Of a DNA stretch of 52,979 nucleotides, positions 1 through 52,979 are shown one piece after another. How positions within the stretch are numbered: position 1 is the first letter of the stretch; each line of letters opens with the position of its first letter. The notes below the pieces were generated by a model that made no database searches, was not told where the DNA came from, and worked only from the letters and a program-made list of their open reading frames with translations. The position numbers and the translations under genes were made by a program. Source of the stretch: Escherichia phage LF82-11. The DNA lies in the sequence record PV660454. One strand, 5' to 3'.

Positions 1-555
1 ATGTCACATGAAGAAGATAACGAATGGAAAAGCACGAGCGGCGCAGCCAATGAAGCGATCAAGAAAGGGAACTTTAAAGCACTGTATAACAAGAAGTATG
101 GCGACTTGTTTACGGTTTCAAAAAACCATGCTTTCACGCCTGAGCAGCTTTTTGATATGGCTGTTAAATACTTCACCTGGGCGGAAGAGAACGCGCTTAA
201 AGCAGCGGAAACGGCAAGCTTTCAGGGCATTGTGACTGAGAACCTCGTGCATAAGGTGCGCGTATTCACCCTTAACGGACTGTGCCTATTTTGCGGAATC
301 ACAGCCAACGCGATCCACAACTGGCGCAAGCAACCCGGATTTGGTGACGTGGTGGAGTTTATCGACAACGTGATCTATGAGCAGAAATTCCAGCTTGCGG
401 CTAACGGCATCATCAACGCCAGCTTTATTGGCAAGGAGATCGGCATTGATAAAGCGCCGGAAATTAACGTTGCAGCGACGGCGGCGGCTTCTGTTTCAGC
501 GCCAACCACTGAGGAAGTTAAAGACGCGGTGCGTGATATCCTGGGGGAATTATGA
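1..555 (+). CDS. putative terminase small subunit (start may lie upstream of window)
   Basis: 184-aa ORF immediately upstream of and overlapping (ATGA) the large terminase; position-based call. Confidence 0.4.
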   Translation: MSHEEDNEWKSTSGAANEAIKKGNFKALYNKKYGDLFTVSKNHAFTPEQLFDMAVKYFTWAEENALKAAETASFQGIVTENLVHKVRVFTLNGLCLFCGITANAIHNWRKQPGFGDVVEFIDNVIYEQKFQLAANGIINASFIGKEIGIDKAPEINVAATAAASVSAPTTEEVKDAVRDILGEL

Positions 556-2141
556 TCCAGTGGGAAGACTTGACGGCGGCGCATAAAGCCGCCATTAAAG
601 CGATGAGTGAAACATCGTTCGAGAAGATGCTGCGGATCTGGTTCCAGTTATGCCAGGCGCAGAAGTTCCAAAGCAACTGGCACTTTACCTATCTGTGCTG
701 GAAGGTTGAGCAGATCATCAAGGGTGAGGCTCAAAACGTGATATTCAACATCACGCCAGGATCGGGCAAAACTGAAATCTTCTCTATCCACATGCCTGTT
801 TACGGAATGCTGAAGAGTCCGAAGGTTAGAAACCTAAACCTTTCGTTTTCCGATAGCCTCGTGAAAGATAACGGCATTCGCACGCGTGAGATCATCGGCT
901 CTGACGAATTCCAGGAGCTATGGCCTTGCAAGATGGCGAAAGCCAGCGGTGGAGATATCACGGCGCTAAACGACAACCAGAAAGCGTGGCTTACGCTAAC
1001 CTCCCGCGCCATTGGTGGGCAGGTAACGGGTAAGCGTGGCGGTTACATGGATGATCCTAACAAGCCGTGGGAGTTTACCGGGATGTTGACGCTTGACGAC
1101 CCGGATAAGCCAAAGGATATGTTTTCCGCGATCAAGCGCAAGGCCGCGCACACCTTGCTGAAGAACACCGTGCGATCGCGGCGAATGACAGACCGCACGC
1201 CATGTGTTGTGGTTCAGCAGCGCCTACACGTCAACGATTCAACATGGTTCTTGATGAATGGCGGTATGGGCGGTATGAAGTTTGAGCAGGTTATTATTCC
1301 GGCTCTCGTAACTGAGGAATATAGAGACACGCTTCCTGACTGGTTGAAAGAAGAGTTTGACAATGACGTTTTATCGTCCGATCCGGTCTATATTGACGGC
1401 GTGGCGCATTACTCGTTTTGGCCTGCAAAGGAAAGCGCTGAAAGCCTGTTAGCTTTGCGCGAAGCTGATCTCTACACGTTTGAATCTCAGTACCAGCAGA
1501 AGCCGATCGCGCTTGGTGGTAACGCGTTTAAAGCGGAATGGTTCAAGTATTACGGAGAAAGCGAGAAAGCTGATTTTCCAGTGCCTGACCGCTTCGAATA
1601 CCTGTTTACAACGGCTGATACCGCTCAGAAGGCCGAAGAGATTCACGACTTTTCAGTTTTCGTGTTGTGGGGTAAATATCGCGATCGAATCTATTTCGTC
1701 GATGGGATTCGCGGGAAGTGGGAGGCACCTGATCTGGAAAAGGCCGCGCTGGGCTTCTACAACGAGTCATTCCTGAAGGCTAAGAAGATGAAGGTTGCGA
1801 TCAGAAAGGTTTACATCGAAGACAAGGCGAGCGGAACGGGATTGATTCAGTCGATTAACAAGAAATTGCCGATCGACATTACGCCAGTTCAGCGAAACAC
1901 GGATAAGGTAACGCGAGCTATGGATGCAGCGCCGATACTCAAGTCCGGGCGAGTTGTATTCCCTGATGATCACCCAATGCTTACAGAAATGGAGGCGGAG
2001 TTGGTGGGGTTCACCTTCGACGATAGTCACCCTCACGACGATATAGTTGATAACGTGGTTGACGCGGCAAACTTCGAAATGAACTTGCTTGATGATCCGG
2101 TAGAGCGCATGAAACGCTTAGCAGGAATGAAGAAACAGTGA
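552..2141 (+). CDS. terminase large subunit
   Basis: 529 aa; Walker A-like PGSGKT near N-terminus; directly upstream of portal. Confidence 0.8.
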   Translation: MIQWEDLTAAHKAAIKAMSETSFEKMLRIWFQLCQAQKFQSNWHFTYLCWKVEQIIKGEAQNVIFNITPGSGKTEIFSIHMPVYGMLKSPKVRNLNLSFSDSLVKDNGIRTREIIGSDEFQELWPCKMAKASGGDITALNDNQKAWLTLTSRAIGGQVTGKRGGYMDDPNKPWEFTGMLTLDDPDKPKDMFSAIKRKAAHTLLKNTVRSRRMTDRTPCVVVQQRLHVNDSTWFLMNGGMGGMKFEQVIIPALVTEEYRDTLPDWLKEEFDNDVLSSDPVYIDGVAHYSFWPAKESAESLLALREADLYTFESQYQQKPIALGGNAFKAEWFKYYGESEKADFPVPDRFEYLFTTADTAQKAEEIHDFSVFVLWGKYRDRIYFVDGIRGKWEAPDLEKAALGFYNESFLKAKKMKVAIRKVYIEDKASGTGLIQSINKKLPIDITPVQRNTDKVTRAMDAAPILKSGRVVFPDDHPMLTEMEAELVGFTFDDSHPHDDIVDNVVDAANFEMNLLDDPVERMKRLAGMKKQ

Positions 2142-2148
2142 TATAATC

Positions 2149-2176
2149 AGCCGGGCTAATAACCCGGCTTTTTTAT
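2149..2176 (+). terminator. rho-independent terminator after terminase
   Basis: GCCGGG/CCCGGC stem followed by T6. Confidence 0.5.
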
Positions 2177-2189
2177 TGAGGAAATCGCT

Positions 2190-3506
2190 ATGACTAAGCA
2201 GAAAAAGCCCGTCAAAATGGACTCGTACAACGAGACATTCAAGGGCGCAGGTACAGACCGCGCGCACAGCGGCCTAAACTATTATTACAACGTCACGCAG
2301 TTCTACATTGACAACCCGCTAGCCCGTAAGATTATCGACGTTATACCGGAGGAAATGGTTTTTCCTGGGTTCGGTATCGACGGCGAAACGGATGAGAAGG
2401 AATTTAAATCCCGATGGGATGCGCTGAAGATGAACGAGCAGATTGTTGAAGCGTTTGCGTGGGAACGCCTTTACGGTGGCTCAGCAATCGTGGCTGTGAT
2501 CAATGACCGCCGCGCGCTCACTTCGCCAGCCAAAGAGGGTGCCCCGCTTGAGTCTATCCGAGTGTACGAAAAGGAGCAGGTCAAGATCCAGACGCGAGAA
2601 ACCAACCCGCGTAATGTTCGCTACGGTATGCCGAAGACGTACACCATCAACCCTGGTGGCTCTATGCCTGAGTACGAGATCCACTATTCGCGAATCTACA
2701 TCAACGATGGTGATCGCGTGCCCGGTTCGGTTCGCCGTCAAAATGAGGGGTGGGGTGCTTCCGTTCTTTCTCGCGGAATGATTGATGCCATCACGGACTA
2801 TGACTACTGCGAAGAGCTTGCAACTCAGCTTTTACGCCGTAAGCAGCAAGCGGTGTGGAAGGCTCGCGGCCTGGCTGATTTATGCGATGATGATGAAGGG
2901 CGCTACGCGGCACGAATCAGGCTTGCTCAGGTTGACGATAACAGCGGCGTTGGGCGTGCGGTTGGTATTGATGCCACGGATGAAGAGTACGAAATCTTGA
3001 ACTCCGATATCAACGGCGTTGACGCTTTTCTTGATAAGAAAATGGATCGCATCGTGAACTATTCCGGCATCCATGAAATCATCCTGAAGAATAAGAACGT
3101 GGGCGGCGTTTCAGCGAGCCAAAACACGGCGCTTGAGACATTCTACAAGATGATTGACCGCCGCCGTAACGAGCGATACAGGCCGCTTCTGGAGTGGTTG
3201 TTGCCGTTCATGATTCAAGAGCAAGAATGGTCTATCCGGTTCGACCCTCTCTCTATGCCGTCAGAGAAAGAACAGGCTGAGACATTCGAGCGTTACACCA
3301 ATGCGGTTGACAAGCTGATCACGAATCAGGCTATTGACACCGAAGAGGCGCGCGATACACTTGAATCTGTTTCTGATGTGCTCAAGCTGAAATCCGGCTT
3401 GCCGAAGTTGCCGCCGCGCGATAAGACTGGCAAAGATCAGCAGGGTAAAGAGAAAGTAACCACACTGCCAAAAGGGGCTACAGATGAAGGTTCAGGGGAT
3501 AGCTAA
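2190..3506 (+). CDS. portal protein
   Basis: 438 aa, gene order terminase-portal-head morphogenesis. Confidence 0.7.
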   Translation: MTKQKKPVKMDSYNETFKGAGTDRAHSGLNYYYNVTQFYIDNPLARKIIDVIPEEMVFPGFGIDGETDEKEFKSRWDALKMNEQIVEAFAWERLYGGSAIVAVINDRRALTSPAKEGAPLESIRVYEKEQVKIQTRETNPRNVRYGMPKTYTINPGGSMPEYEIHYSRIYINDGDRVPGSVRRQNEGWGASVLSRGMIDAITDYDYCEELATQLLRRKQQAVWKARGLADLCDDDEGRYAARIRLAQVDDNSGVGRAVGIDATDEEYEILNSDINGVDAFLDKKMDRIVNYSGIHEIILKNKNVGGVSASQNTALETFYKMIDRRRNERYRPLLEWLLPFMIQEQEWSIRFDPLSMPSEKEQAETFERYTNAVDKLITNQAIDTEEARDTLESVSDVLKLKSGLPKLPPRDKTGKDQQGKEKVTTLPKGATDEGSGDS

Positions 3507-4248
3507 ACAGTGGCGCTATCCAGAAGCAAGCGAGCGGGAATTATCCCGCTCTCTGGCAACGTTCGCGGGTGAGCTTATCGTGTTTGCTCGCGATCAACTG
3601 GATAAGATGAAGTTTGACGCTAGCGCCGATGAGATAGATCAGGCAGAAAGCGAGCTTGAAGATTACGCCGCGTATCTGATCGCAGGTCTGATGGCCTTGC
3701 TTCCATCGCTGGCGCTGAAGATTTACCGCTTCAACTCGCAGCAGTTTATTGATGTTGCCAAATCTGCTGGCGGGAAAAAGAATCCGGTTGTGGTTCTGCT
3801 TATCGCTCTGGGATATAACGCTAACGAGCCGTGGTATCGTGAGAAAGAAGATAACTGGCTATCTCTCACAGAGGCAAGTTATCGTAAGCTGGCGAATGAT
3901 ATCATTGCTGACTGGTCTAACACCGTAAGGATGGAAAACGCCAAAGGCAAGAGCCGTGAGTATATCGACGATGTGATTGAGCAGCGTTACAAGGTGTATA
4001 CTGGCTGGACGGTAAACAGATCTCGTGGAATCGTTGCGACTTGGAATAGTTTACTGATGCGCGCGCGCCTGGAAGATTCAGGAGTGACGCATTATTTTTG
4101 GCATGGTAAACTTGACGAACGCGAGCGCCTTAAGCACTTGTTATGGGAGAACAAACGAATCGCCATAAACAGCGATCACGTATTCCCAGGTGAAGAATAC
4201 GGTTGCCGATGCTGGGCAACTCCTGACTTTTACAATATCGAGGAATGA
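3484..4248 (+). CDS. head morphogenesis / minor head protein
   Basis: 254 aa directly after portal; Mu F / SPP1 gp7-like position. Confidence 0.45.
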   Translation: MKVQGIAKQWRYPEASERELSRSLATFAGELIVFARDQLDKMKFDASADEIDQAESELEDYAAYLIAGLMALLPSLALKIYRFNSQQFIDVAKSAGGKKNPVVVLLIALGYNANEPWYREKEDNWLSLTEASYRKLANDIIADWSNTVRMENAKGKSREYIDDVIEQRYKVYTGWTVNRSRGIVATWNSLLMRARLEDSGVTHYFWHGKLDERERLKHLLWENKRIAINSDHVFPGEEYGCRCWATPDFYNIEE

Positions 4249-5375
4249 AAATGACCACTAAACAACGCTATGATAGCGCACCAATCAAGGCACGATTCGA
4301 TTCAAACGGATATCTTCATGATGAGCCAATCATCGCGCGAATCGGCATTCAATCGTACATGAAACCAGATGGAACCATGCAGCGTGAATTTCGCCCGGCT
4401 AGCGAGGTATTCAGCGAGAAGTCAATGAAGTCTTTTCAAGGGATGCCGATTGTTGAAGGTCACAAGGAGATCACCGTTAAGAACGCGCGAGGTGAGGTTG
4501 TTGGCGCGGTGAGCGGAGCGGCGCGCCGTGACGGAATCGGCTTGCTGTGCCCGATCGTAATTCACGATGGTGAATCAATCGAAAGCGCCAAACGAGGCGA
4601 TGCTGCTGAATTATCCGTAGGCTACAAAACAAACGATATTCATCGCGCCGGGTGGGGCAACGTGGTTACTGGTGAGTACGTATTCAAAGACGATGCGGAA
4701 ATGATGGAGAAGATTTTCCCCAGCGGAACCACGATGAGTGACGAATGGGAAGAGTTCGACGTGCTTCAAACAAACATCGTGCCCAACCACATCGCGAAGG
4801 TTCACAAAGGCCGCGCCGGAATCGCTCGTTTAAACCTTGACGGCTCCGAGGAAATCAAGTACGATTCAAGCGTTGACAATCAACCATCAAAGGAAAATGT
4901 TATGACCGTTAAAATTAAGATCGACTCCGCAGAAGTGGAAGTAACACAGGATGTGGCAAACCACATCGAAGCGCTGAAGGCAACCGCAACGGCAGCCAAA
5001 ACAAAGGCTGATACTCTGGAAGCAGAGCGCGACTCACTGAAAGTTAAGGTTGACGGCCTCCCGGCACTGATTGAAGCCGCGATCGCCGAAGCGAAAACAA
5101 AAGCCGATGCAGAAAACGAAATCAAAACTTTCGCCACTGAAATTGGCGTTAAGTGTGACGGCCTGGATAACAAAGCGATTAAAGTTGCAGTTATCAAAGA
5201 GGTGTTAGGTATCGACGCAGCAGAGAAAAGCGATGCTTATATTGATCAGTCATTTGAAATCGCGCGCGATTCTGATAAGATGGCGGCTAATCGCGTTAAA
5301 ATCTCCGGCTCTAACGGCAAGGAAGACGGCGCTGATACTGGCATCCCTGATGCTCAGGCTCGTTTCCGCAAGTAA
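4245..5375 (+). CDS. scaffolding protein / prohead protease-like
   Basis: 376 aa; C-terminal Ala/Lys/Glu-rich predicted coiled coil; precedes capsid genes; alternative ATG at 4251 has better RBS. Confidence 0.4.
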   Translation: MKMTTKQRYDSAPIKARFDSNGYLHDEPIIARIGIQSYMKPDGTMQREFRPASEVFSEKSMKSFQGMPIVEGHKEITVKNARGEVVGAVSGAARRDGIGLLCPIVIHDGESIESAKRGDAAELSVGYKTNDIHRAGWGNVVTGEYVFKDDAEMMEKIFPSGTTMSDEWEEFDVLQTNIVPNHIAKVHKGRAGIARLNLDGSEEIKYDSSVDNQPSKENVMTVKIKIDSAEVEVTQDVANHIEALKATATAAKTKADTLEAERDSLKVKVDGLPALIEAAIAEAKTKADAENEIKTFATEIGVKCDGLDNKAIKVAVIKEVLGIDAAEKSDAYIDQSFEIARDSDKMAANRVKISGSNGKEDGADTGIPDAQARFRK

Positions 5376-5433
5376 TAAAACAAGCGGCTGAAATATGCCG
5401 CTTCACTCTCTCTGAAGAAAAGGAAAAATAATC

Positions 5434-5967
5434 ATGGCACTTATTCAAGCAAGCTACACCGTTCACCGTTCAAAGGCATACGCTGGTATGCACGCCGACA
5501 CCTCAGCTTACAACATCGACGGCACTTGCTGCGCTGGTGTTGACAAACTCCCGGTTGGCGTATTCGTCGCACTCGATCCGGCTGGCGGCGTTGTTGACGG
5601 TCACAAGGTAGTAACCAACGTTATCGACACTGCGGCAAGCAACCCTAATCTGGTTGGCGCAACTCTGATGAGCCACGCTTATTCACCTGAAGGTGTTTAC
5701 GATGAAGGTTCAGCAGTGAACGTAATGACCGCCGGGCGCATTTGGGTGCTGTGTGCTAAGTCTTTGGCTGATGCAAACAAGGCATTCAACGTTCAGGTTA
5801 ACATTAACGCAAAAGGTGAAGTTGTTAACCCTGGCTCCGGCGCAATCGGCACTGTTTACACCACCACTGGCGAATGGCTGAAGACTGACGATCCGAATTA
5901 CGACCTGATCAAGGTTCAGCTTACACAGGCTCAGTTCCAGCTTCCGGCATCCGGTGGCGGCGCGTAA
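5434..5967 (+). CDS. head-associated structural protein (function unknown)
   Basis: 177 aa between scaffold and major capsid, followed by terminator. Confidence 0.25.
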   Translation: MALIQASYTVHRSKAYAGMHADTSAYNIDGTCCAGVDKLPVGVFVALDPAGGVVDGHKVVTNVIDTAASNPNLVGATLMSHAYSPEGVYDEGSAVNVMTAGRIWVLCAKSLADANKAFNVQVNINAKGEVVNPGSGAIGTVYTTTGEWLKTDDPNYDLIKVQLTQAQFQLPASGGGA

Positions 5968-5974
5968 TTAAACA

Positions 5975-5998
5975 GGGAGCTTCGGCTCCCTTTTTATT
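5975..5998 (+). terminator. rho-independent terminator
   Basis: GGGAGC-ttcg-GCTCCC stem then T5. Confidence 0.5.
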
Positions 5999-6019
5999 TA
6001 TGTCTACCACAAAAAGATA

Positions 6020-6047
6020 TTGACCGTTTAGCAAAAAGTGCTATTAT
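6020..6047 (+). promoter_or_regulatory. sigma70-like promoter for major capsid gene with an embedded inverted-repeat box
   Basis: TTGACC, 16-bp spacer, TATTAT; spacer contains TAGCAAAAAGTGCTA. Confidence 0.5.
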
Positions 6048-6090
6048 TGACGCGTGACCTAATCACGCATTCAATCAAAAGGAAAATGTT

Positions 6091-7044
6091 ATGACCATGA
6101 AACTTGATTCATTCGAGCAGAACGAAATTACGGTAGGCCTTCGCAAGATGGGTGTTGCGGCAAGCAAAGCGGATCGCCTGGGTATCTGGACTGTAGAGCA
6201 GATGAAGCAGACGCTTAAGCGTCAGTATGAAGCGGCTTATCCCGAAACATCAGCGCTGGCGCTCTTCCCGGTTACAACCGAAATTGCACCAACAACCCGC
6301 ATCTTCGAATACATGAAGATTGACGGCGTGACCATGGCGAAAATCATCGCGGATTATACTGACGATCTGCCTCTGGTTGATGCGACCCATAGCCTGGAAA
6401 CAGGCCGCGTACACCGCCTGGGTAACGCGTGGATGATTTCCATTGACGAAATCAAAACTGGTGCGGCGCTGGGTTCTTCCCTGTCTGACCGCAAGGCAAC
6501 ACTGGCGCGCGAAGCGCACGAAACGCTGGTGAATACTCTGGTGTTCCAGGGTTCCAAGCCTCACAAAATTCTGTCTGTGTTCGACAACCCGAACATCACC
6601 CGCGTAACTTCAGCGGCTGGCGCGTGGGCTGACCCTGAAAAGGCAAGCGACGAACTGACGGATCTGATTGAGAAAATGGAAACCCTGACCAAAGGCAAGC
6701 ACAAGATCACCGATATTGTGATCCCGCCTTCTCAGCGTAAGATCCTGGCTAAGCGCATGCCGGAAACCACGATGAGTTACTTGCAGTGGTTTGAGTCTCA
6801 GAACGGCGGTATCACAATTAGCTCAATCTCTGAGCTTGAAGATATCGACGGCATCGGTACCAAAGGCATTCTTGCCTACGAGAAAGACCCGATGAACATG
6901 AGCATCGAGATCCCGGAAGCATTCAACATGCTCCCAATGCAGCCTAAAGACCTGCATTTCAAAGTGCCTTGTACGTCCAAGACTACTGGCCTGATCGTTT
7001 ATCGTCCTCTGACGATTATCTTGCTGGTTGGCGTAGGTAAGTAA
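6091..7044 (+). CDS. major capsid protein
   Basis: 317 aa, own strong promoter and terminator, position in head module. Confidence 0.55.
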   Translation: MTMKLDSFEQNEITVGLRKMGVAASKADRLGIWTVEQMKQTLKRQYEAAYPETSALALFPVTTEIAPTTRIFEYMKIDGVTMAKIIADYTDDLPLVDATHSLETGRVHRLGNAWMISIDEIKTGAALGSSLSDRKATLAREAHETLVNTLVFQGSKPHKILSVFDNPNITRVTSAAGAWADPEKASDELTDLIEKMETLTKGKHKITDIVIPPSQRKILAKRMPETTMSYLQWFESQNGGITISSISELEDIDGIGTKGILAYEKDPMNMSIEIPEAFNMLPMQPKDLHFKVPCTSKTTGLIVYRPLTIILLVGVGK

Positions 7045-7048
7045 GACG

Positions 7049-7080
7049 AAGCCCCTGATTAATTTCAGGGGCTTTTTTGT
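7049..7080 (+). terminator. rho-independent terminator
   Basis: AGCCCCTGA-ttaatt-TCAGGGGCT then T6. Confidence 0.55.
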
Positions 7081-7109
7081 TGACACGCTGCCGGAAAGTT
7101 TTGTATATT
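7080..7109 (+). promoter_or_regulatory. sigma70-like promoter
   Basis: TTGACA, 18-bp spacer, TATATT. Confidence 0.45.
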
Positions 7110-7147
7110 GACGGCTCACAAACAAGTAAACCAAAAGGTGAATTATC

Positions 7148-7414
7148 ATGGCTGCAAAGAAAAACGTAATGAAGAACATTGGCGCTTGCCTGGTGCGTAT
7201 CGGCATGGTGGATGTTAAGCCGAACGAAACGATTGAGCTGACAGACGAACAGCTAAATTCACAGGGTGTTAAATCCCTGCTACACCGTGAGGTTTTGGAG
7301 TTCGAAGATGATCCGAAGCGCACGCGTGAACTTCTCGAAGTGATTCGCAAGAAGGCGAAACCAAAAGAAGAGAAGACCATTGAACAGCGTGAGAAAGCGC
7401 CGGATATCGAATAA
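7148..7414 (+). CDS. small Lys/Glu-rich protein with own promoter and terminator
   Basis: 88 aa, RBS AAAGGTG; bracketed by promoter and terminator. Confidence 0.35.
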   Translation: MAAKKNVMKNIGACLVRIGMVDVKPNETIELTDEQLNSQGVKSLLHREVLEFEDDPKRTRELLEVIRKKAKPKEEKTIEQREKAPDIE

Positions 7415-7460
7415 CCGAAAGGGGGCGTAATGCTCCCTTTTTTTATACCTGGAGGAAACC

Positions 7461-7868
7461 ATGAACGAAGATGAAATGAAGATCGCAGAGATTATGCGAA
7501 AGCTTGCGCCAGCGCTAAAGAACGTGCCAGATCAGACGATTGTTGTTTGGATTAACCTTGCGGAAATGTTCGTGTGTGCCAATAAGTTTGGCGACAAGTA
7601 TCACCAGGCCGTCGCACTCTATACGATGCACCTGATGTTCCTTGATGGCGCGATGAAGGGCGAGAAAGAAACTCTTGAGAGTTATTCACGTCGTGTAACG
7701 TCATTCACTCTGAGCGGTGAATTTTCCACGAGCTACGGGGCAGTGACCGCCAATAATACCGGGCGATCAATCCATGATACGCCATGGGGCAAAATGTACG
7801 ATATTCTCAACAAGAAAAAAGGCGGCGGGTTCGGCCTGATTTCAGGAATCAGAGGTTGTGGGCGATGA
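7461..7868 (+). CDS. head-tail connector / adaptor-like
   Basis: 135 aa, first of four translationally coupled neck genes. Confidence 0.35.
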   Translation: MNEDEMKIAEIMRKLAPALKNVPDQTIVVWINLAEMFVCANKFGDKYHQAVALYTMHLMFLDGAMKGEKETLESYSRRVTSFTLSGEFSTSYGAVTANNTGRSIHDTPWGKMYDILNKKKGGGFGLISGIRGCGR

Positions 7869-8245
7869 TAAATTATGCAGAGATTCAGAATCTGACCGAT
7901 CAGGGGATCAACGCTTTTGCTGGTGATGGCGGAGAGTTCGACGTGATCTTAACTGGTGGCGGCGTGCGGGTTGGCGACGATGGAAAGGAAATTGTCGTGC
8001 CGCCTCGGATGGGCAAAGTGCATGGCGCGGTTCGTGCGATCTCCTATCGCTACATCGACGGCGAAAACATACGGTTCGGTGACAAGCGCGCATTCTTCTC
8101 GAACGTCACGCCGCTTGAGAATGGAATGATCGTAATCATCGACGGCGAGCACTGGCGCATAGTTGACACGCGCCCGGTTAACCCTACACAAACGCACGTT
8201 ATCGCATATCGTCCTATACTGCGAAAGGTTGCGGCTCATGTCTAA
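7865..8245 (+). CDS. head closure / head-tail joining-like
   Basis: ATGA overlap with upstream gene; start moved to internal ATG at 7865. Confidence 0.3.
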   Translation: MINYAEIQNLTDQGINAFAGDGGEFDVILTGGGVRVGDDGKEIVVPPRMGKVHGAVRAISYRYIDGENIRFGDKRAFFSNVTPLENGMIVIIDGEHWRIVDTRPVNPTQTHVIAYRPILRKVAAHV

Positions 8246-8681
8246 TTACCAGGTGCGCAAGTTTCACGGTGATATTTCTCGTTGGATTCTGCGCACTCAG
8301 AAGGGGCTAGAGGACGTGGTTAGAGAGTTCGTTAAATCGGTTCACGCGGAGCTTGTAAAGACCTCACCAGTAGATACAGGGCGATTCCGAGCTAACTGGC
8401 AGATAACCTATAACCACGTACCGCTATACGCTCTCAATGAGTACGACAAAACCGGAGAGAAAACGATCGCGTCAGGGGTTCGAATTGCAAACGCGTTGCC
8501 GTTGGGCAGAGGTGGCGCGGTTACTTCAATCTACTTTTCGAACATGTTAATCTATGCCAACGCGCTCGAATACGGGCATTCACGGCAAGCGCCAGCGGGT
8601 GTGCTGGGGTTGGTGGCGATACGCTTACGATCTCACATGGCGGCGGCGATTAAACAATCAAGGATTAAAAATGGTTTATGA
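8238..8681 (+). CDS. HK97 gp10-like tail completion / neck protein
   Basis: contains DTGRFRANW resembling the HK97 gp10-family signature; start set to ATG 8238. Confidence 0.45.
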   Translation: MSNYQVRKFHGDISRWILRTQKGLEDVVREFVKSVHAELVKTSPVDTGRFRANWQITYNHVPLYALNEYDKTGEKTIASGVRIANALPLGRGGAVTSIYFSNMLIYANALEYGHSRQAPAGVLGLVAIRLRSHMAAAIKQSRIKNGL

Positions 8682-9081
8682 TGATCTGGATATGTCAGAG
8701 GCGGCGCGCTCCGCTCTCTTCGCTGAGTTCAGGCCGCGATTCGCCATCATGGCTGAAAACGTGGATTTCACAGAGCCTAGCCAGGGTCAGACCTGGCTAA
8801 AGTTCGACTACATCCCGGCTGATAAGATCTACCGCACTATTGACCGCAAGTGCATTTCTTTGCTTGCCATGGTTCAGATCGGCATAGTGTTTGCGCCGGG
8901 CAAGGGCATGACTGAGGCGCGCACCATTGCGAAAGAGATTGCAAACTTTTTCAGTGATGGTAAAATTCTCAACGTGGGTTATGTTTATGAGGGCGCAAGT
9001 TCTAAACCCGTACAGAAATCAGAGCGCGGCTGGATGTTACCAGTACGCTTCACAATGCGATACGATGAAAAGGAGCAGTAA
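8671..9081 (+). CDS. tail terminator-like protein
   Basis: 136 aa immediately upstream of major tail protein; RBS AAGGA. Confidence 0.3.
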   Translation: MVYDDLDMSEAARSALFAEFRPRFAIMAENVDFTEPSQGQTWLKFDYIPADKIYRTIDRKCISLLAMVQIGIVFAPGKGMTEARTIAKEIANFFSDGKILNVGYVYEGASSKPVQKSERGWMLPVRFTMRYDEKEQ

Positions 9082-9083
9082 TT

Positions 9084-9764
9084 ATGGCACTTCCTAACGG
9101 TTCACAGGTCTTCATTGAGCAGACACGATCCATAACCGAAGTTGAAGCAACGAGCATCACCAACTCGAAAGAGCCAGTTGCGACGGTTGCCGATATTGGC
9201 GATCTGGTAAATGGTGATTACGTGCTGGTTCTCGAATCAGTATGGGCAGGTCTGAAAAACCGCGTCCTTCGCGTCAAGTCTATTGATGCGCTGAAGGTAA
9301 CTCTTGAGGGTGACGGCAGCACGGACACGAGCAACATCAACAAGTTCCCGGCTGGCGGCGCATCAACGCTGGTGAAGATCACAAGCTGGATTGAAATCCC
9401 ATGTATCAGCGACATCGCCAAAACTGGTGGCGAACAGCAGTTTTACACCAAGCAGTGTTTAGCTGATGAGCGAGAGAAGCAAACGCCAACCTTCAAGTCT
9501 GCAACGTCGATCGGCTACACGTTCGATTTCGACTACGCAAACCCGATTACTCAACTCCTGATCGGTTACGACGAAGACGGCAAAACCCGCGCGATGCGTA
9601 TGTTCGTTCCAAAGGCGAGCTACCCGATCCGCACCTTCTCTGGCGTGCCATCGTTCGACGATGTGCCAAACACGGTGATGAACGAAGACGAAACAACCGT
9701 CCTCAACATTTCCCTTGATGGCAAGTATACGCACATGAAGGAATATGTTGCACCGACACCATAA
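9084..9764 (+). CDS. major tail (tube) protein
   Basis: 226 aa, upstream of chaperone and tape measure, followed by strong terminator. Confidence 0.55.
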   Translation: MALPNGSQVFIEQTRSITEVEATSITNSKEPVATVADIGDLVNGDYVLVLESVWAGLKNRVLRVKSIDALKVTLEGDGSTDTSNINKFPAGGASTLVKITSWIEIPCISDIAKTGGEQQFYTKQCLADEREKQTPTFKSATSIGYTFDFDYANPITQLLIGYDEDGKTRAMRMFVPKASYPIRTFSGVPSFDDVPNTVMNEDETTVLNISLDGKYTHMKEYVAPTP

Positions 9765-9768
9765 TCCG

Positions 9769-9796
9769 AAGGGGGGCTATTGCTCCCCTTTTTCTT
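9769..9796 (+). terminator. rho-independent terminator
   Basis: GGGGGGC-tatt-GCTCCCC stem then T-run. Confidence 0.5.
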
Positions 9797-9840
9797 TTGT
9801 GATTTAATACGCGAAACACAACCAATCAGAGGATTTAATT

Positions 9841-10158
9841 ATGTCATTCAAAGTTAAACTGTCCGAGCGCCTCCCTGACTTCCCGCTTGATGTGAAATTC
9901 AACCTTCCGAACGGCACCGAGGCCGAAATTAAATTCACCGTCAAATCACTGAAGGCAAGCGAAGTTCAGGAGCTTTACACCAAGGCTGGCGAGGGCACTG
10001 GCGCTGAGTTCATTACCGCGCTGGCTACCGGGTGGAACCTGGAGGATGAATTTAACGAAGCCAACCAGAACGAGCTGGTAGACAGCTACCCGGCTGTAGT
10101 TCTTGCGCTGGTTTCCGCATACATGGAAGCGCTAGCGGGGTATCGAGCAAAAAACTAA
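9841..10158 (+). CDS. tail assembly chaperone (lambda gpG analogue)
   Basis: 105 aa directly upstream of tape measure; ends 3 nt after a slippery heptamer. Confidence 0.6.
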   Translation: MSFKVKLSERLPDFPLDVKFNLPNGTEAEIKFTVKSLKASEVQELYTKAGEGTGAEFITALATGWNLEDEFNEANQNELVDSYPAVVLALVSAYMEALAGYRAKN

Positions 10159-10469
10159 AAAGGGCAGTCGAGCTAATGTATCGACGAGTGCCCACAGAAG
10201 CAGAGCTTGCCGATTACGGCCTGACAATGGAAGATTACCTAAATGAAGACCCTGAGATCTTAGAGTTTGATTCAGAGCTTTATGCGTCATGGGAAATGTT
10301 TTGCGCGATGCAAACACAGTGGCGATCTTCCGGCGTTGGCGCAATTGGCCTTGATTATAACGTGTTGCCTATGTTGTTCCGAATCTATAAAATAGAAGAC
10401 GAAGAACTAGCCTTAAACGACGTGCGAATCATGGAAGCGGAAGCGCTGAAACGTATGCACAAAAAATAA
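9841..10469 (+). CDS. tail assembly chaperone frameshift fusion (gpGT analogue)
   Basis: -1 shift at 10149-10155 joins G ORF to downstream ORF with no intervening stop. Confidence 0.5.
10149..10155 (+). other. -1 programmed ribosomal frameshift slippery site A_AAA_AAC
   Basis: X_XXY_YYZ heptamer in frame of 9841..10158; the -1 frame is open through to ORF 10176..10469. Confidence 0.55.
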
Positions 10470-10490
10470 GCGCCTTCGGGCGCTTTTCTT
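10468..10490 (+). terminator. terminator-like hairpin between chaperone and tape measure genes
   Basis: AAGCGCC-ttcg-GGCGCTT then TTTTCTT. Confidence 0.4.
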
Positions 10491-10503
10491 ATATGGGGGT
10501 TTT

Positions 10504-13203
10504 ATGACCGAACAGTATGCAGGTTTGAGCCTTGAAGTTGACGTGTCGCAGGTTGACAAAGCTGCGGTTTCGCTTGAGAACTTCGCGAAGGCGAATGACA
10601 CGGCTGCGAAGGGTGTTGATAAGTTTATCAACCAGGAGCAGGTTGCACGCCAGAAACAAAAGGAATACGTAGAGGAGATCAAGAAGGGTAACGCCGAGTT
10701 TGCCAGGATCGAGAAGGTCATTGACCCGGCAGTGTCAAAGATCAAGCAATTGCAAACCGCTGGCGCAGATCTCGAAAAGCTATGGCAGAAAGGGCTTGTG
10801 CCTGATGAGCGCTTTTTCCAGTTGGGTGACGTTATCGACACTCAGATCGGGGCGCTGAAGAAGTCACAGCAAGCACTGACTGAGGAAGGCCGCGCAGCAC
10901 TGGAAAACGCGAAGGCGAAAGCACAGGCGCAACGTGACGGCGATCGCTTCATCAAGCAGTTGCAGGAGCAAGCCAACGCCGCAACCATGACCAAGACCGA
11001 GATCTTAGAAATGAAGGCCGCGCAGTTGGGCGTTACGGCACAGGCCGCGCCACTGATCGCAGCCATGAACAAGCAGACTAGCGCCATCAATCTTGCTGGC
11101 ATTTCGGCTGGGCAGTACAACCAGGCAATGCGAATGCTTCCGGCGCAGATCACGGACGTTGTGACTTCATTAGCATCAGGGATGCCTGTTTGGCTTGTTG
11201 CCATCCAGCAGGGCGGCCAGATCAAGGACAGCTTCGGCGGAATCGGTAACACGTTCAAAGTGTTGTTGTCTTACCTCAATCCGCTTAATGTTGGCATTGG
11301 CCTGACGGTTGGCGCGCTGGGCGCTCTCATCTTCCAGGTTGTGAAGGCTCGCGGAGAGATTACGGCAGCGCAGAAAGCCGTTGCAGAGTCATTGGGCATG
11401 ACTGGTGATTACGCCGATAAGCTGGCGTTAAACCTTCGCAACATTGCTGACGCTTCAAAGCAGACAGCAGAGGAGGCGGCTAAGGCTTTCATTTCCACGA
11501 AAGATAAAGCGGCAGAGGCACAGGCCAAACTGATTGATGTTGGTTTCAGCTACGACGAAGCGCGCCAGATGGTTGAGAAGTACAAAGGATCGTCTGATTT
11601 CACTTTCCTTAACACGGAGATTGAGCGCCATCGCCTTGAGGTGCTGGGCATTAAAGATGCGTGGAGTGATGCGGCTGAGGAAGTCAAGAACTACTACACC
11701 GGGGCGAAGGAAGGCAAGCAAAGCGTAGCGCTGGGCGGCGCGATTGACCCTATCATCAAGATCATCGAGCGTGCCAAAAATCTCCAGGTTGAGACTAACA
11801 AGGCGCGAATCGAAGGTAACAAGATCGTAAATGATACCGTCAACCTCGTTGAAAAAGAGTACCTTGCAAGCAACCGCGTTGCTGCGGCTAAGAAGGCTCT
11901 TACTGAGGCCGAGAAGTACGCGAAAACAATCGCGGCATCCGGCAACGCTGAGGCGATCAAGCAGTCGAAAGAGCTGATTGAGATTCGCAAGAAGGAGATC
12001 AAGCAAGCTGAGGAGGCTGAAGCGAAGAAGAACAAGCCTAAGAAAGTTTCACAGGGCGCAATTGTTCGATCGCCTGAAGAGCAGCTTGACAAAGAGCTTT
12101 ACACGCTCAAAGCTCAGTTGAAGGTGTTGCAGGAGCATCAAAACATCGGTGAGCGCATTTCAAGCCAGCGTAAATCATTGTGGAGCGTTGAGGCTCAGAT
12201 CTCAATCCTTCAGGAAGCGCAGAGTAAGCGCCGATTGTCGAATGAGGAAAAGGCGTTGCTGACGAGCCAGCAAAAGGTGCTGGCGATGGCTCAGGAGAAA
12301 GCGGAGTTAGGCGATCAGATTTTGGCTCAAGAGAAGTTAAACGCTCTTAATGACAAATCGCTTGCCTTTGTGATCCAAATGAACCAGTCAGCACAAGCCC
12401 TCAACGAAACACGCGCCATGTGCAACCGTGAGGCAGAGCGTGCGGCGGCGAAGGCTAAGATCACCTCTGATTACATGGCGCAGGGTGGCGGCAAGGATGA
12501 TGCAGCGTTGCAGAAGATGATCAAAGCACAGGACGACTACTACGCGGCTGAAGATGCGAAGCGTGCAGACTGGTTAGCCGGGGCGAAAAACGCCTTTGCC
12601 AACTACGGTGACGCGGCAACGGATATGTACTCCAACGTTGGGCAGATTGCCAGCAGCGCGCTTAACGGAATGTCAGATATGATGGCGGAGTTTCTCATGA
12701 CGGGCAAAGCCAACTTTGAGGACTTCGCGAAGAGCATCATCAGCCAGATCATTAAGATGATCACACAGATGGTAATCTTTAACAGCATTTCCGGCATGAT
12801 GGGCGGCGGCGGTTGGTCATTCGCTGGTGCTGGTTTCTCTGGTGGTGGCTACACTGGCGACGGCGGGAAGTATCAGCCAGCCGGAACGGTTCACCGTGGC
12901 GAGTTTGTCATGACCAAGGAAGCAACAAAGAGGATTGGCGTTGACAACCTGTATCGACTGATGCGAGGCTATGCTAACGGCGGTTATGTTGGCGGCTCAT
13001 CTTCCGGCACTGGTGCTGGCGGTAGCTTCGGCGGCGGATTCTCTCTGACGATTGGCAGCATCCCGGTTGACGTGAACAACGGAGGCGATCCGAAAGGCAT
13101 GGAGCAGGGAATTAAGGCAATCTTCCAGCAGATGATTCAGGAGTCATGCGCGCAGGGAGGAGAGGTTTACAACTTCATTCAACAGAAAACAGGAGCGGGT
13201 TAA
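10504..13203 (+). CDS. tape measure protein
   Basis: 899 aa, long coiled-coil-rich central region, Gly-rich C-terminus, position after G/GT. Confidence 0.85.
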   Translation: MTEQYAGLSLEVDVSQVDKAAVSLENFAKANDTAAKGVDKFINQEQVARQKQKEYVEEIKKGNAEFARIEKVIDPAVSKIKQLQTAGADLEKLWQKGLVPDERFFQLGDVIDTQIGALKKSQQALTEEGRAALENAKAKAQAQRDGDRFIKQLQEQANAATMTKTEILEMKAAQLGVTAQAAPLIAAMNKQTSAINLAGISAGQYNQAMRMLPAQITDVVTSLASGMPVWLVAIQQGGQIKDSFGGIGNTFKVLLSYLNPLNVGIGLTVGALGALIFQVVKARGEITAAQKAVAESLGMTGDYADKLALNLRNIADASKQTAEEAAKAFISTKDKAAEAQAKLIDVGFSYDEARQMVEKYKGSSDFTFLNTEIERHRLEVLGIKDAWSDAAEEVKNYYTGAKEGKQSVALGGAIDPIIKIIERAKNLQVETNKARIEGNKIVNDTVNLVEKEYLASNRVAAAKKALTEAEKYAKTIAASGNAEAIKQSKELIEIRKKEIKQAEEAEAKKNKPKKVSQGAIVRSPEEQLDKELYTLKAQLKVLQEHQNIGERISSQRKSLWSVEAQISILQEAQSKRRLSNEEKALLTSQQKVLAMAQEKAELGDQILAQEKLNALNDKSLAFVIQMNQSAQALNETRAMCNREAERAAAKAKITSDYMAQGGGKDDAALQKMIKAQDDYYAAEDAKRADWLAGAKNAFANYGDAATDMYSNVGQIASSALNGMSDMMAEFLMTGKANFEDFAKSIISQIIKMITQMVIFNSISGMMGGGGWSFAGAGFSGGGYTGDGGKYQPAGTVHRGEFVMTKEATKRIGVDNLYRLMRGYANGGYVGGSSSGTGAGGSFGGGFSLTIGSIPVDVNNGGDPKGMEQGIKAIFQQMIQESCAQGGEVYNFIQQKTGAG

Positions 13204-13550
13204 TGGCACTTGATATTTTTAAATGGTGCGTGCAGTTGCAGAATGGCGGTGGCGTGATGAGCGTCACCAACAATGACAGGCAAGTGCAGTTTGGCAACGG
13301 TTTCCGGCAGGTAGGATCTGCTGGGTTCAACACGGAGCGGCGAGAGTATGCGATCGTCTATTTCGGTGAGGACTGGCGCGAGGTTCGGCAATTCCTGCGA
13401 GATCACCGATTGAAACCTTTCGCATTCACGCCACCAGAGGACACGATCGGAATATTCTTGCTGAAGCCTGACACTCTGGCAACCGCACCAAAGGGTAAAG
13501 GTTTGCTTGAGGTAACTTGCACACTTGTAGAACAATTCACAGCAGCGTAA
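13203..13550 (+). CDS. minor tail protein (lambda gpM-like)
   Basis: TAATG overlap with tape measure stop; start set to ATG 13203. Confidence 0.5.
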   Translation: MALDIFKWCVQLQNGGGVMSVTNNDRQVQFGNGFRQVGSAGFNTERREYAIVYFGEDWREVRQFLRDHRLKPFAFTPPEDTIGIFLLKPDTLATAPKGKGLLEVTCTLVEQFTAA

Positions 13551-13590
13551 AATAAAGCCTCCTAACGGGGGCTTTTTTATTGGGGGTAAT

Positions 13591-14337
13591 ATGTCACCAG
13601 CATTTGAGAACGCACTAGCCAGTTTATACCCTGGCGAAATCATCACATTGATAGAGGTTGACGGCACCAAGTTTGGCGCGCAGGTCTACCGCTTCCACGG
13701 CGAAAACATCGCCTTTACTCCTGAAGAGATTCTTGCGGCTACTCAGCCGGGCGGAAGTCTTCAGCCGAAAACAATCACGTTCCAGGGTAACGAATACGGC
13801 GCGCGCCCGTTCGGGATTTCTGGCGTTAACTTCAACGGCAACGGCAAGGCAGGAAAGGTCACGCTCACGCTGTCAAACATTGATAGCCAGGTATCGGCGC
13901 TTATCCGCTCGTATAACGGGATGATGCAAGCGAAGGTCACTATCTGGATAACTCAGAAAGATTTGCTTGCCGACGATGGCACCGTTTCGCCAGGTGACTT
14001 CAGAAAGCTTGTGTACTTCATCGAGCGACCAAATTTTGTGGATCAGAACGTGGCGCGGTTCGAGCTTACCAGCCCATACGATATGGATGGCATCATGATC
14101 CCGGCGCGAATCACTCAGAGCGTTTGCTATTGGGCGCAGCGCGGTTGGTATCGCTCAGGTAAGGGTTGCAGCTACAACGGCAACCGATATTTCGATAAAG
14201 ACAACAATCCGACAGACGACCCAAGCCAGGACGTTTGCGCAGGAACAGCAACGGCGTGCAAGCTTCGCTTCGGCTCAGATCAGGAACTTGATTTCGGCGG
14301 TTGCGCAGTGGCTTCACTTGACAGAAGGAATCAATGA
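13591..14337 (+). CDS. minor tail protein (lambda gpL-like)
   Basis: 248 aa; C-terminal Cys cluster; gene order M-L-K-I-J. Confidence 0.6.
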   Translation: MSPAFENALASLYPGEIITLIEVDGTKFGAQVYRFHGENIAFTPEEILAATQPGGSLQPKTITFQGNEYGARPFGISGVNFNGNGKAGKVTLTLSNIDSQVSALIRSYNGMMQAKVTIWITQKDLLADDGTVSPGDFRKLVYFIERPNFVDQNVARFELTSPYDMDGIMIPARITQSVCYWAQRGWYRSGKGCSYNGNRYFDKDNNPTDDPSQDVCAGTATACKLRFGSDQELDFGGCAVASLDRRNQ

Positions 14338-15062
14338 TGTTACAGCCAAAAATTAAGATGGCAATCTTCGAACATGCGAAAGAGGTTTACCCGCACGAGT
14401 GTTGCGGCGTGGTGACTCAAAAGGGGCGAGTGCAGAAATATTGGCGAGTGGATAACGTACACTCTGATCCTGAAAATCATTTCCAGATGCATCCTGTGCA
14501 ATACGCCGAAATCGAAGACGACGCGGAGCTAACCACGATCGCCATCGTTCACAGTCACACAGGAGACGGTGCAACAACGCTACCGAGCGCGCACGACAAG
14601 TGCATAATGAATGAAATGCAAGTGCCATGGGTTATCGTTAGCTTGCCGGAGGGTGATTTGAGGGTTGTTAATCCAGAGTCAATCCCTCTGATTGGTAGAC
14701 CCTGGGCGCTTGGATCGTATGATTGCTGGGGGCTGGTGATGGCGTGGCACCGTGAGCAGGGCGTGATCTTGAATGACTTCAGAAAGCCCTACGAGTGGTG
14801 GAAGCCGGAGCATGGAGAAAACCTCTATCAAGAAAACTATCTTGCGGAGGGGTTCGTTGAAACAGGTAAAGATCCAGAGCCAGGGGATATGGTAATATTC
14901 CAGCTACAGGCTAACGTATGGAACCATGCGGGAATCTACGTGGGCAACAACCAAATCCTTCATCACGCATTCGGAAAGCTGTCAAGGCACGATATTTATT
15001 CTGGATGGTATCAGGATCACGCGGTAATGATTTGCAGACATAAGGACTTAAAACCATGCTGA
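14334..15062 (+). CDS. tail tip protein (lambda gpK-like, MPN/JAB + NlpC/P60)
   Basis: HSHTGDGATTLPSAHD JAMM-like motif; C-terminal YDCWGLV Cys-His peptidase-like region. Confidence 0.7.
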   Translation: MMLQPKIKMAIFEHAKEVYPHECCGVVTQKGRVQKYWRVDNVHSDPENHFQMHPVQYAEIEDDAELTTIAIVHSHTGDGATTLPSAHDKCIMNEMQVPWVIVSLPEGDLRVVNPESIPLIGRPWALGSYDCWGLVMAWHREQGVILNDFRKPYEWWKPEHGENLYQENYLAEGFVETGKDPEPGDMVIFQLQANVWNHAGIYVGNNQILHHAFGKLSRHDIYSGWYQDHAVMICRHKDLKPC

Positions 15063-15649
15063 AGACGATTAAACTTTCAGGCTCGTTGGGCAAACGCTTT
15101 GGCGTATTCCACAAATTTTGCGTAGACAGCTACCCGGAGGCAATTCGGGCGCTTTCATCCCAGGTTGAAGGATTTAAGGAATACATGCAAAGCGAGGTTG
15201 GATCGCGAATGAGCTACGCAATTTTTGTGGACGGCAAGAACATTGGCGCTACGGATGAGCACGCCTTCGCCATCGCGAAAGAGATTCGCATCATCCCGGT
15301 TCCGACTGGCTCAAAATCTGGCGGACTGTTTCAGATTGTGGTTGGCGCTGTGATCATGGTTGCGGCATTCTATACTGGCGGAGCGTCGCTGGCGCTAATG
15401 GGAACGTTCGCAACGTCAGCTTTCATGATGGGCGGTGCAATGGTGCTGGGCGGCGTGATGCAGATGATCTCACCGCAGCAGGGCGGAATGAAGATGGAAA
15501 TGCAGAGCAGCAAGAACAAGCCATCATACGCATTCGGCGGAGCAGTAAATACCACGGCGGCTGGCTATCCTTTGCCGCTACCATACGGACGACGAACGAA
15601 CGGCGGCGCGGTGTATTCAGCCGCGAGTGTTGCCGAAGATATGAGCTAA
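15056..15649 (+). CDS. tail assembly protein (lambda gpI-like)
   Basis: 197 aa with hydrophobic Gly/Ala-rich C-terminal half, between K and J. Confidence 0.55.
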   Translation: MLKTIKLSGSLGKRFGVFHKFCVDSYPEAIRALSSQVEGFKEYMQSEVGSRMSYAIFVDGKNIGATDEHAFAIAKEIRIIPVPTGSKSGGLFQIVVGAVIMVAAFYTGGASLALMGTFATSAFMMGGAMVLGGVMQMISPQQGGMKMEMQSSKNKPSYAFGGAVNTTAAGYPLPLPYGRRTNGGAVYSAASVAEDMS

Positions 15650-15653
15650 CAGA

Positions 15654-15679
15654 AGCCCGCCTTGCGCGGGTTTTTTTTC
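15654..15679 (+). terminator. rho-independent terminator
   Basis: GC-rich stem then T8; TATAAT follows at about 15685. Confidence 0.5.
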
Positions 15680-15726
15680 GCCTGTATAATGGGTTCTTCT
15701 ATAAACCGCACGAAAAGGTAAACACA

Positions 15727-18700
15727 ATGAATAAAAAAGTGTTAGTGCATGGCTCAAAGGGTGGTTCACCAAAGCCGCACACGCCACAGGAAATGGAAGA
15801 CAACTTAATTTCAATCAACAAAATTAAGGTGCTTCTGGCTATTTCTGACGGTGAGATTGATCCTGATTTCAGCCTTAAAGATCTGTATCTCAATGACGTT
15901 CCTGTGCAGTCGAAAGAAGGAACGATGAACTACGATGGCGTGATTGCCGAGTTTAGACCGGGAACGCAAACGCAATCTTACATTCAGGGTTTTACTGACA
16001 CGGCAAGCGAGGTGACTGTAAACCGAGCGCTGAAGCAAGATAACCCTTTCATCTTCCCGGTAACGAACAAAAGCATTTCAGCGGTACGCGTTAAGATCTT
16101 CATGCCTCGCGGCGTAAAGACAGAATCAAATGGAGATATGGTTGGCGTTAGGGTTGAATACGCGATTGATTTCGCGGTTGATGGTGGATCATACCAGGAG
16201 GTTCTTAAGGACGTAATCGACGGTAAGACGATGAGCGGCTACGACAGAACCAAACGGATTAACCTTCCTGAATTCAACGATCAGGTATTGGTGCGCGTGC
16301 GTCGTGTAACGATGGATTCAACAGACGCAAGATTGATTGATGAGATCAGCGTGCAATCATATGCTCAAGTTGTCGATGCTAAATTCCGTTACCCCCTGAC
16401 CGGGCTGTTATACGTTGAGCTGAACAGCGCAATGTTCCCACAAATGCCAAATATCAGCGTCAAGAAAAAATGGAAGCTGGTGAAGGTTCCGAGCAACTAC
16501 GATCCAGTAGCGCGCGAGTATCACGGCACATGGGATGGCAGTTTTAAACAGGCATGGAGCAATAACCCTGCATGGGTGCTTTACGACTTGATCACCAATC
16601 AGAGATACGGACTCGACCAGCGCGAATTAGGGATTGATGTTGATAAGTGGAGCTTGTACGAAGCCGGGCAGTATTGCGATCAGCTCGTGCCGGACGGCAA
16701 AGGCGGAACAGAACCGCGCTACCTGTGCGACGTTGTGATTCAGTCTCAGATTGAAGCGTACACGCTAGTGCGTGATATTTGCTCTATCTTCCGTGGGATG
16801 AGCTTTTGGAACGGTGAAAGCCTATCTATCGTGATTGACAGGCCGCGTGATGCGTCTTACATCTTCACGAATGATAACGTGGTGGGCGGTTCATTCTCCT
16901 ACACGTTCGCCAGTGAAAAGAGCATGTACACAACATGCAACGTGACGTTTGACGATGAGCTGAACATGTACCAGCAGGACGTTGAAGCTGTGTTTGATCT
17001 GGATGCGTCTATTCGATTCGGGCACAACCCGACAAGCATAACGGCGATCGGATGCACGCGACGGAGTGAGGCAAACCGCCGAGGGCGCTGGATTCTGAAA
17101 ACGAACTTGCGCAGCACGACAGTTAGCTTTGCTACCGGGCTTGAAGGTATGATCCCAATGGTGGGCGATGTGATTGCGGTTGCGGATAACTTCTGGCAAA
17201 GCAATCTGACGCTTTCCCTTTCCGGGCGATTGATGGAGGTTTCAGGCATTCAGTGCTTCACTCACTTCCGAGTTGATGCGCGGCCAGGTGATTTCATTAT
17301 CGTTAACAAGCCTGATGGTAAGCCAGTGCGCCGCACGATTGCTAACGTATCAGCAGACGGAAAGACCATTGAACTAAATATCGGCTTCGGCTTTGCGGTT
17401 CAGCCAAACGCGGTATTCGCGATTGACCGTCAAGATCTGGCGCTTCAGCAGTATGTTGTTACCGGAATCAGCAAGGGTGATGGAGACGAGGAGTTTACTT
17501 ACTCGATCACGGCGGTTGAGTACGACCCGAACAAGTATGACGAGATTGATTACGGCGTTAACATCGACGACAGGCCGACGAGCATCATCGACCCTGACAA
17601 CATGCAGCCGCCAGAAAATATCAGCGTTTCGTCATATTCCAGGATCGTGCAGGGCATGAGCGTTGAGACGATGGTTATCGGGTGGGATAAGGCGCAGTAC
17701 GCGAGCACATACGATGTTCAATGGCGCAAGGATAATGGTAACTGGATTAACACTCCACGCACCGCAAACACAGAGGTTGAGGTTGAAGGCATCTATGCTG
17801 GCGTTTACCACGTCCGAGTAAGATCGACTTCAGCGGCTGGTAACTCTTCGCCATGGTCAAGCGTAGTGACGGTGAGCTTAACTGGCAAGGTTGGAAAGCC
17901 AGGAGCGCCGACGAGCATCACGGCGAGCACGGATGAGGTGTTTGGTATTCGCGTTAAGTGGGGTATGCCAGCAGGATCAGAGGACACGGCCTACATCGAG
18001 CTTCACCAGTCGAAAGACGGAACGCCGGACAATGCAAGCCTGTTAACGATGATTCCTTATCCTCAGTTTGAATACTGGCACGCGGTGCTCCCGGCTGGTT
18101 ATGTGAACTGGTATCGGGCGCGAGCAGTTGACCGAATCGGCAACGTCTCTGATTGGTCTGACTTCGCACGCGGCATGGCTTCGGATGATGTGGATCAGAT
18201 TTTGGACGTTATCAAGATTGACATTGAGGACAGCGAGATTTTCAAAGAGCTTGCCGAAAATGCAGTTGATACCGCCAACAAGATCAAAGACCAGGCGCAG
18301 ACGGATATTCAGAACGCATTAGCGAATGACTACAACCTGCAATGGACTCGCAAGCAGAACGGCGCACGTAAGGCCGAATACGGTCAAGCGGTGATTCTCA
18401 TTGCCAATGAGACAGAAGCTCGTGTAGCGGCGATTGAGGAGCTTAGAGCGTCAATCAATGACGATATCATTGCTCAAATCAAAACGATTCGAGAAGCGGT
18501 AGCAAATGAGGAGGAGGCACGAGTTAAGGCGGTTCAGGAGCTTGACGCTAAGTTTGCCGGGCAGATTGGAGACTTGCAGACAGCAACAGAGGCGAGCGTA
18601 TCGCGTCTGGATGAGGCGATCGCAAATGAGTCAGAGGCAAGAACTCAGGCAATTTCACAACTCGATGCGAAGTTCCAGGGCGTCATTGATGGAGTTAAGG

Positions 18701-19278
18701 CCGACACTGAAGCCAGCATTACGCGAGTTGATAAAGCCATTGCTAGCGAGACTCAAGCCAGGGTTGAGGCAGATACAGCGCTTGGTGTTCGGGTTGGTAA
18801 CACTGAATCCGCCATCACGCAAAAGCTTGATTCATGGATTCAGAACGGGCAGCCGGGAGCGTCGTATAACGTCAAGTTGGGTATCAAGTACAACGGGCAG
18901 GAGTATAGCGCAGGGATGGGGATGCAGTTGGTTAGCGATCAGTATGGCGTTAGATCGCAAATCCTGTTTGACGCTGACCGATTCGCAGTTGGCAAGATTG
19001 AGAATGGCTCTATTCGTCAGTTGCCGTTTGTGATTGAGGGTAATCAGGTATTCATTCGTGATGCGCTGATTAAAAACGGCTCCATCACTAACGCAATGAT
19101 CGGAAACGTCATTCAGTCAAACAACTATGTTGCTGGTTGGGCTGGTTGGAGAATGGACAAGAACGGAAACCTTGAGATTAACGGCAGCGCCGGAAACGGA
19201 AGGCTGACCATTAACAACAACATCATTGCCGTATATGATGGTAACGGTGTGTTAAGAGTTCGAATGGGATTGTTCTAA
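15727..19278 (+). CDS. central tail fibre / host specificity protein (lambda gpJ-like)
   Basis: 1183 aa, last gene of tail module. Confidence 0.8.
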   Translation: MNKKVLVHGSKGGSPKPHTPQEMEDNLISINKIKVLLAISDGEIDPDFSLKDLYLNDVPVQSKEGTMNYDGVIAEFRPGTQTQSYIQGFTDTASEVTVNRALKQDNPFIFPVTNKSISAVRVKIFMPRGVKTESNGDMVGVRVEYAIDFAVDGGSYQEVLKDVIDGKTMSGYDRTKRINLPEFNDQVLVRVRRVTMDSTDARLIDEISVQSYAQVVDAKFRYPLTGLLYVELNSAMFPQMPNISVKKKWKLVKVPSNYDPVAREYHGTWDGSFKQAWSNNPAWVLYDLITNQRYGLDQRELGIDVDKWSLYEAGQYCDQLVPDGKGGTEPRYLCDVVIQSQIEAYTLVRDICSIFRGMSFWNGESLSIVIDRPRDASYIFTNDNVVGGSFSYTFASEKSMYTTCNVTFDDELNMYQQDVEAVFDLDASIRFGHNPTSITAIGCTRRSEANRRGRWILKTNLRSTTVSFATGLEGMIPMVGDVIAVADNFWQSNLTLSLSGRLMEVSGIQCFTHFRVDARPGDFIIVNKPDGKPVRRTIANVSADGKTIELNIGFGFAVQPNAVFAIDRQDLALQQYVVTGISKGDGDEEFTYSITAVEYDPNKYDEIDYGVNIDDRPTSIIDPDNMQPPENISVSSYSRIVQGMSVETMVIGWDKAQYASTYDVQWRKDNGNWINTPRTANTEVEVEGIYAGVYHVRVRSTSAAGNSSPWSSVVTVSLTGKVGKPGAPTSITASTDEVFGIRVKWGMPAGSEDTAYIELHQSKDGTPDNASLLTMIPYPQFEYWHAVLPAGYVNWYRARAVDRIGNVSDWSDFARGMASDDVDQILDVIKIDIEDSEIFKELAENAVDTANKIKDQAQTDIQNALANDYNLQWTRKQNGARKAEYGQAVILIANETEARVAAIEELRASINDDIIAQIKTIREAVANEEEARVKAVQELDAKFAGQIGDLQTATEASVSRLDEAIANESEARTQAISQLDAKFQGVIDGVKADTEASITRVDKAIASETQARVEADTALGVRVGNTESAITQKLDSWIQNGQPGASYNVKLGIKYNGQEYSAGMGMQLVSDQYGVRSQILFDADRFAVGKIENGSIRQLPFVIEGNQVFIRDALIKNGSITNAMIGNVIQSNNYVAGWAGWRMDKNGNLEINGSAGNGRLTINNNIIAVYDGNGVLRVRMGLF

Positions 19279-19283
19279 TAGAA

Positions 19284-19312
19284 AAGGGAGCCTTGCGGCT
19301 CCCTCTTTTTTT
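19284..19312. terminator. bidirectional terminator
   Basis: GGGAGCC-ttgc-GGCTCCC flanked by T-runs on both strands; between convergent genes. Confidence 0.5.
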
Positions 19313-19643
19313 ACATCACTTTATTGTAGATAACCGGGCTTCGGCTGGTTTGCTGGGTAATCATGTCAAGCTTGTATTCAGCGCCGCGATTCCACTCGAA
19401 GCGTAGCGTATAAGTGTTTACGTCGCCGTAGCACATTACGTGTTTGAACTTGCGCAGGTGCTTATCAAATATCACGTTTGTGCTTTCTTCAATATTCACC
19501 GTCCGATCCTGGCAGTTTACAACCGCCACGGTTGAGCCAGTAAGAGACATTCTGGAAGCGTCAACCGGATATCCGATATTAACGTTCAAAGCCATAGCGT
19601 TTAAAGGAGCTAAGAGAGCCATAGCGAGCATGATTTTTTCCAT
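19311..19643 (-). CDS. secreted/periplasmic small protein (signal peptide)
   Basis: N-terminus MEKIMLAMALLAPLNAMA with AMA cleavage-type site; start moved to ATG 19643 with GAGGAA RBS (track start is TTG). Confidence 0.4.
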   Translation of the reverse strand: MEKIMLAMALLAPLNAMALNVNIGYPVDASRMSLTGSTVAVVNCQDRTVNIEESTNVIFDKHLRKFKHVMCYGDVNTYTLRFEWNRGAEYKLDMITQQTSRSPVIYNKVM

Positions 19644-19717
19644 TGGTGTTTCCTCGATTCGTTTATTTAAATTGATTATATCCACCAATCAGGGCGCGTG
19701 CTTAGCAATTCGTGCTA

Positions 19718-20368
19718 TTAGTTCCACCCAAGGAATCGAGCCATTGGAATCTTTAGGTTTCCGCGACCGTTGAAAATATCATTAAACCCTCGCTGATTTC
19801 GTCTGATCCATGTAGTCTGCAACTCCGAGCCAGTCCAGCGCATGAGGTTGCCAGAGTAACCAGAGGCAACGCCATCCGTTGACATTTCACCCATGCAGGA
19901 CTCCCACAGAAAGAATGGGTTGTAACCAGGTGATACGCTGGCAACGTTACCCTCAAGAGGCCAATTCCCGGCAACCTCAAGGAAGCCAGTTACACGAGGC
20001 ATTGAGGCAGCGCCCAAAGCAGACCAGATCAGTTGCCCGGAACCGTCGAACACGTCAAGCACGCCAGATGGAAAGTTTGCGTTTCTGGTTGTCCTGATCA
20101 CGCGGATTGAGTTTGGTAGGAACATATCAGATCCCGGAAACCCCCACGCGCCGTTAGAAAGAAATTGCACCCAATGCAAATATCCGTCTTGCTTCCTCGT
20201 GTTTTGGTTTAGGTAAGCCAGTGAGCTTATGTTGCCAAAAGGTGTGTTTAGGTTGTAGTCACCAGTATTTAAATATGACGGGTTGAAAGATGAGTGGTAG
20301 ATCGTGTGTTTCTGATCTGAGTTAATCATCATCGCCCCGGCGTTATTGTATACCTCAAAACCAGGCAT
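19718..20368 (-). CDS. Asn/Gly/Ser/aromatic-rich protein, paralogue of downstream gene
   Basis: 216 aa starting MPGFEVYNNAG; internal DGSGQLI; good RBS. Confidence 0.4.
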   Translation of the reverse strand: MPGFEVYNNAGAMMINSDQKHTIYHSSFNPSYLNTGDYNLNTPFGNISSLAYLNQNTRKQDGYLHWVQFLSNGAWGFPGSDMFLPNSIRVIRTTRNANFPSGVLDVFDGSGQLIWSALGAASMPRVTGFLEVAGNWPLEGNVASVSPGYNPFFLWESCMGEMSTDGVASGYSGNLMRWTGSELQTTWIRRNQRGFNDIFNGRGNLKIPMARFLGWN

Positions 20369-20377
20369 ATTGCCCCC

Positions 20378-20677
20378 TCAGTTAAATTTGTAAATTTCGA
20401 TATCCATCGTCACATCGTTAAACGGGTTGCTTGTTGGTAGGTAGATAACATCAACAGCATTCTCACGCGTTACGCAAGCGTAAGCACTCCCTATGTAGAT
20501 GTTTGCGTATTTGATGCAAGCAAACGAGTTGTAACCGTTTATTCCGACAACAGCAAAAGACACGATCGAAGTCGAGCGCGGGAACACGATTTGCTGACGA
20601 TGCACAAAGCGAGTGCTGAAATCTCCGAGATCCACAATCAGATTTCCCGACCCATCCCATGCTTGTAAACCAGGCAT
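20378..20677 (-). CDS. hypothetical protein, paralogous N-terminus
   Basis: 99 aa starting MPGLQAWDGSGNLI; near-identical RBS/start context to 19718..20368. Confidence 0.4.
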   Translation of the reverse strand: MPGLQAWDGSGNLIVDLGDFSTRFVHRQQIVFPRSTSIVSFAVVGINGYNSFACIKYANIYIGSAYACVTRENAVDVIYLPTSNPFNDVTMDIEIYKFN

Positions 20678-20795
20678 AATGCCACCTCGTGAGTTTGTTT
20701 GATTGAGTGCAAATAATACACCAGCGAGCAGACAAAATCAAAGTCAACATGTCGTTCCTGTAGTTAGCTGTTAAGAAAATCACTTTCCGGCGATT

Positions 20796-21031
20796 TCGAT
20801 ACACGCAACTACAGAAAACTACAGCGTTATACATTGCGTAAGTATATATATAATAAGGGTTTATCTAATATTATTATTATTACTATATTCATGTTGTAGT
20901 TAGTGTAACGGTATCGTTTGGTGATTCCCGGATATCTTTTCGAATAGTTGAGTTAATTGTGTGGTTATTAGGATGCCGATACCTGGCTACCCCTCCGCAA
21001 TCCGCGTTAAAATCGATACACGCAACTACAG
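20796..21031. repeat. iteron-like repeats in AT-rich intergenic region
   Basis: 19-bp direct repeat TCGATACACGCAACTACAG at about 20796 and 21013; AACTACAG/CTGTAGTT copies in both orientations. Confidence 0.5.
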
Positions 21032-21116
21032 TCAGCATTCATGCGGGTTTGAAGGGTGTTTTTTGTAACGAATGCCATTATCGACAAAAAATAACACTAA
21101 CGACACGTTATATATT

Positions 21117-21144
21117 TGACAAAGCGAATGAACCGCGTATACTC
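21117..21144 (+). promoter_or_regulatory. sigma70-like promoter for recombination genes
   Basis: TTGACA, 16-bp spacer, TATACT. Confidence 0.45.
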
Positions 21145-21176
21145 AGCCACATCAACCACAACTGAGGAATAAAGTG

Positions 21177-22232
21177 ATGAATCCAACAAGACCTGAATCA
21201 GATTTTTTCTGGTTCACCAGCGATGAAATGCCGAACGATTTTTACCACGACAAAGAGGCATGGACTTTTGATTTCGTATCAGGCTCCAGCCTTTGCGACA
21301 TTCACCAATCGTCACCCGCTTCATGGTTCTTCGCCAAAAACGAGATCACAAAGGCGCTTGAGTTTGGTACTCAGTCACACACCAACTTTGAATCGAAGTC
21401 GCTGTTTGATGCAACGTATCGACGCGCACCAGCCCCGGAAGACTTCGAAAACTTGATTACGTCTCAGGCAGCGCTGGCTACGAAGTTGAAATCATTCGGC
21501 CTGACTGGTACAAGCGGGAAGCAATATCCAGAGCTGATCAAAATGATGGTTGATTGCGGTGAAGATCTTAACGTGTTGTGGCTTATTGATATGATCGCAC
21601 AGTGCCAGGCTTGGGCTGATGGCGTTGAGTTGGTCAAGGCTGAGGATTACGACAAGTGCAAGATGATGCGCGCCGTTCTGGAATCAGTGCCGGAATACGC
21701 AATGATGATGGAAAGCCCAACGGCAATGCACGAGCTTTCATTGTTCGGAAAGATCAGCGGCGTTGACGTAAAAGTCAGACTTGACTACGTTGACACGGTT
21801 ACTGATCCAAACCTCATTCGTCATTTTGGGTACGATCCAGAGCTACACCCTGAAATCATTGTGATTATGGACTACAAAACGACGAGCAGCGCCAACCCGG
21901 CAGATTTTGACCGAAAGGCATTCGATCTTGGGTATTATCTGAAGATGGCATTGCAGCGTGATTTATTCGTCAAAGTGTACGATGAGAAGCGCCCCGTTTG
22001 CTTGGTTCTGCTTACACAGGAAAAGAAAGAGCCATTCTTGCCACTTGGAAGGCCAATGACGCGCGAGCAGCTTCTTTTAGGCCGCAAGCAGTATATGGGT
22101 GTCATTCACACTTACTCGATCTGCAAGGAATCAAACGTTTGGCCTGGCTATGCAAACGGCGCTCCTTTCGTTAGCCTTGAAACGCCTGACTACATCAAGC
22201 GCCAGCATAAGGATATTTTCGGCGGAGAGTAA
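21177..22232 (+). CDS. PD-(D/E)xK-type exonuclease (recombination)
   Basis: IVIMDYKTT D-x-K motif; ATG 21177 with GAGGAA RBS (track start 21174 is GTG). Confidence 0.5.
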   Translation: MNPTRPESDFFWFTSDEMPNDFYHDKEAWTFDFVSGSSLCDIHQSSPASWFFAKNEITKALEFGTQSHTNFESKSLFDATYRRAPAPEDFENLITSQAALATKLKSFGLTGTSGKQYPELIKMMVDCGEDLNVLWLIDMIAQCQAWADGVELVKAEDYDKCKMMRAVLESVPEYAMMMESPTAMHELSLFGKISGVDVKVRLDYVDTVTDPNLIRHFGYDPELHPEIIVIMDYKTTSSANPADFDRKAFDLGYYLKMALQRDLFVKVYDEKRPVCLVLLTQEKKEPFLPLGRPMTREQLLLGRKQYMGVIHTYSICKESNVWPGYANGAPFVSLETPDYIKRQHKDIFGGE

Positions 22233-22274
22233 TAGCACTAAAAGCTAAACAAAAGCGGTGATGTTTGGTATAAT
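22233..22274 (+). promoter_or_regulatory. box-promoter module
   Basis: TAGCACTAAAAGCTA, 21 bp, TGgTATAAT inside a hairpin loop. Confidence 0.5.
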
Positions 22275-22311
22275 CACCGCTCAATCAAACGAACGAAAAG
22301 AGGCATAAGCA

Positions 22312-22971
22312 ATGCGAACTTCAGAAAGTATTATCAATGTTTCAAAGGCTCTCATCGAGGCGAAAAAGAAATTTGCCATCGCCAAAAAATCCGGTTTTAA
22401 CAAACACCTCAACTCCCATTATTCAAACCTGACGGATGTATTGGAGGCGATCGAGCCAGCGCTGAAAGAGCTTGATTTGATGGTTATTCAGTCAAACCTT
22501 GAAAGCACGACAGATAAGGTTATGCACATCGAAACGCTGATCCTTCATACATCCGGCGAATGGCTTGCATTCCAGTACAACATGCCTATAGAGAAAATCC
22601 AGGCTCAGGCATACGGCTCAACAACATCATACGGGCGACGTTATGCACTTTGTGCCGCGCTCAGCATCACTCAGAGCGACGACGACGCAGAGATCGCGAA
22701 ACGCACCGCGTCGGATTACAAAAAGCTGGTAGCAGATTGCAACGATATCGAGGCGCTTGGAACCATTTACCAAAGTGCCAAGCAATCACTCGGAGCGGCA
22801 GAGTGGAAAATTGCAGAGGAGCATTTGCGCAAACGCAAAGCAGAATTGCAAGCCGGAACGGCGCGAGGATTTAACCCACCTCAAAAGCAGGAAGCGCCAA
22901 AGAAACAAAATCAGGTTGAAGAGAAGCCACAACATCCGGTAGACTCTCAAAACATCGAAGACTTTAACTAA
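22312..22971 (+). CDS. single-strand annealing protein (ERF-like)
   Basis: 219 aa between exonuclease and SSB; ERF-like by size, context and motifs recalled from memory. Confidence 0.45.
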   Translation: MRTSESIINVSKALIEAKKKFAIAKKSGFNKHLNSHYSNLTDVLEAIEPALKELDLMVIQSNLESTTDKVMHIETLILHTSGEWLAFQYNMPIEKIQAQAYGSTTSYGRRYALCAALSITQSDDDAEIAKRTASDYKKLVADCNDIEALGTIYQSAKQSLGAAEWKIAEEHLRKRKAELQAGTARGFNPPQKQEAPKKQNQVEEKPQHPVDSQNIEDFN

Positions 22972-23012
22972 ACCAAAGGGGGCGAAAGCCCCCTCACTAA
23001 CAGGAAATCAAA

Positions 23013-23498
23013 ATGCCGCACATCATCACAGGTGAGATCAAAAAAGCCCCGTACACCAAAGACGGAAGCAACAATAACGGGCGATGGAAAATGTACATTG
23101 TCGATCTGAGTGAGCGCATGAAAGTGCGCAACCCTGACACACAGGCCGATGAAGTTGTTTACACAAACTACAAGGCAACCTTCTTTGCAAAAGAAAACGT
23201 CATGCAGTGGTACGATGAAGCGTTCCAGGTTGGCAAGGTAATCAGCGTAACGTGTGACACGCTGCAAATCACCAGCCGAGATCACAACGGCAATACGTAT
23301 CTTACGGCTGAAATGATCCGGCCTCAACTGACCTTCAGCCAGCGAGAGGCTCAGCAGCAGGGATGGGGGCAACCACAGCAGCCGCAAGGCAATCAGCAAC
23401 AAAGCCAGCACAGACCACCACAGCAGCGACCACAGCAGCGACCACAGCAGCAACAGCCACAGCAGGGAAATCAGTTTGACGATGACATTCCATTCTGA
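23013..23498 (+). CDS. ssb: single-stranded DNA-binding protein
   Basis: C-terminal Gln/Pro-rich linker ending in acidic tip DDDIPF, as in bacterial SSB. Confidence 0.7.
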   Translation: MPHIITGEIKKAPYTKDGSNNNGRWKMYIVDLSERMKVRNPDTQADEVVYTNYKATFFAKENVMQWYDEAFQVGKVISVTCDTLQITSRDHNGNTYLTAEMIRPQLTFSQREAQQQGWGQPQQPQGNQQQSQHRPPQQRPQQRPQQQQPQQGNQFDDDIPF

Positions 23499-23507
23499 CG
23501 GGTAAAA

Positions 23508-23535
23508 ATAAAGGAGCCTTTCGGCTCCTTTTTTA
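23508..23535. terminator. bidirectional terminator
   Basis: GGAGCC-tttc-GGCTCC with T-runs on both strands; between convergent ssb and tail fibre. Confidence 0.5.
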
Positions 23536-25983
23536 TTTCAGCAATAACGACTCAAGTTTAGCAAGGCGCTCTTCCATTTCCTCCATTCTGTTACCCATGT
23601 AAACCATAGCACAGGCCATATCAGTAAGCATGACGTTTGAATCAAGAGCTAGCGTATCGTCCTTAAATCCAGTCTCGATCTGCCTGGCAACGTACTCCTC
23701 ACCATTCTCGTTGACTCCGATAACATCTTCAAAGATCGGAGCGCCAGGGACTACTTTCACATACTGACTATCAACTTTATTCAAGTCCTGAGCAATCAGA
23801 CCGAATCTCTGTGTGTCAGATCCCTTATACTTGAACATGGTTGGGAGCCACTGCATTACGCGATCATAGCTCTCCTTTCCTTCGGTGTATTTGATATCCC
23901 ACTTAAGATCCCGGTCAGACGTTGGCGCTTTCTGGAATGTATACCCCCCATCCCATCCTCCACCCTGACCCCATGAGATAATATCTGATGATGGTGCATG
24001 GAATTCAAATCCGCGATGGTACGCACCATCACCAAGCATCTTAATTACTGCGCGAGGCCATCCGTTGTTCCCGCTAGAAATCATACCAAGAGAGGTATTC
24101 ATTCGATACCCGCCAGTTGATGTGGTTGCCCCTGAGATCAATGAAGCATATCCGGCATCATTACCCGTTACATCACCAGCAAAGAACGTACTCCCCATGT
24201 AATCATTTGGCTGCGCCCAACCTCCTTGAGTTAACTTACCAAGAAACCCCCTTGGAGAAGATATGTGACCGCCGTATGAGTTTATGAATTTAAACTCCTT
24301 CCAGTCACTTCCTTGGTTGTTCACTCCGATCTTGAAGTGATCAATATCAGTGCCACTACCGCGAACCCCCCCAATCTGCCAGTAACCAGAGTACCAGTTA
24401 CCTTGAACCAGGTTAACCCAACTATTAACAGAGCCATCACCAGCAGCGTTTTGAATCAGGATGTTTTTGTTTCCGCCACTCTGAGTTGAAACAACGATCG
24501 ATTTACCCTGCTTTGCCTCTACGTTTCCGTTTGTTGCAACCAGAGCGCCGCCGCTAATCGTTCCGACGGCTGTCAGCGATGCAACTCCGGTAATGTTCCC
24601 CGCCTCATCAAACTGATAGTAGTTCCCCTTTCCTCCAGCCGTGTTTGCCGTGTGAATCGTTGTCTTTACAACGCCGCCTTGTAGTTCATTGTAAAATCTT
24701 GAGTTTGATTGCAGCGTTGCGCCGTCAGCAGAAAGCCTTTTACTCTCAATCAGCCCCCCACTAGTTGCTGAGCCAAGTGTTGTAGCCTCCACGCCTCCAA
24801 ATCTCACCGCTTGACCCGAGCCGATACCAAGATTGTTTCTTGCTCCGTCAGCAGTTGTTGATCCAGTGCCACCAGATCCGATAGGGATCGGGATTACATT
24901 TCCGTTACTATCCTGCCACTGGAAAATCCCATCATCGCCAATCGTCAGCCTTTTTGTTCTATCTGGCGTGCTAATGTAGTTACGCGTTCCAATGTGGCGC
25001 AGCCAGTCAAGATCAAGGTTCGTCCTCGCGGCTTGTACGTCAGTAAGATCAGATAGGTTATTTGCCTTCTTTAGCTGTTCGTCAGGGTTAGCCGTTGCTG
25101 CGCGGTCTGCTTCAGCCTTGGCTCGTGCTGCATCGTCACGAGCGGCGGCGGCAGATTGCCCGGCGCTGGTTTCGCTGTTTGCTGCATTCGTCTCGCTTAC
25201 CCTGGCGGCATCCTTGCTGGCTCCGGCTTGGGTTGCGGCAACTTCGGCGGCTTGACGATGCGCGGCAGCTTCGCCGTTAGATTGAGCGGCTGAGCTTGCG
25301 CTATTACCCGCATTTGTCTCGCTAGTCTTCGCATTGAATGCAGAATCGGCGGCAGCGTTCTTTGCGCTTGTTGCGGTTGCAGCGTCAGCGGCGGAGCTAG
25401 ATGCAGATGCGGCAGCGGCGTTTTTATCTTGCTGTGCAGACTGAGCAGATCCGGCGGCGGAGGTCGCAGCAGCCTCAGCGGCAACGCGTTGCTGATAAGC
25501 TTGCTGGTTCTGGCTTCCGGCCTCGCTTGCACTTTGTGCGGCGGCGTTCTTGCTTGCCTCAGCTTCGTTTGCGTTAACTTCAGTACGATCAGCATCAACG
25601 CGAACGGCAGACTGAAGATCTTTCAGCTCTTGCAGGTTAAAGTTCTTGAAGAAATCCATAGCCTCCTCGATCACAGTTTCCTTGCTTTGGTAGTAGCGCA
25701 GAGTTTCAGCCACATCTTGAGCAAGGCCATCAACAGTGATTGAGTCATGCAGCAGGATTACATAGTTCGTACCATCCGGCACAACTGCATCATCCGTTTG
25801 GATCGCTCGCATTTCCGTGTCACTCACGATCGCGGAAATAGTAACCAGCGTTAGTGGTTGAGTTAAAAACACCATCGTTGCCCCAACGCGAATCAGAGAC
25901 AGCTTGTCTTGCCATTTCGTATCAACGCCAGTTACAACGCCGTTAGCGGCCAATCCCGCCGTTCCTCTACGATAAATCGCCAT
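23533..25983 (-). CDS. tail fibre with C-terminal intramolecular chaperone (peptidase S74-like) domain
   Basis: long Ala/Ser-rich low-complexity stretch; C-terminal region typical of autoproteolytic chaperone domain; start at ATG 25983 with AGAGGTG RBS (track start GTG 25992). Confidence 0.65.
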   Translation of the reverse strand: MAIYRRGTAGLAANGVVTGVDTKWQDKLSLIRVGATMVFLTQPLTLVTISAIVSDTEMRAIQTDDAVVPDGTNYVILLHDSITVDGLAQDVAETLRYYQSKETVIEEAMDFFKNFNLQELKDLQSAVRVDADRTEVNANEAEASKNAAAQSASEAGSQNQQAYQQRVAAEAAATSAAGSAQSAQQDKNAAAASASSSAADAATATSAKNAAADSAFNAKTSETNAGNSASSAAQSNGEAAAHRQAAEVAATQAGASKDAARVSETNAANSETSAGQSAAAARDDAARAKAEADRAATANPDEQLKKANNLSDLTDVQAARTNLDLDWLRHIGTRNYISTPDRTKRLTIGDDGIFQWQDSNGNVIPIPIGSGGTGSTTADGARNNLGIGSGQAVRFGGVEATTLGSATSGGLIESKRLSADGATLQSNSRFYNELQGGVVKTTIHTANTAGGKGNYYQFDEAGNITGVASLTAVGTISGGALVATNGNVEAKQGKSIVVSTQSGGNKNILIQNAAGDGSVNSWVNLVQGNWYSGYWQIGGVRGSGTDIDHFKIGVNNQGSDWKEFKFINSYGGHISSPRGFLGKLTQGGWAQPNDYMGSTFFAGDVTGNDAGYASLISGATTSTGGYRMNTSLGMISSGNNGWPRAVIKMLGDGAYHRGFEFHAPSSDIISWGQGGGWDGGYTFQKAPTSDRDLKWDIKYTEGKESYDRVMQWLPTMFKYKGSDTQRFGLIAQDLNKVDSQYVKVVPGAPIFEDVIGVNENGEEYVARQIETGFKDDTLALDSNVMLTDMACAMVYMGNRMEEMEERLAKLESLLLK

Positions 25984-26006
25984 TGTCAACACCTCTTGTT
26001 AGTAAA

Positions 26007-26021
26007 TAGCACGAATTGCTA
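26007..26021 (+). promoter_or_regulatory. orphan inverted-repeat box
   Basis: TAGCACGAATTGCTA between primase terminator and tail-fibre start; no -10 at the usual spacing. Confidence 0.4.
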
Positions 26022-26044
26022 AAACGCATTATATCAGGCATTCA

Positions 26045-26071
26045 GGCAATAAAAAACCCTCCGAAGAGGGT
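26045..26071 (-). terminator. rho-independent terminator after primase gene
   Basis: minus-strand CCCTCTTCGGAGGG hairpin followed by T6. Confidence 0.5.
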
Positions 26072-26082
26072 TGTTGTTCGAT

Positions 26083-27018
26083 TTACTCCAGTCTGTCAAT
26101 AAGAGATTGCGGATCGTATAGCCTACGCTGCATCCCCTGGCGGAAATTGTCATTGTTCGGCAAGATTACCCTCAGATCCCGATCGTCAGCCATGCACAGG
26201 GTTTGGTAATCGGTAGACAGGCAAGCAACGCGAAGCTCACGATCTCCTTTGTATCGCCAAGCCACAATTTCAAGGTTCTCGGGCGTGAAAGTGACCCATA
26301 CTTCCTGATTGGTTGCCGTCGCTACGCGATGCCCTTCGATTATGTCGCACACCAGATAAATAGAGCCAGTGCCAGCACCAAGCTTAACAACTGAACCGCG
26401 AGAATGATCGCGAGCCATAAAAGAATATTCCCCACTTTCATTAACAAACAGGATATTACACATTTCATCATCCAATCCTTCCGGTTGAGCGAGATAGCAC
26501 GGATATGCATGAATAAGCGATTCTCCGCCATTCTCGCGAGGTTTTACGCCTACAATGAATGATTCATCCAATAGGCACTCATAAACGCTTAGAGGCGTGC
26601 TGGCTCGCAATTCAGTGCGCTCCATAACAGCCATACAGGCATCGTGATCAACTTGCTTGCCAATATTGGCATCGGTTGTTCTCGCTATGCGCTTGTAAGC
26701 CTTCACGCGGTACTCTTGCGGAACCTTGCCCAAGAAGCGCCCCAGGATGTTAACCGCCTCGCTGTATGGCTCACCAGTCAGCTTCATGACCCAGCCAATG
26801 CCTTTATCGTTACCGCATGCGTTACAGATCGCCCCGCCGTCACCCTTCGACTCAAGGTTATCAGTCCAGCGGAAGCGGTCATTGCCGCCACAGTTTGGGC
26901 ATGGCTGGTGTTTGCCATTGAATACGGTTGAGGGAAGAGCGCATATTGACTGCAACGCCTCGCGCCATAATCCTTTCATGTATGGCAAAACTTCCTCTTT
27001 CTGGTACATCATCGACAT
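26083..27018 (-). CDS. DNA primase (zinc-ribbon type)
   Basis: CPNCGGNDRFRW...CNACG zinc ribbon resembling primase zinc-binding domains. Confidence 0.6.
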   Translation of the reverse strand: MSMMYQKEEVLPYMKGLWREALQSICALPSTVFNGKHQPCPNCGGNDRFRWTDNLESKGDGGAICNACGNDKGIGWVMKLTGEPYSEAVNILGRFLGKVPQEYRVKAYKRIARTTDANIGKQVDHDACMAVMERTELRASTPLSVYECLLDESFIVGVKPRENGGESLIHAYPCYLAQPEGLDDEMCNILFVNESGEYSFMARDHSRGSVVKLGAGTGSIYLVCDIIEGHRVATATNQEVWVTFTPENLEIVAWRYKGDRELRVACLSTDYQTLCMADDRDLRVILPNNDNFRQGMQRRLYDPQSLIDRLE

Positions 27019-27073
27019 CGCAAAAACTCCAGTATAAAAAAGGGTTGCACCGATTATGGCACAACCCGCGAGA

Positions 27074-27532
27074 TCATTGATTAGCTTTTCGTGCTTTCAG
27101 TGTTTTCCAGGATGGTTGCTCCGGCTTGGTTTCTAACTCTTCCTTTCTCACCACGCGCAGCATGTGACGCTTTTTGCATCGGACTGTTAGCGGCTTGCCG
27201 TTGCCGTCGAATGACAGATCAGGGCGGCACCACGACGCGCGGAAACCTCCGCCATTTCGTTTATATGCGTTGTGCGCCAGTTGCGCGCCTCGCGCTGAAA
27301 TCATGCCGCGTTGCCGCCACTCATAAACAACCTGAAGCGAAACGCGCAATTCTTTCGCCAGCTTTGCAGGTGAGCCGTAGAATTCAAGGATGGTATCTAA
27401 TCTAGCCTTAAGCCCGGCCTTTACTTCGTCTCGTAAAACATAGTAACCTACTGGACGTTTTCGGCGCTTAGCGTCACTTCCGCGCTTCGTTCCATTGTTC
27501 CCATTAAGCGTGCGTTTATCTACGGTTTCCAT
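27074..27532 (-). CDS. basic HTH-type DNA-binding protein
   Basis: LAKELRVSLQVVYEWRQRG resembles a Cro/YdaS-like helix-turn-helix; Arg/Lys-rich. Confidence 0.35.
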   Translation of the reverse strand: METVDKRTLNGNNGTKRGSDAKRRKRPVGYYVLRDEVKAGLKARLDTILEFYGSPAKLAKELRVSLQVVYEWRQRGMISARGAQLAHNAYKRNGGGFRASWCRPDLSFDGNGKPLTVRCKKRHMLRVVRKEELETKPEQPSWKTLKARKANQ

Positions 27533-27545
27533 AATTATTCCTCAA

Positions 27546-27588
27546 TAGCATTTTTTGTTAAAACTGGATTGTTGAGGCGTGTATTATA
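27546..27588 (+). promoter_or_regulatory. box-promoter module upstream of helicase
   Basis: TAGCATTTTTTGTTA, about 21-22 bp, TATTAT. Confidence 0.45.
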
Positions 27589-27624
27589 TCAATCAAACGA
27601 ACGAACATCAAAGGCATTAACACG

Positions 27625-29694
27625 ATGAAAATCAAGAGCATCAAGAAGCAGATTGAGGAGTTAGGCGAGGATAAGATCGCAGAGCTTCAAAAGAAATTCA
27701 CTTTTGGTGACATTGTTCCTTATGCGTATCAGTGCGTCATGTACGACGAGATCGCAAAGCGCATTTCCGCATACAAACACCCATTCTTTGTTAAGGCTTC
27801 CGTGTCGGCTGGCAAAACAGTTGGGTTTGCCATGGTGGCGGCGCGGTGCAGGGAAATGACTAGCGCAAAGTTTCCAAAGGGTTTATCAATGGCAATCCTC
27901 GCTCGCCAGGGTGAGATCGTATCTCAGGATAGCCAGGAGCTAACAAACTTCGGCGTGCCGAATAGCGTTTACTGCGCCGGGCTTGGTACTAAATCTGCAT
28001 ACTTCCCGATCGTCGTTGGCTCTGAGGGTTCAGTTGCAAACGGGCTTTTCAAGGCTCTCGGAGACTTCGCGCCAATGGTTGTCGGCATCGACGAATGTCA
28101 CCAGGTGGATTGGGAAGACCTTGCAGACTCGATCGAGAAGAACGAAAGCTATGAGGAAATGAGCAGACCAAAGGATGAGGCTTACATGATCAATGGCGAA
28201 GTAGTCGATCGCGGGTTGAAGATATCAAGCCTCATGGAAACCCTGGGAACAGTTGCACCAGGTGCCGGGCGCTCTCAGTACACGATAATCATTCGTGAGT
28301 TGCAGCGTCGATGCCTGGAAGTTCACGGAAAGGAACTACGCATATTCGGCATGACTGGTTCAGAGTTTCGCGGCACAACTCCGATCCTTGTTGAGAATAT
28401 GAAACTCAAAGGCTTCTGGCGCGAGCAGGTAACGAACATTGATACGAACTACCTCATTGAGTTTGGCTCGGTTGTTCCAACCGTCTTCGGCTCAACTGGC
28501 GGGTTAGGCTACGATCTGGAAGAGTTCAAAGCGTCAAGCGAAGATGGAACAAAAGACTTTGACGCGAAAGTAATGAAGAAGATGGAGGAGAAGATCCACA
28601 AGGATGCTTCCATGACGGCAAGAATTATGGCGGCGGTTGTGGAGGAAGCGAAGAAGCGAAACGGCGTTCTAATTACTTGCTCAGGGCAACGACACTGTAA
28701 AGAGGCGGCTAGTTACCTGCCTGAAGGCTCAACGTATGCGATCATTACTGAGAAGACCGGAACGAAACAGCGCCAGCAAATCCTTGATGATGCAAACCAG
28801 GGAAAGATAAAGTACATCTTCCAGGTTGTGGCATTGACGACTGGCGTTAACGTGCCGTTTTGGGATTTCTCCGTGATACTCCGTAAGATTGGCTCTCTCA
28901 CATTGCTGATACAGTTGCTTGGGCGCGGAATGCGACTTTTAAAGGCGTGGCAAATCGCAATGGGGATGGTGAAGACAGATCACCTTGTTTGGGATTTTGC
29001 CGGAACTATGGACGAATTAGGCCAACTTTACTTTGACCCGATTCTTGAGGAAGCTCAGTATCAACGCCGTTTCGACTCGAAGAAGGAGCCTAAAAAATGC
29101 CCTATTTGCGGTCATGAAAACAGTTTCTTTGCTCGTCGCTGTATCAGTCGGGATTTGAACGGAAACAGATGTGAGTATTTCTGGAAGTCGAGAACGTGCG
29201 AGGATCAGGTTGACGATCGAACCGGGAAAGTTATTGTGAAGGGTTGCGGTGTTCAAAATGATGTTGTAGCTCGAATCTGTAGGGGTTGTGATGCTAGCCT
29301 AACAGATCCCAACGCCAACTTAACCGGGAAGGCGTACACAAAAAACGACTGGTGCCAGGTTCTCAGCTTTGAGGTTGGGCTTACCAAAAACCAGACCGGG
29401 ATCATTTATAAATATCGCTTGCGTGATATGCTCGGAGAGGAGTTTAACGCATACGAGAAGTTTTTCCCTGAGTCTCAGGCTCAGGTATGCCACACGATAT
29501 GGAAAACAAAAGGCGTGCTTCCACACGTTCACGATTCGAAAGTGGCAAAGCTTATGGCAGCATACAGGAGCGCGCGCCTGATCTTACAAAACGCGCACCA
29601 CATCGCGCACCCGGTACGGGTTACGCATCGCAAAAACGCAAAGGGCGAAGATATCATTTCGCGCAAGGACTTCGGTCTTAATGAGGGCTTATGA
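27625..29694 (+). CDS. SF2 DNA helicase (DEAH-like) with C-terminal zinc-ribbon region
   Basis: Walker A SAGKT, motif II DECH, C-terminal Cys clusters. Confidence 0.7.
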   Translation: MKIKSIKKQIEELGEDKIAELQKKFTFGDIVPYAYQCVMYDEIAKRISAYKHPFFVKASVSAGKTVGFAMVAARCREMTSAKFPKGLSMAILARQGEIVSQDSQELTNFGVPNSVYCAGLGTKSAYFPIVVGSEGSVANGLFKALGDFAPMVVGIDECHQVDWEDLADSIEKNESYEEMSRPKDEAYMINGEVVDRGLKISSLMETLGTVAPGAGRSQYTIIIRELQRRCLEVHGKELRIFGMTGSEFRGTTPILVENMKLKGFWREQVTNIDTNYLIEFGSVVPTVFGSTGGLGYDLEEFKASSEDGTKDFDAKVMKKMEEKIHKDASMTARIMAAVVEEAKKRNGVLITCSGQRHCKEAASYLPEGSTYAIITEKTGTKQRQQILDDANQGKIKYIFQVVALTTGVNVPFWDFSVILRKIGSLTLLIQLLGRGMRLLKAWQIAMGMVKTDHLVWDFAGTMDELGQLYFDPILEEAQYQRRFDSKKEPKKCPICGHENSFFARRCISRDLNGNRCEYFWKSRTCEDQVDDRTGKVIVKGCGVQNDVVARICRGCDASLTDPNANLTGKAYTKNDWCQVLSFEVGLTKNQTGIIYKYRLRDMLGEEFNAYEKFFPESQAQVCHTIWKTKGVLPHVHDSKVAKLMAAYRSARLILQNAHHIAHPVRVTHRKNAKGEDIISRKDFGLNEGL

Positions 29695-30110
29695 TTACTG
29701 ACAAGGGCGATTATCTTGAATATTACACCCCTGATAAGGGGTGTACCCTGAAGGAAGAGACTCACCAGGTTAACGGCGTTTCGTGGCTAAAGTACCACTA
29801 CCCAAACCTGATGTTTTGGCACACGGTCAACGAGGGGCAGAAGCACATAAACACAGCCCTAAAAGATGAGCAAGCCGGGCTTAAGAAAGGTGTCAGCGAC
29901 TTCGTATTTCTGATTGGTCATTTCGATCGGAAATATTGCTTTGGGGCTATTGAGCTGAAGCGCACCAACAAGAGCGGAAAGTACAAGGCATCACCAGTCA
30001 GTAAGGAGCAGAAAGCTTTCCTTCTCGGTGTGCGTGAACGTGGGGGGTTCGCGGCTGTGGCTTACGGATTCGAGGAGTTGAAGAAAGCCGTTGAGGACAT
30101 GATGAAATAG
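29691..30110 (+). CDS. VRR-NUC family nuclease
   Basis: 139 aa with D...ELK PD-(D/E)xK core; ATGA-coupled to helicase. Confidence 0.55.
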   Translation: MITDKGDYLEYYTPDKGCTLKEETHQVNGVSWLKYHYPNLMFWHTVNEGQKHINTALKDEQAGLKKGVSDFVFLIGHFDRKYCFGAIELKRTNKSGKYKASPVSKEQKAFLLGVRERGGFAAVAYGFEELKKAVEDMMK

Positions 30111-30150
30111 CACTATTTGCTAAACCTGTGCCGGAACAATCCGGCATAAT
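30108..30150 (+). promoter_or_regulatory. box-promoter module
   Basis: TAGCACTATTTGCTA, 22 bp with TGCCGG/CCGGCA hairpin, CATAAT. Confidence 0.5.
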
Positions 30151-30180
30151 GCAACTACACAAACAAACAGGAATGAGATC

Positions 30181-30894
30181 ATGATTGACGAGAACGATAA
30201 AGACACAATGACGTTTGAAGAAATGGAGCACGGCTTGTATTCAACTCGCGCACTGGTTGCCGGGTGCCACTACCAGCCAGTGAAGCCGGAAACGTACTAT
30301 CGCGTTTCAGGGCATCGTTACGTTGGCAGCAAAACGCCTGACGTTGTGCGTGACTTGTGGGCAACCGATCGCGAATTGATTTCGTGGATGGAAGAGCGTT
30401 ACGGAAAGTATGATATCGACGCAGCGGCAAGCGCGAATAATGCCGTGTGCGAAAAGTTCTACGACGAGCAACGTAACTGCCTGAAAATCTGGTGGGGAAA
30501 GAATAAGCACATCTGGCTTAACCCTCCGTACTCACATCCTGATCCATTCGTGAAGAAGGCCATTGAGCAGATGGAGCATGACAACCAGATTGATATGCTT
30601 CTTCCTGGCGACAACTCAACGGCATGGTTTGCAGAGGCGCGCAAAAACGCTGCTGAGATCATCTGGATTGAGGCTGAGATCACAGAGATTGACCAGCAGG
30701 AATATTGCCGAACCGGGCGACTCGCTTTTATTTCCGGCCTAACCGGAAAGCCAGTTGACGGCAACAACAAAGGGAGTGTGATTTTCATCATGCGCAAACT
30801 GAAAGAGGGTGAGACGCAACAAACACACTATGTGAGCGTTTCTGAGATCTGCCCAGGCGTAAGCCGCAAGAAACCACGTAAACGGAGCGTTTAA
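30181..30894 (+). CDS. dam: DNA N6-adenine methyltransferase (phage Dam family)
   Basis: 237 aa with NPPY motif (LNPPYS), as in T1-type Dam. Confidence 0.7.
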   Translation: MIDENDKDTMTFEEMEHGLYSTRALVAGCHYQPVKPETYYRVSGHRYVGSKTPDVVRDLWATDRELISWMEERYGKYDIDAAASANNAVCEKFYDEQRNCLKIWWGKNKHIWLNPPYSHPDPFVKKAIEQMEHDNQIDMLLPGDNSTAWFAEARKNAAEIIWIEAEITEIDQQEYCRTGRLAFISGLTGKPVDGNNKGSVIFIMRKLKEGETQQTHYVSVSEICPGVSRKKPRKRSV

Positions 30895-30896
30895 AA

Positions 30897-31109
30897 ATGG
30901 CTACTGCATTCGGACTGTATAAGGCAAAAGTTATTCGCGCTCTGATGGCGGCTGGATTCAAGCACAACGCGGAGGAATTCGCTGATTGCCTTGATATGAG
31001 CTTTGACGAGATCAAGCATCTTCACCACACGCAATGGGGAGAATCAATCAAGCGCGATCTCGAAGAGTACCGGAAAGAGAATCCGCACGAATTCGCAACA
31101 CAGCACTAA
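30897..31109 (+). CDS. hypothetical protein
   Basis: 70 aa, starts 3 nt after dam stop. Confidence 0.3.
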   Translation: MATAFGLYKAKVIRALMAAGFKHNAEEFADCLDMSFDEIKHLHHTQWGESIKRDLEEYRKENPHEFATQH

Positions 31110-31143
31110 TTGCTAAACGTACCCGGCGAAAGTCGGGTATTAT
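31101..31143 (+). promoter_or_regulatory. box-promoter module
   Basis: cAGCACTAATTGCTA, 22 bp hairpin, TATTAT. Confidence 0.5.
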
Positions 31144-31171
31144 TATTTTACACCAACAAGAGGAATCACCC

Positions 31172-31420
31172 ATGAAAACCAAACTCACCATCAAAGACAC
31201 CATGAGCACTTACAACTTTACTGAGTCTCGCGGTAAAGTGCTGATGCCTCACATGCTGAAGCTTGCACAGCAGACCGCGCGCGAGTCCATTGAGCTTGGA
31301 TCTGATGGCGGCCTTCATGAGGTGATTTCAGTTGTATACCTCCGCGCAGCGTATGGTCACTTGGAGGTTTCCACCCTTGAGCAAATGGCGGAGGCGTTCG
31401 ATCTGTATGGTAATAGTTGA
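31172..31420 (+). CDS. hypothetical protein
   Basis: 82 aa; RBS AGAGGAA; start moved to ATG 31172. Confidence 0.3.
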   Translation: MKTKLTIKDTMSTYNFTESRGKVLMPHMLKLAQQTARESIELGSDGGLHEVISVVYLRAAYGHLEVSTLEQMAEAFDLYGNS

Positions 31421-31640
31421 AGAGGGTAAACGCGCCGTTTGGGAGCACTGCAAAGAGGCTGGCATTGACGGCGACATAGCGCTAATCGCAAAGTATTTCG
31501 ATATCAAGGATATTTGCCTGATCTACAATGGCAAAATGACCTACATCGAAGATAGGCCGCGAAAGATGGTTAGGATCGCGGTAGCCACCAAGCCGGATAA
31601 AGACGTAGCGGCGTACATCAAGGAAACAAAGAAAAAATGA
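31407..31640 (+). CDS. hypothetical protein
   Basis: 77 aa overlapping upstream gene end; start uncertain. Confidence 0.25.
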   Translation: MVIVEEGKRAVWEHCKEAGIDGDIALIAKYFDIKDICLIYNGKMTYIEDRPRKMVRIAVATKPDKDVAAYIKETKKK

Positions 31641-31894
31641 ACCTCCCGCACCTGGATTTCAACCCGCATGATTACGATGAATACTCAGGGCAGGTAACAG
31701 ACGGCGATTACCGAATGATTCCGTTCGCTGACTGGTTGCCTCCTGACTTTGAAGACGTTCTATGCAGTCGAGGCGGCGCGTTCAAACTGATGTACTTTAG
31801 CCCGGCTACTGGTATGATGGTTCCCAGCGAAACAGAATGCGCAAGCGAAGCGCTTGAACCTTCACAGCTCACTATATGGTTGAAAAAGATTTGA
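31637..31894 (+). CDS. hypothetical acidic protein
   Basis: 85 aa, ATGA-coupled. Confidence 0.3.
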   Translation: MNLPHLDFNPHDYDEYSGQVTDGDYRMIPFADWLPPDFEDVLCSRGGAFKLMYFSPATGMMVPSETECASEALEPSQLTIWLKKI

Positions 31895-31977
31895 TGCGCT
31901 GTTTAATTCCTGTATTATTACCGCCGATTATCGGTTTTATTATTATCTATCAACTAATTATGAGTTAAGGATTTGTT

Positions 31978-33114
31978 ATGTCACTGAAGAAAATCACCGA
32001 CGAGCAGTTAAACGCCGAGCGAGAGTCGGGTAAAACTTACCGCCAGATCGCGGAAGAGTACGGAATGAACATACGCACCGTCGAGGCTCGCGGCGCACGC
32101 CTGGCTAAGAAAGGTTTCGGTCACGGTAACGGCGATGCATCGCGATTTGTTCCAGAAGGCTTCATGGTTAAGGGCACATCAACCATGCACCGCGCGAACG
32201 GAGAGGTTATCGTTAGCTGGACGAAAACCAATCAGGATCATGAGAAGTTAGCCGCCATGCTTGAGCACGCGATCGAGGCGTTTTGCGTTGAGCTTCCACG
32301 CGCAGCCGCTACACCTTCCAACGTTGGTGAGGTGATGGAGAACCAGCTCGCGCTTTATCCTGTATTCGATCTGCATATCGGTGCAATGGCTCATAAGCAT
32401 GAGTGCGGCGAGAACTACTCAACCGATATTGCCGAGAAGGTTTTGGGCGATTTCTTCAAGTACGCTGTGAACGTTGCGCCGAAGGCGAAGAAGGCGGTTG
32501 TGCTGGTTGGCGGTGACTACCTCCACTCTGACGGCCTGGACGCTGTAACACCCGCAAGCGGTCACGTTCTGGATCAGGACTCACGTTACGCTAAGCTGGT
32601 TCACGTTGCCATTCGCTCACTCCGTCGCGGCGTTGCGCTTCTGCTTGATAAGCATGAAGAGATTGAGATCCAGATTATCGAAGGCAACCACGATCAGGCG
32701 GGTATGATTTGGCTACGCGCTGCAATGGCGGCATACTTCGAAGATGAGCCGCGCGTCACGGTTGACACATCGCCTATGATCCTTCACCGTACCAAGTGGG
32801 GCAAAACGCTGTTAGGCTACACTCACGGTCACACGATGAAGAAAGCAGAAACCCGCCTCCAGGCGCTGGCTACTGACTTCCGTTCTGAGTTCGGCACGAG
32901 TGAATTCGTTTATACTCACTCAGGGCATTGGCATCACCAGACGCTTACAGAGCACACCTTAGGCATTGACGAGGTTCACGGTCAGTTAGGTGCCAAAGAT
33001 GCGTATGCGGCTCGCGGTGGATGGCGCTCATATCGCCAGGCGGCGGTAATTGTCTATGATAAAGAATTTGGCGAGGTAGGCCGATTCGTTTATCGTCCTC
33101 AGATGAGCAAATAG
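31978..33114 (+). CDS. calcineurin-like metallophosphoesterase with N-terminal HTH
   Basis: DLHIG, GGDYLHSDG and GNHD motifs; N-terminal GKTYRQIAEEYGMNIRTVEARGARL HTH-like segment. Confidence 0.55.
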   Translation: MSLKKITDEQLNAERESGKTYRQIAEEYGMNIRTVEARGARLAKKGFGHGNGDASRFVPEGFMVKGTSTMHRANGEVIVSWTKTNQDHEKLAAMLEHAIEAFCVELPRAAATPSNVGEVMENQLALYPVFDLHIGAMAHKHECGENYSTDIAEKVLGDFFKYAVNVAPKAKKAVVLVGGDYLHSDGLDAVTPASGHVLDQDSRYAKLVHVAIRSLRRGVALLLDKHEEIEIQIIEGNHDQAGMIWLRAAMAAYFEDEPRVTVDTSPMILHRTKWGKTLLGYTHGHTMKKAETRLQALATDFRSEFGTSEFVYTHSGHWHHQTLTEHTLGIDEVHGQLGAKDAYAARGGWRSYRQAAVIVYDKEFGEVGRFVYRPQMSK

Positions 33115-33154
33115 CACTTTTTGTTAAAAGCCGATCGCGTTGGTCGGCTATACT
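33112..33154 (+). promoter_or_regulatory. box-promoter module
   Basis: TAGCACTTTTTGTTA, 22 bp with GCCGA/TCGGC hairpin, TATACT. Confidence 0.5.
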
Positions 33155-33183
33155 CATTTCATCAACTCAGAGGAGTAACGGAA

Positions 33184-33288
33184 ATGAAATCTATCTTAAT
33201 CAACGTGGTCTGTTTTGCATTGGGCGCTGGCGTAGTTGCTTCCAGCCTTTGGGTTATCAATCTCGCTTCAGTATTCAAGGGCTTCTAA
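33184..33288 (+). CDS. small hydrophobic membrane peptide
   Basis: 34 aa, GAGGAG RBS, one predicted TM helix; not in ORF track (<60 aa). Confidence 0.3.
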   Translation: MKSILINVVCFALGAGVVASSLWVINLASVFKGF

Positions 33289-33462
33289 ATGAAAGTTAAA
33301 TGTATTCGCAATGACTCTAAATCGCTCCCGTTCCATGTGAACCAGTTTTACTCTATCGGGTTCGATCACGGCGGCGGGAACTTCGAAATTTATGACGGTT
33401 GCGGCTCCTGTATTATTGCCCCGCTAAATGGGCATTATCTGGAATTCGTTATCGTCAAATAA
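33289..33462 (+). CDS. small protein of the MKxKC paralogue family
   Basis: 57 aa starting MKVKCI; not in ORF track. Confidence 0.35.
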   Translation: MKVKCIRNDSKSLPFHVNQFYSIGFDHGGGNFEIYDGCGSCIIAPLNGHYLEFVIVK

Positions 33463-33488
33463 AGCAACACATTCATCACCTTACCTAT

Positions 33489-33516
33489 CGGGAGCCTTTT
33501 ACGGCTCCCTTTTTTG
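33489..33516 (+). terminator. rho-independent terminator
   Basis: GGGAGCC-ttttac-GGCTCCC then T6. Confidence 0.5.
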
Positions 33517-33594
33517 CTTCTTTTTTATTCCGAGCCGGGTTACAATCCTTTTACTAACTAAATATTGACATTCAAAGAGTTTAAGGATCTGATC

Positions 33595-33813
33595 ATGAGG
33601 GAAGTAATCAATGCAGTAACCAGCGCCACAGGCGGCGCGTCACTAACCGGAGCGGCTACAGGTCAGTTAGTTATTGCTGGCGCAACGTTCGTGCTATTCG
33701 TTGGCTTCGGTGTTTGGGGTGCTTACTGGAAATACCAGGACAGCAAAGCAATTCGTGAAGCCCTCAAATCCGGCAATCTGGAAGAGGCGATCAAACTAAA
33801 CGGGAAAAAGTAA
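33595..33813 (+). CDS. holin (single-TM, pinholin-like)
   Basis: 72 aa, one TM helix, immediately upstream of SAR endolysin; ATG 33595 with AAGGA RBS (track start is TTG). Confidence 0.5.
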
Positions 33814-33814
33814 C

Positions 33815-34300
33815 ATGAAGAGATTAGTAGCCGGGGCTGCATTCGGTGCAGCTCTCGCCTTAACGCCTCCCCTGGTGGAGCAGGTTGAAGGCATTCATTA
33901 CGATCCATACAAAGACATTGCCGGGATCTGGACGGTGTGCGCTGGCATTACCGGGAGCGATGTAGTGCTAGGGAAGCGATATACTCAGCGCGAGTGCGAT
34001 GCGTTGCTTTTCAAGCATATCGAGATCGCAAGGAAGGAAGTTGACAAGCGCGTAAACTATCCGATCCCGGACACGATGCGCGCAGCAATGTACAGCTTCA
34101 CGTTTAACGCTGGCACTGGCGCTTTTCGTGGCTCTACAATGCTGAAGCTTATCAATCAGGGCAAGTTGCCTGAGGCATGTAATCAGCTTTGGAGCTGGAC
34201 TTACTACACCAACCCGAAGACCGGGAAAAAAGAGAAGTCGAAGGGGTTGAAGAACCGCCGCGCCTTTGAATACAACTACTGCATGAAGGAATTAAAATGA
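33815..34300 (+). CDS. SAR endolysin (lysozyme, T4/P1 Lyz-like)
   Basis: N-terminal Gly/Ala-rich weakly hydrophobic SAR-like segment followed by E...D...T catalytic-triad spacing. Confidence 0.65.
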
Positions 34301-34728
34301 AACGCGTAAGCAACTCAATGCTGATCTTCGTAACCATCCTCGTGTTCGTTGCAGTGACTTCGCTATCTGGTTGCTCAACGGCTGGCGCTCTGACTGGTTT
34401 GATCGGCAGCAAGCCGGAAATCTCAGCACAGGCCGGAGCGGAAAACACGAAACAGACGGTTGGCCTAAACAACAAAGTGGATCAGTCAAGCGAGGTGGAA
34501 ACCACGATTCGTGATTCAAAGGTTGGAAAGGTTGACAGCTCTAACGGAAAGAAGACCAGCGCATCAAGCATCACGGCTGAAACCATCAAGGCCGACAAGA
34601 TCGAGATTCGCAATAGTGATGGAGAGGCGTTTGGTATTGCGGCTGGTTTCTTCGTCGCTGGTCTGATTGCAGGTTCAAGCGCCGTTGCATACTTAGCAAC
34701 GAGACGCAGAAACAACAAAGGAGCCTAA
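34297..34728 (+). CDS. unimolecular spanin (T1 gp11-like)
   Basis: N-terminal lipoprotein signal with lipobox LSGC plus C-terminal TM helix. Confidence 0.6.
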
Positions 34729-34743
34729 CGGCTCCTTTTTTAT
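34718..34743 (+). terminator. rho-independent terminator after lysis cassette
   Basis: AAGGAGCC-taac-GGCTCCTT then T6. Confidence 0.5.
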
Positions 34744-34934
34744 TTGTAACGCTTTGCCAGTATCAGAAGTTCACCAGCATCATTGCACAACGTGTGCTCA
34801 TCCTTCTTCCCGGCTCGCATCGAACTATTCAGCAGTGACAGCAGGGCGTAATTTAACTCGTCCTCCGTCACCCCTTGAGAGGCGCAAGCCTCAATAATCG
34901 CGTTGATTAGGTTTTGAGCAACCAAAAAGTTCAT
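34740..34934 (-). CDS. hypothetical protein (overlaps upstream gene)
   Basis: track ORF starts at TTG 34952; first ATG at 34934; may instead be part of a shifted gene. Confidence 0.2.
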   Translation of the reverse strand: MNFLVAQNLINAIIEACASQGVTEDELNYALLSLLNSSMRAGKKDEHTLCNDAGELLILAKRYK

Positions 34935-35253
34935 CGTCGCTGAGCTTGTCAATATTCATCATCTCCCATGTGTAACGATCCTCTTCACCGCCGTAACAGT
35001 TGAAATCAAATTCAAAGGGGCGCTTCTGCGCCCCCTTGCTCCAGTACCAGAGGTTTACGCCGTCAAGGTAGCCCAACCCCATCATCCTTGCAACAAACTC
35101 CTTAGAAGCGCTTGAGGCGAAGTAACGAGGGGTTACGTTAGCGGCCTTTGCAAGCCGCTCGCACTCGTGATGCTTGAAAATGAATTGCGCCAAGTGTTGG
35201 CGGTTGAATTTCGTGTAACTCTCACAGAACTTATACAGATCCAGAAGGAACAT
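34891..35253 (-). CDS. hypothetical protein
   Basis: 120 aa, starts 3 nt after upstream gene stop. Confidence 0.3.
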   Translation of the reverse strand: MFLLDLYKFCESYTKFNRQHLAQFIFKHHECERLAKAANVTPRYFASSASKEFVARMMGLGYLDGVNLWYWSKGAQKRPFEFDFNCYGGEEDRYTWEMMNIDKLSDDELFGCSKPNQRDY

Positions 35254-35255
35254 GA

Positions 35256-36842
35256 TTACCCCAGCAAGCGTGGATTAACGTAAATCTTATCACCGATCAG
35301 GCAAGTGTAATTCTTCTCGTCAAGCATCGGCAGCAAGTGATCTTTGATTCGTGTCATTGTTCCGGCCTGGCCTTCGAATGGTCGAACCTTGCGCGCGGCC
35401 TCGTAAAGCGCCCGAAGACCAACAACGCCCTTCCCCTGCTTTCCGCTCTTGATCAGCAAGTCAATAAGCTTGTTCATTTCTGCTGAATCGCCAGCGTGCC
35501 CGGCAGACGACGCGGAAGAAAGATAGGTCTTGCTCAGCTCGTTAAACATGATCACGGCCTCCTGCATTGTGTCAAGCTCAATCTCTCGACTCTTCGGCGC
35601 ATTGCTTCCGTTTGGTGAGAACCAGTTACGGATCACATGCAGAACCGACGCGATACGAATCGCCTGTTTATCGAACTTGCCCAGCGCACCGCGTAACATG
35701 GTGTGCGAGTATTTCCCGCCGTCTGCCAAGTGTGGCTCCATCGCCTGGCGTGCGTTGTTAAGGTACTTCATCGCGCTCTTGCTCACCGTGAGCTTAACGT
35801 CAACCTCACTCATGATGGCGTGTATCAGCTTGAAGTAATCAGCTTTCAGGCCGCCGTCAATAGGCTCGTAAGTTGACTCGCCATTGTCATTCACGAAAAC
35901 ACGCTCACCAAGGAATGACTTCTCACGAACCAGCAAGAAACGCTCAGAAACACCGATACCGCGCGCACCTGCATTCATGATCGCGTTGATTGTCTCGTCC
36001 TGCGCGATAACCGAAATACAACCCATAGCCACGAATGACATGTTGTTATCAGCGTTCGCACGAGCGATAGACACGTTCCCTGCATCCCATGCTTTCAGCA
36101 CAAGCTCGCTGTTTGTCTTCTTCGAACCGTCACCATACGTCATGCCCAACAGGCTGTTAACGGATGTCGCTTCGTCCGAGATCACAGCGAAGTTGCCTTG
36201 ACGGTTGTTAATGCGTGCCAAGCCTTCAGGCGTGGTATCTGAAACAGGGAAAACGATATCGCAAAGGCGCTCAAGCTTCTCTTCAAGATCCTCTTTCTCC
36301 TCAAACAGCGAGGCCATTTCAGATGGCGCTTTCTCCTGTTTCATTTCCTTCGCCAGCGCAGACAGTTTGGCGAGAATCTTTTTACGCTCACGCTTACGAG
36401 CCTCGTTGAGTCGCTCAGTCTCCGCGATCATTGGCGCGATGGATAGCGAGTTGATTGCGGATTTCCCCGTTGATGGTGGCTGACTGGTTACAACGTAGAG
36501 CGCAGTTGGTTGTTGCGTTCCGTGATAGTCAACCGTGAACCTACCCAGCATGGCGGCAGACACGCAACCTACAAAGTGCATATAGGCTGAAGACTCAGGG
36601 AATTGAACCGATCTCGCGGCGTTGCGTGAGAGCTTGCCGACCACATCACTATCGTTGCCCAGGGAAATAACAGGATATTTATCATTACCTGAATCAATCT
36701 CTACCGGAGCCTTCCAGAAGGATTGGGATTGACGATATCCATTCGCATTTATGGCAACGCGGAGCGGCGGCAACCCTTCGGCCTTTGCAACCTCGATCAC
36801 TTGTTCCGGCGAAAGTTTATCATCATTGAAAATATCGAACAT
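35256..36842 (-). CDS. P-loop NTPase, putative replication ATPase/helicase
   Basis: Walker A-like PPSTGKS and Walker B-like FAVISDE; RBS AAGGAG. Confidence 0.45.
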   Translation of the reverse strand: MFDIFNDDKLSPEQVIEVAKAEGLPPLRVAINANGYRQSQSFWKAPVEIDSGNDKYPVISLGNDSDVVGKLSRNAARSVQFPESSAYMHFVGCVSAAMLGRFTVDYHGTQQPTALYVVTSQPPSTGKSAINSLSIAPMIAETERLNEARKRERKKILAKLSALAKEMKQEKAPSEMASLFEEKEDLEEKLERLCDIVFPVSDTTPEGLARINNRQGNFAVISDEATSVNSLLGMTYGDGSKKTNSELVLKAWDAGNVSIARANADNNMSFVAMGCISVIAQDETINAIMNAGARGIGVSERFLLVREKSFLGERVFVNDNGESTYEPIDGGLKADYFKLIHAIMSEVDVKLTVSKSAMKYLNNARQAMEPHLADGGKYSHTMLRGALGKFDKQAIRIASVLHVIRNWFSPNGSNAPKSREIELDTMQEAVIMFNELSKTYLSSASSAGHAGDSAEMNKLIDLLIKSGKQGKGVVGLRALYEAARKVRPFEGQAGTMTRIKDHLLPMLDEKNYTCLIGDKIYVNPRLLG

Positions 36843-36870
36843 GTTAAAAACTCCTTGTTTGGTTGCTCAA

Positions 36871-36913
36871 TGATAGAGCAACCAATGATAGTGCGTTTTG
36901 GCAAAAAGTGCTA
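36871..36913 (-). promoter_or_regulatory. box-promoter module (minus)
   Basis: box read on minus strand, hairpin, TATCAT-like -10 at about 23 bp. Confidence 0.4.
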
Positions 36914-36917
36914 TTGG

Positions 36918-37334
36918 TTATAAATATTTTGCTTCAAATGTTGTGCCGTCTGCGATCGAAAATCCAACCTCCTCGCGGTAAAGGTTCCACGGTGAGCCGT
37001 CCTCGTCAAAGATAAGCCCGGCAACCCCACCAAGCGCCCTGCCTGAATCCACCTGGTAGCGCTTGCCAACCTTAAAGGATTTCTTCATTGGGTTCTTGTG
37101 ATCCAGCGTCATGCACTTCAGGGTTTTAGTTTTCATCTCAACGAATGTTGCAGCAACGACGCCATCCGATGAAACGAAAATATCACCGCTTACGCCAACC
37201 GAAAGCACGATCTTAGCCTTGCCCTTGCCGATTGAAATGTTGCCTTCATCGTCAACTTTCGCCTTATACATGTGGTTAGCGTTGAAGGTTTTAGTTAATG
37301 ACATGGTGCATTTGATCTTGATTGACTTTGACAT
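36918..37334 (-). CDS. tandem-duplicated small-domain protein (paralogue family)
   Basis: two internal copies of the K-x-K-C ... F-K-V-G-K-R-Y module; start moved to ATG 37334 with GAGGAA RBS. Confidence 0.35.
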   Translation of the reverse strand: MSKSIKIKCTMSLTKTFNANHMYKAKVDDEGNISIGKGKAKIVLSVGVSGDIFVSSDGVVAATFVEMKTKTLKCMTLDHKNPMKKSFKVGKRYQVDSGRALGGVAGLIFDEDGSPWNLYREEVGFSIADGTTFEAKYL

Positions 37335-37363
37335 TTTTAGTTCCTCGTTGTTGGTGTGAATGA

Positions 37364-37406
37364 ATAATAACAAAACCCGCCGAAGCGGGTTTAACAAAAA
37401 GTGCTA
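37364..37406 (-). promoter_or_regulatory. box-promoter module (minus)
   Basis: TAGCACTTTTTGTTA on minus strand, 22 bp, TATTAT; box starts at stop of upstream gene. Confidence 0.5.
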
Positions 37407-38096
37407 TTTGTAACGGTTGTACTGGAAGACGGCGCGAGCGAATCCGCGCGGAGTTAGGGAGCGGAGTTGCTTAGTCTTCGCAGACTTTCCGCCGAGGAAC
37501 TTCCAGCCCCAAAAGAAATGCAAGCCTTCCTCTTTTGGTAATGGTGCCTTCTCTGGCTCGCGGAAACCGTTGCCATGCCAGATGCAAGTTTTTTTCGTGT
37601 AGCCGTCTCGCAGTGGCATTTTGGGGTGCCAGGAGCCTTCACGCGCATCGACGTATTGCCCGAAGTCACGAGGATGGAAATAGAATTTAGGCTTGCCCAG
37701 GTTTTCCGGCTTTGACATTGCCCCTACCGGGTTTTCAATCATCCACGGGATCTGGTAGCGTTCGCCAATCTCAATGACAACCTTTGCACACTCAAGCGCA
37801 TATTTCATTTCGGCGTCGTCTCTCTCGTGCTGCGCGCCAGATTGGGCAAACAGAGTGCAATCCGGGAAGCCAAAAACGATATCAGGCTTGGGCAACCCCA
37901 GGATCTCAGCCTTTGTGATGAAATCCTTATCAATCCACGTATTCACATATCGGATATTTGGGTGATTCATCTTCACGGCGTACTCGCCATGATTGCCGGA
38001 GTCAGCGTTGAAGCATATCACCTGACAACCAACCTCAGCCCAAGGCAATCCCATAATGCCGGAGCCGTCAAACAGCGACCATACAACACGCTTCAT
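37404..38096 (-). CDS. compact C5-cytosine methyltransferase-fold protein
   Basis: FDGSG (motif I-like), GFPDC (IV-like), ENP (VI-like), RSLTPRGFARA (IX/X-like); only 230 aa so little room for a target-recognition domain. Confidence 0.5.
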   Translation of the reverse strand: MKRVVWSLFDGSGIMGLPWAEVGCQVICFNADSGNHGEYAVKMNHPNIRYVNTWIDKDFITKAEILGLPKPDIVFGFPDCTLFAQSGAQHERDDAEMKYALECAKVVIEIGERYQIPWMIENPVGAMSKPENLGKPKFYFHPRDFGQYVDAREGSWHPKMPLRDGYTKKTCIWHGNGFREPEKAPLPKEEGLHFFWGWKFLGGKSAKTKQLRSLTPRGFARAVFQYNRYK

Positions 38097-38314
38097 TCTG
38101 CCACCTCTTCAAATTTAGCCACGCCCAGGATTACCCATCCTTTATGGTGCATAGTAACCGCTTGCCACTCGAATGAGCCGTTGCGGCGCTTCTCATCGCC
38201 AGTGATCACAGCATCACCGCCAACCTTCACGGCATCGTAGATTTTACCTTTCGTGAAGTGTGGCTTTTGCTTCTTATCGGTTGGCGAAACAGCGCCAGTA
38301 CATTTCAGTTTCAT
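38093..38314 (-). CDS. small protein of the MKxKC paralogue family
   Basis: MKLKCT...FTKGKIYDA; ATGA-coupled to methyltransferase-like gene. Confidence 0.35.
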   Translation of the reverse strand: MKLKCTGAVSPTDKKQKPHFTKGKIYDAVKVGGDAVITGDEKRRNGSFEWQAVTMHHKGWVILGVAKFEEVAE

Positions 38315-38323
38315 TGCAGATCC

Positions 38324-38563
38324 TTAAAATGGAATTTCATCTTTGCAAGCTTGACATACTTTCTCAGGCGTGCATGAGCAGTTATAAGCGCAAACAGAAA
38401 CCGGATTATTGCCGATAACCTTGCTTTCTGATTGGTGATCCATTCCACCAAGAGCATCATCAAGCTCTATGCACCCATAGGCAACCATCATTGCCCACTC
38501 GTCGTTAAGCCCGGCATCCTTAGCCGCGCGGTGGCGGCTCCAGAAGTTATTGACGTTCTTCAT
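38324..38563 (-). CDS. Cys-rich small protein
   Basis: 80 aa, C-terminal C-x-n-C cluster; start moved to internal ATG 38563 (5' part of track ORF looks spurious). Confidence 0.3.
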   Translation of the reverse strand: MKNVNNFWSRHRAAKDAGLNDEWAMMVAYGCIELDDALGGMDHQSESKVIGNNPVSVCAYNCSCTPEKVCQACKDEIPF

Positions 38564-38789
38564 TCTCGCGCTCCCGATCCTGATAGCCGATTTCAACGAG
38601 CGCGGAGCCAGCAGCCTCGACGAATTCCATGTTGCAGCACATAAAGAAAAGTTCCTTGTATTGCTGAGGAACATCAAGCGCATCGATAATCTCTCTTGCG
38701 CGATCTTCATCGATATCGTTGCGATATAGCCCGATCTGGCGCGAATGCATACGGAACGTCGCGCCAGCTTCAATCTTGTTGATAGCCAT
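38547..38789 (-). CDS. hypothetical acidic protein
   Basis: 80 aa, protein-like composition, overlaps downstream start. Confidence 0.3.
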   Translation of the reverse strand: MAINKIEAGATFRMHSRQIGLYRNDIDEDRAREIIDALDVPQQYKELFFMCCNMEFVEAAGSALVEIGYQDRERENEERQ

Positions 38790-38792
38790 TTA

Positions 38793-39017
38793 TTAGCTCC
38801 AGGAGTTGATAAACATTGCGTTACCTTCAAGAACCTGAATAACTTCAAACTCACTGTATTTCGTCAGGCCGGAACCTGGGGTTTTGCCAACCACAAAGGA
38901 GCCATCACGGCGAGCGGTAATGCAAATCTGAGTCAGGCCGGATGCGCGATCCAATTTCACGCGAACGGAGCCAGTTTTATCCAGGTGTGCCATGATATTT
39001 GCGGTTTTAACTTTCAT
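38793..39017 (-). CDS. hypothetical protein (MKVK start)
   Basis: 74 aa from ATG 39017 with AAGGAA RBS. Confidence 0.3.
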   Translation of the reverse strand: MKVKTANIMAHLDKTGSVRVKLDRASGLTQICITARRDGSFVVGKTPGSGLTKYSEFEVIQVLEGNAMFINSWS

Positions 39018-39047
39018 CTTCATTTCCTTGTTTGTTGGTGTAACTGC

Positions 39048-39090
39048 ATTATTGCAGATCACGCCGATTTAGTTTTAACAAAAAGTGCTA
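39048..39090 (-). promoter_or_regulatory. box-promoter module (minus)
   Basis: TAGCACTTTTTGTTA on minus strand starting at stop of 39088..39435, then AATAAT-like -10. Confidence 0.45.
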
Positions 39091-39435
39091 TTTGATGCCG
39101 TCAAAGGTTGTGTATTTCAGGTTCACACTGACCTTGCCATCATCGAAATGGAAAGCGGGAGCCTCAAAGCGGATGATGTTATTCATCGTTCCGGCCTCTA
39201 CGTAGCGTCGTGCGCCATTTCTCATGGGGATAACGCTGACTCTCTTTGCCGCATCGAATGGATTTGAAACGCCAAAGTATCGACATACAGCGCCGCGCAA
39301 CGCCTCATCTTCATGCTTATGCATATCACGGATGAGGCGATTTTTAGCGTCCATCATCACATCATAGCTTGCACAGCTAGAGCCGATGTTGCTATATTCG
39401 CGCATTCCGCCAACCTTGAATTGATTGTTGTTCAT
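39088..39435 (-). CDS. hypothetical protein
   Basis: 115 aa, ATGA-coupled to upstream gene. Confidence 0.3.
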   Translation of the reverse strand: MNNNQFKVGGMREYSNIGSSCASYDVMMDAKNRLIRDMHKHEDEALRGAVCRYFGVSNPFDAAKRVSVIPMRNGARRYVEAGTMNNIIRFEAPAFHFDDGKVSVNLKYTTFDGIK

Positions 39436-39680
39436 GGTAACTTTACCTCGTTGTATTCACAGAATTCGATTACATATTCACAGCTATCGGTTGACTCAGT
39501 GCCGCGCAGAACATCACAGCCGCCATCACTACCCAAGAAGGCCGGGCATGAAGCGCACAGCGCGCCGCCGCAATTCGATTCGACGATTGACATTCCGTTA
39601 CACCTTCCGCCGCCGAATCGGTGCGGAAAGTCATAGGCGCGGCAGTCGCACGTAACCTGGTGTCGCTTACGCTTTTGCAT
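39432..39680 (-). CDS. Cys-rich small protein (putative metal-binding)
   Basis: 82 aa with more than 10 Cys in C-x2-C-like spacing. Confidence 0.3.
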   Translation of the reverse strand: MQKRKRHQVTCDCRAYDFPHRFGGGRCNGMSIVESNCGGALCASCPAFLGSDGGCDVLRGTESTDSCEYVIEFCEYNEVKLP

Positions 39681-39891
39681 CTGCCAGCCACTTAGCGTAT
39701 TTTGCGCGCTGATTCATTGAGCAGGTGATCCCCTCTTCCTTCATGTTGCTCGCGCGGTAGATCTCAACCTGTGATTCCGTGTTTAACTTGCCATCACGAA
39801 CGTAAACGGAGCCACGGAAGGTGTGGAAAACTACATCTTTCATGGTTGCAGCCAGCGCCAGGAATTCAGACTTTTTCATCATATGTGCCAT
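39667..39891 (-). CDS. hypothetical protein
   Basis: 74 aa, first gene after box module. Confidence 0.3.
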   Translation of the reverse strand: MAHMMKKSEFLALAATMKDVVFHTFRGSVYVRDGKLNTESQVEIYRASNMKEEGITCSMNQRAKYAKWLADAKA

Positions 39892-39922
39892 TTGCTTATC
39901 TCCGTTTCGTTTTAGTGGTTAC

Positions 39923-39965
39923 ATTATGCCGGGTTTCCGCCCGGCACGTTTAGCAATTAGTGCTA
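39923..39965 (-). promoter_or_regulatory. box-promoter module (minus)
   Basis: TAGCACTAATTGCTA on minus strand, 22 bp with GCCGGG hairpin, CATAAT. Confidence 0.5.
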
Positions 39966-40172
39966 TCAGATTGATTCGATTACCGCGTGGAAATCTTTGC
40001 GGGTTTTGCAGTCTGCCAGGCGTGCATAACATGCTTTAGCGTAGTCAGTATCGGCCTGAGTTTCGAAGATGCCACACTCTTTGGCGATAGCTTTTAATGT
40101 ACGCTTTCCGCTTTCGATATCAGCCTTGATGCCGTTGATGGTGTTGATGTCGATGATGTTAAGAGTTGTCAT
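39966..40172 (-). CDS. hypothetical protein
   Basis: 68 aa ORF. Confidence 0.3.
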   Translation of the reverse strand: MTTLNIIDINTINGIKADIESGKRTLKAIAKECGIFETQADTDYAKACYARLADCKTRKDFHAVIESI

Positions 40173-40209
40173 TTTGCTATCCTTTTGTGTGCTTCGTTTC
40201 GATGGAGTA

Positions 40210-40252
40210 ATAATAGCAAAAGCCAGATCGGGAGTTTTAGCAAAAAGTGCTA
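40210..40252 (-). promoter_or_regulatory. box-promoter module (minus)
   Basis: TAGCACTTTTTGCTA on minus strand, 22 bp, TATTAT. Confidence 0.5.
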
Positions 40253-40314
40253 TTTTCCCGATCCGGCGCGCGGAACATCTGCCCCATGGTTTGGGGTGTT
40301 AACCAGTCAGAGCG

Positions 40315-40743
40315 TCATGCGTAATAAAGCCCTGATGTTAGTTTCTCAACGTCAACCTTCGCCTTGTACGGCTTATCACACCCAAGGCACCAGGCTATAT
40401 AATCAGCGCCATGATCACAAGACGAAATCCAGACGCGCCATTGCTTTGACCCGGCGTGCCAGCGATACAGAACCTTGTAATCCTCACTATGGAAGTAAAC
40501 GCCATCATCATCATCGCGGATGATATGCCCACGCTCAAACAGCTTGAAGCGCTTCACGGTTTCGATGATGTAGCGCGCCTGAGGGTTAGCGCTCCCGGTT
40601 TTGTACACGCGCCCGGCTGACATTTTGCCTTCACTATCACTGATGCGAACCATCGTCATTCCACCATCGACGTGCTGACGGGTAACAGTGGCACCACGGC
40701 TTTTGGCGAACTCCAGCGCCTTGATCAGATGTTTGTTTTTCAC
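40315..40743 (-). CDS. hypothetical protein
   Basis: 142 aa ORF. Confidence 0.3.
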   Translation of the reverse strand: MKNKHLIKALEFAKSRGATVTRQHVDGGMTMVRISDSEGKMSAGRVYKTGSANPQARYIIETVKRFKLFERGHIIRDDDDGVYFHSEDYKVLYRWHAGSKQWRVWISSCDHGADYIAWCLGCDKPYKAKVDVEKLTSGLYYA

Positions 40744-40955
40744 GCTTTATTCCTCGTTAATTTGAAAGTCAATTCAACCTCGCCCACAACCTCCGCCATC
40801 CCATGATTTACCATGTAACGAAACTCTTCATAGGTAAATGCGGTTTGCGCTGGCAGGCCATCCATGATGCGCATACAAGGCAACTCACTGTAGCGCGTCA
40901 TTGGGATCGCGTACTCGCGCCCGGTTGTCTTAATGCGGATAAGTTTCATTTTCAT
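40740..40955 (-). CDS. hypothetical protein
   Basis: 71 aa, ATGA-coupled. Confidence 0.3.
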   Translation of the reverse strand: MKMKLIRIKTTGREYAIPMTRYSELPCMRIMDGLPAQTAFTYEEFRYMVNHGMAEVVGEVELTFKLTRNKA

Positions 40956-41110
40956 TGCGCCTCCATCTCCTCAACTGAACCACAGTACCCTTTCTCATTG
41001 TTGATCTCATCCTCACGAGCAACCGCATCACTCTCTTTAAGCCATACGCTATCAACCTCTGAGTCTCCGCCACTAAAGAACTCGTGACGCATCACAACGT
41101 ATACGATCAT
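40952..41110 (-). CDS. hypothetical acidic protein
   Basis: start moved to internal ATG 41110 overlapping upstream stop. Confidence 0.25.
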   Translation of the reverse strand: MIVYVVMRHEFFSGGDSEVDSVWLKESDAVAREDEINNEKGYCGSVEEMEAQ

Positions 41111-41355
41111 AACCACTCCATTGCTTTGATGATGCACTCTGCCTGTGAGCCGATAAACGAGTTGTCTTTGGTATCAGCTCTCCACTGACGCGATCCTTTT
41201 GCCACCTGGGTGCACGTAATCATAACGCCACCACGATAACCAACCTTGAACGCGTTTGATGTCTTGCCATTACTGCGCTTACGGAAATGGTCAGTAACGA
41301 TTACTCCGTTGTCAGTTGCAGCGTCGATTGCTTGCTGAATGGTTAACTTGCTCAT
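41107..41355 (-). CDS. hypothetical protein
   Basis: 82 aa ORF. Confidence 0.3.
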   Translation of the reverse strand: MSKLTIQQAIDAATDNGVIVTDHFRKRSNGKTSNAFKVGYRGGVMITCTQVAKGSRQWRADTKDNSFIGSQAECIIKAMEWL

Positions 41356-41358
41356 AAA

Positions 41359-41598
41359 TTACCCCTTGATAGTCAGGCCGAAAGCCTCAACCAGAATGTC
41401 ACTTGCAGCGTGCATTTCGCAACGAGCAACCTCACGGTCATCAAAATTCTCTACAGCGTACATCACAACACCACGAGCCTGATCAGCTTCTACAAACTGG
41501 TTGCAACGGTCATTCAGTTCTTTCGCTAACTCAGCGTCAAAATCAGCCGTTACGCCTTCGATAAACTCCGCCTCGGTGATGATGTTCATGTAGCGCAT
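41359..41598 (-). CDS. strongly acidic small protein, first gene of leftward early operon
   Basis: 79 aa with about 19 Asp/Glu versus about 7 Lys/Arg; RBS GAGGAAA. Confidence 0.35.
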   Translation of the reverse strand: MRYMNIITEAEFIEGVTADFDAELAKELNDRCNQFVEADQARGVVMYAVENFDDREVARCEMHAASDILVEAFGLTIKG

Positions 41599-41629
41599 TG
41601 CTGTTTCCTCAGTTCGTTTCGTTGAGATA

Positions 41630-41672
41630 ACTATAGCCGAAACATCCTGAGTGGTTTTAGCAAAAAGTGCTA
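41630..41672 (-). promoter_or_regulatory. box-promoter module (minus), leftward early promoter
   Basis: TAGCACTTTTTGCTA on minus strand, 22 bp, TATAGT. Confidence 0.5.
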
Positions 41673-41690
41673 TTGATTCGATTTATCCAA

Positions 41691-41748
41691 TTATTCCATT
41701 ATTCCAACTATTCTGGAATATTCCTGAATAACCGAATATCTGGAATAG
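41691..41748. repeat. GGAATA/TATTCC iteron cluster including 10-bp palindrome GGAATATTCC
   Basis: TTATTCCA x2 direct, GGAATATTCC palindrome, further GGAATA copies. Confidence 0.55.
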
Positions 41749-41793
41749 TCAAAATGACTATGGCTCTCCGTTCGTTTTAGCGAACAAACGTTC

Positions 41794-41818
41794 GATGTGA
41801 TGTGATGTGATGTGAATG
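41794..41818. repeat. tandem pentamer repeat (GATGT)x4 plus one imperfect copy
   Basis: four perfect tandem GATGT then GAATG. Confidence 0.6.
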
Positions 41819-41831
41819 AGGGTGAGGAGGC

Positions 41832-41845
41832 GATCAGATCTGATC
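41832..41845. promoter_or_regulatory. 14-bp perfect palindrome GATCAGATCTGATC with three GATC sites
   Basis: perfect palindrome, flanked by GGTGAGG/CCTCACC inverted repeat. Confidence 0.6.
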
Positions 41846-41954
41846 CCGAAACTTTTTCCCTCACCGCACGATTTGCTAATGAATTGTCGTGCCTGTAGTT
41901 GTATGTTGTGTTTTACGTTTTCCGTGGAAATCGGTACGCGCTACTACGCGGAAT

Positions 41955-42060
41955 AACAATGTTATGCTTTATATATAGATATATAAGTATATATAAAATA
42001 AAGGTTTTTTATTATATATATTATCTAATTTCATAACACTTTATAACGTGTTGTGTTTGT
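41955..42060. other. AT-rich tract (possible DNA unwinding element)
   Basis: about 100 bp of TATATA-rich sequence in the divergent intergenic region. Confidence 0.4.
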
Positions 42061-42247
42061 TCCGCCGGACGCGGAGTGATTGATATGTTTCGCGGCCTAT
42101 TTATGCCTATATTGTGAAATATGGGTAGGGGGATATATACCCCTCCGAAATCCGCAACAAACGCTTAATACGCACTACAACCCAGCAGGAATGCACCATG
42201 TAGAGGAGATTTTGTTGATAATGGCAATAATCGACACAAATTAATCT

Positions 42248-42276
42248 TGACTACAATTAAGCTTTTCCGCATTATG
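42248..42276 (+). promoter_or_regulatory. sigma70-like rightward early promoter
   Basis: TTGACT, 17-bp spacer, CATTAT. Confidence 0.45.
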
Positions 42277-42307
42277 GCGGCTCAACCAATCAGATGAGGT
42301 ATCACCC

Positions 42308-42805
42308 ATGACACTTGCAGAAGTATTGCGCTATATGGCAACCGAAGCCATGAAATCCCCTGAGAAGGAGATCACCGTGCCAGTGTGGCAAATCCTGGTT
42401 CAGGCACACAATCTGGACGCTGACGAGCGCCGCGCATTACAGGCAGACTTTGACAAGCGCGTTGAGCTGGTAGCAAGTGAGAAGCGCCTGACCAACTCGT
42501 ACATCACCAACACCTGCAACCGCATGAAGGAAATGATCGCGGCTGACCTATCCATCACCACAAAGCGTGGCGAGGACGACGGCGGGAATCGGACGCTCAC
42601 CCTGGGCGTTAAGCCCGGCGCAATGAAGCTGGGCAGTCGGAGCAAGTCGGAGAACATCGCGGCGAAGAATGCAGTGCAGGATTTTGCCCGGCGCATCATG
42701 GAGATTGCCCCAGCACTAGATAGCCTGAGCGATGATCGCGTTGCTGGTGCCGTCGATGGCGTGCGCATGATGAAAGAGCTGATTGCCAGGGAGGCCGGAC
42801 TATGA
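42308..42805 (+). CDS. hypothetical protein, first gene of rightward early operon
   Basis: 165 aa, RBS GAGG; flanked upstream and downstream by GGAATA iterons. Confidence 0.35.
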   Translation: MTLAEVLRYMATEAMKSPEKEITVPVWQILVQAHNLDADERRALQADFDKRVELVASEKRLTNSYITNTCNRMKEMIAADLSITTKRGEDDGGNRTLTLGVKPGAMKLGSRSKSENIAAKNAVQDFARRIMEIAPALDSLSDDRVAGAVDGVRMMKELIAREAGL

Positions 42806-43014
42806 AGCTTCGAATAGCTATCGTTTCCGTTGTGCTGCCATTCAGCGGCGAGCGCAAAAACACATACGCCGTTCAAAAGCGGATCGGCTTCTTCTGGTGG
42901 CAGACGCTTACCCTGTGTGACAGCTTGCCCCAGGCGCGCCACTATGTACGCCACACCCTGGAAGATCGCAGTGGTGAAAAGCTGGTCAAGGTTCTGAATC
43001 GTTATTCCTCTTGA
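42802..43014 (+). CDS. hypothetical protein
   Basis: 70 aa, ATGA-coupled. Confidence 0.25.
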   Translation: MKLRIAIVSVVLPFSGERKNTYAVQKRIGFFWWQTLTLCDSLPQARHYVRHTLEDRSGEKLVKVLNRYSS

Positions 43015-43029
43015 ATGGAATAATTGGAA

Positions 43030-43072
43030 TAGCACGAACTGCTAAAACACCAGATCGGGGCTATGCCATAAT
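43030..43072 (+). promoter_or_regulatory. box-promoter module
   Basis: TAGCACGAACTGCTA preceded by GGAATA x2, 22 bp with GGGGCTAT/ATAGCCC hairpin, CATAAT. Confidence 0.5.
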
Positions 43073-43103
43073 AGCCCTACACCAACAAAACGAGGTTAGC
43101 ACA

Positions 43104-43319
43104 ATGGAAACTGTAACAATCGGCGCTAAGCCGCCATCATTTGACAACTTCCCGTCGCAATTCGTTGAGGATGAATACGGTGACGAAACAGAGGTGTCTT
43201 TAATTCACTCGTCAGGCAACAAGTCTGTACTCATGGAAAGCGGCAACATGATTTTCACGCCAGATCAGGCGCGCGAACTGGCTGCGGCTCTCATCAAGGC
43301 GGCTGAGGTGTGCGAATGA
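43104..43319 (+). CDS. hypothetical acidic protein
   Basis: 71 aa from ATG 43104, RBS GAGG. Confidence 0.3.
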   Translation: METVTIGAKPPSFDNFPSQFVEDEYGDETEVSLIHSSGNKSVLMESGNMIFTPDQARELAAALIKAAEVCE

Positions 43320-43525
43320 AGTTCAAAACTACATACGTATCACCGCGCGCTCGCGTTGCATTCAACCTGCGCAAGGGTATGACATACGACGCTGAGAAGA
43401 TTGGCAATCAGATTTCGGTGCGCGTGCCTATCGGTAGGCTCATCATCAAGCTCCAGGGAGAGAGGTTCATGAGTCGCTCAATGACGGGCGAATTACTCGC
43501 GGCATGGGAGGAAGTGAAAAAATGA
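43316..43525 (+). CDS. hypothetical protein (weak paralogue-family member)
   Basis: MKFKTT...KGMTYDA; ATGA-coupled. Confidence 0.3.
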   Translation: MKFKTTYVSPRARVAFNLRKGMTYDAEKIGNQISVRVPIGRLIIKLQGERFMSRSMTGELLAAWEEVKK

Positions 43526-43830
43526 TGATTTTGAATGACCGAGAGGAGCTACAGGAAGCCGTGAGACTGGCGCTAAAATCAGACGTGCCATTTATCGAAG
43601 TTGTGCTTTGCGTGGCTGCCAGCCTCGATGTACGGCCCCGTGTGGCTGCTTTCATGGTTCACTCTAACACCTTCGATATGGCTGGCACATTCCAGGGTGA
43701 TAAATTCCTTGAATTCTTGATGCAGCTAACCGATAAGTTCGAAGCCATGCATCCTGACCGGATAAGCGCCAGTGGGCAGATCCTGATCGAGGAGTTCACC
43801 AACTTTGTGATTCGCGGTACATGGCGATAG
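43522..43830 (+). CDS. hypothetical protein
   Basis: 102 aa, ATGA-coupled. Confidence 0.3.
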   Translation: MMILNDREELQEAVRLALKSDVPFIEVVLCVAASLDVRPRVAAFMVHSNTFDMAGTFQGDKFLEFLMQLTDKFEAMHPDRISASGQILIEEFTNFVIRGTWR

Positions 43831-43870
43831 CACTTTTTGTTAAACGTGTGCCGGGCTAATCCGGCATACT
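43828..43870 (+). promoter_or_regulatory. box-promoter module
   Basis: TAGCACTTTTTGTTA starting at stop codon, 22 bp hairpin, CATACT. Confidence 0.5.
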
Positions 43871-43900
43871 GTCACCACACCAACCAATCAAGAAGTCAAC

Positions 43901-44179
43901 ATGAAGACGTTAAAAGAGATTTTGGCAGAAATTGACGAGGCTGCGCTCAAGGATAATGACGACGAGGCCACAACAAGCAAGAAGATCCTGACTTGCGGAG
44001 CCACTCACATTGCGCAAGATGCAGACGGCGCAGTATTCGCATTCAGGGGTAAGCCAACCGCCACGAAAATTGAGGATATGACGGAGTGGTTTAGCGGCGA
44101 AAAAGGTGAAGTGCTGTTATTCTGCGCAGACCTGGAAAAGCCAGAAGATTGGACGCAGTGCATTTGGGAGCTGCCATAA
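43901..44179 (+). CDS. hypothetical acidic protein
   Basis: 92 aa ORF. Confidence 0.3.
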   Translation: MKTLKEILAEIDEAALKDNDDEATTSKKILTCGATHIAQDADGAVFAFRGKPTATKIEDMTEWFSGEKGEVLLFCADLEKPEDWTQCIWELP

Positions 44180-44499
44180 TGAAAAAGTTTGTCGGATCGT
44201 GTTTGCTGGTTTCTGTCCTGGCGCTGGCGTTCATCGCTCTCGCAGGGTGTGACGACTCAACCCGCGTGCCTCGTGAGCAGCGTAGCAAGGTGCGGGTCAC
44301 AACGGCTGAATCCGGGCGCGTGCAGGTGCGCAAGATCAGCGAATTCCGTGACGACCTGGCTTATGACAGCTATCGAGGCGTGTACATCATCACGGACACT
44401 GAAACCGGGCAGGAGTTCATAGGCGTTAGCGGTGTTGGTATCAGTGCTATCGGGCAACACAATTGCGGCAAAAACTGCTGGAAGAAAGATGAGAGATAG
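44179..44499 (+). CDS. lipoprotein (Asp at +2, +3)
   Basis: MKKFVGSCLLVSVLALAFIALAGC lipobox then CDD...; start at ATG 44179 overlapping upstream stop. Confidence 0.5.
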   Translation: MKKFVGSCLLVSVLALAFIALAGCDDSTRVPREQRSKVRVTTAESGRVQVRKISEFRDDLAYDSYRGVYIITDTETGQEFIGVSGVGISAIGQHNCGKNCWKKDER

Positions 44500-44539
44500 C
44501 ACTTTTTGTTAAAACTGCCCGGAGCGATTCGGGCATAAT
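44497..44539 (+). promoter_or_regulatory. box-promoter module
   Basis: TAGCACTTTTTGTTA, 22 bp with GCCCG/CGGGC hairpin, CATAAT. Confidence 0.5.
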
Positions 44540-44562
44540 GATTTCACACCAAACGAGAGGAA

Positions 44563-45183
44563 GTGAAAATGTTTAAATTAGTTCGCGGCGTAACAACTCC
44601 AAATGACATTCTTATCCATGTTGCATCCGGCGCACGCTATGACGTTCCTGACAACACCAAACAGGTTGCAGTAGATCAGGATGGAGAAATATACGCCTAT
44701 GAATCCGGCATGGCTAAAGTAGAGCACGGGCACACCGGATGGAGTGATAACGGATATGATGGTTTTGTCAAGTGCATCGGTAAGATTCCGAGCGATCAGG
44801 AAAACATGCCGAAAGGTGTATTCCCTGGATGGCTGGACTCATTGACAAGCATCGACGCGCTTAAGCTTTCGCCGGAATACGCCCCGCTAGGCAGTAAGAA
44901 AAAGATTGAGATCGCAACACCCGTTCGCATTGGCGGCTCACAACTCCGCGCTCGTGTCACGGAATATCTTGACCGCAAGATGAAGGATAACGTTGTCGGA
45001 TCTGTTCGGGCGCGCCACTTCCTTTCTGACATTCGAAGCGAGGGCTTCACGTTCGAGAACTACCGCACAGCCGATCTCGTCCTGGCTCTGGTTACTATCG
45101 GGTGCGATCTCAAGCTGGCTCGTGACTATGCAGCATTCCGCGCCATTGATGATGCGGTTCACTTTGTGCGAGGTGAGGCATGA
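44563..45183 (+). CDS. hypothetical protein
   Basis: 206 aa, RBS GAGAGGAAG. Confidence 0.35.
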   Translation: MKMFKLVRGVTTPNDILIHVASGARYDVPDNTKQVAVDQDGEIYAYESGMAKVEHGHTGWSDNGYDGFVKCIGKIPSDQENMPKGVFPGWLDSLTSIDALKLSPEYAPLGSKKKIEIATPVRIGGSQLRARVTEYLDRKMKDNVVGSVRARHFLSDIRSEGFTFENYRTADLVLALVTIGCDLKLARDYAAFRAIDDAVHFVRGEA

Positions 45184-45311
45184 ACCTAACAACTCTTGAG
45201 GCGATCATTGTCGCTACCGCTGGCTTACTCGTTGCTGGCATCATCATTGAGCAAATTGCCTATACCTGGTTGCAGATTGTTAAGCGCCGGAAGGAGAAAG
45301 GTGATGATTAA
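45180..45311 (+). CDS. small single-TM membrane peptide
   Basis: 43 aa, hydrophobic core then basic tail KRRKEK; not in ORF track. Confidence 0.3.
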   Translation: MNLTTLEAIIVATAGLLVAGIIIEQIAYTWLQIVKRRKEKGDD

Positions 45312-45408
45312 TGCAATCGGCGCGGCATGTCTTCTTGCTTCCGTCACTGTGGTTGCGGTTGGCGCTGTTTGGCTAATGGCAAAAATATTGCGTGAGATTG
45401 ACGAATAG
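45304..45408 (+). CDS. small single-TM membrane peptide
   Basis: 34 aa from ATG 45304 within track ORF 45196..45408. Confidence 0.3.
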   Translation: MINAIGAACLLASVTVVAVGAVWLMAKILREIDE

Positions 45409-45448
45409 CACGAATTGCTAAAACGGCATGGCTCCTGAGTGGTATCAT
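45406..45448 (+). promoter_or_regulatory. box-promoter module
   Basis: TAGCACGAATTGCTA, 22 bp with CGGCATG/CATGCCG hairpin, TGgTATCAT. Confidence 0.5.
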
Positions 45449-45480
45449 GCCGTTACACCAAACAAACAGGAGTCACCCAA

Positions 45481-45846
45481 ATGAAAGTTAAATGCATTAG
45501 TTCAGACGTTTTGCTTGATGGTTACTACACCCCAGGTAGAGTCTACCGATTAAGGCGAGAAAGGGGCAAAAGCTATAGAACCGTTAAATCAAACAGAGGC
45601 GTTGATCTTGGTGTTATCCACGACCCATTAAAAAGAGGTCGGTTTTTCGTTGCTGGATTTGAACGTTGTGTGTTTGATTCGGCTCCGCACCGATTCGTGA
45701 AGCGCAACCAAAGCGCCGCGCTGGGGCAGATTGAGATCGACTATACGCGATGCAAGCGCAGCATTCGCAATCAGGCTCGCAACATCGCAAAAGAGCACTT
45801 CTCGTGCGGCAAGCTTGAGAAGATTGCGCGAGGCTATAAGCGATAG
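45481..45846 (+). CDS. paralogue-family protein (MKVKC)
   Basis: start moved to ATG 45481 with GGAG RBS; MKVKCISS...YTPGRVYRL. Confidence 0.4.
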   Translation: MKVKCISSDVLLDGYYTPGRVYRLRRERGKSYRTVKSNRGVDLGVIHDPLKRGRFFVAGFERCVFDSAPHRFVKRNQSAALGQIEIDYTRCKRSIRNQARNIAKEHFSCGKLEKIARGYKR

Positions 45847-45886
45847 CACTTTTTGCTAAAACTTCCGCAAGGGCATTTGATATAGT
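45844..45886 (+). promoter_or_regulatory. box-promoter module
   Basis: TAGCACTTTTTGCTA, 22 bp, TGaTATAGT in loop of AAGGGCA/TGCCCTT hairpin. Confidence 0.5.
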
Positions 45887-45926
45887 GCCCTTATTGAAGC
45901 AGAGCAAACCAATCAGAGGATTCAAC

Positions 45927-46136
45927 ATGGCAATACCAACATTTACCCGTAAGCAGTTTACCGAGTTCTTCCGCCTGGTTAACATGAGCGGCAGCCCGCA
46001 CCAGATGGATCGCATCACTAGCCGCCTTGAAATGCCCAAGTTCGTTGAGGCAGTCGGGCGCAAGAATTGCAATAGCATGTGGGCGCTGATTAATGGCGGC
46101 GTTACACCATCAACCTTAGACCCGGAGATCAAATAA
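45927..46136 (+). CDS. hypothetical protein
   Basis: 69 aa from ATG 45927, RBS GAGGA. Confidence 0.3.
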   Translation: MAIPTFTRKQFTEFFRLVNMSGSPHQMDRITSRLEMPKFVEAVGRKNCNSMWALINGGVTPSTLDPEIK

Positions 46137-46501
46137 TGCGCATTCGTTTATTAAACCCGTCAATCTATACCGGAATGGAGCTGAGCAAATACAACTCAGA
46201 TCCTATGCACGACGAAAGCAACTACCCGGTTATTGTTGAAGCGTCAGAGAAGGATCACAACGGCTTTGAATTCACAGGCCGGGCGCATGTAAGCTACAAG
46301 GAGCTTGATCGCGTATTCCCATACGGATTCGAGCGCGACAAGTGCGAACCTGGGAAGGGCATTGGCTGGTGGAATAACCCGGTAAAACGAGACGCTAAAA
46401 CGCCTCAAATCTCATGGGAGCCAGTATCACCGTTTGACTACTGGAACAAGCTGAAATCATCCCGCCCGGTTGGTGACGTGGTTCCGGCGGGGTACTTATG
46501 A
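46136..46501 (+). CDS. hypothetical protein
   Basis: 121 aa, overlapping start. Confidence 0.3.
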   Translation: MRIRLLNPSIYTGMELSKYNSDPMHDESNYPVIVEASEKDHNGFEFTGRAHVSYKELDRVFPYGFERDKCEPGKGIGWWNNPVKRDAKTPQISWEPVSPFDYWNKLKSSRPVGDVVPAGYL

Positions 46502-46749
46502 GAAAATTAACCCGCGATGAGGAGCGTTTTAAATCGTGCCTCAAGAAGTCAAAGCAGAAGGCTATCATCATGGATCGCAACTCATCCGGTCAAGCCTTCT
46601 GGCATTTCCCGGACGTTGAGCAAACGGGATGGCACCCGGACACTATACGAGATCTCATGCGTGATGATCTTGTTGAGTTCGGGTTAATGGATAGTGGGCA
46701 CCCTAACGGACAGCCGCGATACAGTAACGCAAAGTGGATAGGGGGTTGA
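46498..46749 (+). CDS. hypothetical protein
   Basis: 83 aa, ATGA-coupled. Confidence 0.3.
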   Translation: MRKLTRDEERFKSCLKKSKQKAIIMDRNSSGQAFWHFPDVEQTGWHPDTIRDLMRDDLVEFGLMDSGHPNGQPRYSNAKWIGG

Positions 46750-46750
46750 T

Positions 46751-46939
46751 ATGCAGATCTACAAATCGCCAGGCGGAGCAAGATATGTCGTTGTTGATGG
46801 CGTTGTTTACTGCAAGCCAGCAGATGGAAGCATGGTTTACAGGCCGCGCATGACGGTTGAGCGATATCTTGAGCTTATCGCTGGCGGTCTTCTGACATTC
46901 CATTGCGTTATTCGCCCGGTAATGTTCAAAAAGCACTAA
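46751..46939 (+). CDS. hypothetical protein
   Basis: 62 aa, RBS GGGGG. Confidence 0.3.
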   Translation: MQIYKSPGGARYVVVDGVVYCKPADGSMVYRPRMTVERYLELIAGGLLTFHCVIRPVMFKKH

Positions 46940-46973
46940 TTGCTAAAACTTGCTAAGAGGCATTTGTTATAGT
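46931..46973 (+). promoter_or_regulatory. box-promoter module
   Basis: aAGCACTAATTGCTA, 22 bp, TGtTATAGT in loop of AGAGGCA/TGCCTCT hairpin. Confidence 0.5.
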
Positions 46974-47011
46974 GCCTCTTGTCGAGTTAACACAAATACA
47001 GAGGATTTGAA

Positions 47012-47716
47012 ATGAGCATTCAACGCTACTACCCTGAAGTGAAGTACACAGTGCGGGAAACTCGCGTTAATATGGCTCCACACGAGCGCGGAAGCTATGT
47101 GACCTATGAATCACACATCGAAGAATTGCGCCGCGTACAGGCCGAATTAGACGCCTTAAAAGCGATGCAAAAAAGCGATTTTTTCTATCACCTAAAGCCA
47201 GTCTTCGAAAAGGCGCTTGAAGAGGCGATTGCTATCGTCGTGAAGCAAGCCAGCCAATCAGTTTTCAAGGTTGACGCTGAGGCGCTAATTGCTGCTGACG
47301 TTGGCCGTTGGATGGAGAAGCACATGAACGAGCGCGCCGGATTTGCAACTGGCAGCCTGTTTGTGGGTGATGTAGAGGTTGATTTCGACAACAACAAAGT
47401 CAAGATCACCGATGCGCTAATCAAGAGCGGCGTTGTGACTGAAAGCGAATTATTCTCTTTCCCTAAGGCACGAAAGAACATTGTCGTTTGCACAAGCGCC
47501 GATGAAGGTAGCGGTTTCACTATTGGAAAGAAATACGCATTCGATCGCAATGAAGGGAACATTATCCGAATCTGCCAGGATGATTTTGTTTCAGATCTCG
47601 CAGAGGATGATTGCTGGATTGCAAGCCGCCGCCGAAACCTGGTAAGCGGTGAATTCAGATACTTCTTACAGGGGCATACAGAAGGCAAGCGCGCATCTTT
47701 CGAGATCGTTGAATAG
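47012..47716 (+). CDS. hypothetical protein with C-terminal paralogue-family domain
   Basis: 234 aa; C-terminal NIVVCTSADEGSGFTIGKKYAFD matches family motif. Confidence 0.35.
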   Translation: MSIQRYYPEVKYTVRETRVNMAPHERGSYVTYESHIEELRRVQAELDALKAMQKSDFFYHLKPVFEKALEEAIAIVVKQASQSVFKVDAEALIAADVGRWMEKHMNERAGFATGSLFVGDVEVDFDNNKVKITDALIKSGVVTESELFSFPKARKNIVVCTSADEGSGFTIGKKYAFDRNEGNIIRICQDDFVSDLAEDDCWIASRRRNLVSGEFRYFLQGHTEGKRASFEIVE

Positions 47717-47756
47717 CACGAATTGTTAAACGGGCATGTGTTCCGACTGGTATCAT
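47714..47756 (+). promoter_or_regulatory. box-promoter module
   Basis: TAGCACGAATTGTTA, 22 bp, TGgTATCAT. Confidence 0.5.
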
Positions 47757-47786
47757 GTGCCAACACAAACAAGCAAGGGGCTTTAA

Positions 47787-47954
47787 ATGTTCGAAGAAAA
47801 GAAACACAGGCCGGAACAAGCTTACTCAAGGGTATCACGCACCGTTAAAGAGCGTAGGCGCTGGGTTAAGTATTTCATGAATCAAGGCCACACCAGATCG
47901 GTTGCGATTGGCCTGGCTAAGTGGGCAACAAACAACTACAACGGGAAAAACTGA
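47787..47954 (+). CDS. small basic protein
   Basis: 55 aa, RBS AAGGGG; not in ORF track. Confidence 0.25.
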   Translation: MFEEKKHRPEQAYSRVSRTVKERRRWVKYFMNQGHTRSVAIGLAKWATNNYNGKN

Positions 47955-48586
47955 TGAACTTTCAAATGTACACTATGATCAAGCATCACTTACTTACTCA
48001 TCCAGATCAGCCAGTCTACATCTTCGACTATGACGGCACGCTTTCGGATGGCTCTCACCGACTGGACAAGTTGCCAACAAAAGATTTGCACCTCACCGAA
48101 AGCTGGGAAGAGTTCAATCGCCTTGCTTCATTCGATGAGCCGATCGAAACAACCATTCAGGTGATGAATTCACTTTATAAGGCTGGCGCTTTCGTTATCG
48201 TGTTAACCGGGCGCGCCGATAGCGTTGTTGAAGAGTCAACACAATGGCTGCATGATGCTGGGGCGAAATATACAGTGATGGTGATGCGTGGGCGTGACGA
48301 CAATCGCAAGGACACGATCATCAAGGAGGAATTCTTGCGCTACATCGGACTTGAGCGAATTACAGCGGCGTGGGATGATAGCCCAAAAGTGATCGAGCAT
48401 TTCCGATCGCTGGGCATCACAACCTACCAGGTTTGTGATTATGGCGATAAGACTCACGCGCATCTACAGTCACACGGCGTGAAAGATGCTGGCGGAGAGT
48501 GTGAGCATATTTGGGAGCGTCACAGTATTGGTGACGATTATTATGAATGCTGTGTTTCATGCGGCAGATCAAGAGGCATTAAGTAA
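47954..48586 (+). CDS. HAD-superfamily phosphatase with C-terminal Cys cluster
   Basis: IFDYDGTL (DxDGT) HAD motif I; ATGA-coupled; C-terminal C-x-n-C cluster. Confidence 0.5.
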   Translation: MNFQMYTMIKHHLLTHPDQPVYIFDYDGTLSDGSHRLDKLPTKDLHLTESWEEFNRLASFDEPIETTIQVMNSLYKAGAFVIVLTGRADSVVEESTQWLHDAGAKYTVMVMRGRDDNRKDTIIKEEFLRYIGLERITAAWDDSPKVIEHFRSLGITTYQVCDYGDKTHAHLQSHGVKDAGGECEHIWERHSIGDDYYECCVSCGRSRGIK

Positions 48587-49194
48587 TGGCAACTATCATC
48601 ATTCTGAATGCGCCGCCGCGCGCCGGGAAAGACACGATCGCGAAAATCATCGACGAGCAATACGGCTTGCCAGTTGTGAGCTTCAAAACTCCGATGTTCA
48701 ACATTGCTCGCGGCATCTTGGGCGAAGCGGATTTTAAAGAGTTCATGGCGGTTTACGAAACAGACCGCAAGGACACACAGCCGTTAAGTATTCTGCATGG
48801 CAGCACTTGCCGCGAGTTTATGATCTGGATTAGCGAATCCGTGATTAAGCCTCATTTCGGCAAGAAGCATTTCGGCTGGCTTATGGCTGATTTGCTCAGC
48901 GAAATGGAGGATGATGTTGATCTCACAATTTGCAGCGATGGCGGGTTCCCGGATGAGGTAGAGGCGTTGATTGACTTCGGGCACCGTGTCAAGCTGGTTC
49001 GTATGCACCGTGAAGGCTTCGACTTCTCGAAAGATAGCCGTGACTACATCTACCTTTCCGAAGAGTACAAGAGCAAGCCTGGTGTTGTTGAGTTCGATCT
49101 GACATTGCAGGACGGTTGCCCTAATCTGGCTGCTGAGACTATCGCGTCATTGTTCATTGCCCATCATAAACCAGATAACGAGATCCCTTGGTAA
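48586..49194 (+). CDS. P-loop (deoxy)nucleotide kinase-like protein
   Basis: N-terminal LNAPPRAGKDT Walker A resembling phage dNMP kinase P-loops. Confidence 0.45.
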   Translation: MATIIILNAPPRAGKDTIAKIIDEQYGLPVVSFKTPMFNIARGILGEADFKEFMAVYETDRKDTQPLSILHGSTCREFMIWISESVIKPHFGKKHFGWLMADLLSEMEDDVDLTICSDGGFPDEVEALIDFGHRVKLVRMHREGFDFSKDSRDYIYLSEEYKSKPGVVEFDLTLQDGCPNLAAETIASLFIAHHKPDNEIPW

Positions 49195-49195
49195 A

Positions 49196-49238
49196 TAGCA
49201 CTTTTTGTTAAACCCGCTTCGGCGGGTTTTGTTATTCT
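49196..49238 (+). promoter_or_regulatory. box-promoter module with terminator-like hairpin
   Basis: TAGCACTTTTTGTTA, CCCGC-ttcg-GCGGG plus TTTTG, TATTCT. Confidence 0.45.
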
Positions 49239-49267
49239 TGCTTTAACGAAACGAAATGGAGTGAAGA

Positions 49268-49498
49268 ATGAAAACTTTATCAGAGCTGAAGTCGATCGCG
49301 GCTGACTTGCAGGAGCGAATGAAGCCACTAAACCACAAGCTGGAAAACTCGCGCATTACTATAGCCTCAAGAATGTCTATCGAGTGCTCACTGCGCGAAC
49401 TTAAAATCATGTGGCATGATGCCATGTGCGACGTTCACGCTCACCCTGAGTACGAAGGTGAGTTTAAATTCCAGAAAGAAAACAACCCATACCGATAA
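49268..49498 (+). CDS. hypothetical protein
   Basis: 76 aa, RBS GGAG. Confidence 0.3.
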   Translation: MKTLSELKSIAADLQERMKPLNHKLENSRITIASRMSIECSLRELKIMWHDAMCDVHAHPEYEGEFKFQKENNPYR

Positions 49499-49508
49499 GG
49501 ATTCAATA

Positions 49509-49805
49509 ATGAACACTATCAAAAAGTTGACTCCAAACATGGCAACCAAAATCAAGTACGAGATCCCGGAGGATGGCACATTCTTAGCCGTCTGGACTTA
49601 TCGCGAGATCCCGTACTCCGGTACTTATCAATGGCGAAACGGCGAGCTTGCCGTGTGGGTTGATGGCGTTGGCTGGGAAATTGCCGGGCATGGAGCGGCG
49701 GAGGACTATTACGATTTCAACTGCCTCGTGTCTATGGCTAGTGGTGAGAATTACGGCGGTGCTTGTCACTTTGTTGCGGTTGTAGTGGTTGAGGAAACAG
49801 CGTGA
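49509..49805 (+). CDS. hypothetical protein
   Basis: 98 aa from ATG 49509, RBS AAGGA. Confidence 0.3.
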   Translation: MNTIKKLTPNMATKIKYEIPEDGTFLAVWTYREIPYSGTYQWRNGELAVWVDGVGWEIAGHGAAEDYYDFNCLVSMASGENYGGACHFVAVVVVEETA

Positions 49806-49975
49806 AGACTTTTATTATTTTCCTAGTTGGCGCTTGCATGGTTAGCGTTTCTGATAACTTCACAGTTTTCGTTGGCGCTGCGATGGTGTCGTGGGCTTAC
49901 TACCGATGCGGAAAGGCTGACGGAATAGCGGAAGGTAAACGCCAGGCGCTGGCATCCGGCACTAAGTTAAAGTAG
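49802..49975 (+). CDS. possible small membrane protein (GTG start)
   Basis: 57 aa with two hydrophobic segments; ends in TAG that begins next box; not in ORF track. Confidence 0.2.
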   Translation: MKTFIIFLVGACMVSVSDNFTVFVGAAMVSWAYYRCGKADGIAEGKRQALASGTKLK

Positions 49976-50015
49976 CACGATTTGTTAAAAGGGGATTCGT
50001 CCTGACTGGTATAAT
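49973..50015 (+). promoter_or_regulatory. box-promoter module
   Basis: TAGCACGATTTGTTA, 22 bp, TGgTATAAT inside GGGGATT/AATCCCC hairpin. Confidence 0.55.
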
Positions 50016-50045
50016 CCCCACATCAACCAAGCAGAGGAAACGATC

Positions 50046-50498
50046 ATGAAATTAGTTTGCACATCATCACGCGTCAAAAGCTTCACCGTTGGAAAGAAAT
50101 ATGAAAGCCGCACAGTCGAGCATTACGGAATTGTTACGCACGAGGTGGACGGAGACACCGCTTGCGGCTGGGTGATTAACGATGGCCTGAGCATTTGCGG
50201 AGCTGATCACTCAAACCCAATGGCAACTTTCCGCAAGGATAAGAGCATGATGAAGATGCTTGTTCGCGCATTCGTATTGGTTGCAAAGGCTCGCGGTTGG
50301 GGTGATAGCAAGAGCGGGGCTTACAAATCCTGGAGCGGCACACCTTACAAAAACTCCAGAGATTGGGCGCGAGCTATTGCCTTCAGCTACGATGTTGGGA
50401 GTGTTGCGCGCGAGATAATTGATGAAGATCCTAACGTGAAACTCATCGACCAGGAAGCGGTAAACCTGTTTGCCGAAAACGAGATCGACAACTGGTAA
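50046..50498 (+). CDS. paralogue-family protein (MKLVC)
   Basis: MKLVCTSSRVKSFTVGKKYESRT. Confidence 0.4.
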   Translation: MKLVCTSSRVKSFTVGKKYESRTVEHYGIVTHEVDGDTACGWVINDGLSICGADHSNPMATFRKDKSMMKMLVRAFVLVAKARGWGDSKSGAYKSWSGTPYKNSRDWARAIAFSYDVGSVAREIIDEDPNVKLIDQEAVNLFAENEIDNW

Positions 50499-50560
50499 TT
50501 TGCGCAAGGCCGTTTATAATAGCGGCCTTACTCAGACAAACCAATCAGAAGGAAATCACC

Positions 50561-50989
50561 ATGAAATTACGTTGCACATTCCTTGAGCCAGCTTTCGCAA
50601 AAGCTCTGGCTGAGTTCTACACCATCGGCAAAACTTACGCCGCATCCATCAAGCCGGGATCAAAGGTTGGCGCTGTGCTGGTGGAGTCAAACGAAGGCAA
50701 TGAAGGCGATCAGCTTGCAGCAGTTCCGAGCCGCTCAGGGTTCGAGGTTCAAATTAAGAACCAAATTCCGATCGCAAAGTTCGAGGTTGTTGGCAAGCGT
50801 GCGGTGAAGCTTGTTAAGACTGAGAAGCGCGTAACGCTGAAACTTGATGGCGTGGGGAAATCAGATAAGCGCCGATTCCGCCGTGTTTGCCGCCAGTATC
50901 GAAAGTTGAAATTCATCAACCCTGGATTCTATTATGATCTGGAATCCGATCGCCACATGGCTAAACTTGCGCGACATCACCGCCGATAG
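50561..50989 (+). CDS. paralogue-family protein (MKLRC), basic C-terminus
   Basis: MKLRCTF...FYTIGKTYAAS; Arg/Lys-rich C-terminal tail. Confidence 0.4.
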   Translation: MKLRCTFLEPAFAKALAEFYTIGKTYAASIKPGSKVGAVLVESNEGNEGDQLAAVPSRSGFEVQIKNQIPIAKFEVVGKRAVKLVKTEKRVTLKLDGVGKSDKRRFRRVCRQYRKLKFINPGFYYDLESDRHMAKLARHHRR

Positions 50990-51029
50990 CACTTTTTGCT
51001 AAAACTCGAAATCGGGGTTGCGATATAGT
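50987..51029 (+). promoter_or_regulatory. box-promoter module
   Basis: TAGCACTTTTTGCTA, 22 bp, TATAGT in loop of GGGGTT/AACCCC hairpin. Confidence 0.5.
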
Positions 51030-51062
51030 AACCCCATCGAAACGCAACGGAGCAAACGAAAA

Positions 51063-51293
51063 ATGAAAAAGTACCCAACTGCGATGATTATCCGCACCAC
51101 TAACCGCGTAGAAGCCGATGCACTCACCCTGGCCGAATGTGGTTTCAAGGTTGGTGATATCATCGAGCTTGACGGATGCTACTGCGACGGCACAGCAAGT
51201 GCAAAAGCGATTCGCGAAGGGCTTGGGATTCGCGTAGGCGATAACGTCAGCCTTGAGGCTTGCGAATATGTTGTTGTGGAGGGTTCTATATGA
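51063..51293 (+). CDS. hypothetical protein (weak paralogue-family member)
   Basis: 76 aa from ATG 51063; CGFKVGDIIE. Confidence 0.3.
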   Translation: MKKYPTAMIIRTTNRVEADALTLAECGFKVGDIIELDGCYCDGTASAKAIREGLGIRVGDNVSLEACEYVVVEGSI

Positions 51294-51595
51294 TTTGGGT
51301 TCACACTTACGGCGTGGGCAAGTTCGGCAAGCGCATTATAAAAACCATCCACGAGAGCGCCGAAAGCGCTGAGGACTCACAAAAAGTCCTTGGTGGAACG
51401 GTTGAGCAGTTCATGAGCACAGAAGAGGTTGCGATCGAGAAATACCATATCGCCAACGCTGCGCGCCAGGAAGTTAGCGATATCATTGACGACTTCAGCA
51501 AGCACGATCCGGCATCCTACGGTTCGCCGGGATGGGATGCGAAAAAGCTGAAGGCGTGCAACATGATCAACCAGATTATCGAAGGGGATTTTTGA
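51290..51595 (+). CDS. hypothetical protein
   Basis: 101 aa, ATGA-coupled. Confidence 0.3.
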   Translation: MIWVHTYGVGKFGKRIIKTIHESAESAEDSQKVLGGTVEQFMSTEEVAIEKYHIANAARQEVSDIIDDFSKHDPASYGSPGWDAKKLKACNMINQIIEGDF

Positions 51596-51829
51596 ATGTT
51601 CGGACTGAGTGAGCCGCACTGGAACATAGTTAAGAGCCAGGCGCGAAAGCTGAATGAAGCGGTTAAAGCAATGCCGGAGAAAGATCGCAAAAATGACCGC
51701 CTGATGATTCAGGTTATCGACAAGCATCACCAGCCGATCGCCACCATCATTGAGCGCTTGAAATTCACTTGGACGGCTGGATATTTAGCCGGGCGCGTGG
51801 GAAATAAAACTAACGGAGATTATGAGTAA
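51596..51829 (+). CDS. hypothetical protein
   Basis: 77 aa, overlapping start. Confidence 0.3.
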   Translation: MFGLSEPHWNIVKSQARKLNEAVKAMPEKDRKNDRLMIQVIDKHHQPIATIIERLKFTWTAGYLAGRVGNKTNGDYE

Positions 51830-52011
51830 TGGCAGGATTTGACAGCACGAAAAAAGACGCTACGCAAGAAGAGTGGAAGGAACAGCTTGATTGCATCGTC
51901 GAACTAAACGGCTACAACCCTGATTTCATCCCTGATTCATGGCTTGATGCATATGATGGCGGCGCTGAAGTGGCTGATTTCTTTTACGATAACTATGACT
52001 CGGAGGAATAA
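51829..52011 (+). CDS. strongly acidic small protein
   Basis: 60 aa, about one third Asp/Glu with aromatic residues. Confidence 0.3.
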   Translation: MAGFDSTKKDATQEEWKEQLDCIVELNGYNPDFIPDSWLDAYDGGAEVADFFYDNYDSEE

Positions 52012-52217
52012 TGTTTAAGCATCTGCCAAAGAAAGGCGAAATCATTCGCTGTGATTCAGTAGTTGGAGCCGCGCCGTTTATGGTTGGCGTTGAGTACACC
52101 GTTGAACATGTTGATCGCAAAGTTGGTCACATCTACGTTTACGGTGACGAAGGCAACCTCGAGGCGATCGACTACCCGCAAGACGCTGTACACGGAAAGT
52201 TTTCAAAAGTTGATTGA
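52011..52217 (+). CDS. hypothetical protein (weak paralogue-family member)
   Basis: 68 aa; IIRCDS...FMVGVEYTV. Confidence 0.3.
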   Translation: MFKHLPKKGEIIRCDSVVGAAPFMVGVEYTVEHVDRKVGHIYVYGDEGNLEAIDYPQDAVHGKFSKVD

Positions 52218-52381
52218 CGACACCTTCGCTGAGTGGTAAATTAAAAAGCGTAGACAGAAGAGGCGCTTAGAGCGCAACGGGCATCACGTTTGATGCAACT
52301 TAGTTTACAGCGTCATTGATGGCGCTTTCATTCGGTGCATAGTGGTAAGCACGCCGTAGACCCGTAAGCGGCACAAATTCA

Positions 52382-52469
52382 GGAAGGTTGGCAGAGTGGA
52401 CGATCGCGCACGGTTGCTAACCGTCAAGCCGGAAACGGCTCAAGGGTTCGAATCCCTTACCTTCCACCA
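52382..52469 (+). tRNA. tRNA-Ser (anticodon GCU), type II with long variable arm
   Basis: 7-bp acceptor stem GGAAGGT/ACCTTCC, TTGCTAA anticodon loop, GCCG-gaaa-CGGC variable arm, AAGGG-TTCGAAT-CCCTT T-arm, 3' ACCA; D-stem and anticodon stem each carry a mismatch. Confidence 0.6.
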
Positions 52470-52484
52470 ATCAAAGAGGTTTGC

Positions 52485-52664
52485 ATGTTTGATGTTAAAC
52501 TCACTATCTTGTTAATGGGGCGCTCATGCGCATCATGCAAGCAACACTTCGAGTGCACCGTTGAGGCGGAAACATCCGAAGATGCCGTGTCAAAGGCAAA
52601 GGCAATGGCGGGAGCCGATCCCACTACTCACAAGTTTTTAGTTAACTACGTAAGGAAAAAGTAA
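52485..52664 (+). CDS. small hypothetical protein
   Basis: 59 aa, RBS AGAGG; not in ORF track. Confidence 0.25.
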   Translation: MFDVKLTILLMGRSCASCKQHFECTVEAETSEDAVSKAKAMAGADPTTHKFLVNYVRKK

Positions 52665-52665
52665 A

Positions 52666-52899
52666 ATGCTGAATTCAATTTTGTTTATCGTCCTGGGTGT
52701 GATTATTGGCGTTATCGTCGTTGTTGCGTGGGCTGGCCTGTGGTCGCGAAAGCTACTGGCAAAGAACCAATTCGCCTCAGCGCGCTTCGATACGAAATCA
52801 AAAGAATGGCGCATTTGCGGCAAGTACGCAAAGATCGCACAGGAGTTGGTAGACATTCGCGAAGGACGAAAGCCTGGCGCGATTAAGTACATCGACTGA
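52666..52899 (+). CDS. N-terminally membrane-anchored small protein
   Basis: 77 aa, N-terminal hydrophobic helix ILFIVLGVIIGVIVVVAWAGLW. Confidence 0.3.
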   Translation: MLNSILFIVLGVIIGVIVVVAWAGLWSRKLLAKNQFASARFDTKSKEWRICGKYAKIAQELVDIREGRKPGAIKYID

Positions 52900-52904
52900 T
52901 AAAC

Positions 52905-52928
52905 AACCCGCTTCGGCGGGTTTTTTTG
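52905..52928 (+). terminator. rho-independent terminator
   Basis: CCCGC-ttcg-GCGGG then T7. Confidence 0.55.
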
Positions 52929-52936
52929 CGTCTGCA

Positions 52937-52979
52937 ATCTGGTATAATCGAACCTCATCAACAAAGGAGGGAAGGAACA
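52937..52979 (+). promoter_or_regulatory. extended -10 promoter and RBS for a gene beyond the window end
   Basis: cTGgTATAAT then AAGGAGGG near the window end. Confidence 0.4.

Follow-up and report, generated by a model that had tools for sequence, protein, structure and literature searches.

The open reading frame at positions 31978-33114 (+ strand) of the 52,979-nucleotide stretch of DNA analysed here (the window) is a real gene of PHROG 704, a family of phage proteins that is very large and already catalogued, and its product joins a predicted N-terminal helix-turn-helix (HTH) to a metallophosphoesterase (MPE) domain. We put the chance at about one in two that this HTH-MPE protein would serve phage DNA metabolism as a DNA phosphodiesterase or nuclease that tethers itself, by analogy with gp47 of mycobacteriophage Bxb1 and gp48 of mycobacteriophage A10ZJ24. 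The gene is a single uninterrupted frame of 378 aa and corresponds to the deposited entry XUQ13554.1 of phage LF82-12, where its product is named "DNA repair exonuclease". A Shine-Dalgarno sequence, AAGGA, can be read at 31967-31971, separated by a 6-nt spacer from the ATG; this and the mapped parts and flanking elements of the gene lie on the + strand. The match to the PHROG 704 profile is full-length (E 4.8e-149), with residues 4-377 falling on profile positions 2-389 of 390. The coliphage genome that carries the gene is that of a T1-like siphovirus, and the gene is ordinary for this phage group.

A preliminary description of this DNA had proposed an HTH fused to a calcineurin-like metallophosphoesterase, and both halves of that architecture were borne out: the five MPE motifs are near-invariant, and the N terminus carries a three-helix HTH according to an AF2 model and Pfam matches in relatives. 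The N-terminal extension, previously put at about 50 residues, actually comprises about 118 and consists of the HTH, a linker, and a beta-ribbon with a helix. The HTH occupies residues 8-44 (31999-32109; helices 8-16, 21-28, and 32-44), its three helices being modelled at pLDDT 85-96, and is followed by a lower-confidence linker (residues 45-61; 32110-32160; pLDDT about 66-69) that is probably a flexible tether. Residues 62-105 (32161-32292) form a conserved long beta-ribbon (62-71 and 77-86) and a helix (88-105) in the model; G75 and W81 in the ribbon region are at least 90% conserved.

Pfam HTH matches are sub-threshold in the LF82 protein itself (Sigma70_r4_2, E 0.007), while among 123 representatives of the family's 50%-identity clusters Sigma70_r4_2 reaches E 1.5e-9 and GerE E 2.4e-8, and HTH_30 is significant in relatives (28.8 bits; cut-off 27). 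The top 25 of the 49 Pfam families matching these 123 representatives are all either HTH families or Metallophos, and in a set of 143 representatives motif I starts at a median of residue 142. Judged from these profile matches, the HTH is present family-wide, detected by different Pfam HTH models, and is predicted to bind DNA. It is the least conserved part of the protein, with a mean identity of 23% as against 38% for the strongly kept catalytic machinery.

The catalytic domain spans residues 120-378 (32335-33111), and the protein ends with this MPE core. Motif I is D131-L-H133-I-G135 (32368-32382), motif II is G178-G-D180-Y-L-H183-S-D185 (32509-32532; the GDxxH form), motif III is G236-N-H-D239 (32683-32694), motif IV is H283-G-H285 (32824-32832; T-H-G-H in the protein), and motif V is G316-H317-W-H319 (32923-32934), within H314-S-G-H317-W-H319-H. 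All five motifs of the calcineurin-like MPE superfamily (DxH, GD, GNH[DE], H, and GHxH) are thus in place, each read from the sequence together with family conservation, and the protein has the beta-sandwich MPE fold. D131, H133, D180, H283, and H319 are invariant in the 123 cluster representatives, and G179, H183, D185, N237, H238, D239, G284, G316, and H317 are at least 90% conserved among them. With this conservation, the quoted motifs are no product of chance. The seven metal ligands and two auxiliary histidines are all retained in these representatives, which are only about 27-41% identical to the query. Between motifs II and III lies a family-specific conserved loop, T191-P-x5-L198-D199-x-D201-x-R203 (32548-32586), which is modelled confidently only with a deep alignment. 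Several of the best-conserved additional residues are acidic (E142, D185, D199, D201, and D341).

Pfam Metallophos (PF00149) scores below its gathering threshold in the LF82 protein (15.2 bits against 21.5) and matches 27 of the 123 relatives at E up to 0.01; on such scores, PHROG 704 is a very divergent branch of the calcineurin-like metallophosphoesterases. The AF2 model used here was built from the 123-sequence alignment and superseded a mediocre one from 28 sequences (pLDDT 76). Its closest solved folds are the DP1 exonuclease, Mre11, and SbcD, and the weaker first model yielded the same set. At the sequence level, searches of the PDB with the single sequence and with a 28-sequence profile returned no match to a solved nuclease, only weak HTH matches.

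Among studied phage enzymes, the nearest parallels are the MPEs of cluster A mycobacteriophages (Bxb1 gp47, L5 gp54, and A10ZJ24 gp48; PHROG 221), which likewise stand alone without a Rad50-like partner. They are located among replication genes, and they have been shown to act as DNases or exonucleases and to be needed when the phage replicates its DNA; A10ZJ24 gp48 is an early DNase, and a phage that has lost it is blocked in replicating its DNA in M. tuberculosis (PMC12287305). The two families are only weakly linked: aligning PHROG 704 with the gp47 family by hhalign gave a probability of 50% (E 1.6e-4) over 123 columns spanning the loop after motif II, GNHD, HGH, and GHxH, and the LF82 protein did not match the PHROG 221 profile at E up to 0.01. 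Unlike PHROG 704 proteins, the cluster A enzymes are about 230-255 aa long with motif I at about residue 10, and therefore lack the HTH and beta-ribbon adaptor. Bxb1 gp47 also differs from the HTH-MPE protein in its degenerate first motif (DTQ), and it moonlights as an integrase directionality factor.

Mre11 and SbcD share the GNHD form of motif III with the HTH-MPE protein, whereas their capping domain is missing from it. No Rad50/SbcC gene was found in the phage or beside homologues, and the HTH-MPE protein is instead predicted to bind DNA through its N-terminal HTH. No profile relationship to SbcD, which belongs to PHROG 100, was detected (hhalign probability 7%, with a shallow SbcD alignment), and single-sequence hhalign comparisons with SbcD, NinI, and gp47 were uninformative. 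The archaeal PolD subunit DP1, a 3'-5' proofreading exonuclease whose related B-subunits in eukaryotic polymerases are inactive, resembles the HTH-MPE protein in placing a nucleic-acid-binding module ahead of the MPE domain, and related phage proteins in BFVD carry the label "DNA polymerase II small subunit". However, DP1 is only 13% identical to it, the DP1 module is an OB fold rather than an HTH with a beta-ribbon, and DP1 acts bound to the DP2 polymerase, whereas the window has no annotated DNA polymerase. A further parallel is PdeM, also called "nuclease MPE", from the ligase-associated (Lhr-ligase) DNA-damage operon of bacteria. This DNA nuclease is a small MPE that stands alone and is genetically linked to an ATP-dependent ligase; in phages phiEa1H and MR4, an ATP DNA ligase is encoded three genes away from the HTH-MPE gene.

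The family forms 5233 clusters at 50% identity and occurs in 2037 phage genome records, compared with 1347 for the T1-type major capsid protein. Its distribution fits a core gene rather than an accessory anti-defence gene, because it goes almost one-to-one with the T1-type capsid in phages of Klebsiella (461 and 468 records) and Vibrio (252 and 254). Gene neighbourhoods are variable, with DNA and nucleotide metabolism as their theme. In the window, the gene comes after those for an SNF2-like helicase, a VRR-NUC nuclease, and Dam, and 27074-27532 encodes a transcriptional regulator distinct from it. In Autographiviridae (T7-like phages) the order is exonuclease, endonuclease VII, HTH-MPE, PNKP-type phosphatase, P-loop kinase, and DNA ligase; in Kagunavirus K1H, its translation is coupled to that of the phosphatase and kinase; and an N4-like roseophage has it amid ThyX, MazG-like, and dCMP-deaminase genes. 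No conserved partner emerged, since each neighbouring gene family recurs in at most 8 of 56 lineages, and Rad50/SbcC was absent from the 92 annotated phage genes and from the neighbours in the 56 lineages; a Pfam scan covered about half of these neighbour proteins. NCBIfam holds no family for the protein, and PADLOC returned no match.

The observation that the gene ends in a box module was confirmed, whereas the terminator hairpin reported upstream of it proved weak. The latter is a 5-bp hairpin (31923-31935) with a T-rich tail (31923-31945 in all) at -5 kcal/mol (z -0.97), and 31 of 200 shuffled sequences fold equally well. At the other end, the stop codon lies inside a promoter-like box, ATAGCACTTT-TTGTTA-N22-TATACT (33111-33154), and relatives show the same arrangement. 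This is one of 12 copies in the window of a 44-nt element with the consensus ATAGCAC-nnn-TTGYTA-N22-yATAnT, a repeat that becomes visible only once a variable spacer is allowed; searching with the full 34-nt box, exactly or with 3 mismatches, matched the box itself alone. The spacer of this copy holds an 8-bp hairpin at 33129-33149 (-12.8 kcal/mol, z -3.2). The HTH-MPE gene appears to belong to the transcription unit of the Dam methylase, which starts at the box at 30117.

Of the functions offered in the preliminary description, the DNA-targeted nuclease is the best supported, whereas the hydrolysis of signalling nucleotides against host immunity is not supported and fits poorly with the core-gene distribution. 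The nuclease is favoured because the nearest folds are the DP1 exonuclease, Mre11, and SbcD, because the gene in T7-like phages sits between the exonuclease/endonuclease VII genes and the phosphatase-kinase-ligase set, and because the phage MPEs closest to it among those studied are DNases on which the replication of phage DNA depends. The GDxxH form of motif II, auxiliary histidine included, is that of Mre11 (GDLFH) and points the same way. We infer DNA as the substrate and the HTH as the tether: the HTH on its flexible linker, the beta-ribbon and helix serving as an adaptor, and the complete binuclear-metal MPE domain would together make an exo- and/or endonuclease structurally akin to the Mre11/SbcD/PolD-DP1 class, kept on DNA by its own HTH in place of a Rad50/SbcC-type partner. 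Such an enzyme might process replication and recombination intermediates and DNA ends, and/or break down host DNA to feed nucleotide salvage. Several findings count against a nuclease. The acidic conserved extras (E142, D185, D199, D201, and D341) are unexpected on a surface that binds the DNA backbone, the relationship with the gp47 family is a weak one between different PHROGs (704 and 221), the neighbourhood varies, no solved nuclease is matched at the sequence level, and Pfam Metallophos stays sub-threshold. Our literature search found no paper on the PHROG 704 family, and the classical T1 genetics literature (gene 2.5, host DNA degradation) gave no lead to the gene. A preprint on m6-dAMP sensing was set aside, its subject being a host calcineurin-CE effector and T2 denA.

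The genes beside the HTH-MPE gene in some phages also suggest a doubtful alternative in nucleic-acid end healing, in which the protein would be a 2',3'-cyclic phosphodiesterase, 3'-phosphatase, or end-cleaning nuclease working with a PNKP-type HAD phosphatase and P-loop kinase, and with a ligase where present. Like bacterial Pnkp or PdeM, it might then mend breaks in DNA or RNA, such as those left by an attack of host nucleases. A HAD_PNKP phosphatase and P-loop kinase follow the MPE gene in K1H, phosphatase, kinase, and DNA ligase lie downstream of it in phiEa1H and MR4, and the window has its own HAD_PNKP and kinase pair at 47954-49194 (Pfam HAD_PNKP, E 4.3e-17). Yet such adjacency occurs in only 4-5 of the 56 MPE lineages, and the pair in the window is 15 kb away. 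Moreover, the kinase is labelled a dNMP kinase in both the record and the PHROG-based annotation, which points to nucleotide salvage instead, and the ligase, being a T7-type ATP DNA ligase, is one that T7-like phages possess in any case. We consider it improbable that the protein is a counter-defence hydrolase of cyclic oligonucleotides, cyclic pyrimidines, or other second messengers. The acidic conserved loops near the active site could suit a small-molecule pocket, but the distribution follows the capsid gene as a core gene would, the gene sits in DNA-metabolism blocks outside accessory islands, and no similarity to defence-related proteins was found in PADLOC or elsewhere. A conserved, predicted DNA-binding HTH also makes little sense with a soluble substrate, and the MPE fold differs from those of the phage anti-signalling nucleases Acb1 and Apyc1, which have 2H or metallo-beta-lactamase folds.

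The HTH itself, with its matches of sigma-70 region 4, LuxR/GerE, and LysR types, raises the improbable option of a DNA-binding regulator, acting on phage control sites such as the ATAGCAC-TTGYTA boxes or those at the early/late junction, with the MPE domain as a sensor or accessory activity. The gene often lies at module junctions beside lysis or terminase genes (in the window, welsh, and RHEph19), and its stop codon falls within one of the 12 promoter-like boxes. A regulator is nonetheless hard to square with a full catalytic machinery under strong purifying selection beside an HTH that is the least conserved part, with the presence of the family in T7-like phages with an RNA polymerase and promoters of their own, or with the distinct regulator already encoded at 27074-27532. 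The variable HTH might instead target the enzyme to phage repeats, namely the 12 ATAGCAC-TTGYTA-N22-TATAAT boxes, as a site-directed nuclease or processing factor that couples transcription-unit boundaries or replication starts to cleavage; we regard this as highly improbable. The box over the gene's own stop codon would be among these proposed targets. Least credible is a Ser/Thr/Tyr protein phosphatase modifying host or phage proteins, as the lambda NinI Ser/Thr phosphatase might suggest. That phage MPE is encoded at a similar map position, shortly ahead of the lysis genes and just upstream of Q, and some database records name homologues of the HTH-MPE protein "serine/threonine protein phosphatase". 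However, the PPP signatures GDxHG, GDxVDRG, and GNHE are absent, with DLHIG, GGDYLHSD, and GNHD in their stead, and NinI, for which single-sequence hhalign gave a probability of 0.6%, belongs to PHROG 246, which shows no cross-match to 704.

The HTH-MPE gene is carried by T1-like phages (Drexlerviridae) and by several other large groups of phages that serve in therapy and as models, and we found no experimental basis in the literature for its pipeline name, "DNA repair exonuclease". The practical gain from the modelled architecture is mainly a better-founded annotation, as an HTH, an adaptor, and a nuclease-class MPE rather than a protein phosphatase or known anti-signalling enzyme. Were the site-directed variant true, it would amount to an Mre11-like enzyme that finds its targets by sequence, works without Rad50, and is a core requirement for phages of the T1 type. 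If the protein is a self-tethered Mre11-like nuclease needed for replication or host-DNA breakdown, it would explain how DNA ends are processed in phages without a polymerase or Rad50 homologue of their own, and from where the nucleotides that some defence systems sense are derived.

The metallophosphoesterase (MPE) gene of LF82-11 is a single open frame at 31978-33114 (+) with an AAGGA ribosome-binding site 6 nt before its start, and its 378-aa product has a 100% identical counterpart in Escherichia phages LF82-10, -12, -19 and -40. The deposited name, 'DNA repair exonuclease', derives from PHROG 704, which the protein matches end to end (E = 4.8e-149). Pfam barely detects the two domains that a preliminary description had read here, an N-terminal helix-turn-helix (HTH) and a calcineurin-like MPE core (Sigma70_r4_2, E = 0.007; Metallophos, E = 0.029; neither reaches its gathering score), and both were therefore tested by conservation and structure instead. 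Using tblastn, we found the MPE in 2037 of 50,697 phage records, with 80% or more of its length covered in 1947; the matches include Drexlerviridae, Guernseyvirinae (Jerseyvirus, Kagunavirus), Dhillonvirus, two Autographiviridae genera, N4-like roseophages, and Rhizobium, Vibrio, Microcystis, Campylobacter and Flavobacterium phages. One match, MG065671.1 ('Campylobacter phage A120', 47.5 kb, labelled Campylobacter jejuni), encodes an MPE 59% identical to ours, as close as the MPEs of T1-like phages from Escherichia and Citrobacter, and the host given for it may not be reliable. When 1.84 billion cluster representatives were searched with a profile, 5233 clusters matched at E ≤ 1e-3 and 1300 at E ≤ 1e-30, with a median homologue length of 392 aa among the best 148 representatives.

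Conservation was scored in 123 of these 148 representatives, which are 27-41% identical to the query. D131, H133, D180, T191, H283 and H319 are invariant, and G179, H183, D185, L198, D199, D201, R203, G236, N237, H238, D239, R259, G284, G316, H317 and D341 are conserved in at least 90%; these residues account for all MPE ligands and for a loop peculiar to the family, T191-P...L198-D-x-D-x-R203. Motif II reads GDxxH, as in Mre11 (GDLFH). AlphaFold2 reached a pLDDT of 76 with 28 sequences, and of 93.2 (pTM 0.81) with the 123-sequence alignment; in the latter model the MPE sandwich spans residues 120-378, to the C-terminal end with nothing beyond. Its highest-scoring fold neighbour was the PolD DP1 3'-5' exonuclease (16.1; 213 residues aligned), followed by Mre11 (14.7), SbcD (14.5), the MJ0936 phosphodiesterase (14.1), LpxH (13.3), further Mre11/SbcD entries (13.0-13.4), YfcE (13.0), Rv0805 (12.3) and the 'nuclease MPE' PdeM (9.4), and the first, 28-sequence model gave the same set. 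Identity to these neighbours is only 12-18%, and sequence and profile searches of the PDB returned no match to the catalytic part. The protein represents a highly divergent branch of the MPEs, and the folds nearest to it are, by a modest margin, those of nucleases. PP5-type protein phosphatases also appear among the fold neighbours, at scores of 9 or less, and the window's MPE sequence has none of the PPP-phosphatase signatures GDxHG, GDxVDRG and GNHE; we regard a protein phosphatase as very improbable.

The N-terminal region was examined in the same relatives. Motif I starts at a median of residue 142 (143 representatives), indicating that a long N-terminal region belongs to the family architecture. 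In a Pfam scan the 123 representatives hit 49 families, and HTH families and Metallophos account for all of the 25 most frequent (among others HTH_1 in 26, HTH_8 in 18, HTH_50 in 15, HTH_23 in 13, HTH_28 in 11); Sigma70_r4_2 was matched in 14 (best E = 1.5e-9) and GerE in 7 (best E = 2.4e-8), and in the Rhizobium phage RHEph19 homologue HTH_30 exceeds its gathering score (28.8 vs 27 bits). These matches across relatives establish the HTH as real and family-wide. It is also the least conserved part of the protein, with a mean identity to the query of 23% over residues 5-47 vs 38% for the catalytic domain, and of 68% vs 76% within close T1-like relatives. In the 123-sequence model, HTH helices at residues 8-16, 21-28 and 32-44 are followed by a linker of lower confidence (45-61), a long beta-ribbon (62-71 and 77-86, with G75 and W81 conserved in at least 90%) and a further helix (88-105). 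The fusion proposed from sequence was thus borne out by its motifs, all present, by conservation, by Pfam in relatives and by the model; the HTH itself stands, and the estimate of about 50 residues ahead of the core does not, since the modelled sandwich begins at residue 120.

The record is that of a T1-like siphovirus. Terminase, head and tail genes occupy 1-19.3 kb in the deposited record, followed by genes for a RecE-like exonuclease, Erf and SSB, and then by a tail fibre gene, primase and regulator; the tail fibre gene (23533-25983, -) is isolated between SSB and primase, apart from the main tail block. Directly before the MPE gene come an SNF2/ResIII-type helicase (27625-29694, +; Helicase_C, E = 1e-10), an overlapping VRR-NUC nuclease (29691-30110, +; E = 5e-9), both deposited as 'hypothetical protein', a Dam-type methyltransferase (30181-30894, +) that starts the apparent transcription unit containing the MPE, and four small ORFs. 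The VRR-NUC protein may likewise process DNA or break down host DNA in this phage. Two small ORFs, holin, endolysin and spanin follow the MPE gene; beyond them lie a leftward early block with a second helicase and methylase, and a rightward small-gene block near whose end a tRNA-Ser is annotated (52382-52469, +). A second DNA methyltransferase gene (37404-38096, -) is on the opposite strand to the Dam-type gene. The rightward block includes a HAD_PNKP phosphatase (47954-48586, +; Pfam E = 4e-17) and, directly after it, a P-loop kinase deposited as dNMP kinase (48586-49194, +).

A repeated promoter-like box, ATAGCACTTT-TTGTTA-(22 nt)-TATACT, spans the MPE stop codon (33111-33154), where the preliminary description had the gene end in a box module. 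With a variable spacer allowed, its consensus ATAGCAC-nnn-TTG[CT]TA-(22 nt)-[CT]ATA[ACG]T occurs in 12 copies on both strands of the window (TTGYTA hexamers at 30117, 33121, 43837, 44506, 45853, 46940, 49982 and 50996 on +; 19708, 39081, 39956 and 41663 on -), and the copies checked lie just 5' of a gene start (for example, 30117 before dam and 33121 before a small ORF at 33184). The 22-nt spacing exceeds that of a standard sigma-70 promoter. The spacers of 5 of the 12 boxes form GC-rich hairpins (-10.3 to -13.2 kcal/mol; -12.8 kcal/mol, z = -3.2 in the copy at the MPE stop), suggesting that the element serves as terminator and promoter at once, and T1-like relatives carry the same 'TTGATAAAAA-hairpin-TATAGT' arrangement directly after the MPE stop. 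The box search across the window gave the MPE gene no box of its own; since the nearest upstream copy on the same strand is that at 30117, the MPE is probably co-transcribed with dam. The upstream hairpin once read as the gene's own terminator (31923-31935; 5-bp stem, -5 kcal/mol, z = -0.97) is short and weak with a T-rich run after it, and so at best a weak terminator.

Distribution among phages points to a core gene. Phage records with the window's T1-type major capsid protein number 1347, vs 2037 with the MPE, and the MPE surplus in Escherichia and Salmonella comes from Jersey-, Kagunavirus- and Dhillonvirus-type phages. In the genera where T1-type phages alone contribute to both counts, the two are close (Klebsiella, 461 capsid vs 468 MPE; Vibrio, 252 vs 254; Shigella, 36 vs 42). 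These counts, taken by host genus, suggest vertical inheritance.

To survey gene neighbourhoods, we called ORFs in 286 loci around MPE homologues recovered from IMG/VR with six different query sequences; together with GenBank loci and the window, the MPE was located in 287 loci, and 283 MPEs fell into 56 lineages at 70% identity, for which six genes on each side were clustered using one representative per lineage. No neighbour family was commoner than the endolysin of T1-like phages (8 of 56 lineages). A Pfam scan of 146 neighbours returned a mixture of lysis, DNA-metabolism (SSB, Sak, endonuclease VII, Dam, HNH), nucleotide-metabolism (DUF7768, DUF6378, DUF3310, dGTP diphosphohydrolase, dCMP deaminase, HAD_PNKP) and some tail genes. 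The MPE thus has no fixed partner, and no Rad50/SbcC-like ATPase was found among the neighbours surveyed in the 56 lineages, among the 146 scanned with Pfam or in the phage itself. An N4-like roseophage carries the MPE among ThyX, MazG-like and dCMP-deaminase genes, and a MazG gene precedes a metagenomic homologue. The two T7-like contexts, in which gene order follows function, are the most informative: phiEa1H and MR4 encode, in order, a 5'-3' exonuclease, endonuclease VII, the HTH-MPE, a HAD phosphatase, a P-loop kinase, an ATP DNA ligase and structural genes. The HAD_PNKP phosphatase and kinase pair also lies immediately 3' of the MPE in Kagunavirus K1H, where the three genes overlap end to start. 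Such an arrangement would suit end healing together with PNKP-type phosphatase, kinase and ligase; across lineages the phosphatase is at +1 in 4 of 56 and the kinase, mostly at +2, in 5 of 56, and we consider this role unlikely.

Our literature search found no paper on the PHROG 704 HTH-MPE family. Among phage proteins that have been studied, those nearest to it are the cluster A mycobacteriophage MPEs (the gp47 family, PHROG 221), which, unlike the window's protein, lack an HTH and have motif I at about residue 10. One of them, A10ZJ24 gp48, is an early protein that acts as a phosphodiesterase and as a DNase, on linear, plasmid and genomic DNA alike; the D10G substitution eliminates activity, and in M. 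tuberculosis a phage from which gp48 has been deleted fails to replicate its DNA (PMC12287305). In hhalign, the window family aligned with the gp47 family at 50% probability (E = 1.6e-4) over 123 columns, from the post-motif-II loop to GHxH, vs 7% over 17 columns for a shallow SbcD alignment. We treat the gp47 family as a distinct family and as the closest functional analogue. RefSeq product names in Bxb1 (NC_002656.1, 5876-6788) look shifted, with gp46 as 'Recombination directionality factor' and gp47 as 'metallo-phosphoesterase'; the literature gives both to gp47.

The MPE combines an intact binuclear active site and a nuclease-class fold with a domain of DNA-binding type, attached through a flexible linker, and its gene lies among those for DNA and nucleotide metabolism. 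At a probability of about one half, we read it as a DNA-tethered MPE that cuts phosphodiester bonds in phage DNA metabolism, which agrees with the nuclease half of the earlier functional proposal. The HTH, possibly with the beta-ribbon, would keep the enzyme on DNA, substituting for the Rad50/SbcC or DP2 partners of its structural relatives, and the MPE domain would cleave at ends or in distorted DNA, acting on replication or recombination intermediates and/or in host-DNA breakdown that supplies the dNMP kinase. A point against a DNA substrate is that acidic residues occupy several of the conserved positions specific to the family. The other half of that proposal, hydrolysis of a signalling nucleotide, was not supported, and we rate it as distinctly improbable; a DNA-binding regulator seems marginally less probable again. 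As a core gene of T1-like phages the MPE is ordinary and has been catalogued before; we class its product as a phage MPE nuclease-like enzyme of known kind, in a widespread HTH-fused form.

Follow-up and report, generated by a model that had tools for sequence, protein, structure and literature searches.

Genes carrying the domain and their setting

The window analysed here is a 52,979-nucleotide stretch of Escherichia phage LF82-11 (PV660454), and all gene coordinates given below are annotated coding sequences of PV660455.1. In this T1-like coliphage, at least eight genes are built on one small six-stranded β-barrel domain, and the family that they form is real. It accounts for about 9% of the phage genes (8 of 91), and the genome has no other multi-copy family. 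The member genes have DNA-metabolism genes and small genes of unknown function as neighbours.

The gene at 33289..33462 (plus strand; Pfam DUF7244, phrog_4788) encodes a single domain of 57 aa. This is the 'standalone SH3' gene, located upstream of the holin gene and separated from it by a terminator-like hairpin (33490-33509). On the minus strand, 36918..37334 (138 aa, phrog_2684) encodes two tandem domains (residues 5-68 and 70-137) and is flanked by a helicase gene and a Dcm-like methyltransferase gene; immediately downstream of the latter lies 38093..38314 (minus strand, 73 aa, phrog_4448), whose single domain has a 16-residue β1-β2 loop. The remaining core members, all on the plus strand, are longer. 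The 121-aa product of 45481..45846 combines an N-terminal domain with a basic C-terminal extension (pI 10.2), and the 234-aa product of 47012..47716, of which we found an ortholog in HazelMika, places the domain at its C terminus (residues 156-234) behind a 155-aa region of unknown kind. The products of 50046..50498 (150 aa, phrog_8758) and 50561..50989 (142 aa, phrog_34194) begin with the domain and continue into an 84-aa extension and a very basic 64-aa tail (pI 11.2), respectively.

Each member falls into its own separate family without assigned function in Pfam, PHROGs and NCBIfam, and every database relative is annotated as 'hypothetical'. Searching for homologs of 38093..38314 by word index yielded six proteins and no others, all of them already known. 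Family copy number differs among phages, as the first-pass annotation had proposed to check. That annotation also placed several members directly behind their own promoter box. We counted 24 copies of the box, AGCAC-N4-TGYTAAA, across the genome; in this region about 17 transcription units are headed by it, and four of these (45481, 47012, 50046 and 36918) do open with a family member. About 2.6 such units would be expected, and a preference of members for the first position behind the box was therefore rejected.

Shared motifs and membership

The motif K[VLI][KRV]C[TIM] was present in 6 of the 91 proteins, whereas composition-preserving shuffles (n=2000) averaged 0.09 and never exceeded 2. 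When it had to be followed by a relaxed second motif, [FY]-x-x-[GN]-x-x-Y, six proteins matched, and the combination was never reproduced in any of the 2000 shuffles. A motif pair common to at least seven genes had been claimed at the outset: the family stands, but the second motif as originally written, [FY]-x-[VIL]-G-[KR]-x-Y, was matched only by 50046, 50561, 47012 and the second repeat of 36918, the other members carrying the variants FHVNQFY, FTKGKIY, YTPGRVY and FNANHMY. A third common motif, [AT]-x-F-E-x-V, closes the domain and was absent from the original list.

All-versus-all comparison gave a divided answer. Pairwise phmmer searches among the genome's proteins (91-protein database) yielded nothing significant, the best E-value being 0.018. 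Profile methods, by contrast, supported the claim of paralogy: when hidden Markov models (HMMs) were built leaving out one member at a time, each omitted member came out on top of 2815 real and shuffled proteins, or in one case second. The proteins encoded by 33289..33462, 45481..45846 and 47012..47716 ranked first, with iterated-HMM E-values of 4.8e-9 and 1.4e-6 for the latter two, and 50046..50498 scored 28.3 bits (E 2.5e-7). Comparison of ortholog alignments with hhalign for the seven core genes and 43316..43525 gave P < 1e-3 in 10 out of 28 pairs, whereas none of 27 pairs involving 51063, 52011 or 38793 reached this level. Probabilities against the 36918 family were 81% for 33289..33462 and 64% for 50046..50498; 50561..50989 aligned with the 38093 family at 94.5% over 71 columns.

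The genes might instead be non-homologous, their motifs having arisen by chance or from convergent constraints on small β-rich proteins and translation starts. The lack of significant pairwise comparisons fits such an origin, as does a 19-of-20-nucleotide identity across the start codon region of two members (repeat D11), which could indicate a DNA-level signal. However, the motifs are not confined to protein starts: they are found at residue 70 in the 36918 product and at residue 158 in the 47012 product, and they recur in all repeats of the multi-repeat relatives. The shuffles and the positive leave-one-out and profile-profile tests, with their negative internal controls, speak against chance too, as does the common fold predicted for two members. 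Chance or convergence is already largely refuted, and we regard it as very improbable.

We defined membership by three colinear motifs (K-x-K-C, G-K-x-Y and F-E-x-V) together with a significant score against a profile from which the tested protein had been left out. Both features were found for 33289, 36918 (twice), 38093, 45481, 47012, 50046 and 50561. The four weaker matches proposed initially fared differently. The protein encoded by 52011..52217 (plus strand, 68 aa, phrog_4927), in which the domain lies away from the N terminus (I-R-C at residues 12-14), is a probable member judging from its sequence: it scored 16.8 bits (E 0.0011) against an HMM lacking its own sequence and was recruited by the iterated HMM at 4.5e-8, and distant repeat proteins of the same superfamily match phrog_4927 at 1e-6 to 1e-10. 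The protein encoded by 43316..43525 (plus strand, 69 aa), with Thr replacing the conserved Cys (KFKTT ... RKGMTY ... WEEV), is a possible member; it aligned with the 38093 family (hhalign 71%, P 3.7e-5), but reached only 19% against the family profile and was not recruited by the iterated HMM. Neither hhalign nor the family profile supported 51063..51293, which looks like an internally duplicated AbrB/MazE-like protein, or 38793..39017, and these two genes failed to show the defining combination of motifs and profile match.

Predicted fold and its relatives

Confident structure predictions for two of the nine putative members, the 36918 protein and 38093, gave the same fold, although the two models are partly dependent since the modelling alignment for 38093 included 36918-family domains. 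Both show a six-stranded β-barrel with a prominent β1-β2 loop that can be superimposed on PDB 9AXB, as expected of a Gp54-like fold. This agreement bears out the small β-barrel proposed from the sequence, for which structure prediction had been suggested as a check, and argues against unrelated folds. The predicted fold lies nearest to that of Gp54 of Escherichia phage Bas11 (9AXB; PF25180).

Gp54 of Bas11 is known to trigger the CapRel immune sensor (Pfam 'Phage antiviral trigger protein Gp54') and activates CapRelSJ46 by direct binding. It is one of the few phage proteins for which direct sensing by a bacterial immune protein has been shown. At the sequence level, we detected no match between the family and Gp54: the family profile aligned with the Gp54 profile at 2-5% in hhalign (P about 0.01-0.025), a deeper Gp54 alignment still revealed no sequence homology, and none of 30 small window proteins scanned matched PF25180 (gathering threshold 27 bits; Bas11 Gp54 itself scores 116 bits). 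Strand 1 of Gp54, unlike that of the family, also lacks the conserved Cys. Because the profiles do not match, it is the predicted structures alone that speak for common descent with Gp54. CapRelSJ46 activation hinges on a few Gp54 residues, and even close homologues of Gp54 fail to activate the sensor, so this activity cannot be transferred to the family.

In place of the sixth strand of the predicted fold, which Gp54 also has, a canonical SH3 domain carries a 3-10 helix beside its five strands; the family also differs from SH3 and SH3b domains in lacking proline-peptide or peptidoglycan-binding signatures and fusion to a catalytic domain. A Foldseek search against the viral predicted structures of BFVD found uncharacterised proteins only, the top matches coming from coliphages such as vB_EcoS_NBD2 and from Enterobacter phage Ec_L1. 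The sole PDB matches of the sequence profiles, designed 'Cake' propeller repeats, were judged spurious sums of weak repeat matches. Ksap1 of SECphi18, a 74-aa KpAvs2 trigger whose gene adjoins a methyltransferase gene, proved unrelated, and SECphi18 has no family member.

The threshold of DUF7244 (PF23896, SH3 clan; 27 bits) was reached by 33289..33462 only, a full-length DUF7244 protein scoring 94.2 bits. Nine other listed proteins had no match at E up to 1, and 38793..39017 had none at E up to 0.01. Distant multi-repeat relatives retrieved with the family profile also match DUF7244 (P0138, 36.9 bits). The same unit, K-x-K-C ... F-T-x-G-K-x-Y ... F-E-x-V, recurs in DUF6501 (PF20111) and PHROGs 3523, 16833, 4927, 9122 and 10580, uncharacterised phage proteins, small or with multiple repeats, in which it often forms 2-6 tandem copies, as in a Herelleviridae metagenomic genome. 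Window members showed weak cross-matches to phrog_9122, 3523 and 10580. These groups are separate subfamilies from other phage groups, and most window members are connected to them only transitively and weakly. Gp54 may stand at the margin of a larger and diversified fold family to which DUF7244 and several PHROGs also belong.

Eremina et al. 2026 (PMC13164509) described DUF7244 as the 'standalone SH3' of the Drexlerviridae lysis module, a single lysis-associated protein; their text mentions no paralogs elsewhere in the genome and contains neither 'paralog' nor 'Gp54'. Following the proposal for the T1-like DUF7244 gene, family members could be auxiliary factors in lysis, supporting the endolysin as SH3b-like modules that bind the cell wall. 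An SH3b endolysin domain would imply fusion to or co-transcription with a muralytic enzyme and access to the cell wall, but all members lack both a signal peptide and a fused enzyme, and just one lies near the lysis genes, set apart by the hairpin. We consider a lysis role quite unlikely, and the existence of a paralog family argues against calling the DUF7244 gene a lysis factor from gene position alone.

Possible roles of the family

The members would be small cytoplasmic proteins built on one SH3-like barrel of the Gp54 kind (about 55-80 aa), with K-x-K-C forming strand 1, G-K-x-Y opening strand 2 and F-E-x-V in the closing strand 6. The conserved motif residues look like core residues that keep the fold together. 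We rejected a lipoprotein or metal site at the conserved Cys, since this lone Cys (residue 5) is not preceded by a hydrophobic leader and conserved partner ligands are lacking.

The first-pass annotation had likened the motif to a nucleic-acid- or protein-binding fold. As small barrels of the Sm, KOW, Tudor or cold-shock-like type, the proteins could serve replication or gene expression by acting on the phage's DNA or RNA, but nucleic-acid binding as a common function found no support: domain pI spans 4.9 to 10.5, neither basic nor aromatic residues form a conserved surface motif, the residues that are conserved appear to belong to the core and no nucleic-acid-binding Pfam family was matched at E up to 1. 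Such a role seems unlikely.

By contrast with the core, the β1-β2 loop (8-16 residues) and the N- and C-terminal extensions are wholly different between subfamilies, whereas the loop is conserved inside the one subfamily that we examined. This pattern makes a binding scaffold the most likely function, in which each paralog would use its own loop and extension to recognise a different host or phage protein. The proteins may then be dispensable accessory factors in cell takeover, for example by countering host defence or being sensed by it. Taken as a whole, this explanation, in which paralogs with SH3-like, Gp54-type barrels serve as protein-binding, dispensable accessory factors, is the one towards which we lean, by a modest degree. 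In the 36918 protein across Drexlerviridae, the first domain is variable and the second nearly invariant, which speaks against this explanation: such near-invariance is more in keeping with a conserved core role than with an arms race. The second domain may bind a replication factor of phage or host that is itself conserved. The earlier proposal of host-interaction or anti-defence effectors is plausible only by analogy with Gp54 of Bas11, the closest structure, and the family members provide a concrete candidate set for screening as triggers or inhibitors of defence systems.

A bolder reading, which we hold to be improbable, is that the phage carries a repertoire of plastic Gp54-type barrels, each neutralising or decoying a different immune sensor or takeover target, and that host sensors such as CapRel evolved to recognise the fold. 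If true, a small virulent phage would carry a multigene family for immune evasion, and the family would be a general origin of defence triggers in Drexlerviridae and other phages.

Sequence family and its membership

The 52,979-base window sequence is identical to the complete genomes of Escherichia phages LF82-12 and LF82-40; LF82-12, a virulent member of the Drexlerviridae, was isolated on the Crohn's-associated strain LF82 (PMC12509680). All coordinate pairs placed in a family by the first-pass annotation were annotated CDSs, each labelled 'hypothetical protein'. An N-terminal K-[VLI]-[KRV]-C-[TIM] motif occurred in 6 of the 91 proteins, compared with a mean of 0.09 and a maximum of 2 in composition-preserving shuffles (n = 2000). 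Six proteins carried this motif followed, 4-18 residues on, by a relaxed [FY]-x-x-[GN]-x-x-Y, as against 0 of 2000 shuffles. The strict [FY]-x-[VIL]-G-[KR]-x-Y motif originally described held in four domains only, with variants elsewhere. Alignment of eight domains added a third common element, [AT]-x-F-E-x-V at the domain end, absent from the original list.

Pairwise similarity among the family proteins was not significant, but profile searches did connect them. When we built an HMM without each gene in turn and searched it against 91 real and 2730 shuffled proteins, the gene left out came first in 6 of 7 cases and second in the remaining one. Orthologs drawn from 53 contigs of related viruses and a large protein collection entered the subfamily alignments, which were compared by hhalign. 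The seven core genes and 43316..43525 form 28 pairs, of which 10 had P < 1e-3, with 38093..38314 and 50561..50989 at the top (94.5% probability over 71 columns) and 33289..33462 with 36918..37334 (81%) also among the best. As an internal control, none of 27 pairs involving 51063..51293, 52011..52217 or 38793..39017 reached P < 1e-3. Iteration of the HMM led to a converged set of about 100 proteins, which fall into 12 subfamilies and all carry the three motifs; 52011..52217 was recruited too. Chance sharing of the motifs is excluded by the shuffle, leave-one-out and hhalign statistics, and by motif copies internal to proteins. These analyses confirmed a paralogous family of seven genes and eight domains: 33289..33462, 38093..38314, 45481..45846, 50046..50498, 50561..50989, 47012..47716 and the tandem protein 36918..37334.

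Two of the four weaker matches were retained, 52011..52217 as a probable and 43316..43525 as a possible member. We rejected 51063..51293 and 38793..39017, neither of which gave an hhalign pair at P < 1e-3; the former also has an internal repeat. This 76-aa protein (51063-51293; phrog_5684) contains an internal duplication (GFKVGDIIELDGC / GIRVGDNVSLEAC). Because of its G-[FI]-[KR]-V-G-D repeat and weak matches to AbrB, MazE and CDC48_N barrels, its sequence probably represents another small-barrel family.

At the DNA level, 33289..33462 and 45481..45846 agree at 19 of 20 nucleotides over their first six codons (33287-33306 and 45479-45498; AAATGAAAGTTAAATG[T/C]ATT) and are unrelated beyond them. 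The ribosome-binding site and start region are shared (83%) between 50035-50064 and 50550-50579.

Predicted fold and comparison with Gp54

The proposed small beta-barrel fold was predicted for two members by AlphaFold2 without templates. The tandem protein 36918..37334 (68 sequences; pLDDT 91.7, pTM 0.83) was modelled as two all-beta domains of about six strands apiece. The model of 38093..38314 (pLDDT 83.4), whose alignment included domains of the 36918 family, had six strands, the first two joined by a 16-residue loop. In both models K-x-K-C forms strand 1, G-K-x-Y begins strand 2 and F-E-x-V forms strand 6. The near-invariant Cys, Phe, Gly, Tyr and Phe lie in strands, a pattern that suggests core positions.

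The predicted fold is closest to that of Gp54 of phage Bas11, a non-essential 66-aa protein (Zhang et al., Nature 2024, PMC11578894). Gp54 folds into a six-stranded barrel whose topology is rare and whose beta1-beta2 loop is prominent. It binds CapRelSJ46 directly, at the pseudo-zinc-finger antitoxin domain; the barrel partly unfolds there, and the interface comprises the beta1-beta2 loop and strands 2-5 (PMC11578894). Bas11 is also a Drexlerviridae phage, and its gp54 lies in a leftward small-gene cluster matching window 38.3-41.6 kb. The window holds no Gp54 ortholog. Family and Gp54 sequence profiles did not match significantly (2-5% probability), although F-x-x-G and the terminal E-V line up in the weak alignments. 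Since the predicted folds are alike but the profiles do not match, we regard the family as Gp54-like in fold yet outside Pfam PF25180. On IMG/VR contig 2974746064 (L027 6064-6569), from a related phage, a Gp54 homolog directly abuts a K-x-K-C member (MKLRCIKAENDN...); both barrel families can therefore coexist in one small-gene cluster.

Genomic setting

The 33289..33462 product is a full-length DUF7244 protein. The DUF7244 gene occurs in 188 of 522 Drexlerviridae genomes, and its product was proposed as an endolysin helper in a study that mentions neither 'paralog' nor 'Gp54' (Eremina et al. 2026, PMC13164509). A role of the family in assisting lysis suits the position of this one member only; export signals are absent from all members, and between 33289..33462 and the holin gene stands a strong terminator-like hairpin (GGGAGCC-loop-GGCTCCC, then TTTTTT; within 33463-33594). 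Because of this hairpin, and because the holin gene has no promoter box upstream, the DUF7244 'lysis-module' gene may belong to the upstream transcription unit.

The box AGCAC-N4-TGYTAAA has 24 genomic copies where 0.6 would be expected; every copy is intergenic and points the same way as the downstream genes (for example 33113-33128, 45845-45860 and 49197-49212; minus strand, 37390-37405 and 41656-41671). In the copies read, a GC-rich inverted repeat of varying sequence follows the box, and a TATAnT-like hexamer lies about 22 nt past TTGYTA, a longer spacing than a normal -35 element would allow. Some box-associated hairpins also score as terminators. Several members had been described as sitting behind their own boxes; this held for four, but about 17 units in the region begin with a box, so it is not a special trait of the family.

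The rightward small-gene cluster opens with a DUF7174 protein (42308-42805; 103 bits), the sole Pfam hit in a scan of twenty neighbouring small proteins. ARAGORN placed a tRNA-Ser (anticodon GCT) at 52382-52469, the sole tRNA in the scanned part, 52000-52979.

Domain architecture, proposed role and wider relatives

The beta1-beta2 loop varies in length and sequence between subfamilies; within the 38093 subfamily, its conservation exceeds that of strands 2-5. Family domains occur alone, in tandem or at either protein end. Their mutually unrelated extensions are a 155-aa N-terminal region, an extension of 84 aa and, in two members, a basic tail. In some Drexlerviridae, an unrelated N-terminal domain (MKVIRNSDNQL...) takes the place of the tandem protein's first domain, as in P0058, P0063, P0088 and a Bas11 locus (L056 37578-37943); the second domain is near-invariant even there. 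Domain swapping has occurred here within a single gene slot. Copy number varied as well, with 8 family genes in the window phage, 6 in HazelMika, 4 in T1 and 4 in Bas11.

The putative core residues, variable loop, arrangements, extensions, swapping and copy number fit a conserved scaffold that would display binding surfaces particular to each subfamily; we therefore infer, and favour, a role as protein-binding accessory factors. Nucleic-acid binding is not supported as a common role, because the pI of the domains spans 4.9 to 10.5, but it may apply to the two basic-tailed members. The original observation was confirmed and extended. Its interpretation was partly supported: the paralogous family and the small beta-barrel fold hold up, and host-interaction or anti-defence effectors would be plausible only by analogy with Gp54.

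A HMMER search with the family profile against 1.84 billion representative proteins returned only 54 matches at E up to 0.001, including orthologs and proteins that repeat the domain unit 2-6 times in tandem, one of them from a Herelleviridae metagenomic genome. These repeat proteins score DUF7244, DUF6501 and PHROGs 3523, 16833, 4927 and 9122, and thus the domain is part of a wider phage superfamily. Small SH3-like phage barrels are a known class; the grouping recognised here is new within it and links DUF7244, several PHROGs and, through predicted structure only, the immune trigger Gp54. Two fragments (P0061 and P0085) share about 80-90% identity with the second domain of the T1-like tandem protein and are deposited under Staphylococcus epidermidis and Acinetobacter towneri; because their contigs are under 600 bases, these assemblies were likely contaminated by T1-like phage.

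Follow-up and report, generated by a model that had tools for sequence, protein, structure and literature searches.

Genomic context and control modules

The window analysed here, i.e. the whole stretch of DNA with a length of 52,979 bp, is 100% identical to the complete genomes of Escherichia phage LF82-12 and LF82-40, circularly permuted. The GenBank record names no family, and the gene order matches that of the Drexlerviridae phages Bas11, vB_EcoS_NBD2 and JK16. The 138-aa open reading frame described in the initial annotation lies at 36918-37334 on the minus strand, and both module strings quoted there are found in it. It is annotated as hypothetical protein XUQ13563.1 (Escherichia phage LF82-12) and encodes a basic protein (pI 9.3). 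Its neighbours are the gene of a Dcm-like C5 methyltransferase (37404-38096) on one side and that of a DUF3987 helicase (35256-36842) on the other, and this helicase-target-methyltransferase synteny is strictly kept in LF82-12, Bas11, NBD2 and JK16. The features of the locus are the following:

36918..37334, minus strand: CDS of the two-module protein, 138 aa, with the stop codon at 36918-36920 (ORF and translation)
37134..37334, minus strand: N module, residues 1-67 (IKIKC ... FNANHMYKAKVDDEG ... ATFVEM), with AF2 strands, hhalign and an alignment of the homologues as evidence
36921..37133, minus strand: C module, residues 68-138 (KTKTLKC ... FKVGKRYQVDSGRALGGVAGLIFDEDG ... TFEAKYL)
37341..37346, minus strand: ribosome-binding site GAGGAA, 6 nt 5' of the ATG (read from the sequence)
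37360..37408, minus strand: upstream control module, consisting of the motif AATAGCACTTTTTG, a hairpin and a T/A-rich TATTAT-like element
36902..36915, minus strand: second copy of the motif, directly after the stop codon of the two-module gene and heading the DUF3987 helicase gene

The protein is a full-length member of phrog_2684 (E=3.7e-49, residues 5-138 against profile positions 1-127 of 127). Its homologues were collected in 103 clusters, and 823 phage records match it, 548 over the full length and the remainder in the C half only. No enzymatic signature was identified in it, nor any match in Pfam, PADLOC or the PDB sequences.

In the upstream control module the motif (37395-37408, minus strand) overlaps the stop codon of the methyltransferase gene and is accompanied by a terminator-like hairpin, AAACCCGC-TTCG-GCGGGTTT, at 37373-37392 (minus strand). 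With a copy of the motif on either side, the two-module gene is bracketed as a cassette of its own. Across the window the 14-nt motif, which has the extended form AATAGCACTTTTTG(Y)TAAAAC, gives 15 matches with at most two mismatches, where 0.47 would be expected. Its orientation is that of the downstream gene at 14 intergenic sites:

minus strand: 6032-6045, 36902, 37395, 39079, 40241 and 41661
plus strand: 27544, 30106, 33110, 43826, 44495, 45842, 49194 and 50985

Behind each copy come a hairpin with variable sequence but preserved pairing, a TATAAT-like hexamer, a ribosome-binding site and the start codon ATG. From its sequence, the unit looks like a phage-specific promoter/operator or a terminator-promoter module that heads each early-gene cassette. 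The control modules at 37360-37408 (minus) and 49194-49240 (plus) are almost identical over some 45 nt and share the same hairpin, AAACCCGCTTCGGCGGGTTT; together they constitute a long-range inverted repeat, located upstream of the two-module gene and upstream of 49268-49498.

The neighbouring methyltransferase (37404-38096, minus strand) is annotated at merely 230 aa. Its Pfam DNA_methylase match is weak (E=0.0017, below the gathering score) and confined to the N-terminal 100 residues, so that it is a short, divergent Dcm-like enzyme.

Two predicted barrels and the fold of Gp54

In the AF2 model the N module has strands at residues 3-12, 22-27, 33-35, 42-46, 52-56 and 59-66, the C module has the same number of strands, and a linker of four residues connects the two. 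The modules differ clearly in conservation. The N module is variable among the homologues, with a mean column identity of 44% and lineage-specific insertions, whereas the C module is highly conserved (66-77%), with T71, C74, R92, Y93, G106, D110 and G113 invariant. The C module is also dipolar: residues 68-99, which cover beta1, the long loop and beta2, have a net charge of about +8, and residues 100-138 one of about -5. We propose that the protein consists of two six-stranded small beta-barrel modules belonging to one very divergent family, the signature of which would be 'K-x-K-C' in beta1, a long loop, 'F-x-x-G-x-x-Y' in beta2 and 'A-x-F-E-x' in the last strand. The codon at 37134-37136 specifies Met67, just before the C module (FVEM-KTKTLKC), where most homologues have Leu (FVEL-KTKTLKC). 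No ribosome-binding site is visible at a suitable spacing before Met67, so internal initiation seems unlikely.

The model predicts that the C half folds as an autonomous, six-stranded small beta-barrel with a prominent beta1-beta2 loop, i.e. that it shares the rare fold seen in Gp54 of phage Bas11. Gp54 is a small six-stranded barrel that binds CapRel by its barrel strands and the beta1-beta2 loop, unlike the SH3-like barrels, which have five strands with a 3-10 helix (PMC11578894). It is a known trigger of bacterial immunity (PDB 9AXB; Pfam PF25180, 'Phage antiviral trigger protein Gp54'). The fold assignment concerns the C module, to which the full-length structural match to Gp54 is almost certainly due. 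SH3-like and FeoA-type small beta-barrels reach scores that are only about half of that of Gp54.

The structural likeness has no counterpart at the sequence level. At E<=1, PF25180 matched neither the protein itself, nor 25 N modules, nor 22 C modules, while Gp54 scored E=6e-34. Comparison with the Gp54 alignment by hhalign was not significant (P=0.07-0.4; C module 0.07, N module 0.37), and no sequence homologue of Gp54 was found in the window. By eye, the 'MKVIRNSDNKL' N module of Bas11 gp48 resembled Gp54, but this likeness was not significant (p=0.07) and was dropped. Gp54 thus shares the fold but lacks the motif, so that K-x-K-C / F-x-x-G-x-x-Y is not a mere by-product of the fold. The two proteins differ in other respects as well. 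Gp54 is a single acidic module of 66 aa (pI 5.2), limited to 19 clusters, whereas the present protein is basic, has two modules and occurs in about 820 phage genomes. Moreover, Bas11 carries both Gp54 (bas11_0054) and a separate orthologue of the two-module protein, gp48 (bas11_0048).

A Foldseek search of the BFVD with the model of the C half alone returned many T1-like phage proteins of 62-75 aa (TM 0.6-0.8). One match was a 73-aa protein of NBD2 (TM 0.61, probability 1.0). This entry is very probably NBD2_77, the orthologue of a paralogue encoded at 38093 in the window (see below), since the first 50 kb of NBD2 contain no other CDS of 73 aa, and NBD2_77 is 79.5% identical to that paralogue. 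Ksap1, the trigger of KpAvs2, was considered as an identity and rejected; it is a 74-aa Dhillonvirus protein with a different context.

Likeness of the halves and the wider module family

The initial annotation held that the module is present twice, and proposed self-alignment of the protein and the DNA as a check. That check did not rise above chance for either. Smith-Waterman alignment of residues 1-67 with residues 68-138 (BLOSUM62/45) gave scores of 24-29, which were reached by 13-33% of shuffles, and the best blastp match between the halves covered 7 residues (E=0.27). The DNA self-comparison (blastn, with words of 7-10 nt, and repeat search) yielded matches of 7-24 nt only, mostly out of register, and TRF found no tandem repeat in the gene. 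Cross-detection by HMM failed as well: the N-module HMM scored -2.6 bits on the C half and the C-module HMM 0.1 bits on the N half.

A different result was obtained when both sides were represented by profiles. For this comparison the alignment of the 103 homologue clusters was divided into an N set and a C set, resulting in hhalign profiles of 25 and 36 sequences, respectively. N versus C gave P=0.006-0.039 with match states taken from the first sequence, and P=5.5e-4 (score 22.4) with 50% match-state assignment, at an hhalign probability of just 30%. Column shuffling (n=300) gave a null of 9.9 +/- 2.2 with a maximum of 18.1, so that the observed score was reached by none of the 300 shuffles and lies 5.7 sd above the null; the reversed query scored 10.2. 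The confident part of the alignment spans about 26 columns and consists of beta1 ('IKIKC/TLKC'), the loop and beta2 ('F..N.LYK / FK.GKRYQ'). These are the columns of the K-x-K-C ... F-x-x-G/N-x-x-Y motif that had been spotted in the initial annotation. The same profiles were also compared, as a control, with about 48 small proteins of the genome that are unrelated to the module (about 190 comparisons), and none gave P<0.009. The claim of a module occurring twice thus stands at the level of profiles, and falls at the level of single-sequence self-similarity. Since the signal appears only when both sides are profiles, the likeness of the halves is real but weak: a signal of remote homology rather than a discernible repeat.

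By comparison of single sequences with profiles, the module was identified in at least six other genes of the window:

33289..33462, plus strand: single-module paralogue, 57 aa, Pfam DUF7244 (Pfam E=5e-27), nearest relative of the N module
38093..38314, minus strand: single-module paralogue, 73 aa, phrog_4448, of which the family profile links the N and C modules
43316..43525, plus strand: probable family member, 69 aa (MKFKTTY ... LRKGMTYDA); hhalign against the 38093-family profile, P=1.2e-3, residues 1-66
45481..45846, plus strand: N-terminal module followed by a C-terminal extension unrelated to it, 121 aa; P=6.9e-5 in hhalign with DUF7244 (residues 1-57)
50046..50498, plus strand: N-terminal module (MKLVCTSSRVKSFTVGKKYES) with an extension, 150 aa; hhalign over residues 1-64/76, P=3.1e-4 against the C module, 1.1e-3 against the N module and 3.9e-3 against the 38093 family
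50561..50989, plus strand: N-terminal module followed by an extension of basic character, 142 aa, phrog_34194; P=4e-4 in hhalign with the 38093 family

The module is N-terminal in all six, three of which bear unrelated C-terminal extensions. Pairwise comparisons gave z=4.5 for the paralogue at 33289 against the N module, z=3.6 for that at 45481 against that at 33289, and z=6.1 for that at 50561 against that at 38093. PADLOC returned nothing for the members of the module family, and a search of the PDB sequences with the N and C profiles and two of the paralogues gave chance matches only.

The 73-aa paralogue at 38093 connects the two halves. Standard homologue searches for it were sparse (4 loci, 6 clusters), and its family profile was therefore assembled from tblastn matches (16 sequences). 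By hhalign this profile matches the C module (P=1.6e-4, score 25.6, 64 columns) as well as the N module (P=4.3e-4, score 23.0, 64 columns), in both cases over nearly its whole length, and none of 100 shuffles reached either score. Against Gp54 it remained at the null level in hhalign, and an HMM of the same family did not detect the two-module protein.

It might be argued that the halves are unrelated, the K-x-K-C / F-x-x-G-x-x-Y likeness being due to chance or to convergence of small all-beta domains on a beta-hairpin signature. The chance-level outcome of the single-sequence and HMM tests, the hhalign probability of only 30% and the short confident alignment of about 26 columns are in line with such an explanation. 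We nevertheless consider it unlikely, since the profile score far exceeds the column-shuffle null while the reversed control stays at the null level, the roughly 190 comparisons with unrelated proteins of the genome yielded nothing below P=0.009, Gp54 gives no such signal although it is a true structural neighbour, and the two halves match a third family, that of 38093, independently and along its whole length. The same evidence upholds two further points of the initial annotation: the module is a real, reusable domain, matched in both halves by the 38093 family, carried by six other genes in the window and, in its C copy, predicted to fold autonomously, and the paralogues are members of a genuine, if very divergent, family rather than a set of chance resemblances, as judged from the profile comparisons, the shuffles and the unrelated-protein control.

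Origin of the architecture and a proposed role

The relation of the N module to DUF7244 bears directly on the origin of the two-module protein. A DUF7244 profile of three sequences (33289 of the window, Bas11 gp41 and NBD2_68) matches the N module with P=1.9e-6 and a probability of 90% in hhalign, and the 73-aa family of 38093 with P=1.9e-4, whereas its comparison with the C module is not significant (P=0.06). Direct matches to Pfam DUF7244 (PF23896) were obtained for 3 of the 25 N modules (best E=4e-4) and for none of the C modules, for which Pfam yields nothing at all. The N half of the protein studied here does not itself match PF23896 (gathering score 27 bits). A strong profile relation in combination with the lack of a Pfam match indicates that the N half is a remote homologue of DUF7244 and not a member. 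N modules and DUF7244 proteins share the start 'MKVKC ... LPF-x-V-N-x-x-Y'; the DUF7244 proteins (e.g. 33289-33462 and Bas11 gp41) are standalone and have a length of 56-58 aa, and their genes lie immediately 5' of the holin gene.

The C module, in turn, has at least three kinds of N module as partners. When 1.84 billion representative proteins were searched with its profile, it was detected in 29 clusters only, nearly always at the C-terminus of proteins of 117-146 aa and behind differing N parts. In the syntenic orthologue, Bas11 gp48, the N module ('MKVIRNSDNKL') lacks the Cys, and the homologue P0106 bridges this type and that of the protein studied here. Shigella phage JK16 has, between methyltransferase and helicase, a 75-aa protein that consists of the C module alone. 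Another homologue, P0104 (117 aa, from a Logan contig), consists of two exact truncated copies of the C module; an artefact of assembly or circularisation is its most likely origin, rather than a natural C-C tandem, and it was not used.

According to the initial annotation the protein arose by internal tandem duplication within one gene. In that scenario a single-module gene would have duplicated at its own site and the two copies joined, with rapid divergence of the N copy thereafter. The adjacency of the modules with a linker of only four residues, the same order of the beta1-loop-beta2 motif in both, and their equal strand count would fit. The halves are not nearest relatives of one another, however: the N module is far nearer to standalone DUF7244, which shows no significant relation to the C module. 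In addition, the N modules that accompany the C half are not equivalent, the C half also stands alone at the same locus, and similarity between the halves is absent from both the DNA and the single protein sequences, so that no trace of a duplication is left in the DNA. We therefore regard the duplication as unlikely; strictly speaking, an ancient one followed by extreme asymmetric divergence is still conceivable. A fusion provides the better explanation of the proximity of the N module to DUF7244, the varied N partners, the C module standing alone in JK16 and the missing DNA trace. In the history that we propose, the C module would be the conserved core of the protein throughout the T1-like (Drexlerviridae-type) phages, and a DUF7244-like N module would have been fused ahead of the C barrel and then exchanged or remodelled repeatedly. 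Our best explanation as a whole, to which we assign a probability of about 0.6, is that the protein is a non-enzymatic early protein of a T1-like coliphage, a putative binding protein made up of two small beta-barrels of one very divergent family, the C barrel with the Gp54-type fold, with an architecture that resulted from fusion and shuffling of already diverged paralogues.

By analogy with Gp54, the protein may function in binding. Its conserved C barrel would contact a partner that is itself conserved, in the host or the phage, and candidate contacts are offered by the long, basic beta1-beta2 loop within residues 68-99, comparable to the use of the loop and strands by Gp54 in binding CapRel, with the conserved polar residues K84, R92, Q94, R99, D110 and R120 as candidate contact residues. 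The variable N barrel would tune the specificity, or allow escape from recognition by host immunity. Many small SH3-like barrels bind DNA or RNA, and the high pI and the strongly positive, conserved loop region, together with the strict helicase-methyltransferase synteny in the four phages, could also point to a nucleic-acid-binding accessory factor of the adjoining DUF3987 helicase or Dcm-like methyltransferase, rather than to a protein-protein adaptor or an immunity-related protein. We think this rather improbable: there is no match to a known nucleic-acid-binding family, the nearest structure, that of Gp54, belongs to an acidic protein that binds protein, and synteny is weak functional evidence in compact phage genomes.

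The preferred reading, that of a fused two-barrel binding protein, would provide the orphan Gp54, the fold of which has been reported as nearly unique, with a family context, as the same barrel is predicted in a protein that is kept in about 820 T1-like phage genomes. There it is fused to a second, distant module, and several small early genes of the same genome fall into the same divergent family. phrog_2684, which includes the proteins of T1, Bas11 (gp48), Ec_L1 (gp19) and NBD2 (NBD2_75), carries no annotation and no mention of a two-module architecture or a Gp54-like fold, and in the literature we found no description of this architecture, nor of a wider family for Gp54. For annotation, a shared domain could replace several 'hypothetical protein' labels, and the members of the module family become concrete candidates for triggers or inhibitors of defence systems. 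The case also illustrates how small accessory proteins of phages may diversify by fusion and exchange of modules. We consider the importance of these findings to be modest, since they are based mostly on predicted structure and remote-homology statistics and reveal no function. A more far-reaching and rather speculative idea, which we would not expect to hold, is that the Gp54 barrel is the fold of a large, fast-evolving superfamily of T1-like early accessory proteins at the phage-host immunity interface. If so, a single genome would hold at least eight modules, with the near-universal two-barrel protein as a conserved core member; the modules would be binders or inhibitors of host factors, recognised by sensors such as CapRel, and the repeated swaps of the N barrel would be the footprint of an arms race.

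Finally, the orthologous loci show some differences in gene content and annotation. In Bas11 (MZ501085.1, 12337-12944) bas11_0048 is located six annotated genes from bas11_0054 in one early cluster on the minus strand, and an extra 81-aa gene, bas11_0047, which is missing from the window, lies between bas11_0048 and the helicase gene. The orthologue in NBD2, NBD2_75 (KX130668.1, 46933-47436), is annotated with a length of 167 aa, including a non-homologous leader of 29 residues. The conserved start (MKTIKLKV...) lies inside this protein, which suggests that its annotated start is probably too far upstream.

Follow-up and report, generated by a model that had tools for sequence, protein, structure and literature searches.

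A 230-residue member of a compact phage family of probable DNA cytosine-C5 methyltransferases in Escherichia phage LF82-11

Is a protein of 230 amino acid (aa) residues, with an apparently altered catalytic motif and little space for a target-recognition domain (TRD), an active DNA cytosine-C5 methyltransferase (C5-MTase)? This question is raised by an ORF in the genome of Escherichia phage LF82-11 (PV660454), and the whole 52,979-bp stretch of DNA, referred to as the window, was analysed here. A preliminary description of the window, made from the sequence alone, had assigned the ORF product to the C5-MTase fold and had left three functions side by side: a relaxed-specificity anti-restriction methylase, a DNA hypermodification enzyme, or a non-catalytic DNA binder. 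The ORF list agreed with the preliminary description on the position, strand and length of the ORF (Table 1), and the product is already named ‘DNA methyltransferase’ in GenBank (XUQ13564.1). The window is identical to Escherichia phages LF82-12 and LF82-40 (PV660455.1 and PV660462.1, respectively), and the record for the LF82 phage carries no family-level taxonomy.

The gene order of the LF82 phage matched that of T1-like Drexlerviridae, of which KarlJaspers and T1 were compared. The three genomes share the order of terminase, head/tail genes, recE/erf/ssb, primase, helicase, Dam, lysis genes and a leftward operon, and in all of them the last starts with a second helicase, which is followed by small ORFs. 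The same synteny ruled out a ‘9NA-like’ affiliation, which had rested on a 156-bp megablast match. The C5-MTase gene was absent from the syntenic slot of T1, indicating that it is an accessory gene. As noticed beforehand, the phage possesses a Dam methylase in addition, for which the match to Pfam PF05869 was unambiguous (E 4.9e-59).

On its downstream side, the methyltransferase gene adjoins a repeated box module, in the place where the preliminary description had a box-promoter module: the intergenic box ...CAAAAAGTGCTATT occurs in five copies in the genome, and one of them abuts the stop codon of the methyltransferase gene directly. This box is followed by a terminator-like hairpin, AAACCCGCTTCGGCGGGTTT (37373-37392), and then by a T-rich tail. 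On the upstream side, the stop codon of a 73-aa ORF and the ATG of the methyltransferase gene overlap by 4 bp (ATGA), and the translational coupling proposed earlier is therefore plausible. The proposal that the 73-aa protein belongs to a family of paralogues had to be abandoned, as no BLASTP match with E<=0.05 was found among the 51 small ORFs of the phage. The sole pairwise match had an E-value of 0.017, and the two proteins belong to different PHROGs. By tblastn, no homologue of the 73-aa ORF was found beside the methyltransferase gene in KarlJaspers, Jersey, MaxTheCat, JSE or KpV522, in which the gene is flanked by a helicase, a primase or unrelated small ORFs. The absence from these five other lineages indicates that the 73-aa ORF lies beside the methyltransferase gene without being its functional partner.

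Table 1. Positions of the methyltransferase gene, its sequence motifs and other features of the window discussed in the text
Feature	Position	Strand	Basis
Compact Dcm-like C5-cytosine DNA methyltransferase CDS, 230 aa	37404..38096	-	ORF list, PHROG 757, fold searches, deposited annotation XUQ13564.1
Motif I F9-D10-G11-S12-G13, AdoMet-binding loop	38058..38072	-	Register with F-x-G-x-G of M.HaeIII/M.HhaI
Motif IV F77-P78-D79-C80-T81, catalytic Cys C80	37854..37868	-	Aligned to GPPCQ (M.HaeIII) and FPCQ (M.HhaI)
Motif VI E121-N122-P123-V124-G125, ENV-type	37722..37736	-	Aligned to ENV of M.HaeIII/M.HhaI
Putative motif VIII-equivalent strand D164-G-Y166-T-K168-K169-T170-C-I-W173	37578..37607	-	Order and structure; in place of Q-x-R-x-R
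Mini variable region, aa 174-211, sole space for target recognition	37464..37577	-	Family length statistics
C-terminal motif R212-S213-L-T215-P216-R-G218-F-A-R-A222-V	37428..37463	-	Near-invariant columns
Repeated intergenic box module and terminator-like hairpin	37348..37410	-	Direct-repeat families D1/D2, 4-5 copies
Upstream 73-aa ORF, PHROG 4448, unknown function	38093..38314	-	ORF list, sequence, PHROG search
Dam-type N6-adenine methyltransferase, second DNA methylase of the phage	30181..30894	+	Pfam PF05869, E 4.9e-59; annotated DNA methyltransferase

The 230-aa protein is an ordinary member of a widespread, already annotated and partly characterised family of small phage C5-MTases. It matched PHROG 757 (‘DNA methyltransferase’) over residues 1-228 with an E-value of 3.6e-77. 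A word-indexed homologue search returned 1,971 clusters, the best 120 of which were all about 215-245 aa in length, and an exhaustive profile search yielded 1,806 representatives at 50% identity, nearly all of them 200-260 aa long. For the conservation counts described below, we used 228 full-length members (118 close homologues and 110 distant representatives), the median length of which was 227 aa. The gene was detected by tblastn in 1,499 of 50,697 phage records (about 3%), and its carriers include T1-like phages, Webervirus, Jersey-like phages, Kagunavirus, Dhillonvirus, rV5-like phages, Krischvirus (RB49/JSE) and 9NA. The family was also found in phages of Vibrio and Arthrobacter, hosts outside the enterobacteria. 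The annotations of its members mostly read ‘Dcm’, ‘Dcm-like C5 cytosine methyltransferase’, or simply DNA or cytosine methyltransferase.

The matches of the 230-aa protein to models of canonical C5-MTases were weak and N-terminal. Pfam PF00145 gave 18.3 bits (E 0.0017; profile positions 4-100 of 324), which is below the gathering cutoff of 22, and just 3 of 62 family members reached E<0.01 with this profile. The NCBIfam search with the 230-aa protein returned zero matches. The PADLOC profiles for type II MTase (MTase_II) and the DruM cytosine methylase were matched with E-values of 6e-6 to 2e-5, and the phmmer alignment to M.HaeIII kept motifs I, IV and VI all in register. When a profile of the close homologues was compared with PDB sequences, the match to M.HaeIII was lost; a profile of the diverse family matched HaeIII and DNMT2 with E-values of 0.05-0.13. 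The alignment of the diverse profile with a 20-sequence HhaI-like profile by hhalign was not significant (E 0.08), only the N-terminal half being aligned sensibly, and that with M.HhaI alone was likewise not significant. The HhaI homologues retrieved for the former comparison were at least 71% identical to each other, and were too alike for a good profile.

The AlphaFold2 model (pLDDT 81.4, pTM 0.82) had its best matches among the C5-MTases. In a Foldseek search, the top 36 matches were all C5-MTases, with DNMT3B and DNMT3A coming first (E about 2e-7, about 220 columns). In the fold search, 182-195 of the 230 residues superposed on the C5-MTase catalytic domain; generic Rossmann SDRs scored about 10, but covered just about 150 residues. 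The C5-MTase fold claimed in the preliminary description is thus borne out by the profile matches, two fold searches and the family statistics. We regard the fold assignment as sound, although the protein represents a divergent branch of the superfamily.

All of the motif equivalents listed in the preliminary description, FDGSG (aa 9-13), ENP (within ENPVG, aa 121-125) and RSLTPRGFARA (aa 212-222), were present in the protein. In motif I, G11, S12 and G13 were invariant in 117-118 of the 118 close homologues; G11 was variable in the distant members, in which bulky residues take the place of the first Gly. The statement that the catalytic PCQ is replaced by PDC turned out to be a register error, as phmmer pairs FGFPDCTLFAQSG with IGGPPCQSWSEGG of M.HaeIII and C80 is kept in this alignment. 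The same residue was placed opposite C81 of M.HhaI by hhalign. In this register, the catalytic Cys is retained, and the changes are from Pro to Asp at the preceding position and from Gln to Thr at the following one. C80, E121 and K168 were each kept in 227 of the 228 family members. Position 79 was occupied by D (82), S (23), P (10) or Q (3) in the close homologues and by P in 87 of the 110 distant representatives, and E and V also occur in the family. From these residue counts, P-D-C appears to be a variant typical of the clade, at a position that tolerates change, and the nucleophile is not lost. In motif VI, the Val of ENV is changed to Pro throughout the compact family. The signature of the family comprises F-P-x-C-T, G87, E-N-P, F140-x-P142, D164-x-Y-x-K-x-T-x-x-W173 and R212-S-x-T-P-x-G-F-x-x-A; the 230-aa protein carries all of the signature residues, and its size is within the compact range (about 200-260 aa).

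The C-terminal half differs more strongly from that of the canonical enzymes. The canonical Q-x-R-x-R was absent, with Y166-T-K168-K169-T170 found instead, and there was no significant alignment to HhaI in that region. Y166, K168, T170 and W173 were essentially invariant, and the model has a strand at residues 170-175. We infer from the order of the motifs and the structure that the strand D164-W173 corresponds to motif VIII. A separate TRD and distinct motifs IX and X were absent as well, and we found one C-terminal motif only. The latter leads into a C-terminal helix (residues 216-227; DSSP on the model) and may correspond to the canonical motif X (or IX/X); we keep this assignment as a putative one, because phmmer found zero matches for the C-terminal 67 aa among PDB sequences. 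The segment between W173 and R212 comprises 38 residues in the 230-aa protein; across the 228 family members, the median is 36 aa (range 10-76). The ‘little room’ for a TRD noticed earlier is therefore real, and it is a property of the entire compact family. With a TRD reduced to so short a segment, the DNA would have to be recognised by loops that belong to the catalytic domain.

Comparisons with well-known C5-MTases place the phage protein apart from each of them. The protein would share its chemistry with E. coli Dcm and M.EcoRII, and the CCWGG target is presumed to be shared from the name ‘Dcm-like’ used in the literature. The host Dcm has a full TRD and is roughly double the length of the phage protein. 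Unlike an orthologue of the host Dcm, the phage protein falls under the thresholds of both PF00145 and NCBIfam, and we therefore do not regard it as such. The classical type II enzymes M.HhaI and M.HaeIII, as well as the MTase of prophage CP-933R (3g7u), are about 325-350 aa long and possess a TRD, Q-x-R-x-R and separate motifs IX and X, whereas the phage protein has Y-T-K-K-T as its putative motif VIII, about 36 aa in place of the TRD and a single C-terminal motif. The catalytic domains of DNMT3A and DNMT3B are 14-20% identical to the LF82 protein, with TM-scores of 0.43-0.54. DNMT3 is an oligomer equipped with regulatory domains and reads CpG, and the phage protein is about 50 residues shorter.

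One enzyme of the compact family has been characterised in part, in phage K42, which shares 95% genome identity with KarlJaspers (bioRxiv 10.1101/2023.08.16.553469). In every K42 escaper of retron Ec86, a 711-bp ‘dcm’ gene was disrupted, and expression of K42 Dcm was toxic only with the retron present; the authors remarked on the ‘toxicity of Dcm itself’ (bioRxiv 10.1101/2023.08.16.553469). LC-MS detected high 5mC on Ec86 msDNA with K42 Dcm, but not with C82A/E128A/K175A/K176A or the empty vector, and the enzyme was active when expressed alone (bioRxiv 10.1101/2023.08.16.553469). The host in that study was dcm+ MG1655, in which 5mC on msDNA was low until the phage enzyme was expressed; mutation of either C of the msDNA CCTGG abolished the defence (bioRxiv 10.1101/2023.08.16.553469). 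The CCWGG specificity of K42 Dcm was assumed by analogy, in addition to the msDNA mutants (bioRxiv 10.1101/2023.08.16.553469), and later literature treats Dcm as an established trigger of the retron (PMC12640716).

We found the gene of KarlJaspers (Bas06), bas06_0055, to be 711 bp in length and to encode a 236-aa protein, which has C82, E128, K175 and K176 exactly as K42 Dcm does. This protein and the 230-aa protein share 43% identity along their full length (E 3e-61); the four residues correspond to C80, E121, K168 and K169 of the latter. K42/KarlJaspers Dcm and the LF82 protein are encoded in the same helicase-proximal slot of T1-like genomes. The two differ in motif IV, which is F-P-P-C-T in K42/KarlJaspers and F-P-D-C-T in the LF82 protein, and the LF82 protein is about 5 residues shorter between motifs IV and VI. 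The LF82 protein is thus the syntenic counterpart of this partly characterised enzyme.

The Ec86 msd sequence that we folded has matches of 100% identity in the genomes of 48 E. coli strains, B strains included. In the folded msDNA, G22, the fourth base of CCTGG, has no pairing partner, and CAAGG lies on the opposite strand; thus the CCTGG of msDNA is not a canonical CCWGG duplex. As dcm+ MG1655 leaves the msDNA site largely unmethylated and the phage enzyme methylates msDNA, the substrate needs of the phage enzyme are not simply those of the host Dcm.

Restriction sites in the LF82 phage genome were counted as well. CCWGG was not avoided (126 observed, 127 expected), and neither was GATC (349 observed, 373 expected). 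Many type II sites of enterobacteria, in contrast, were strongly avoided, some to the point of being absent: GGNCC (1 observed, 36 expected), RCCGGY (0 observed, 39 expected) and GGCGCC (0 observed, 27 expected). GCCGGC, TCCGGA, CCGCGG, CCCGGG, CAGCTG and CTGCAG were each observed 0 times, and GGCC was observed 88 times (210 expected). The non-avoidance of CCWGG and GATC would fit protection of these sites by the Dcm-like and Dam methylases, but the genome does not avoid EcoRI and EcoRV sites either, which makes this a weak argument. The ratio of observed to expected CCWGG was 0.99 and 1.03 in genomes with the gene and 0.83 in T1, which is without it, and we dropped this contrast as a signal of specificity, given the slight effect and a sample of no more than three genomes. 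In the BASEL study, the presence of these methylase genes was not tied in any simple way to resistance against restriction (PMC8594841). In the literature that we searched, there was no measured methylation motif or methylome for any member of the family.

We consider it quite probable that the LF82 protein is an active AdoMet-dependent DNA cytosine-C5 methyltransferase of the compact Dcm-like family, which may protect the phage DNA by methylating sites that are likely of the CCWGG type. The analysis shows the fold, the motif conservation, the family membership and the synteny of the LF82 protein, and 5mC production in vivo and retron triggering are known from its 43%-identical counterpart; that the P-D-C variant is active, its target sequence and its role in anti-restriction are predictions. 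In the reaction, the target cytosine would be flipped out, Cys80 of motif IV would attack C6 and Glu121 of motif VI would protonate N3, with Lys168 and Lys169 possibly standing in for the arginines of the canonical motif VIII. The FDGSG loop, together with the C-terminal RS-x-TP helix, would bind AdoMet, the methyl donor. Of the recognition domain, a loop of roughly 36 residues would be left, with loops of the catalytic domain reading the DNA. Expressed from the leftward early/replication operon, in which its gene adjoins a helicase, the enzyme would act on the DNA of the phage during its replication and incidentally on that of the host; the likeliest targets would be CCWGG-type sites, the methylation of which would protect against cytosine-sensitive restriction. 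Being sensed by retron Ec86/Eco1 would be a side effect of this activity.

The same 5mC chemistry may be combined with a specificity other than that of Dcm, a reading that we hold possible but lean against. The target would then be shorter or degenerate, or a single-strand/hemi-site motif (CC or CCW, for example), and the enzyme would serve in anti-restriction as a methylase of broad action. The space for recognition is limited to about 36 residues, DNMT3A/B, the closest structural relatives, read just 2 bp, and the family extends to phages of Vibrio and Arthrobacter, all of which would suit a relaxed specificity. So would the non-canonical duplex around the msDNA CCTGG, with G22 unpaired and CAAGG opposite, the little 5mC on msDNA of dcm+ MG1655 until the phage enzyme is expressed, and the remark of the K42 authors on Dcm toxicity (bioRxiv 10.1101/2023.08.16.553469). 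Nevertheless, the C mutations in the msDNA CCTGG abolish the defence, which fits a CCWGG-like need (bioRxiv 10.1101/2023.08.16.553469), and CCWGG is not avoided in a genome that otherwise avoids sites strongly. Along the same line, we tentatively raise the idea that the proteins of about 230 aa are the smallest natural DNA C5-MTases, which lack a TRD and, as opposed to a true Dcm, have a relaxed, hemi-site or mismatch-tolerant specificity. In such enzymes, DNA would be read via the conserved insertion at residues 146-165 and the variable loop of roughly 36 aa.

Readings that depart from DNA cytosine methylation, or from a self-sufficient enzyme, appear far less probable. It is improbable that the protein is a dead or weakened pseudo-enzyme, in which the broken Pro-Cys leaves a DNA- or AdoMet-binding protein. 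Canonical enzymes strongly conserve the Pro that precedes the catalytic Cys, whereas the LF82 protein, which also stays under the Pfam and NCBIfam thresholds, has Asp there. Yet position 79 varies freely in the family while C80, E121, N122, K168, R212 and S213 are essentially invariant, as expected of an active enzyme, and the glycines of motif I are intact in the clade of the LF82 protein. With the catalytic residues strictly conserved and a 43%-identical counterpart producing 5mC in vivo, the non-catalytic DNA binder considered in the preliminary description is unlikely. We find it very improbable that a group other than methyl is transferred (e.g., carboxymethyl from Cx-SAM, as the initial step of a hypermodification) or that the substrate is RNA or a free nucleotide. 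The weak profile match to DNMT2, a tRNA methylase, could hint at the latter, but neither DNMT2 nor 8yf3 outscores the ordinary DNA C5-MTases. Cofactor binding may differ in the distant members with a bulky residue for the first Gly of motif I, and a P-loop kinase annotated as dNMP kinase is encoded elsewhere in the genome; on the other hand, this ‘dNMP kinase’ has just a sub-threshold AAA_17 match, and 5mC was what LC-MS found for the K42 counterpart (bioRxiv 10.1101/2023.08.16.553469). Furthermore, no genes of glycosyl-, amino-acyl- or TET-type were found near the methyltransferase gene in the LF82 phage and five other lineages. With no partner enzymes nearby and plain 5mC in the LC-MS of the counterpart, the proposed hypermodification enzyme is left unsupported. 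A split enzyme, for which the coupled 73-aa protein provides target recognition in trans, is extremely unlikely. Split C5-MTases such as M.AquI exist and serve as a precedent, and the 4-bp ATGA overlap would suit such an arrangement. This idea is largely refuted by the absence of the 73-aa homologue beside the methyltransferase gene in the five other phage lineages searched by tblastn, and K42 Dcm is active alone (bioRxiv 10.1101/2023.08.16.553469).

If the compact enzymes indeed combine the lack of a TRD with a relaxed specificity, this would explain why the phage enzyme, and not the host Dcm, methylates the mismatched CCTGG/CAAGG of Ec86 msDNA. The family would then be to cytosine what the non-specific methylases of phages are to adenine, and may offer a minimal scaffold for engineering. 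Returning to the preferred reading, an active Dcm-like methyltransferase, the small size and P-D-C of the enzyme in the LF82 phage are traits of the family or the clade, and the family indicates that about 230 residues suffice for the chemistry of C5-methylation, even where a classical recognition domain is missing. The family is a known trigger of Ec86/Eco1, and the phages with the gene, presumably the LF82 phage as well, may be sensitive to the retron. Among enterobacterial phages, the compact family would represent a widespread function, either in anti-restriction or in epigenetics.

The record PV660455.1 (LF82-12), whose sequence is the same as that analysed here, is assigned in GenBank only as far as 'Caudoviricetes'; the genome is nonetheless collinear with those of the Drexlerviridae T1 and KarlJaspers. 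The region examined, which holds the compact Dcm-like C5-cytosine methyltransferase, was 100% identical in four near-identical LF82 phage isolates (LF82-10, -12, -19 and -40).

The methyltransferase gene lies between two genes for conserved proteins of unassigned function (see table). The downstream 138-aa protein has homologues in T1, KarlJaspers and KpV522, and the T1 homologue (ST7) shares 59% identity with it. We also noticed a hint of an internally duplicated 'K-x-K-C-T' start in this protein. Both the compact methyltransferase and the 73-aa ORF on its other flank were absent from the syntenic position of the T1 genome (NC_005833, 46621-47327 versus 36918-38314 in the window). Because this slot in T1 lacks the compact enzyme, the methyltransferase counts among the accessory genes of T1-like genomes, where it is a moron-like insertion.

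Five conserved copies of an intergenic box are spread along the leftward operon, and in four of them the box is embedded in a 63-nt module. The box reads ...TTT[TA][AG][AGC]CAAAAAGTGCTATT on the plus strand and AATAGCACTTTTTG... on the transcribed minus strand, and is probably a phage promoter/regulatory unit or a terminator-promoter unit. Elsewhere in the window, the sole Pfam match of the ORF annotated as a deoxynucleoside monophosphate kinase was a sub-threshold hit to AAA_17 (E = 0.0097; score 16.6 bits, where the cutoff is 27); KarlJaspers carries a P-loop NTPase in a similar region, downstream of its polynucleotide kinase gene.

Features of the window, with observed and expected counts of restriction sites
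Feature	Position	Strand	Remark
138-aa protein, function unassigned	36918-37334	-	PHROG 2684; downstream flank of methyltransferase
73-aa protein, function unassigned	38093-38314	-	PHROG 4448; other flank of methyltransferase
Methyltransferase G11 (first glycine of motif I)	38064-38066	-
ORF annotated 'deoxynucleoside monophosphate kinase'	48586-49194	+
Intergenic box copies	36887-36915, 37380-37408, 39064-39092, 40226-40254, 41646-41674
GGNCC	whole window		1 vs 36
GGWCC	whole window		0 vs 14
RCCGGY	whole window		0 vs 39
GGCGCC	whole window		0 vs 27
GCCGGC	whole window		0 vs 18
AGGCCT	whole window		1 vs 19
TCCGGA	whole window		0 vs 16
GGCC	whole window		88 vs 210
CCGCGG, CCCGGG, CGGCCG, CAGCTG, CTGCAG	whole window		0 observed each

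In a diverse alignment of the compact family, G11 is replaced by bulky residues in distant members (Y in 28, R in 15, F in 10, E in 9 and H in 9 of 110 sequences), and the Cys, ENP and K/T/W signature are all invariant in the same sequences. Clades bearing such replacements may bind the cofactor differently from canonical F-x-G-x-G enzymes.

Many enterobacterial type II restriction sites were extremely depleted in the genome, when observed and expected counts were compared over the whole window. By the same measure there was no avoidance of CCWGG, GATC, GCGC, GAATTC or GATATC, and CCSGG was commoner than expected (101 versus 61). The avoidance spectra of KarlJaspers and T1 overlap partially with that of the window, yet differ from it.

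Finally, we considered the 'Dcm site' in the msDNA of the retron Ec86, which is triggered by Dcm of phage K42 (example msd locus: NZ_CP020368.1, 861064-861138). The fourth base of its CCTGG is predicted to be unpaired, with a G.A mismatch, and the opposing strand reads CAAGG. As modelled, the CCTGG of Ec86 msDNA is no canonical duplex CCWGG, a point of relevance to the phage enzyme's true specificity.

Follow-up and report, generated by a model that had tools for sequence, protein, structure and literature searches.

Phage P1 provides the textbook case of DNA packaging under Dam methylation control. Its pac site contains seven hexamer repeats in a 4+3 arrangement, which carry the methylation sites and flank the cut inside the pacA gene. 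Cleavage of P1 pac, which involves PacA and PacB together with IHF and HU, is reportedly regulated by adenine methylation, a finding said to be that of Sternberg and Coulby in 1990. The pac site of P22, in contrast, is located within gene 3 and is free of GATC repeats. Clustered GATCs are also found at sites controlled by SeqA and Dam, such as the 13-mers of oriC, the dnaA promoter and the GATC heptamers of P1 oriR, and SeqA-type recognition follows a spacing rule, by which two or more GATCs must share one helical face over no more than about 31 bp. T1-like phages use headful packaging from a pac site (PMC11447400, PMC5238451). In the literature, no T1-like pac site is defined at the sequence level, and no described T1 pac sequence was found.

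The window, that is the whole stretch of 52,979 bp analysed here, is identical in sequence to Escherichia phages LF82-12 and LF82-40 (PV660455 and PV660462, 52,979 bp each). LF82-12 is a virulent phage that was isolated on E. coli LF82 and represents a new genus cluster in the T1-like family Drexlerviridae (PMC12509680). The terminase genes are located on the plus strand. The small subunit (1–555), the presumed reader of the pac signal, is P22 gp3-like (PF16677 GP3_package, E 2.4e-14), and the large subunit (552–2141; annotation of PV660455) is the presumed nuclease for the first cut. An earlier inspection of the DNA, hereafter the sequence-only reading, had proposed that the phage encodes its own Dam-family methylase. 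This was confirmed for the plus-strand gene at 30181–30894, which encodes an N6-adenine methyltransferase of the T1 type (PF05869, E 5e-59) with 67% identity to T1 Dam (ST20). Another gene, on the minus strand (37404–38096), is annotated as a DNA methyltransferase and has relatives labelled C-5 cytosine methylase or dcm; it gave no Pfam match at E ≤ 0.001. The largest non-coding stretch of the genome is a 709-bp intergenic region (41599–42307) between divergent early operons. To its left, a leftward operon of small genes starts at 41598, and the first gene of the rightward operon, at 42308, encodes a DUF7174 protein.

Within this region, three Dam sites (GATC at 41832, 41837 and 41842) follow each other with a period of 5 bp in GATCAGATCTGATC (41832–41845), the local sequence being ...GATGTGATGTGATGTGATGTGAATGAGGGTGAGGAGGC-GATCAGATCTGATC-CCGAAACTTTTTCCCTCACCGCAC.... 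The element is an array of GATCW pentamers and, as the sequence-only reading had recognized, a perfect 14-bp palindrome, with a BglII site at its centre. Its outer GATCs are 10 bp apart and therefore on the same helical face. In all 52,979 bp this is the only cluster of three GATCs within 20 bp, compared with 0.04 such clusters per genome expected under an order-1 Markov model and 0.12 in order-3 Markov simulations. The local enrichment in GATC that had been suspected thus exists for the triple, but the 709-bp region as a whole is not GATC-rich. It contains three GATCs, all of them in the palindrome, against a genome-wide rate of one per 152 bp (349 sites in the window versus about 232–233 expected from dinucleotide shuffles), and there is no further GATC for about 350 bp leftward or about 525 bp rightward (nearest sites at 41481 and 42370). 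The dyad itself is unexceptional. Four perfect 14-bp palindromes were seen in the genome and about four were expected from Markov simulations, and given GATCnGATCnGATC, complementary spacers suffice for palindromy, which therefore has a chance of one in four. Altogether, the clustering of the GATCs is beyond chance, and the palindromy as well as the inverted repeat framing it (see below) are at chance level.

Perfect palindromes of at least 12 bp were rarer in the whole window than in Markov simulations (8 versus about 15). The right-hand 9 bp of the palindrome recur as GATCTGATC at 33586–33594, in an intergenic gap and abutting the start codon of the holin gene at 33595. A search of IMG/VR for the exact 14-mer returned 95 scattered matches, none listed as T1-like, which is about the chance level for a 14-mer. 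The element has precisely the appearance of an EcoRV site into which a BglII linker (CAGATCTG) has been cloned. A cloning artefact was nevertheless rejected, because six independent environmental assemblies carry the 14-mer, one of them with a fourth GATC.

The locus resembles P1 pac in that both P1 and the window phage are headful-packaging phages encoding their own Dam, and in that short GATC-containing repeats are clustered at the packaging start, or in the window phage at a candidate start. On the minus strand the first GATC of the element reads TGATCG, which corresponds to one form of the P1 hexamer (TGATCA or TGATCG). In contrast to the hexamers of P1, however, the window contains a single array of three to four pentamers in a non-coding spacer, and several relatives of the window phage have no GATC cluster. 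Since the 4+3 architecture is absent and the small terminase subunit is P22 gp3-like instead of PacA/PacB, the element, judged from its sequence, lies outside the P1 pac family. Its small terminase is in the same Pfam family as that of P22, and 8 nt of the P22 pac core AAGATTTATCTG recur in the spacer as GATTTATC at 41680–41687; the ATC part of this octamer varies among close relatives, and in 709 bp a match of this length carries no significance by itself. In MSK (L226, about 713–721), SU57 (L240, about 340–348) and other Rtp-like phages, AGATTTATG is found at this position, just after the conserved repeat. Our preferred reading, to which we assign a probability of roughly 35%, is that the element may be part of a pac packaging-initiation module and possibly uses methylation to gate the first cut, in the manner of P1 pac.

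Close relatives were located through a search with the DUF7174 protein against a protein database with Logan contigs, which yielded homologues of 88–95% identity; peptide-pattern searches in IMG/VR and JGI metagenomes found no close relatives. The intergenic region was recovered from six Logan contigs (four complete, two partial) and aligned with the window, giving seven sequences. None of the seven differs in GATCAGATCTGATC. In one relative (L228), a fourth GATC unit, GATCAGATCTGATCAGATC, follows where the others read on into GATCAGATAA. Directly to the left of the palindrome lies a conserved purine-rich motif, GTGAATGAGGGTGAGGAGGC (41812–41831, plus strand), which overlaps an invariant run of 24 columns (41822–41845). 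The last column of this run is also the last base of the palindrome, and beyond it comes the interior part of the intergenic region that varies most (41846–41864), with up to 12 of 20 alignment columns variable at a time. The motif is preceded by, and partly overlaps, four GATGT pentamer repeats followed by GAATGA (41794–41819, plus strand). Copy numbers among the close relatives are three or four for GATC and three to five for GATGT. From these sequences, the evolving unit looks like a GATCW pentamer array beside a GATGT pentamer array rather than a dyad. The invariance of the 14 columns of the palindrome says little about function, because 81.5% of the intergenic columns are invariant at this distance anyway.

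According to the sequence-only reading, the palindrome is framed by a GGTGAGG/CCTCACC inverted repeat. Both arms exist (41821–41827 and 41859–41865, plus strand), but the gaps to the palindrome measure 4 and 13 nt, so that the arms are asymmetric around it, and a 7-bp flanking inverted repeat is present at about 2% of random sites. The left arm is invariant in the relatives, whereas the right arm reads CGTCACC, CGTCACA or CTCCACC there. The frame was therefore judged fortuitous and rejected as a real stem, as one arm changes while the other stays fixed. The same observation bears on the idea that the palindrome, nested in this stem, forms a hairpin or cruciform acting as a terminator or recombination site. 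As single-stranded DNA, a 91-nt stretch folds with −11.7 kcal/mol (z = −2.25; 6 of 200 shuffles equally good), which is only mildly better than expected, and the missing conservation and compensatory change in the outer stem, that is the absent covariation, largely refutes such a structure. Moreover, a scan of the site found no terminator-like G+C stem with a T-run, no terminator is needed because the flanking genes diverge, and Rfam gave no credible match (a sub-threshold GcvB hit of 15.5 bits against a gathering score of 42 bits was taken as chance). We consider this structure highly improbable.

A perfect dyad in a divergent control region that is invariant in close relatives could also be the operator of a dimeric phage DNA-binding protein acting independently of methylation, for example the regulator encoded at 27074–27532 or a small early protein. 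Yet no second copy with fewer than three mismatches occurs in the genome, and a promoter and terminator scan of the region found a sole promoter-like site, at 42247–42275, so that the palindrome overlaps no promoter. The dyad is asymmetrically extended in the relative with four GATCs and lost in Vilniusvirus, where the corresponding GATC triple, GATCAGATCCGATC, is non-palindromic. Palindromy is also largely automatic once three GATCs are present with this spacing. An operator thus appears very unlikely.

The surroundings of the element are those of the T1, TLS and Rtp-like pac regions, with which the window shares the divergent region, the order of modules and the conserved 21-nt repeat at the left. 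Like other T1-like pac modules, it has a divergent region about 8–11 kb upstream of the terminase genes, with the ATAGCAC repeat at its left and with GATG/GTGA repeats. From left to right, Drexlerviridae spacers contain the T1-like intergenic repeat, lineage-specific iterons, a GATG/GTGA block and an AT-rich TATATA block. In the window, the first of these modules is a copy of the direct repeat known from T1-like intergenic regions (minus strand, ATAGCAC...TTGCTAA; 41657–41673), which lies 59 bp upstream of the leftward operon's first gene. Next come the iteron-like ATTATTCC/GGAATA repeats (41690–41747), which occur in both orientations, are nearly invariant in the close relatives and recur at the corresponding position in Vilniusvirus, T1 and Phc. 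The GATG/GTGA repeat blocks occupy corresponding positions in T1, TLS, Vilniusvirus and the MSK/SU57 group. A 72-bp AT-rich block (41960–42031), the longest invariant run in the alignment and a candidate DNA-unwinding or origin element, has TATATA-rich counterparts in T1, TLS, MSK and Vilniusvirus. The GATC cluster is situated to the right of the GATG repeats in LF82-12 and to their left in T1, TLS and Vilniusvirus, and the Drexlerviridae spacer as a whole gives the impression of short modules shuffled into a mosaic.

The intergenic repeat at the left edge was examined across the genome as the 17-nt motif TTAGCAAAAAGTGCTAT, of which the window contains 20 copies with at most three mismatches (0.18 expected), among them those at 41657–41673, 40237–40253, 45843–45859 and 50986–51002. 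In this form, nearly all copies are antisense to the local genes, 55–75 bp before the next start and often overlapping the preceding stop codon; read as ATAGCAC...TTGCTAA, the 20 copies are oriented with transcription. A role of TTAGCAAAAAGTGCTAT as a rightward promoter was ruled out, since the orientation of the 20 copies assigns it to the leftward operon as the known T1-like intergenic repeat. The 21-nt repeat was described for TLS as aaATAGCACnnnTTGnTAAAA, and its function is still unknown (PMC11447400).

Other palindromic sequences are present in these spacers. AGGGGGATATATACCCCT at 42127–42144 is nearly invariant in the close relatives, with one substitution in the relative that has four GATCs, and the related GGTATACATATACCCCTCC is found at the equivalent place in Vilniusvirus (HazelMika; L101, about 2040–2060), with the AT-rich block on one side and the rightward promoter-like site on the other. 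An inverted repeat, TAGACCGATTGGTCTA, lies in Vilniusvirus (L101/L102) roughly where LF82-12 carries the GATC palindrome, and is duplicated just after the conserved repeat in TLS (L225, 786–822) and Stevie (L003).

The genome ends of four phages (T1, TLS, MSK and SU57), either mapped or annotated, fall into the GATG/GTGA block. The T1 end, given by the start of the record with a repeat_region at 1..2800, is 20 nt to the right of GATCatgattGATC. For TLS, the record starts 19 nt to the right of GATC-N9-GATC-N7-GATC; pac was located there approximately by restriction mapping, and the exact base was picked for its resemblance to P22 pac. PhageTerm placed the MSK end at 36,862, just after GTGAATGAAAGATGGATGGA, and the SU57 end, a record junction derived from PhageTerm and a coverage step, is 17 nt further right than that of MSK. 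GTGAATGAAAGATGGATGGA of MSK and SU57, after which their ends come, was aligned by MAFFT with the purine-rich motif GTGAATGAGGGTGAGGAGGC of the window. In this alignment, which was anchored on the conserved repeat, the two ends correspond to window positions 41831/2 and 41848, on either side of the palindrome. Measured from the conserved repeat, the end comes after 166–184 nt in MSK and SU57, and the palindrome of the window after 175 nt. At the aligned spot, a GATC cluster is missing from both MSK and SU57, and the MSK module has no GATC at all.

The GATC clusters of the Dam-encoding relatives adjoin the same GATG/GTGA block that bears these ends, and therefore point to packaging initiation. 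In LF82-12 (6.6 GATC per kb) and TLS (5.6 per kb), the only triple in the genome within 20 bp and 32 bp, respectively, is located inside the module. HazelMika (6.7 per kb) has there its tightest cluster, four sites in 26 bp (GATC-N8-GATCaGATCcGATC), which is identical to the LF82-12 element at 13 of 14 positions and non-palindromic. T1 (4.8 per kb) has in the module one of only two GATC pairs within 10 bp in its genome. All four phages encode Dam. MSK (L236, MW057918), for which tblastn found no Dam homologue, has 1.46 GATC per kb (66 sites versus 166 expected) and no cluster. First-order Markov resampling of 300-bp modules gave clustering probabilities of 0.0125 for LF82-12, 0.0027 for HazelMika, 0.045 for TLS and 0.16 for T1, and a Fisher-style combination over about ten GATC-rich, presumably Dam-encoding lineages gave a P of only about 0.01–0.02. 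The total GATC count was not enriched in the 300-bp module of any lineage. Close relatives of T1 have GATT at the GATC positions of T1, and the spacers of Hanriver-like phages and Phc contain zero or one GATC. Because the cluster is not universal, GATC is not essential for pac recognition across the family.

Drexlerviridae comprise GATC-rich and GATC-poor genomes; Dam was found in all four GATC-rich genomes checked and was absent from the one GATC-poor genome checked (MSK). The Rtp-like IMG/VR loci L186 and L209 have 0.6–0.8 GATC per kb. GATC is over-represented in LF82-12, T1 (NC_005833) and TLS (NC_009540), yet close pairs are depleted in these genomes. We counted pairs within 20 bp, derived expectations from an order-3 Markov null and ranked the depletion of GATC among about 130 tetramers. 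LF82-12 had 19 pairs versus 37.6 expected (rank 2 of 133), T1 had 7 versus 18.9 (rank 1 of 134) and TLS had 12 versus 25.1 (rank 4 of 129), whereas HazelMika (OL539457) showed no depletion (37 versus 37.6, rank 71 of 131). Judged against this null model, the data suggest that selection acts on GATC spacing. The genome-wide depletion of close pairs makes a single tight cluster more conspicuous.

The array could nevertheless be a neutral by-product of its setting. GAT-containing pentamers abound in the module, so that slippage and point mutation could generate GATC arrays in the absence of selection; the GATCW array would then be a variant of these pentamers, methylated like any other GATC but without a methylation-specific role, and its conservation would reflect the slow divergence of the whole module. 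The array stands beside the four GATGT repeats with the same 5-bp period, and the variable copy numbers of both arrays, the GATT variants in the T1 relatives, the unenriched GATC totals of the modules and the high proportion of invariant columns are all in line with such an origin, as is the lack of any cluster here in several GATC-rich and presumably Dam-encoding lineages. What argues against it is the repeated location. The tightest cluster, or in T1 one of only two close pairs, is found in the same module of about 300 bp in four Dam-encoding genomes from three mutually unalignable lineages. It is unexpected under neutrality because close GATC pairs are depleted elsewhere in three of these genomes, and clustering probabilities of 0.003–0.045 were obtained with local composition allowed for. 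We regard a neutral origin as doubtful, but as a serious contender.

The sequence-only reading had suggested that the element times origin firing or early promoter activity through its methylation state, with SeqA or a similar protein as the sensor of hemimethylated DNA. The locus does share features with the sites that are under such control. Its outer GATCs comply with the spacing rule of SeqA-type recognition, the phage has a dam gene, and the element lies between divergent early operons in a region with origin-like anatomy, where ATTCC/GGAAT iteron-like repeats on both sides of the cluster accompany the invariant AT-rich block. The genome-wide avoidance of close GATC pairs would also fit the evasion of a pair sensor except at one site. 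However, nothing ties the cluster to an origin or an early promoter. It lies 115 bp from the AT-rich block (more than 200 bp in T1, TLS and Vilniusvirus) and instead tracks the block of GATG repeats in which ends were mapped. The DnaA-box-like sequences in the region all have one mismatch, the scan detected no sigma-70-like promoter consensus overlapping the cluster, and the literature contains no defined origin for any T1-like phage. Hence, timing of origin or promoter activity seems unlikely, and packaging is, on the sequence features described, the more likely role of the GATC cluster. As to the iterons, two further copies (41926–41955) directly adjoin the AT-rich block; iterons to the left of an invariant AT-rich block resemble the anatomy of an origin, and the repeat sequence is lineage-dependent (for example CGGAGGATT in Phc).

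In the packaging reading, the palindrome would be the core of a short GATCW pentamer array at the right-hand edge of a conserved pac module in a headful-packaging phage, the module consisting, from left to right, of the intergenic repeat, the ATTATTCC iterons, the GATGT pentamers, the GTGAATGA-purine motif and the GATC array. Terminase is predicted to make its first cut inside the array or no more than about 20 bp beyond its right end (about 41831–41865), and packaging would then run rightwards, toward the terminase genes. We infer that the LF82-12 end lies here, that the terminase contacts the array and that methylation is relevant there. Just after replication the array would be un- or hemimethylated, and later fully methylated. 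Since every pentamer contains a Dam site and the phage supplies the Dam enzyme itself, this state probably modulates terminase binding or cutting, and the effect would be to limit or time pac cleavage in a manner similar to P1 pac. The combination of Dam sites, a phage Dam and the P1 precedent leads us to favour methylation-dependent recognition or cutting of pac, and a methylation-sensitive element is plausible.

The avoidance of close GATC pairs allows a more far-reaching proposal, which we consider speculative and rather improbable. Dam-encoding T1-like phages may spread their GATCs to escape a host sensor of hemimethylated pairs, such as SeqA, and may keep one array at the packaging start as a licence, so that the first cut would be made only after full Dam methylation of the concatemer. 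Such a P1-like timer, working with a P22-type terminase, would have evolved independently in several Drexlerviridae lineages. If the array is a mere by-product of the repeats, it is an ordinary finding. If methylation does control the first cut, the Dam-controlled packaging logic of P1 would have arisen independently with a different terminase family, and the Dam genes of many Drexlerviridae would gain a concrete role. This would also bear on the transduction frequency and on the engineering of phages collected for therapy against E. coli LF82.
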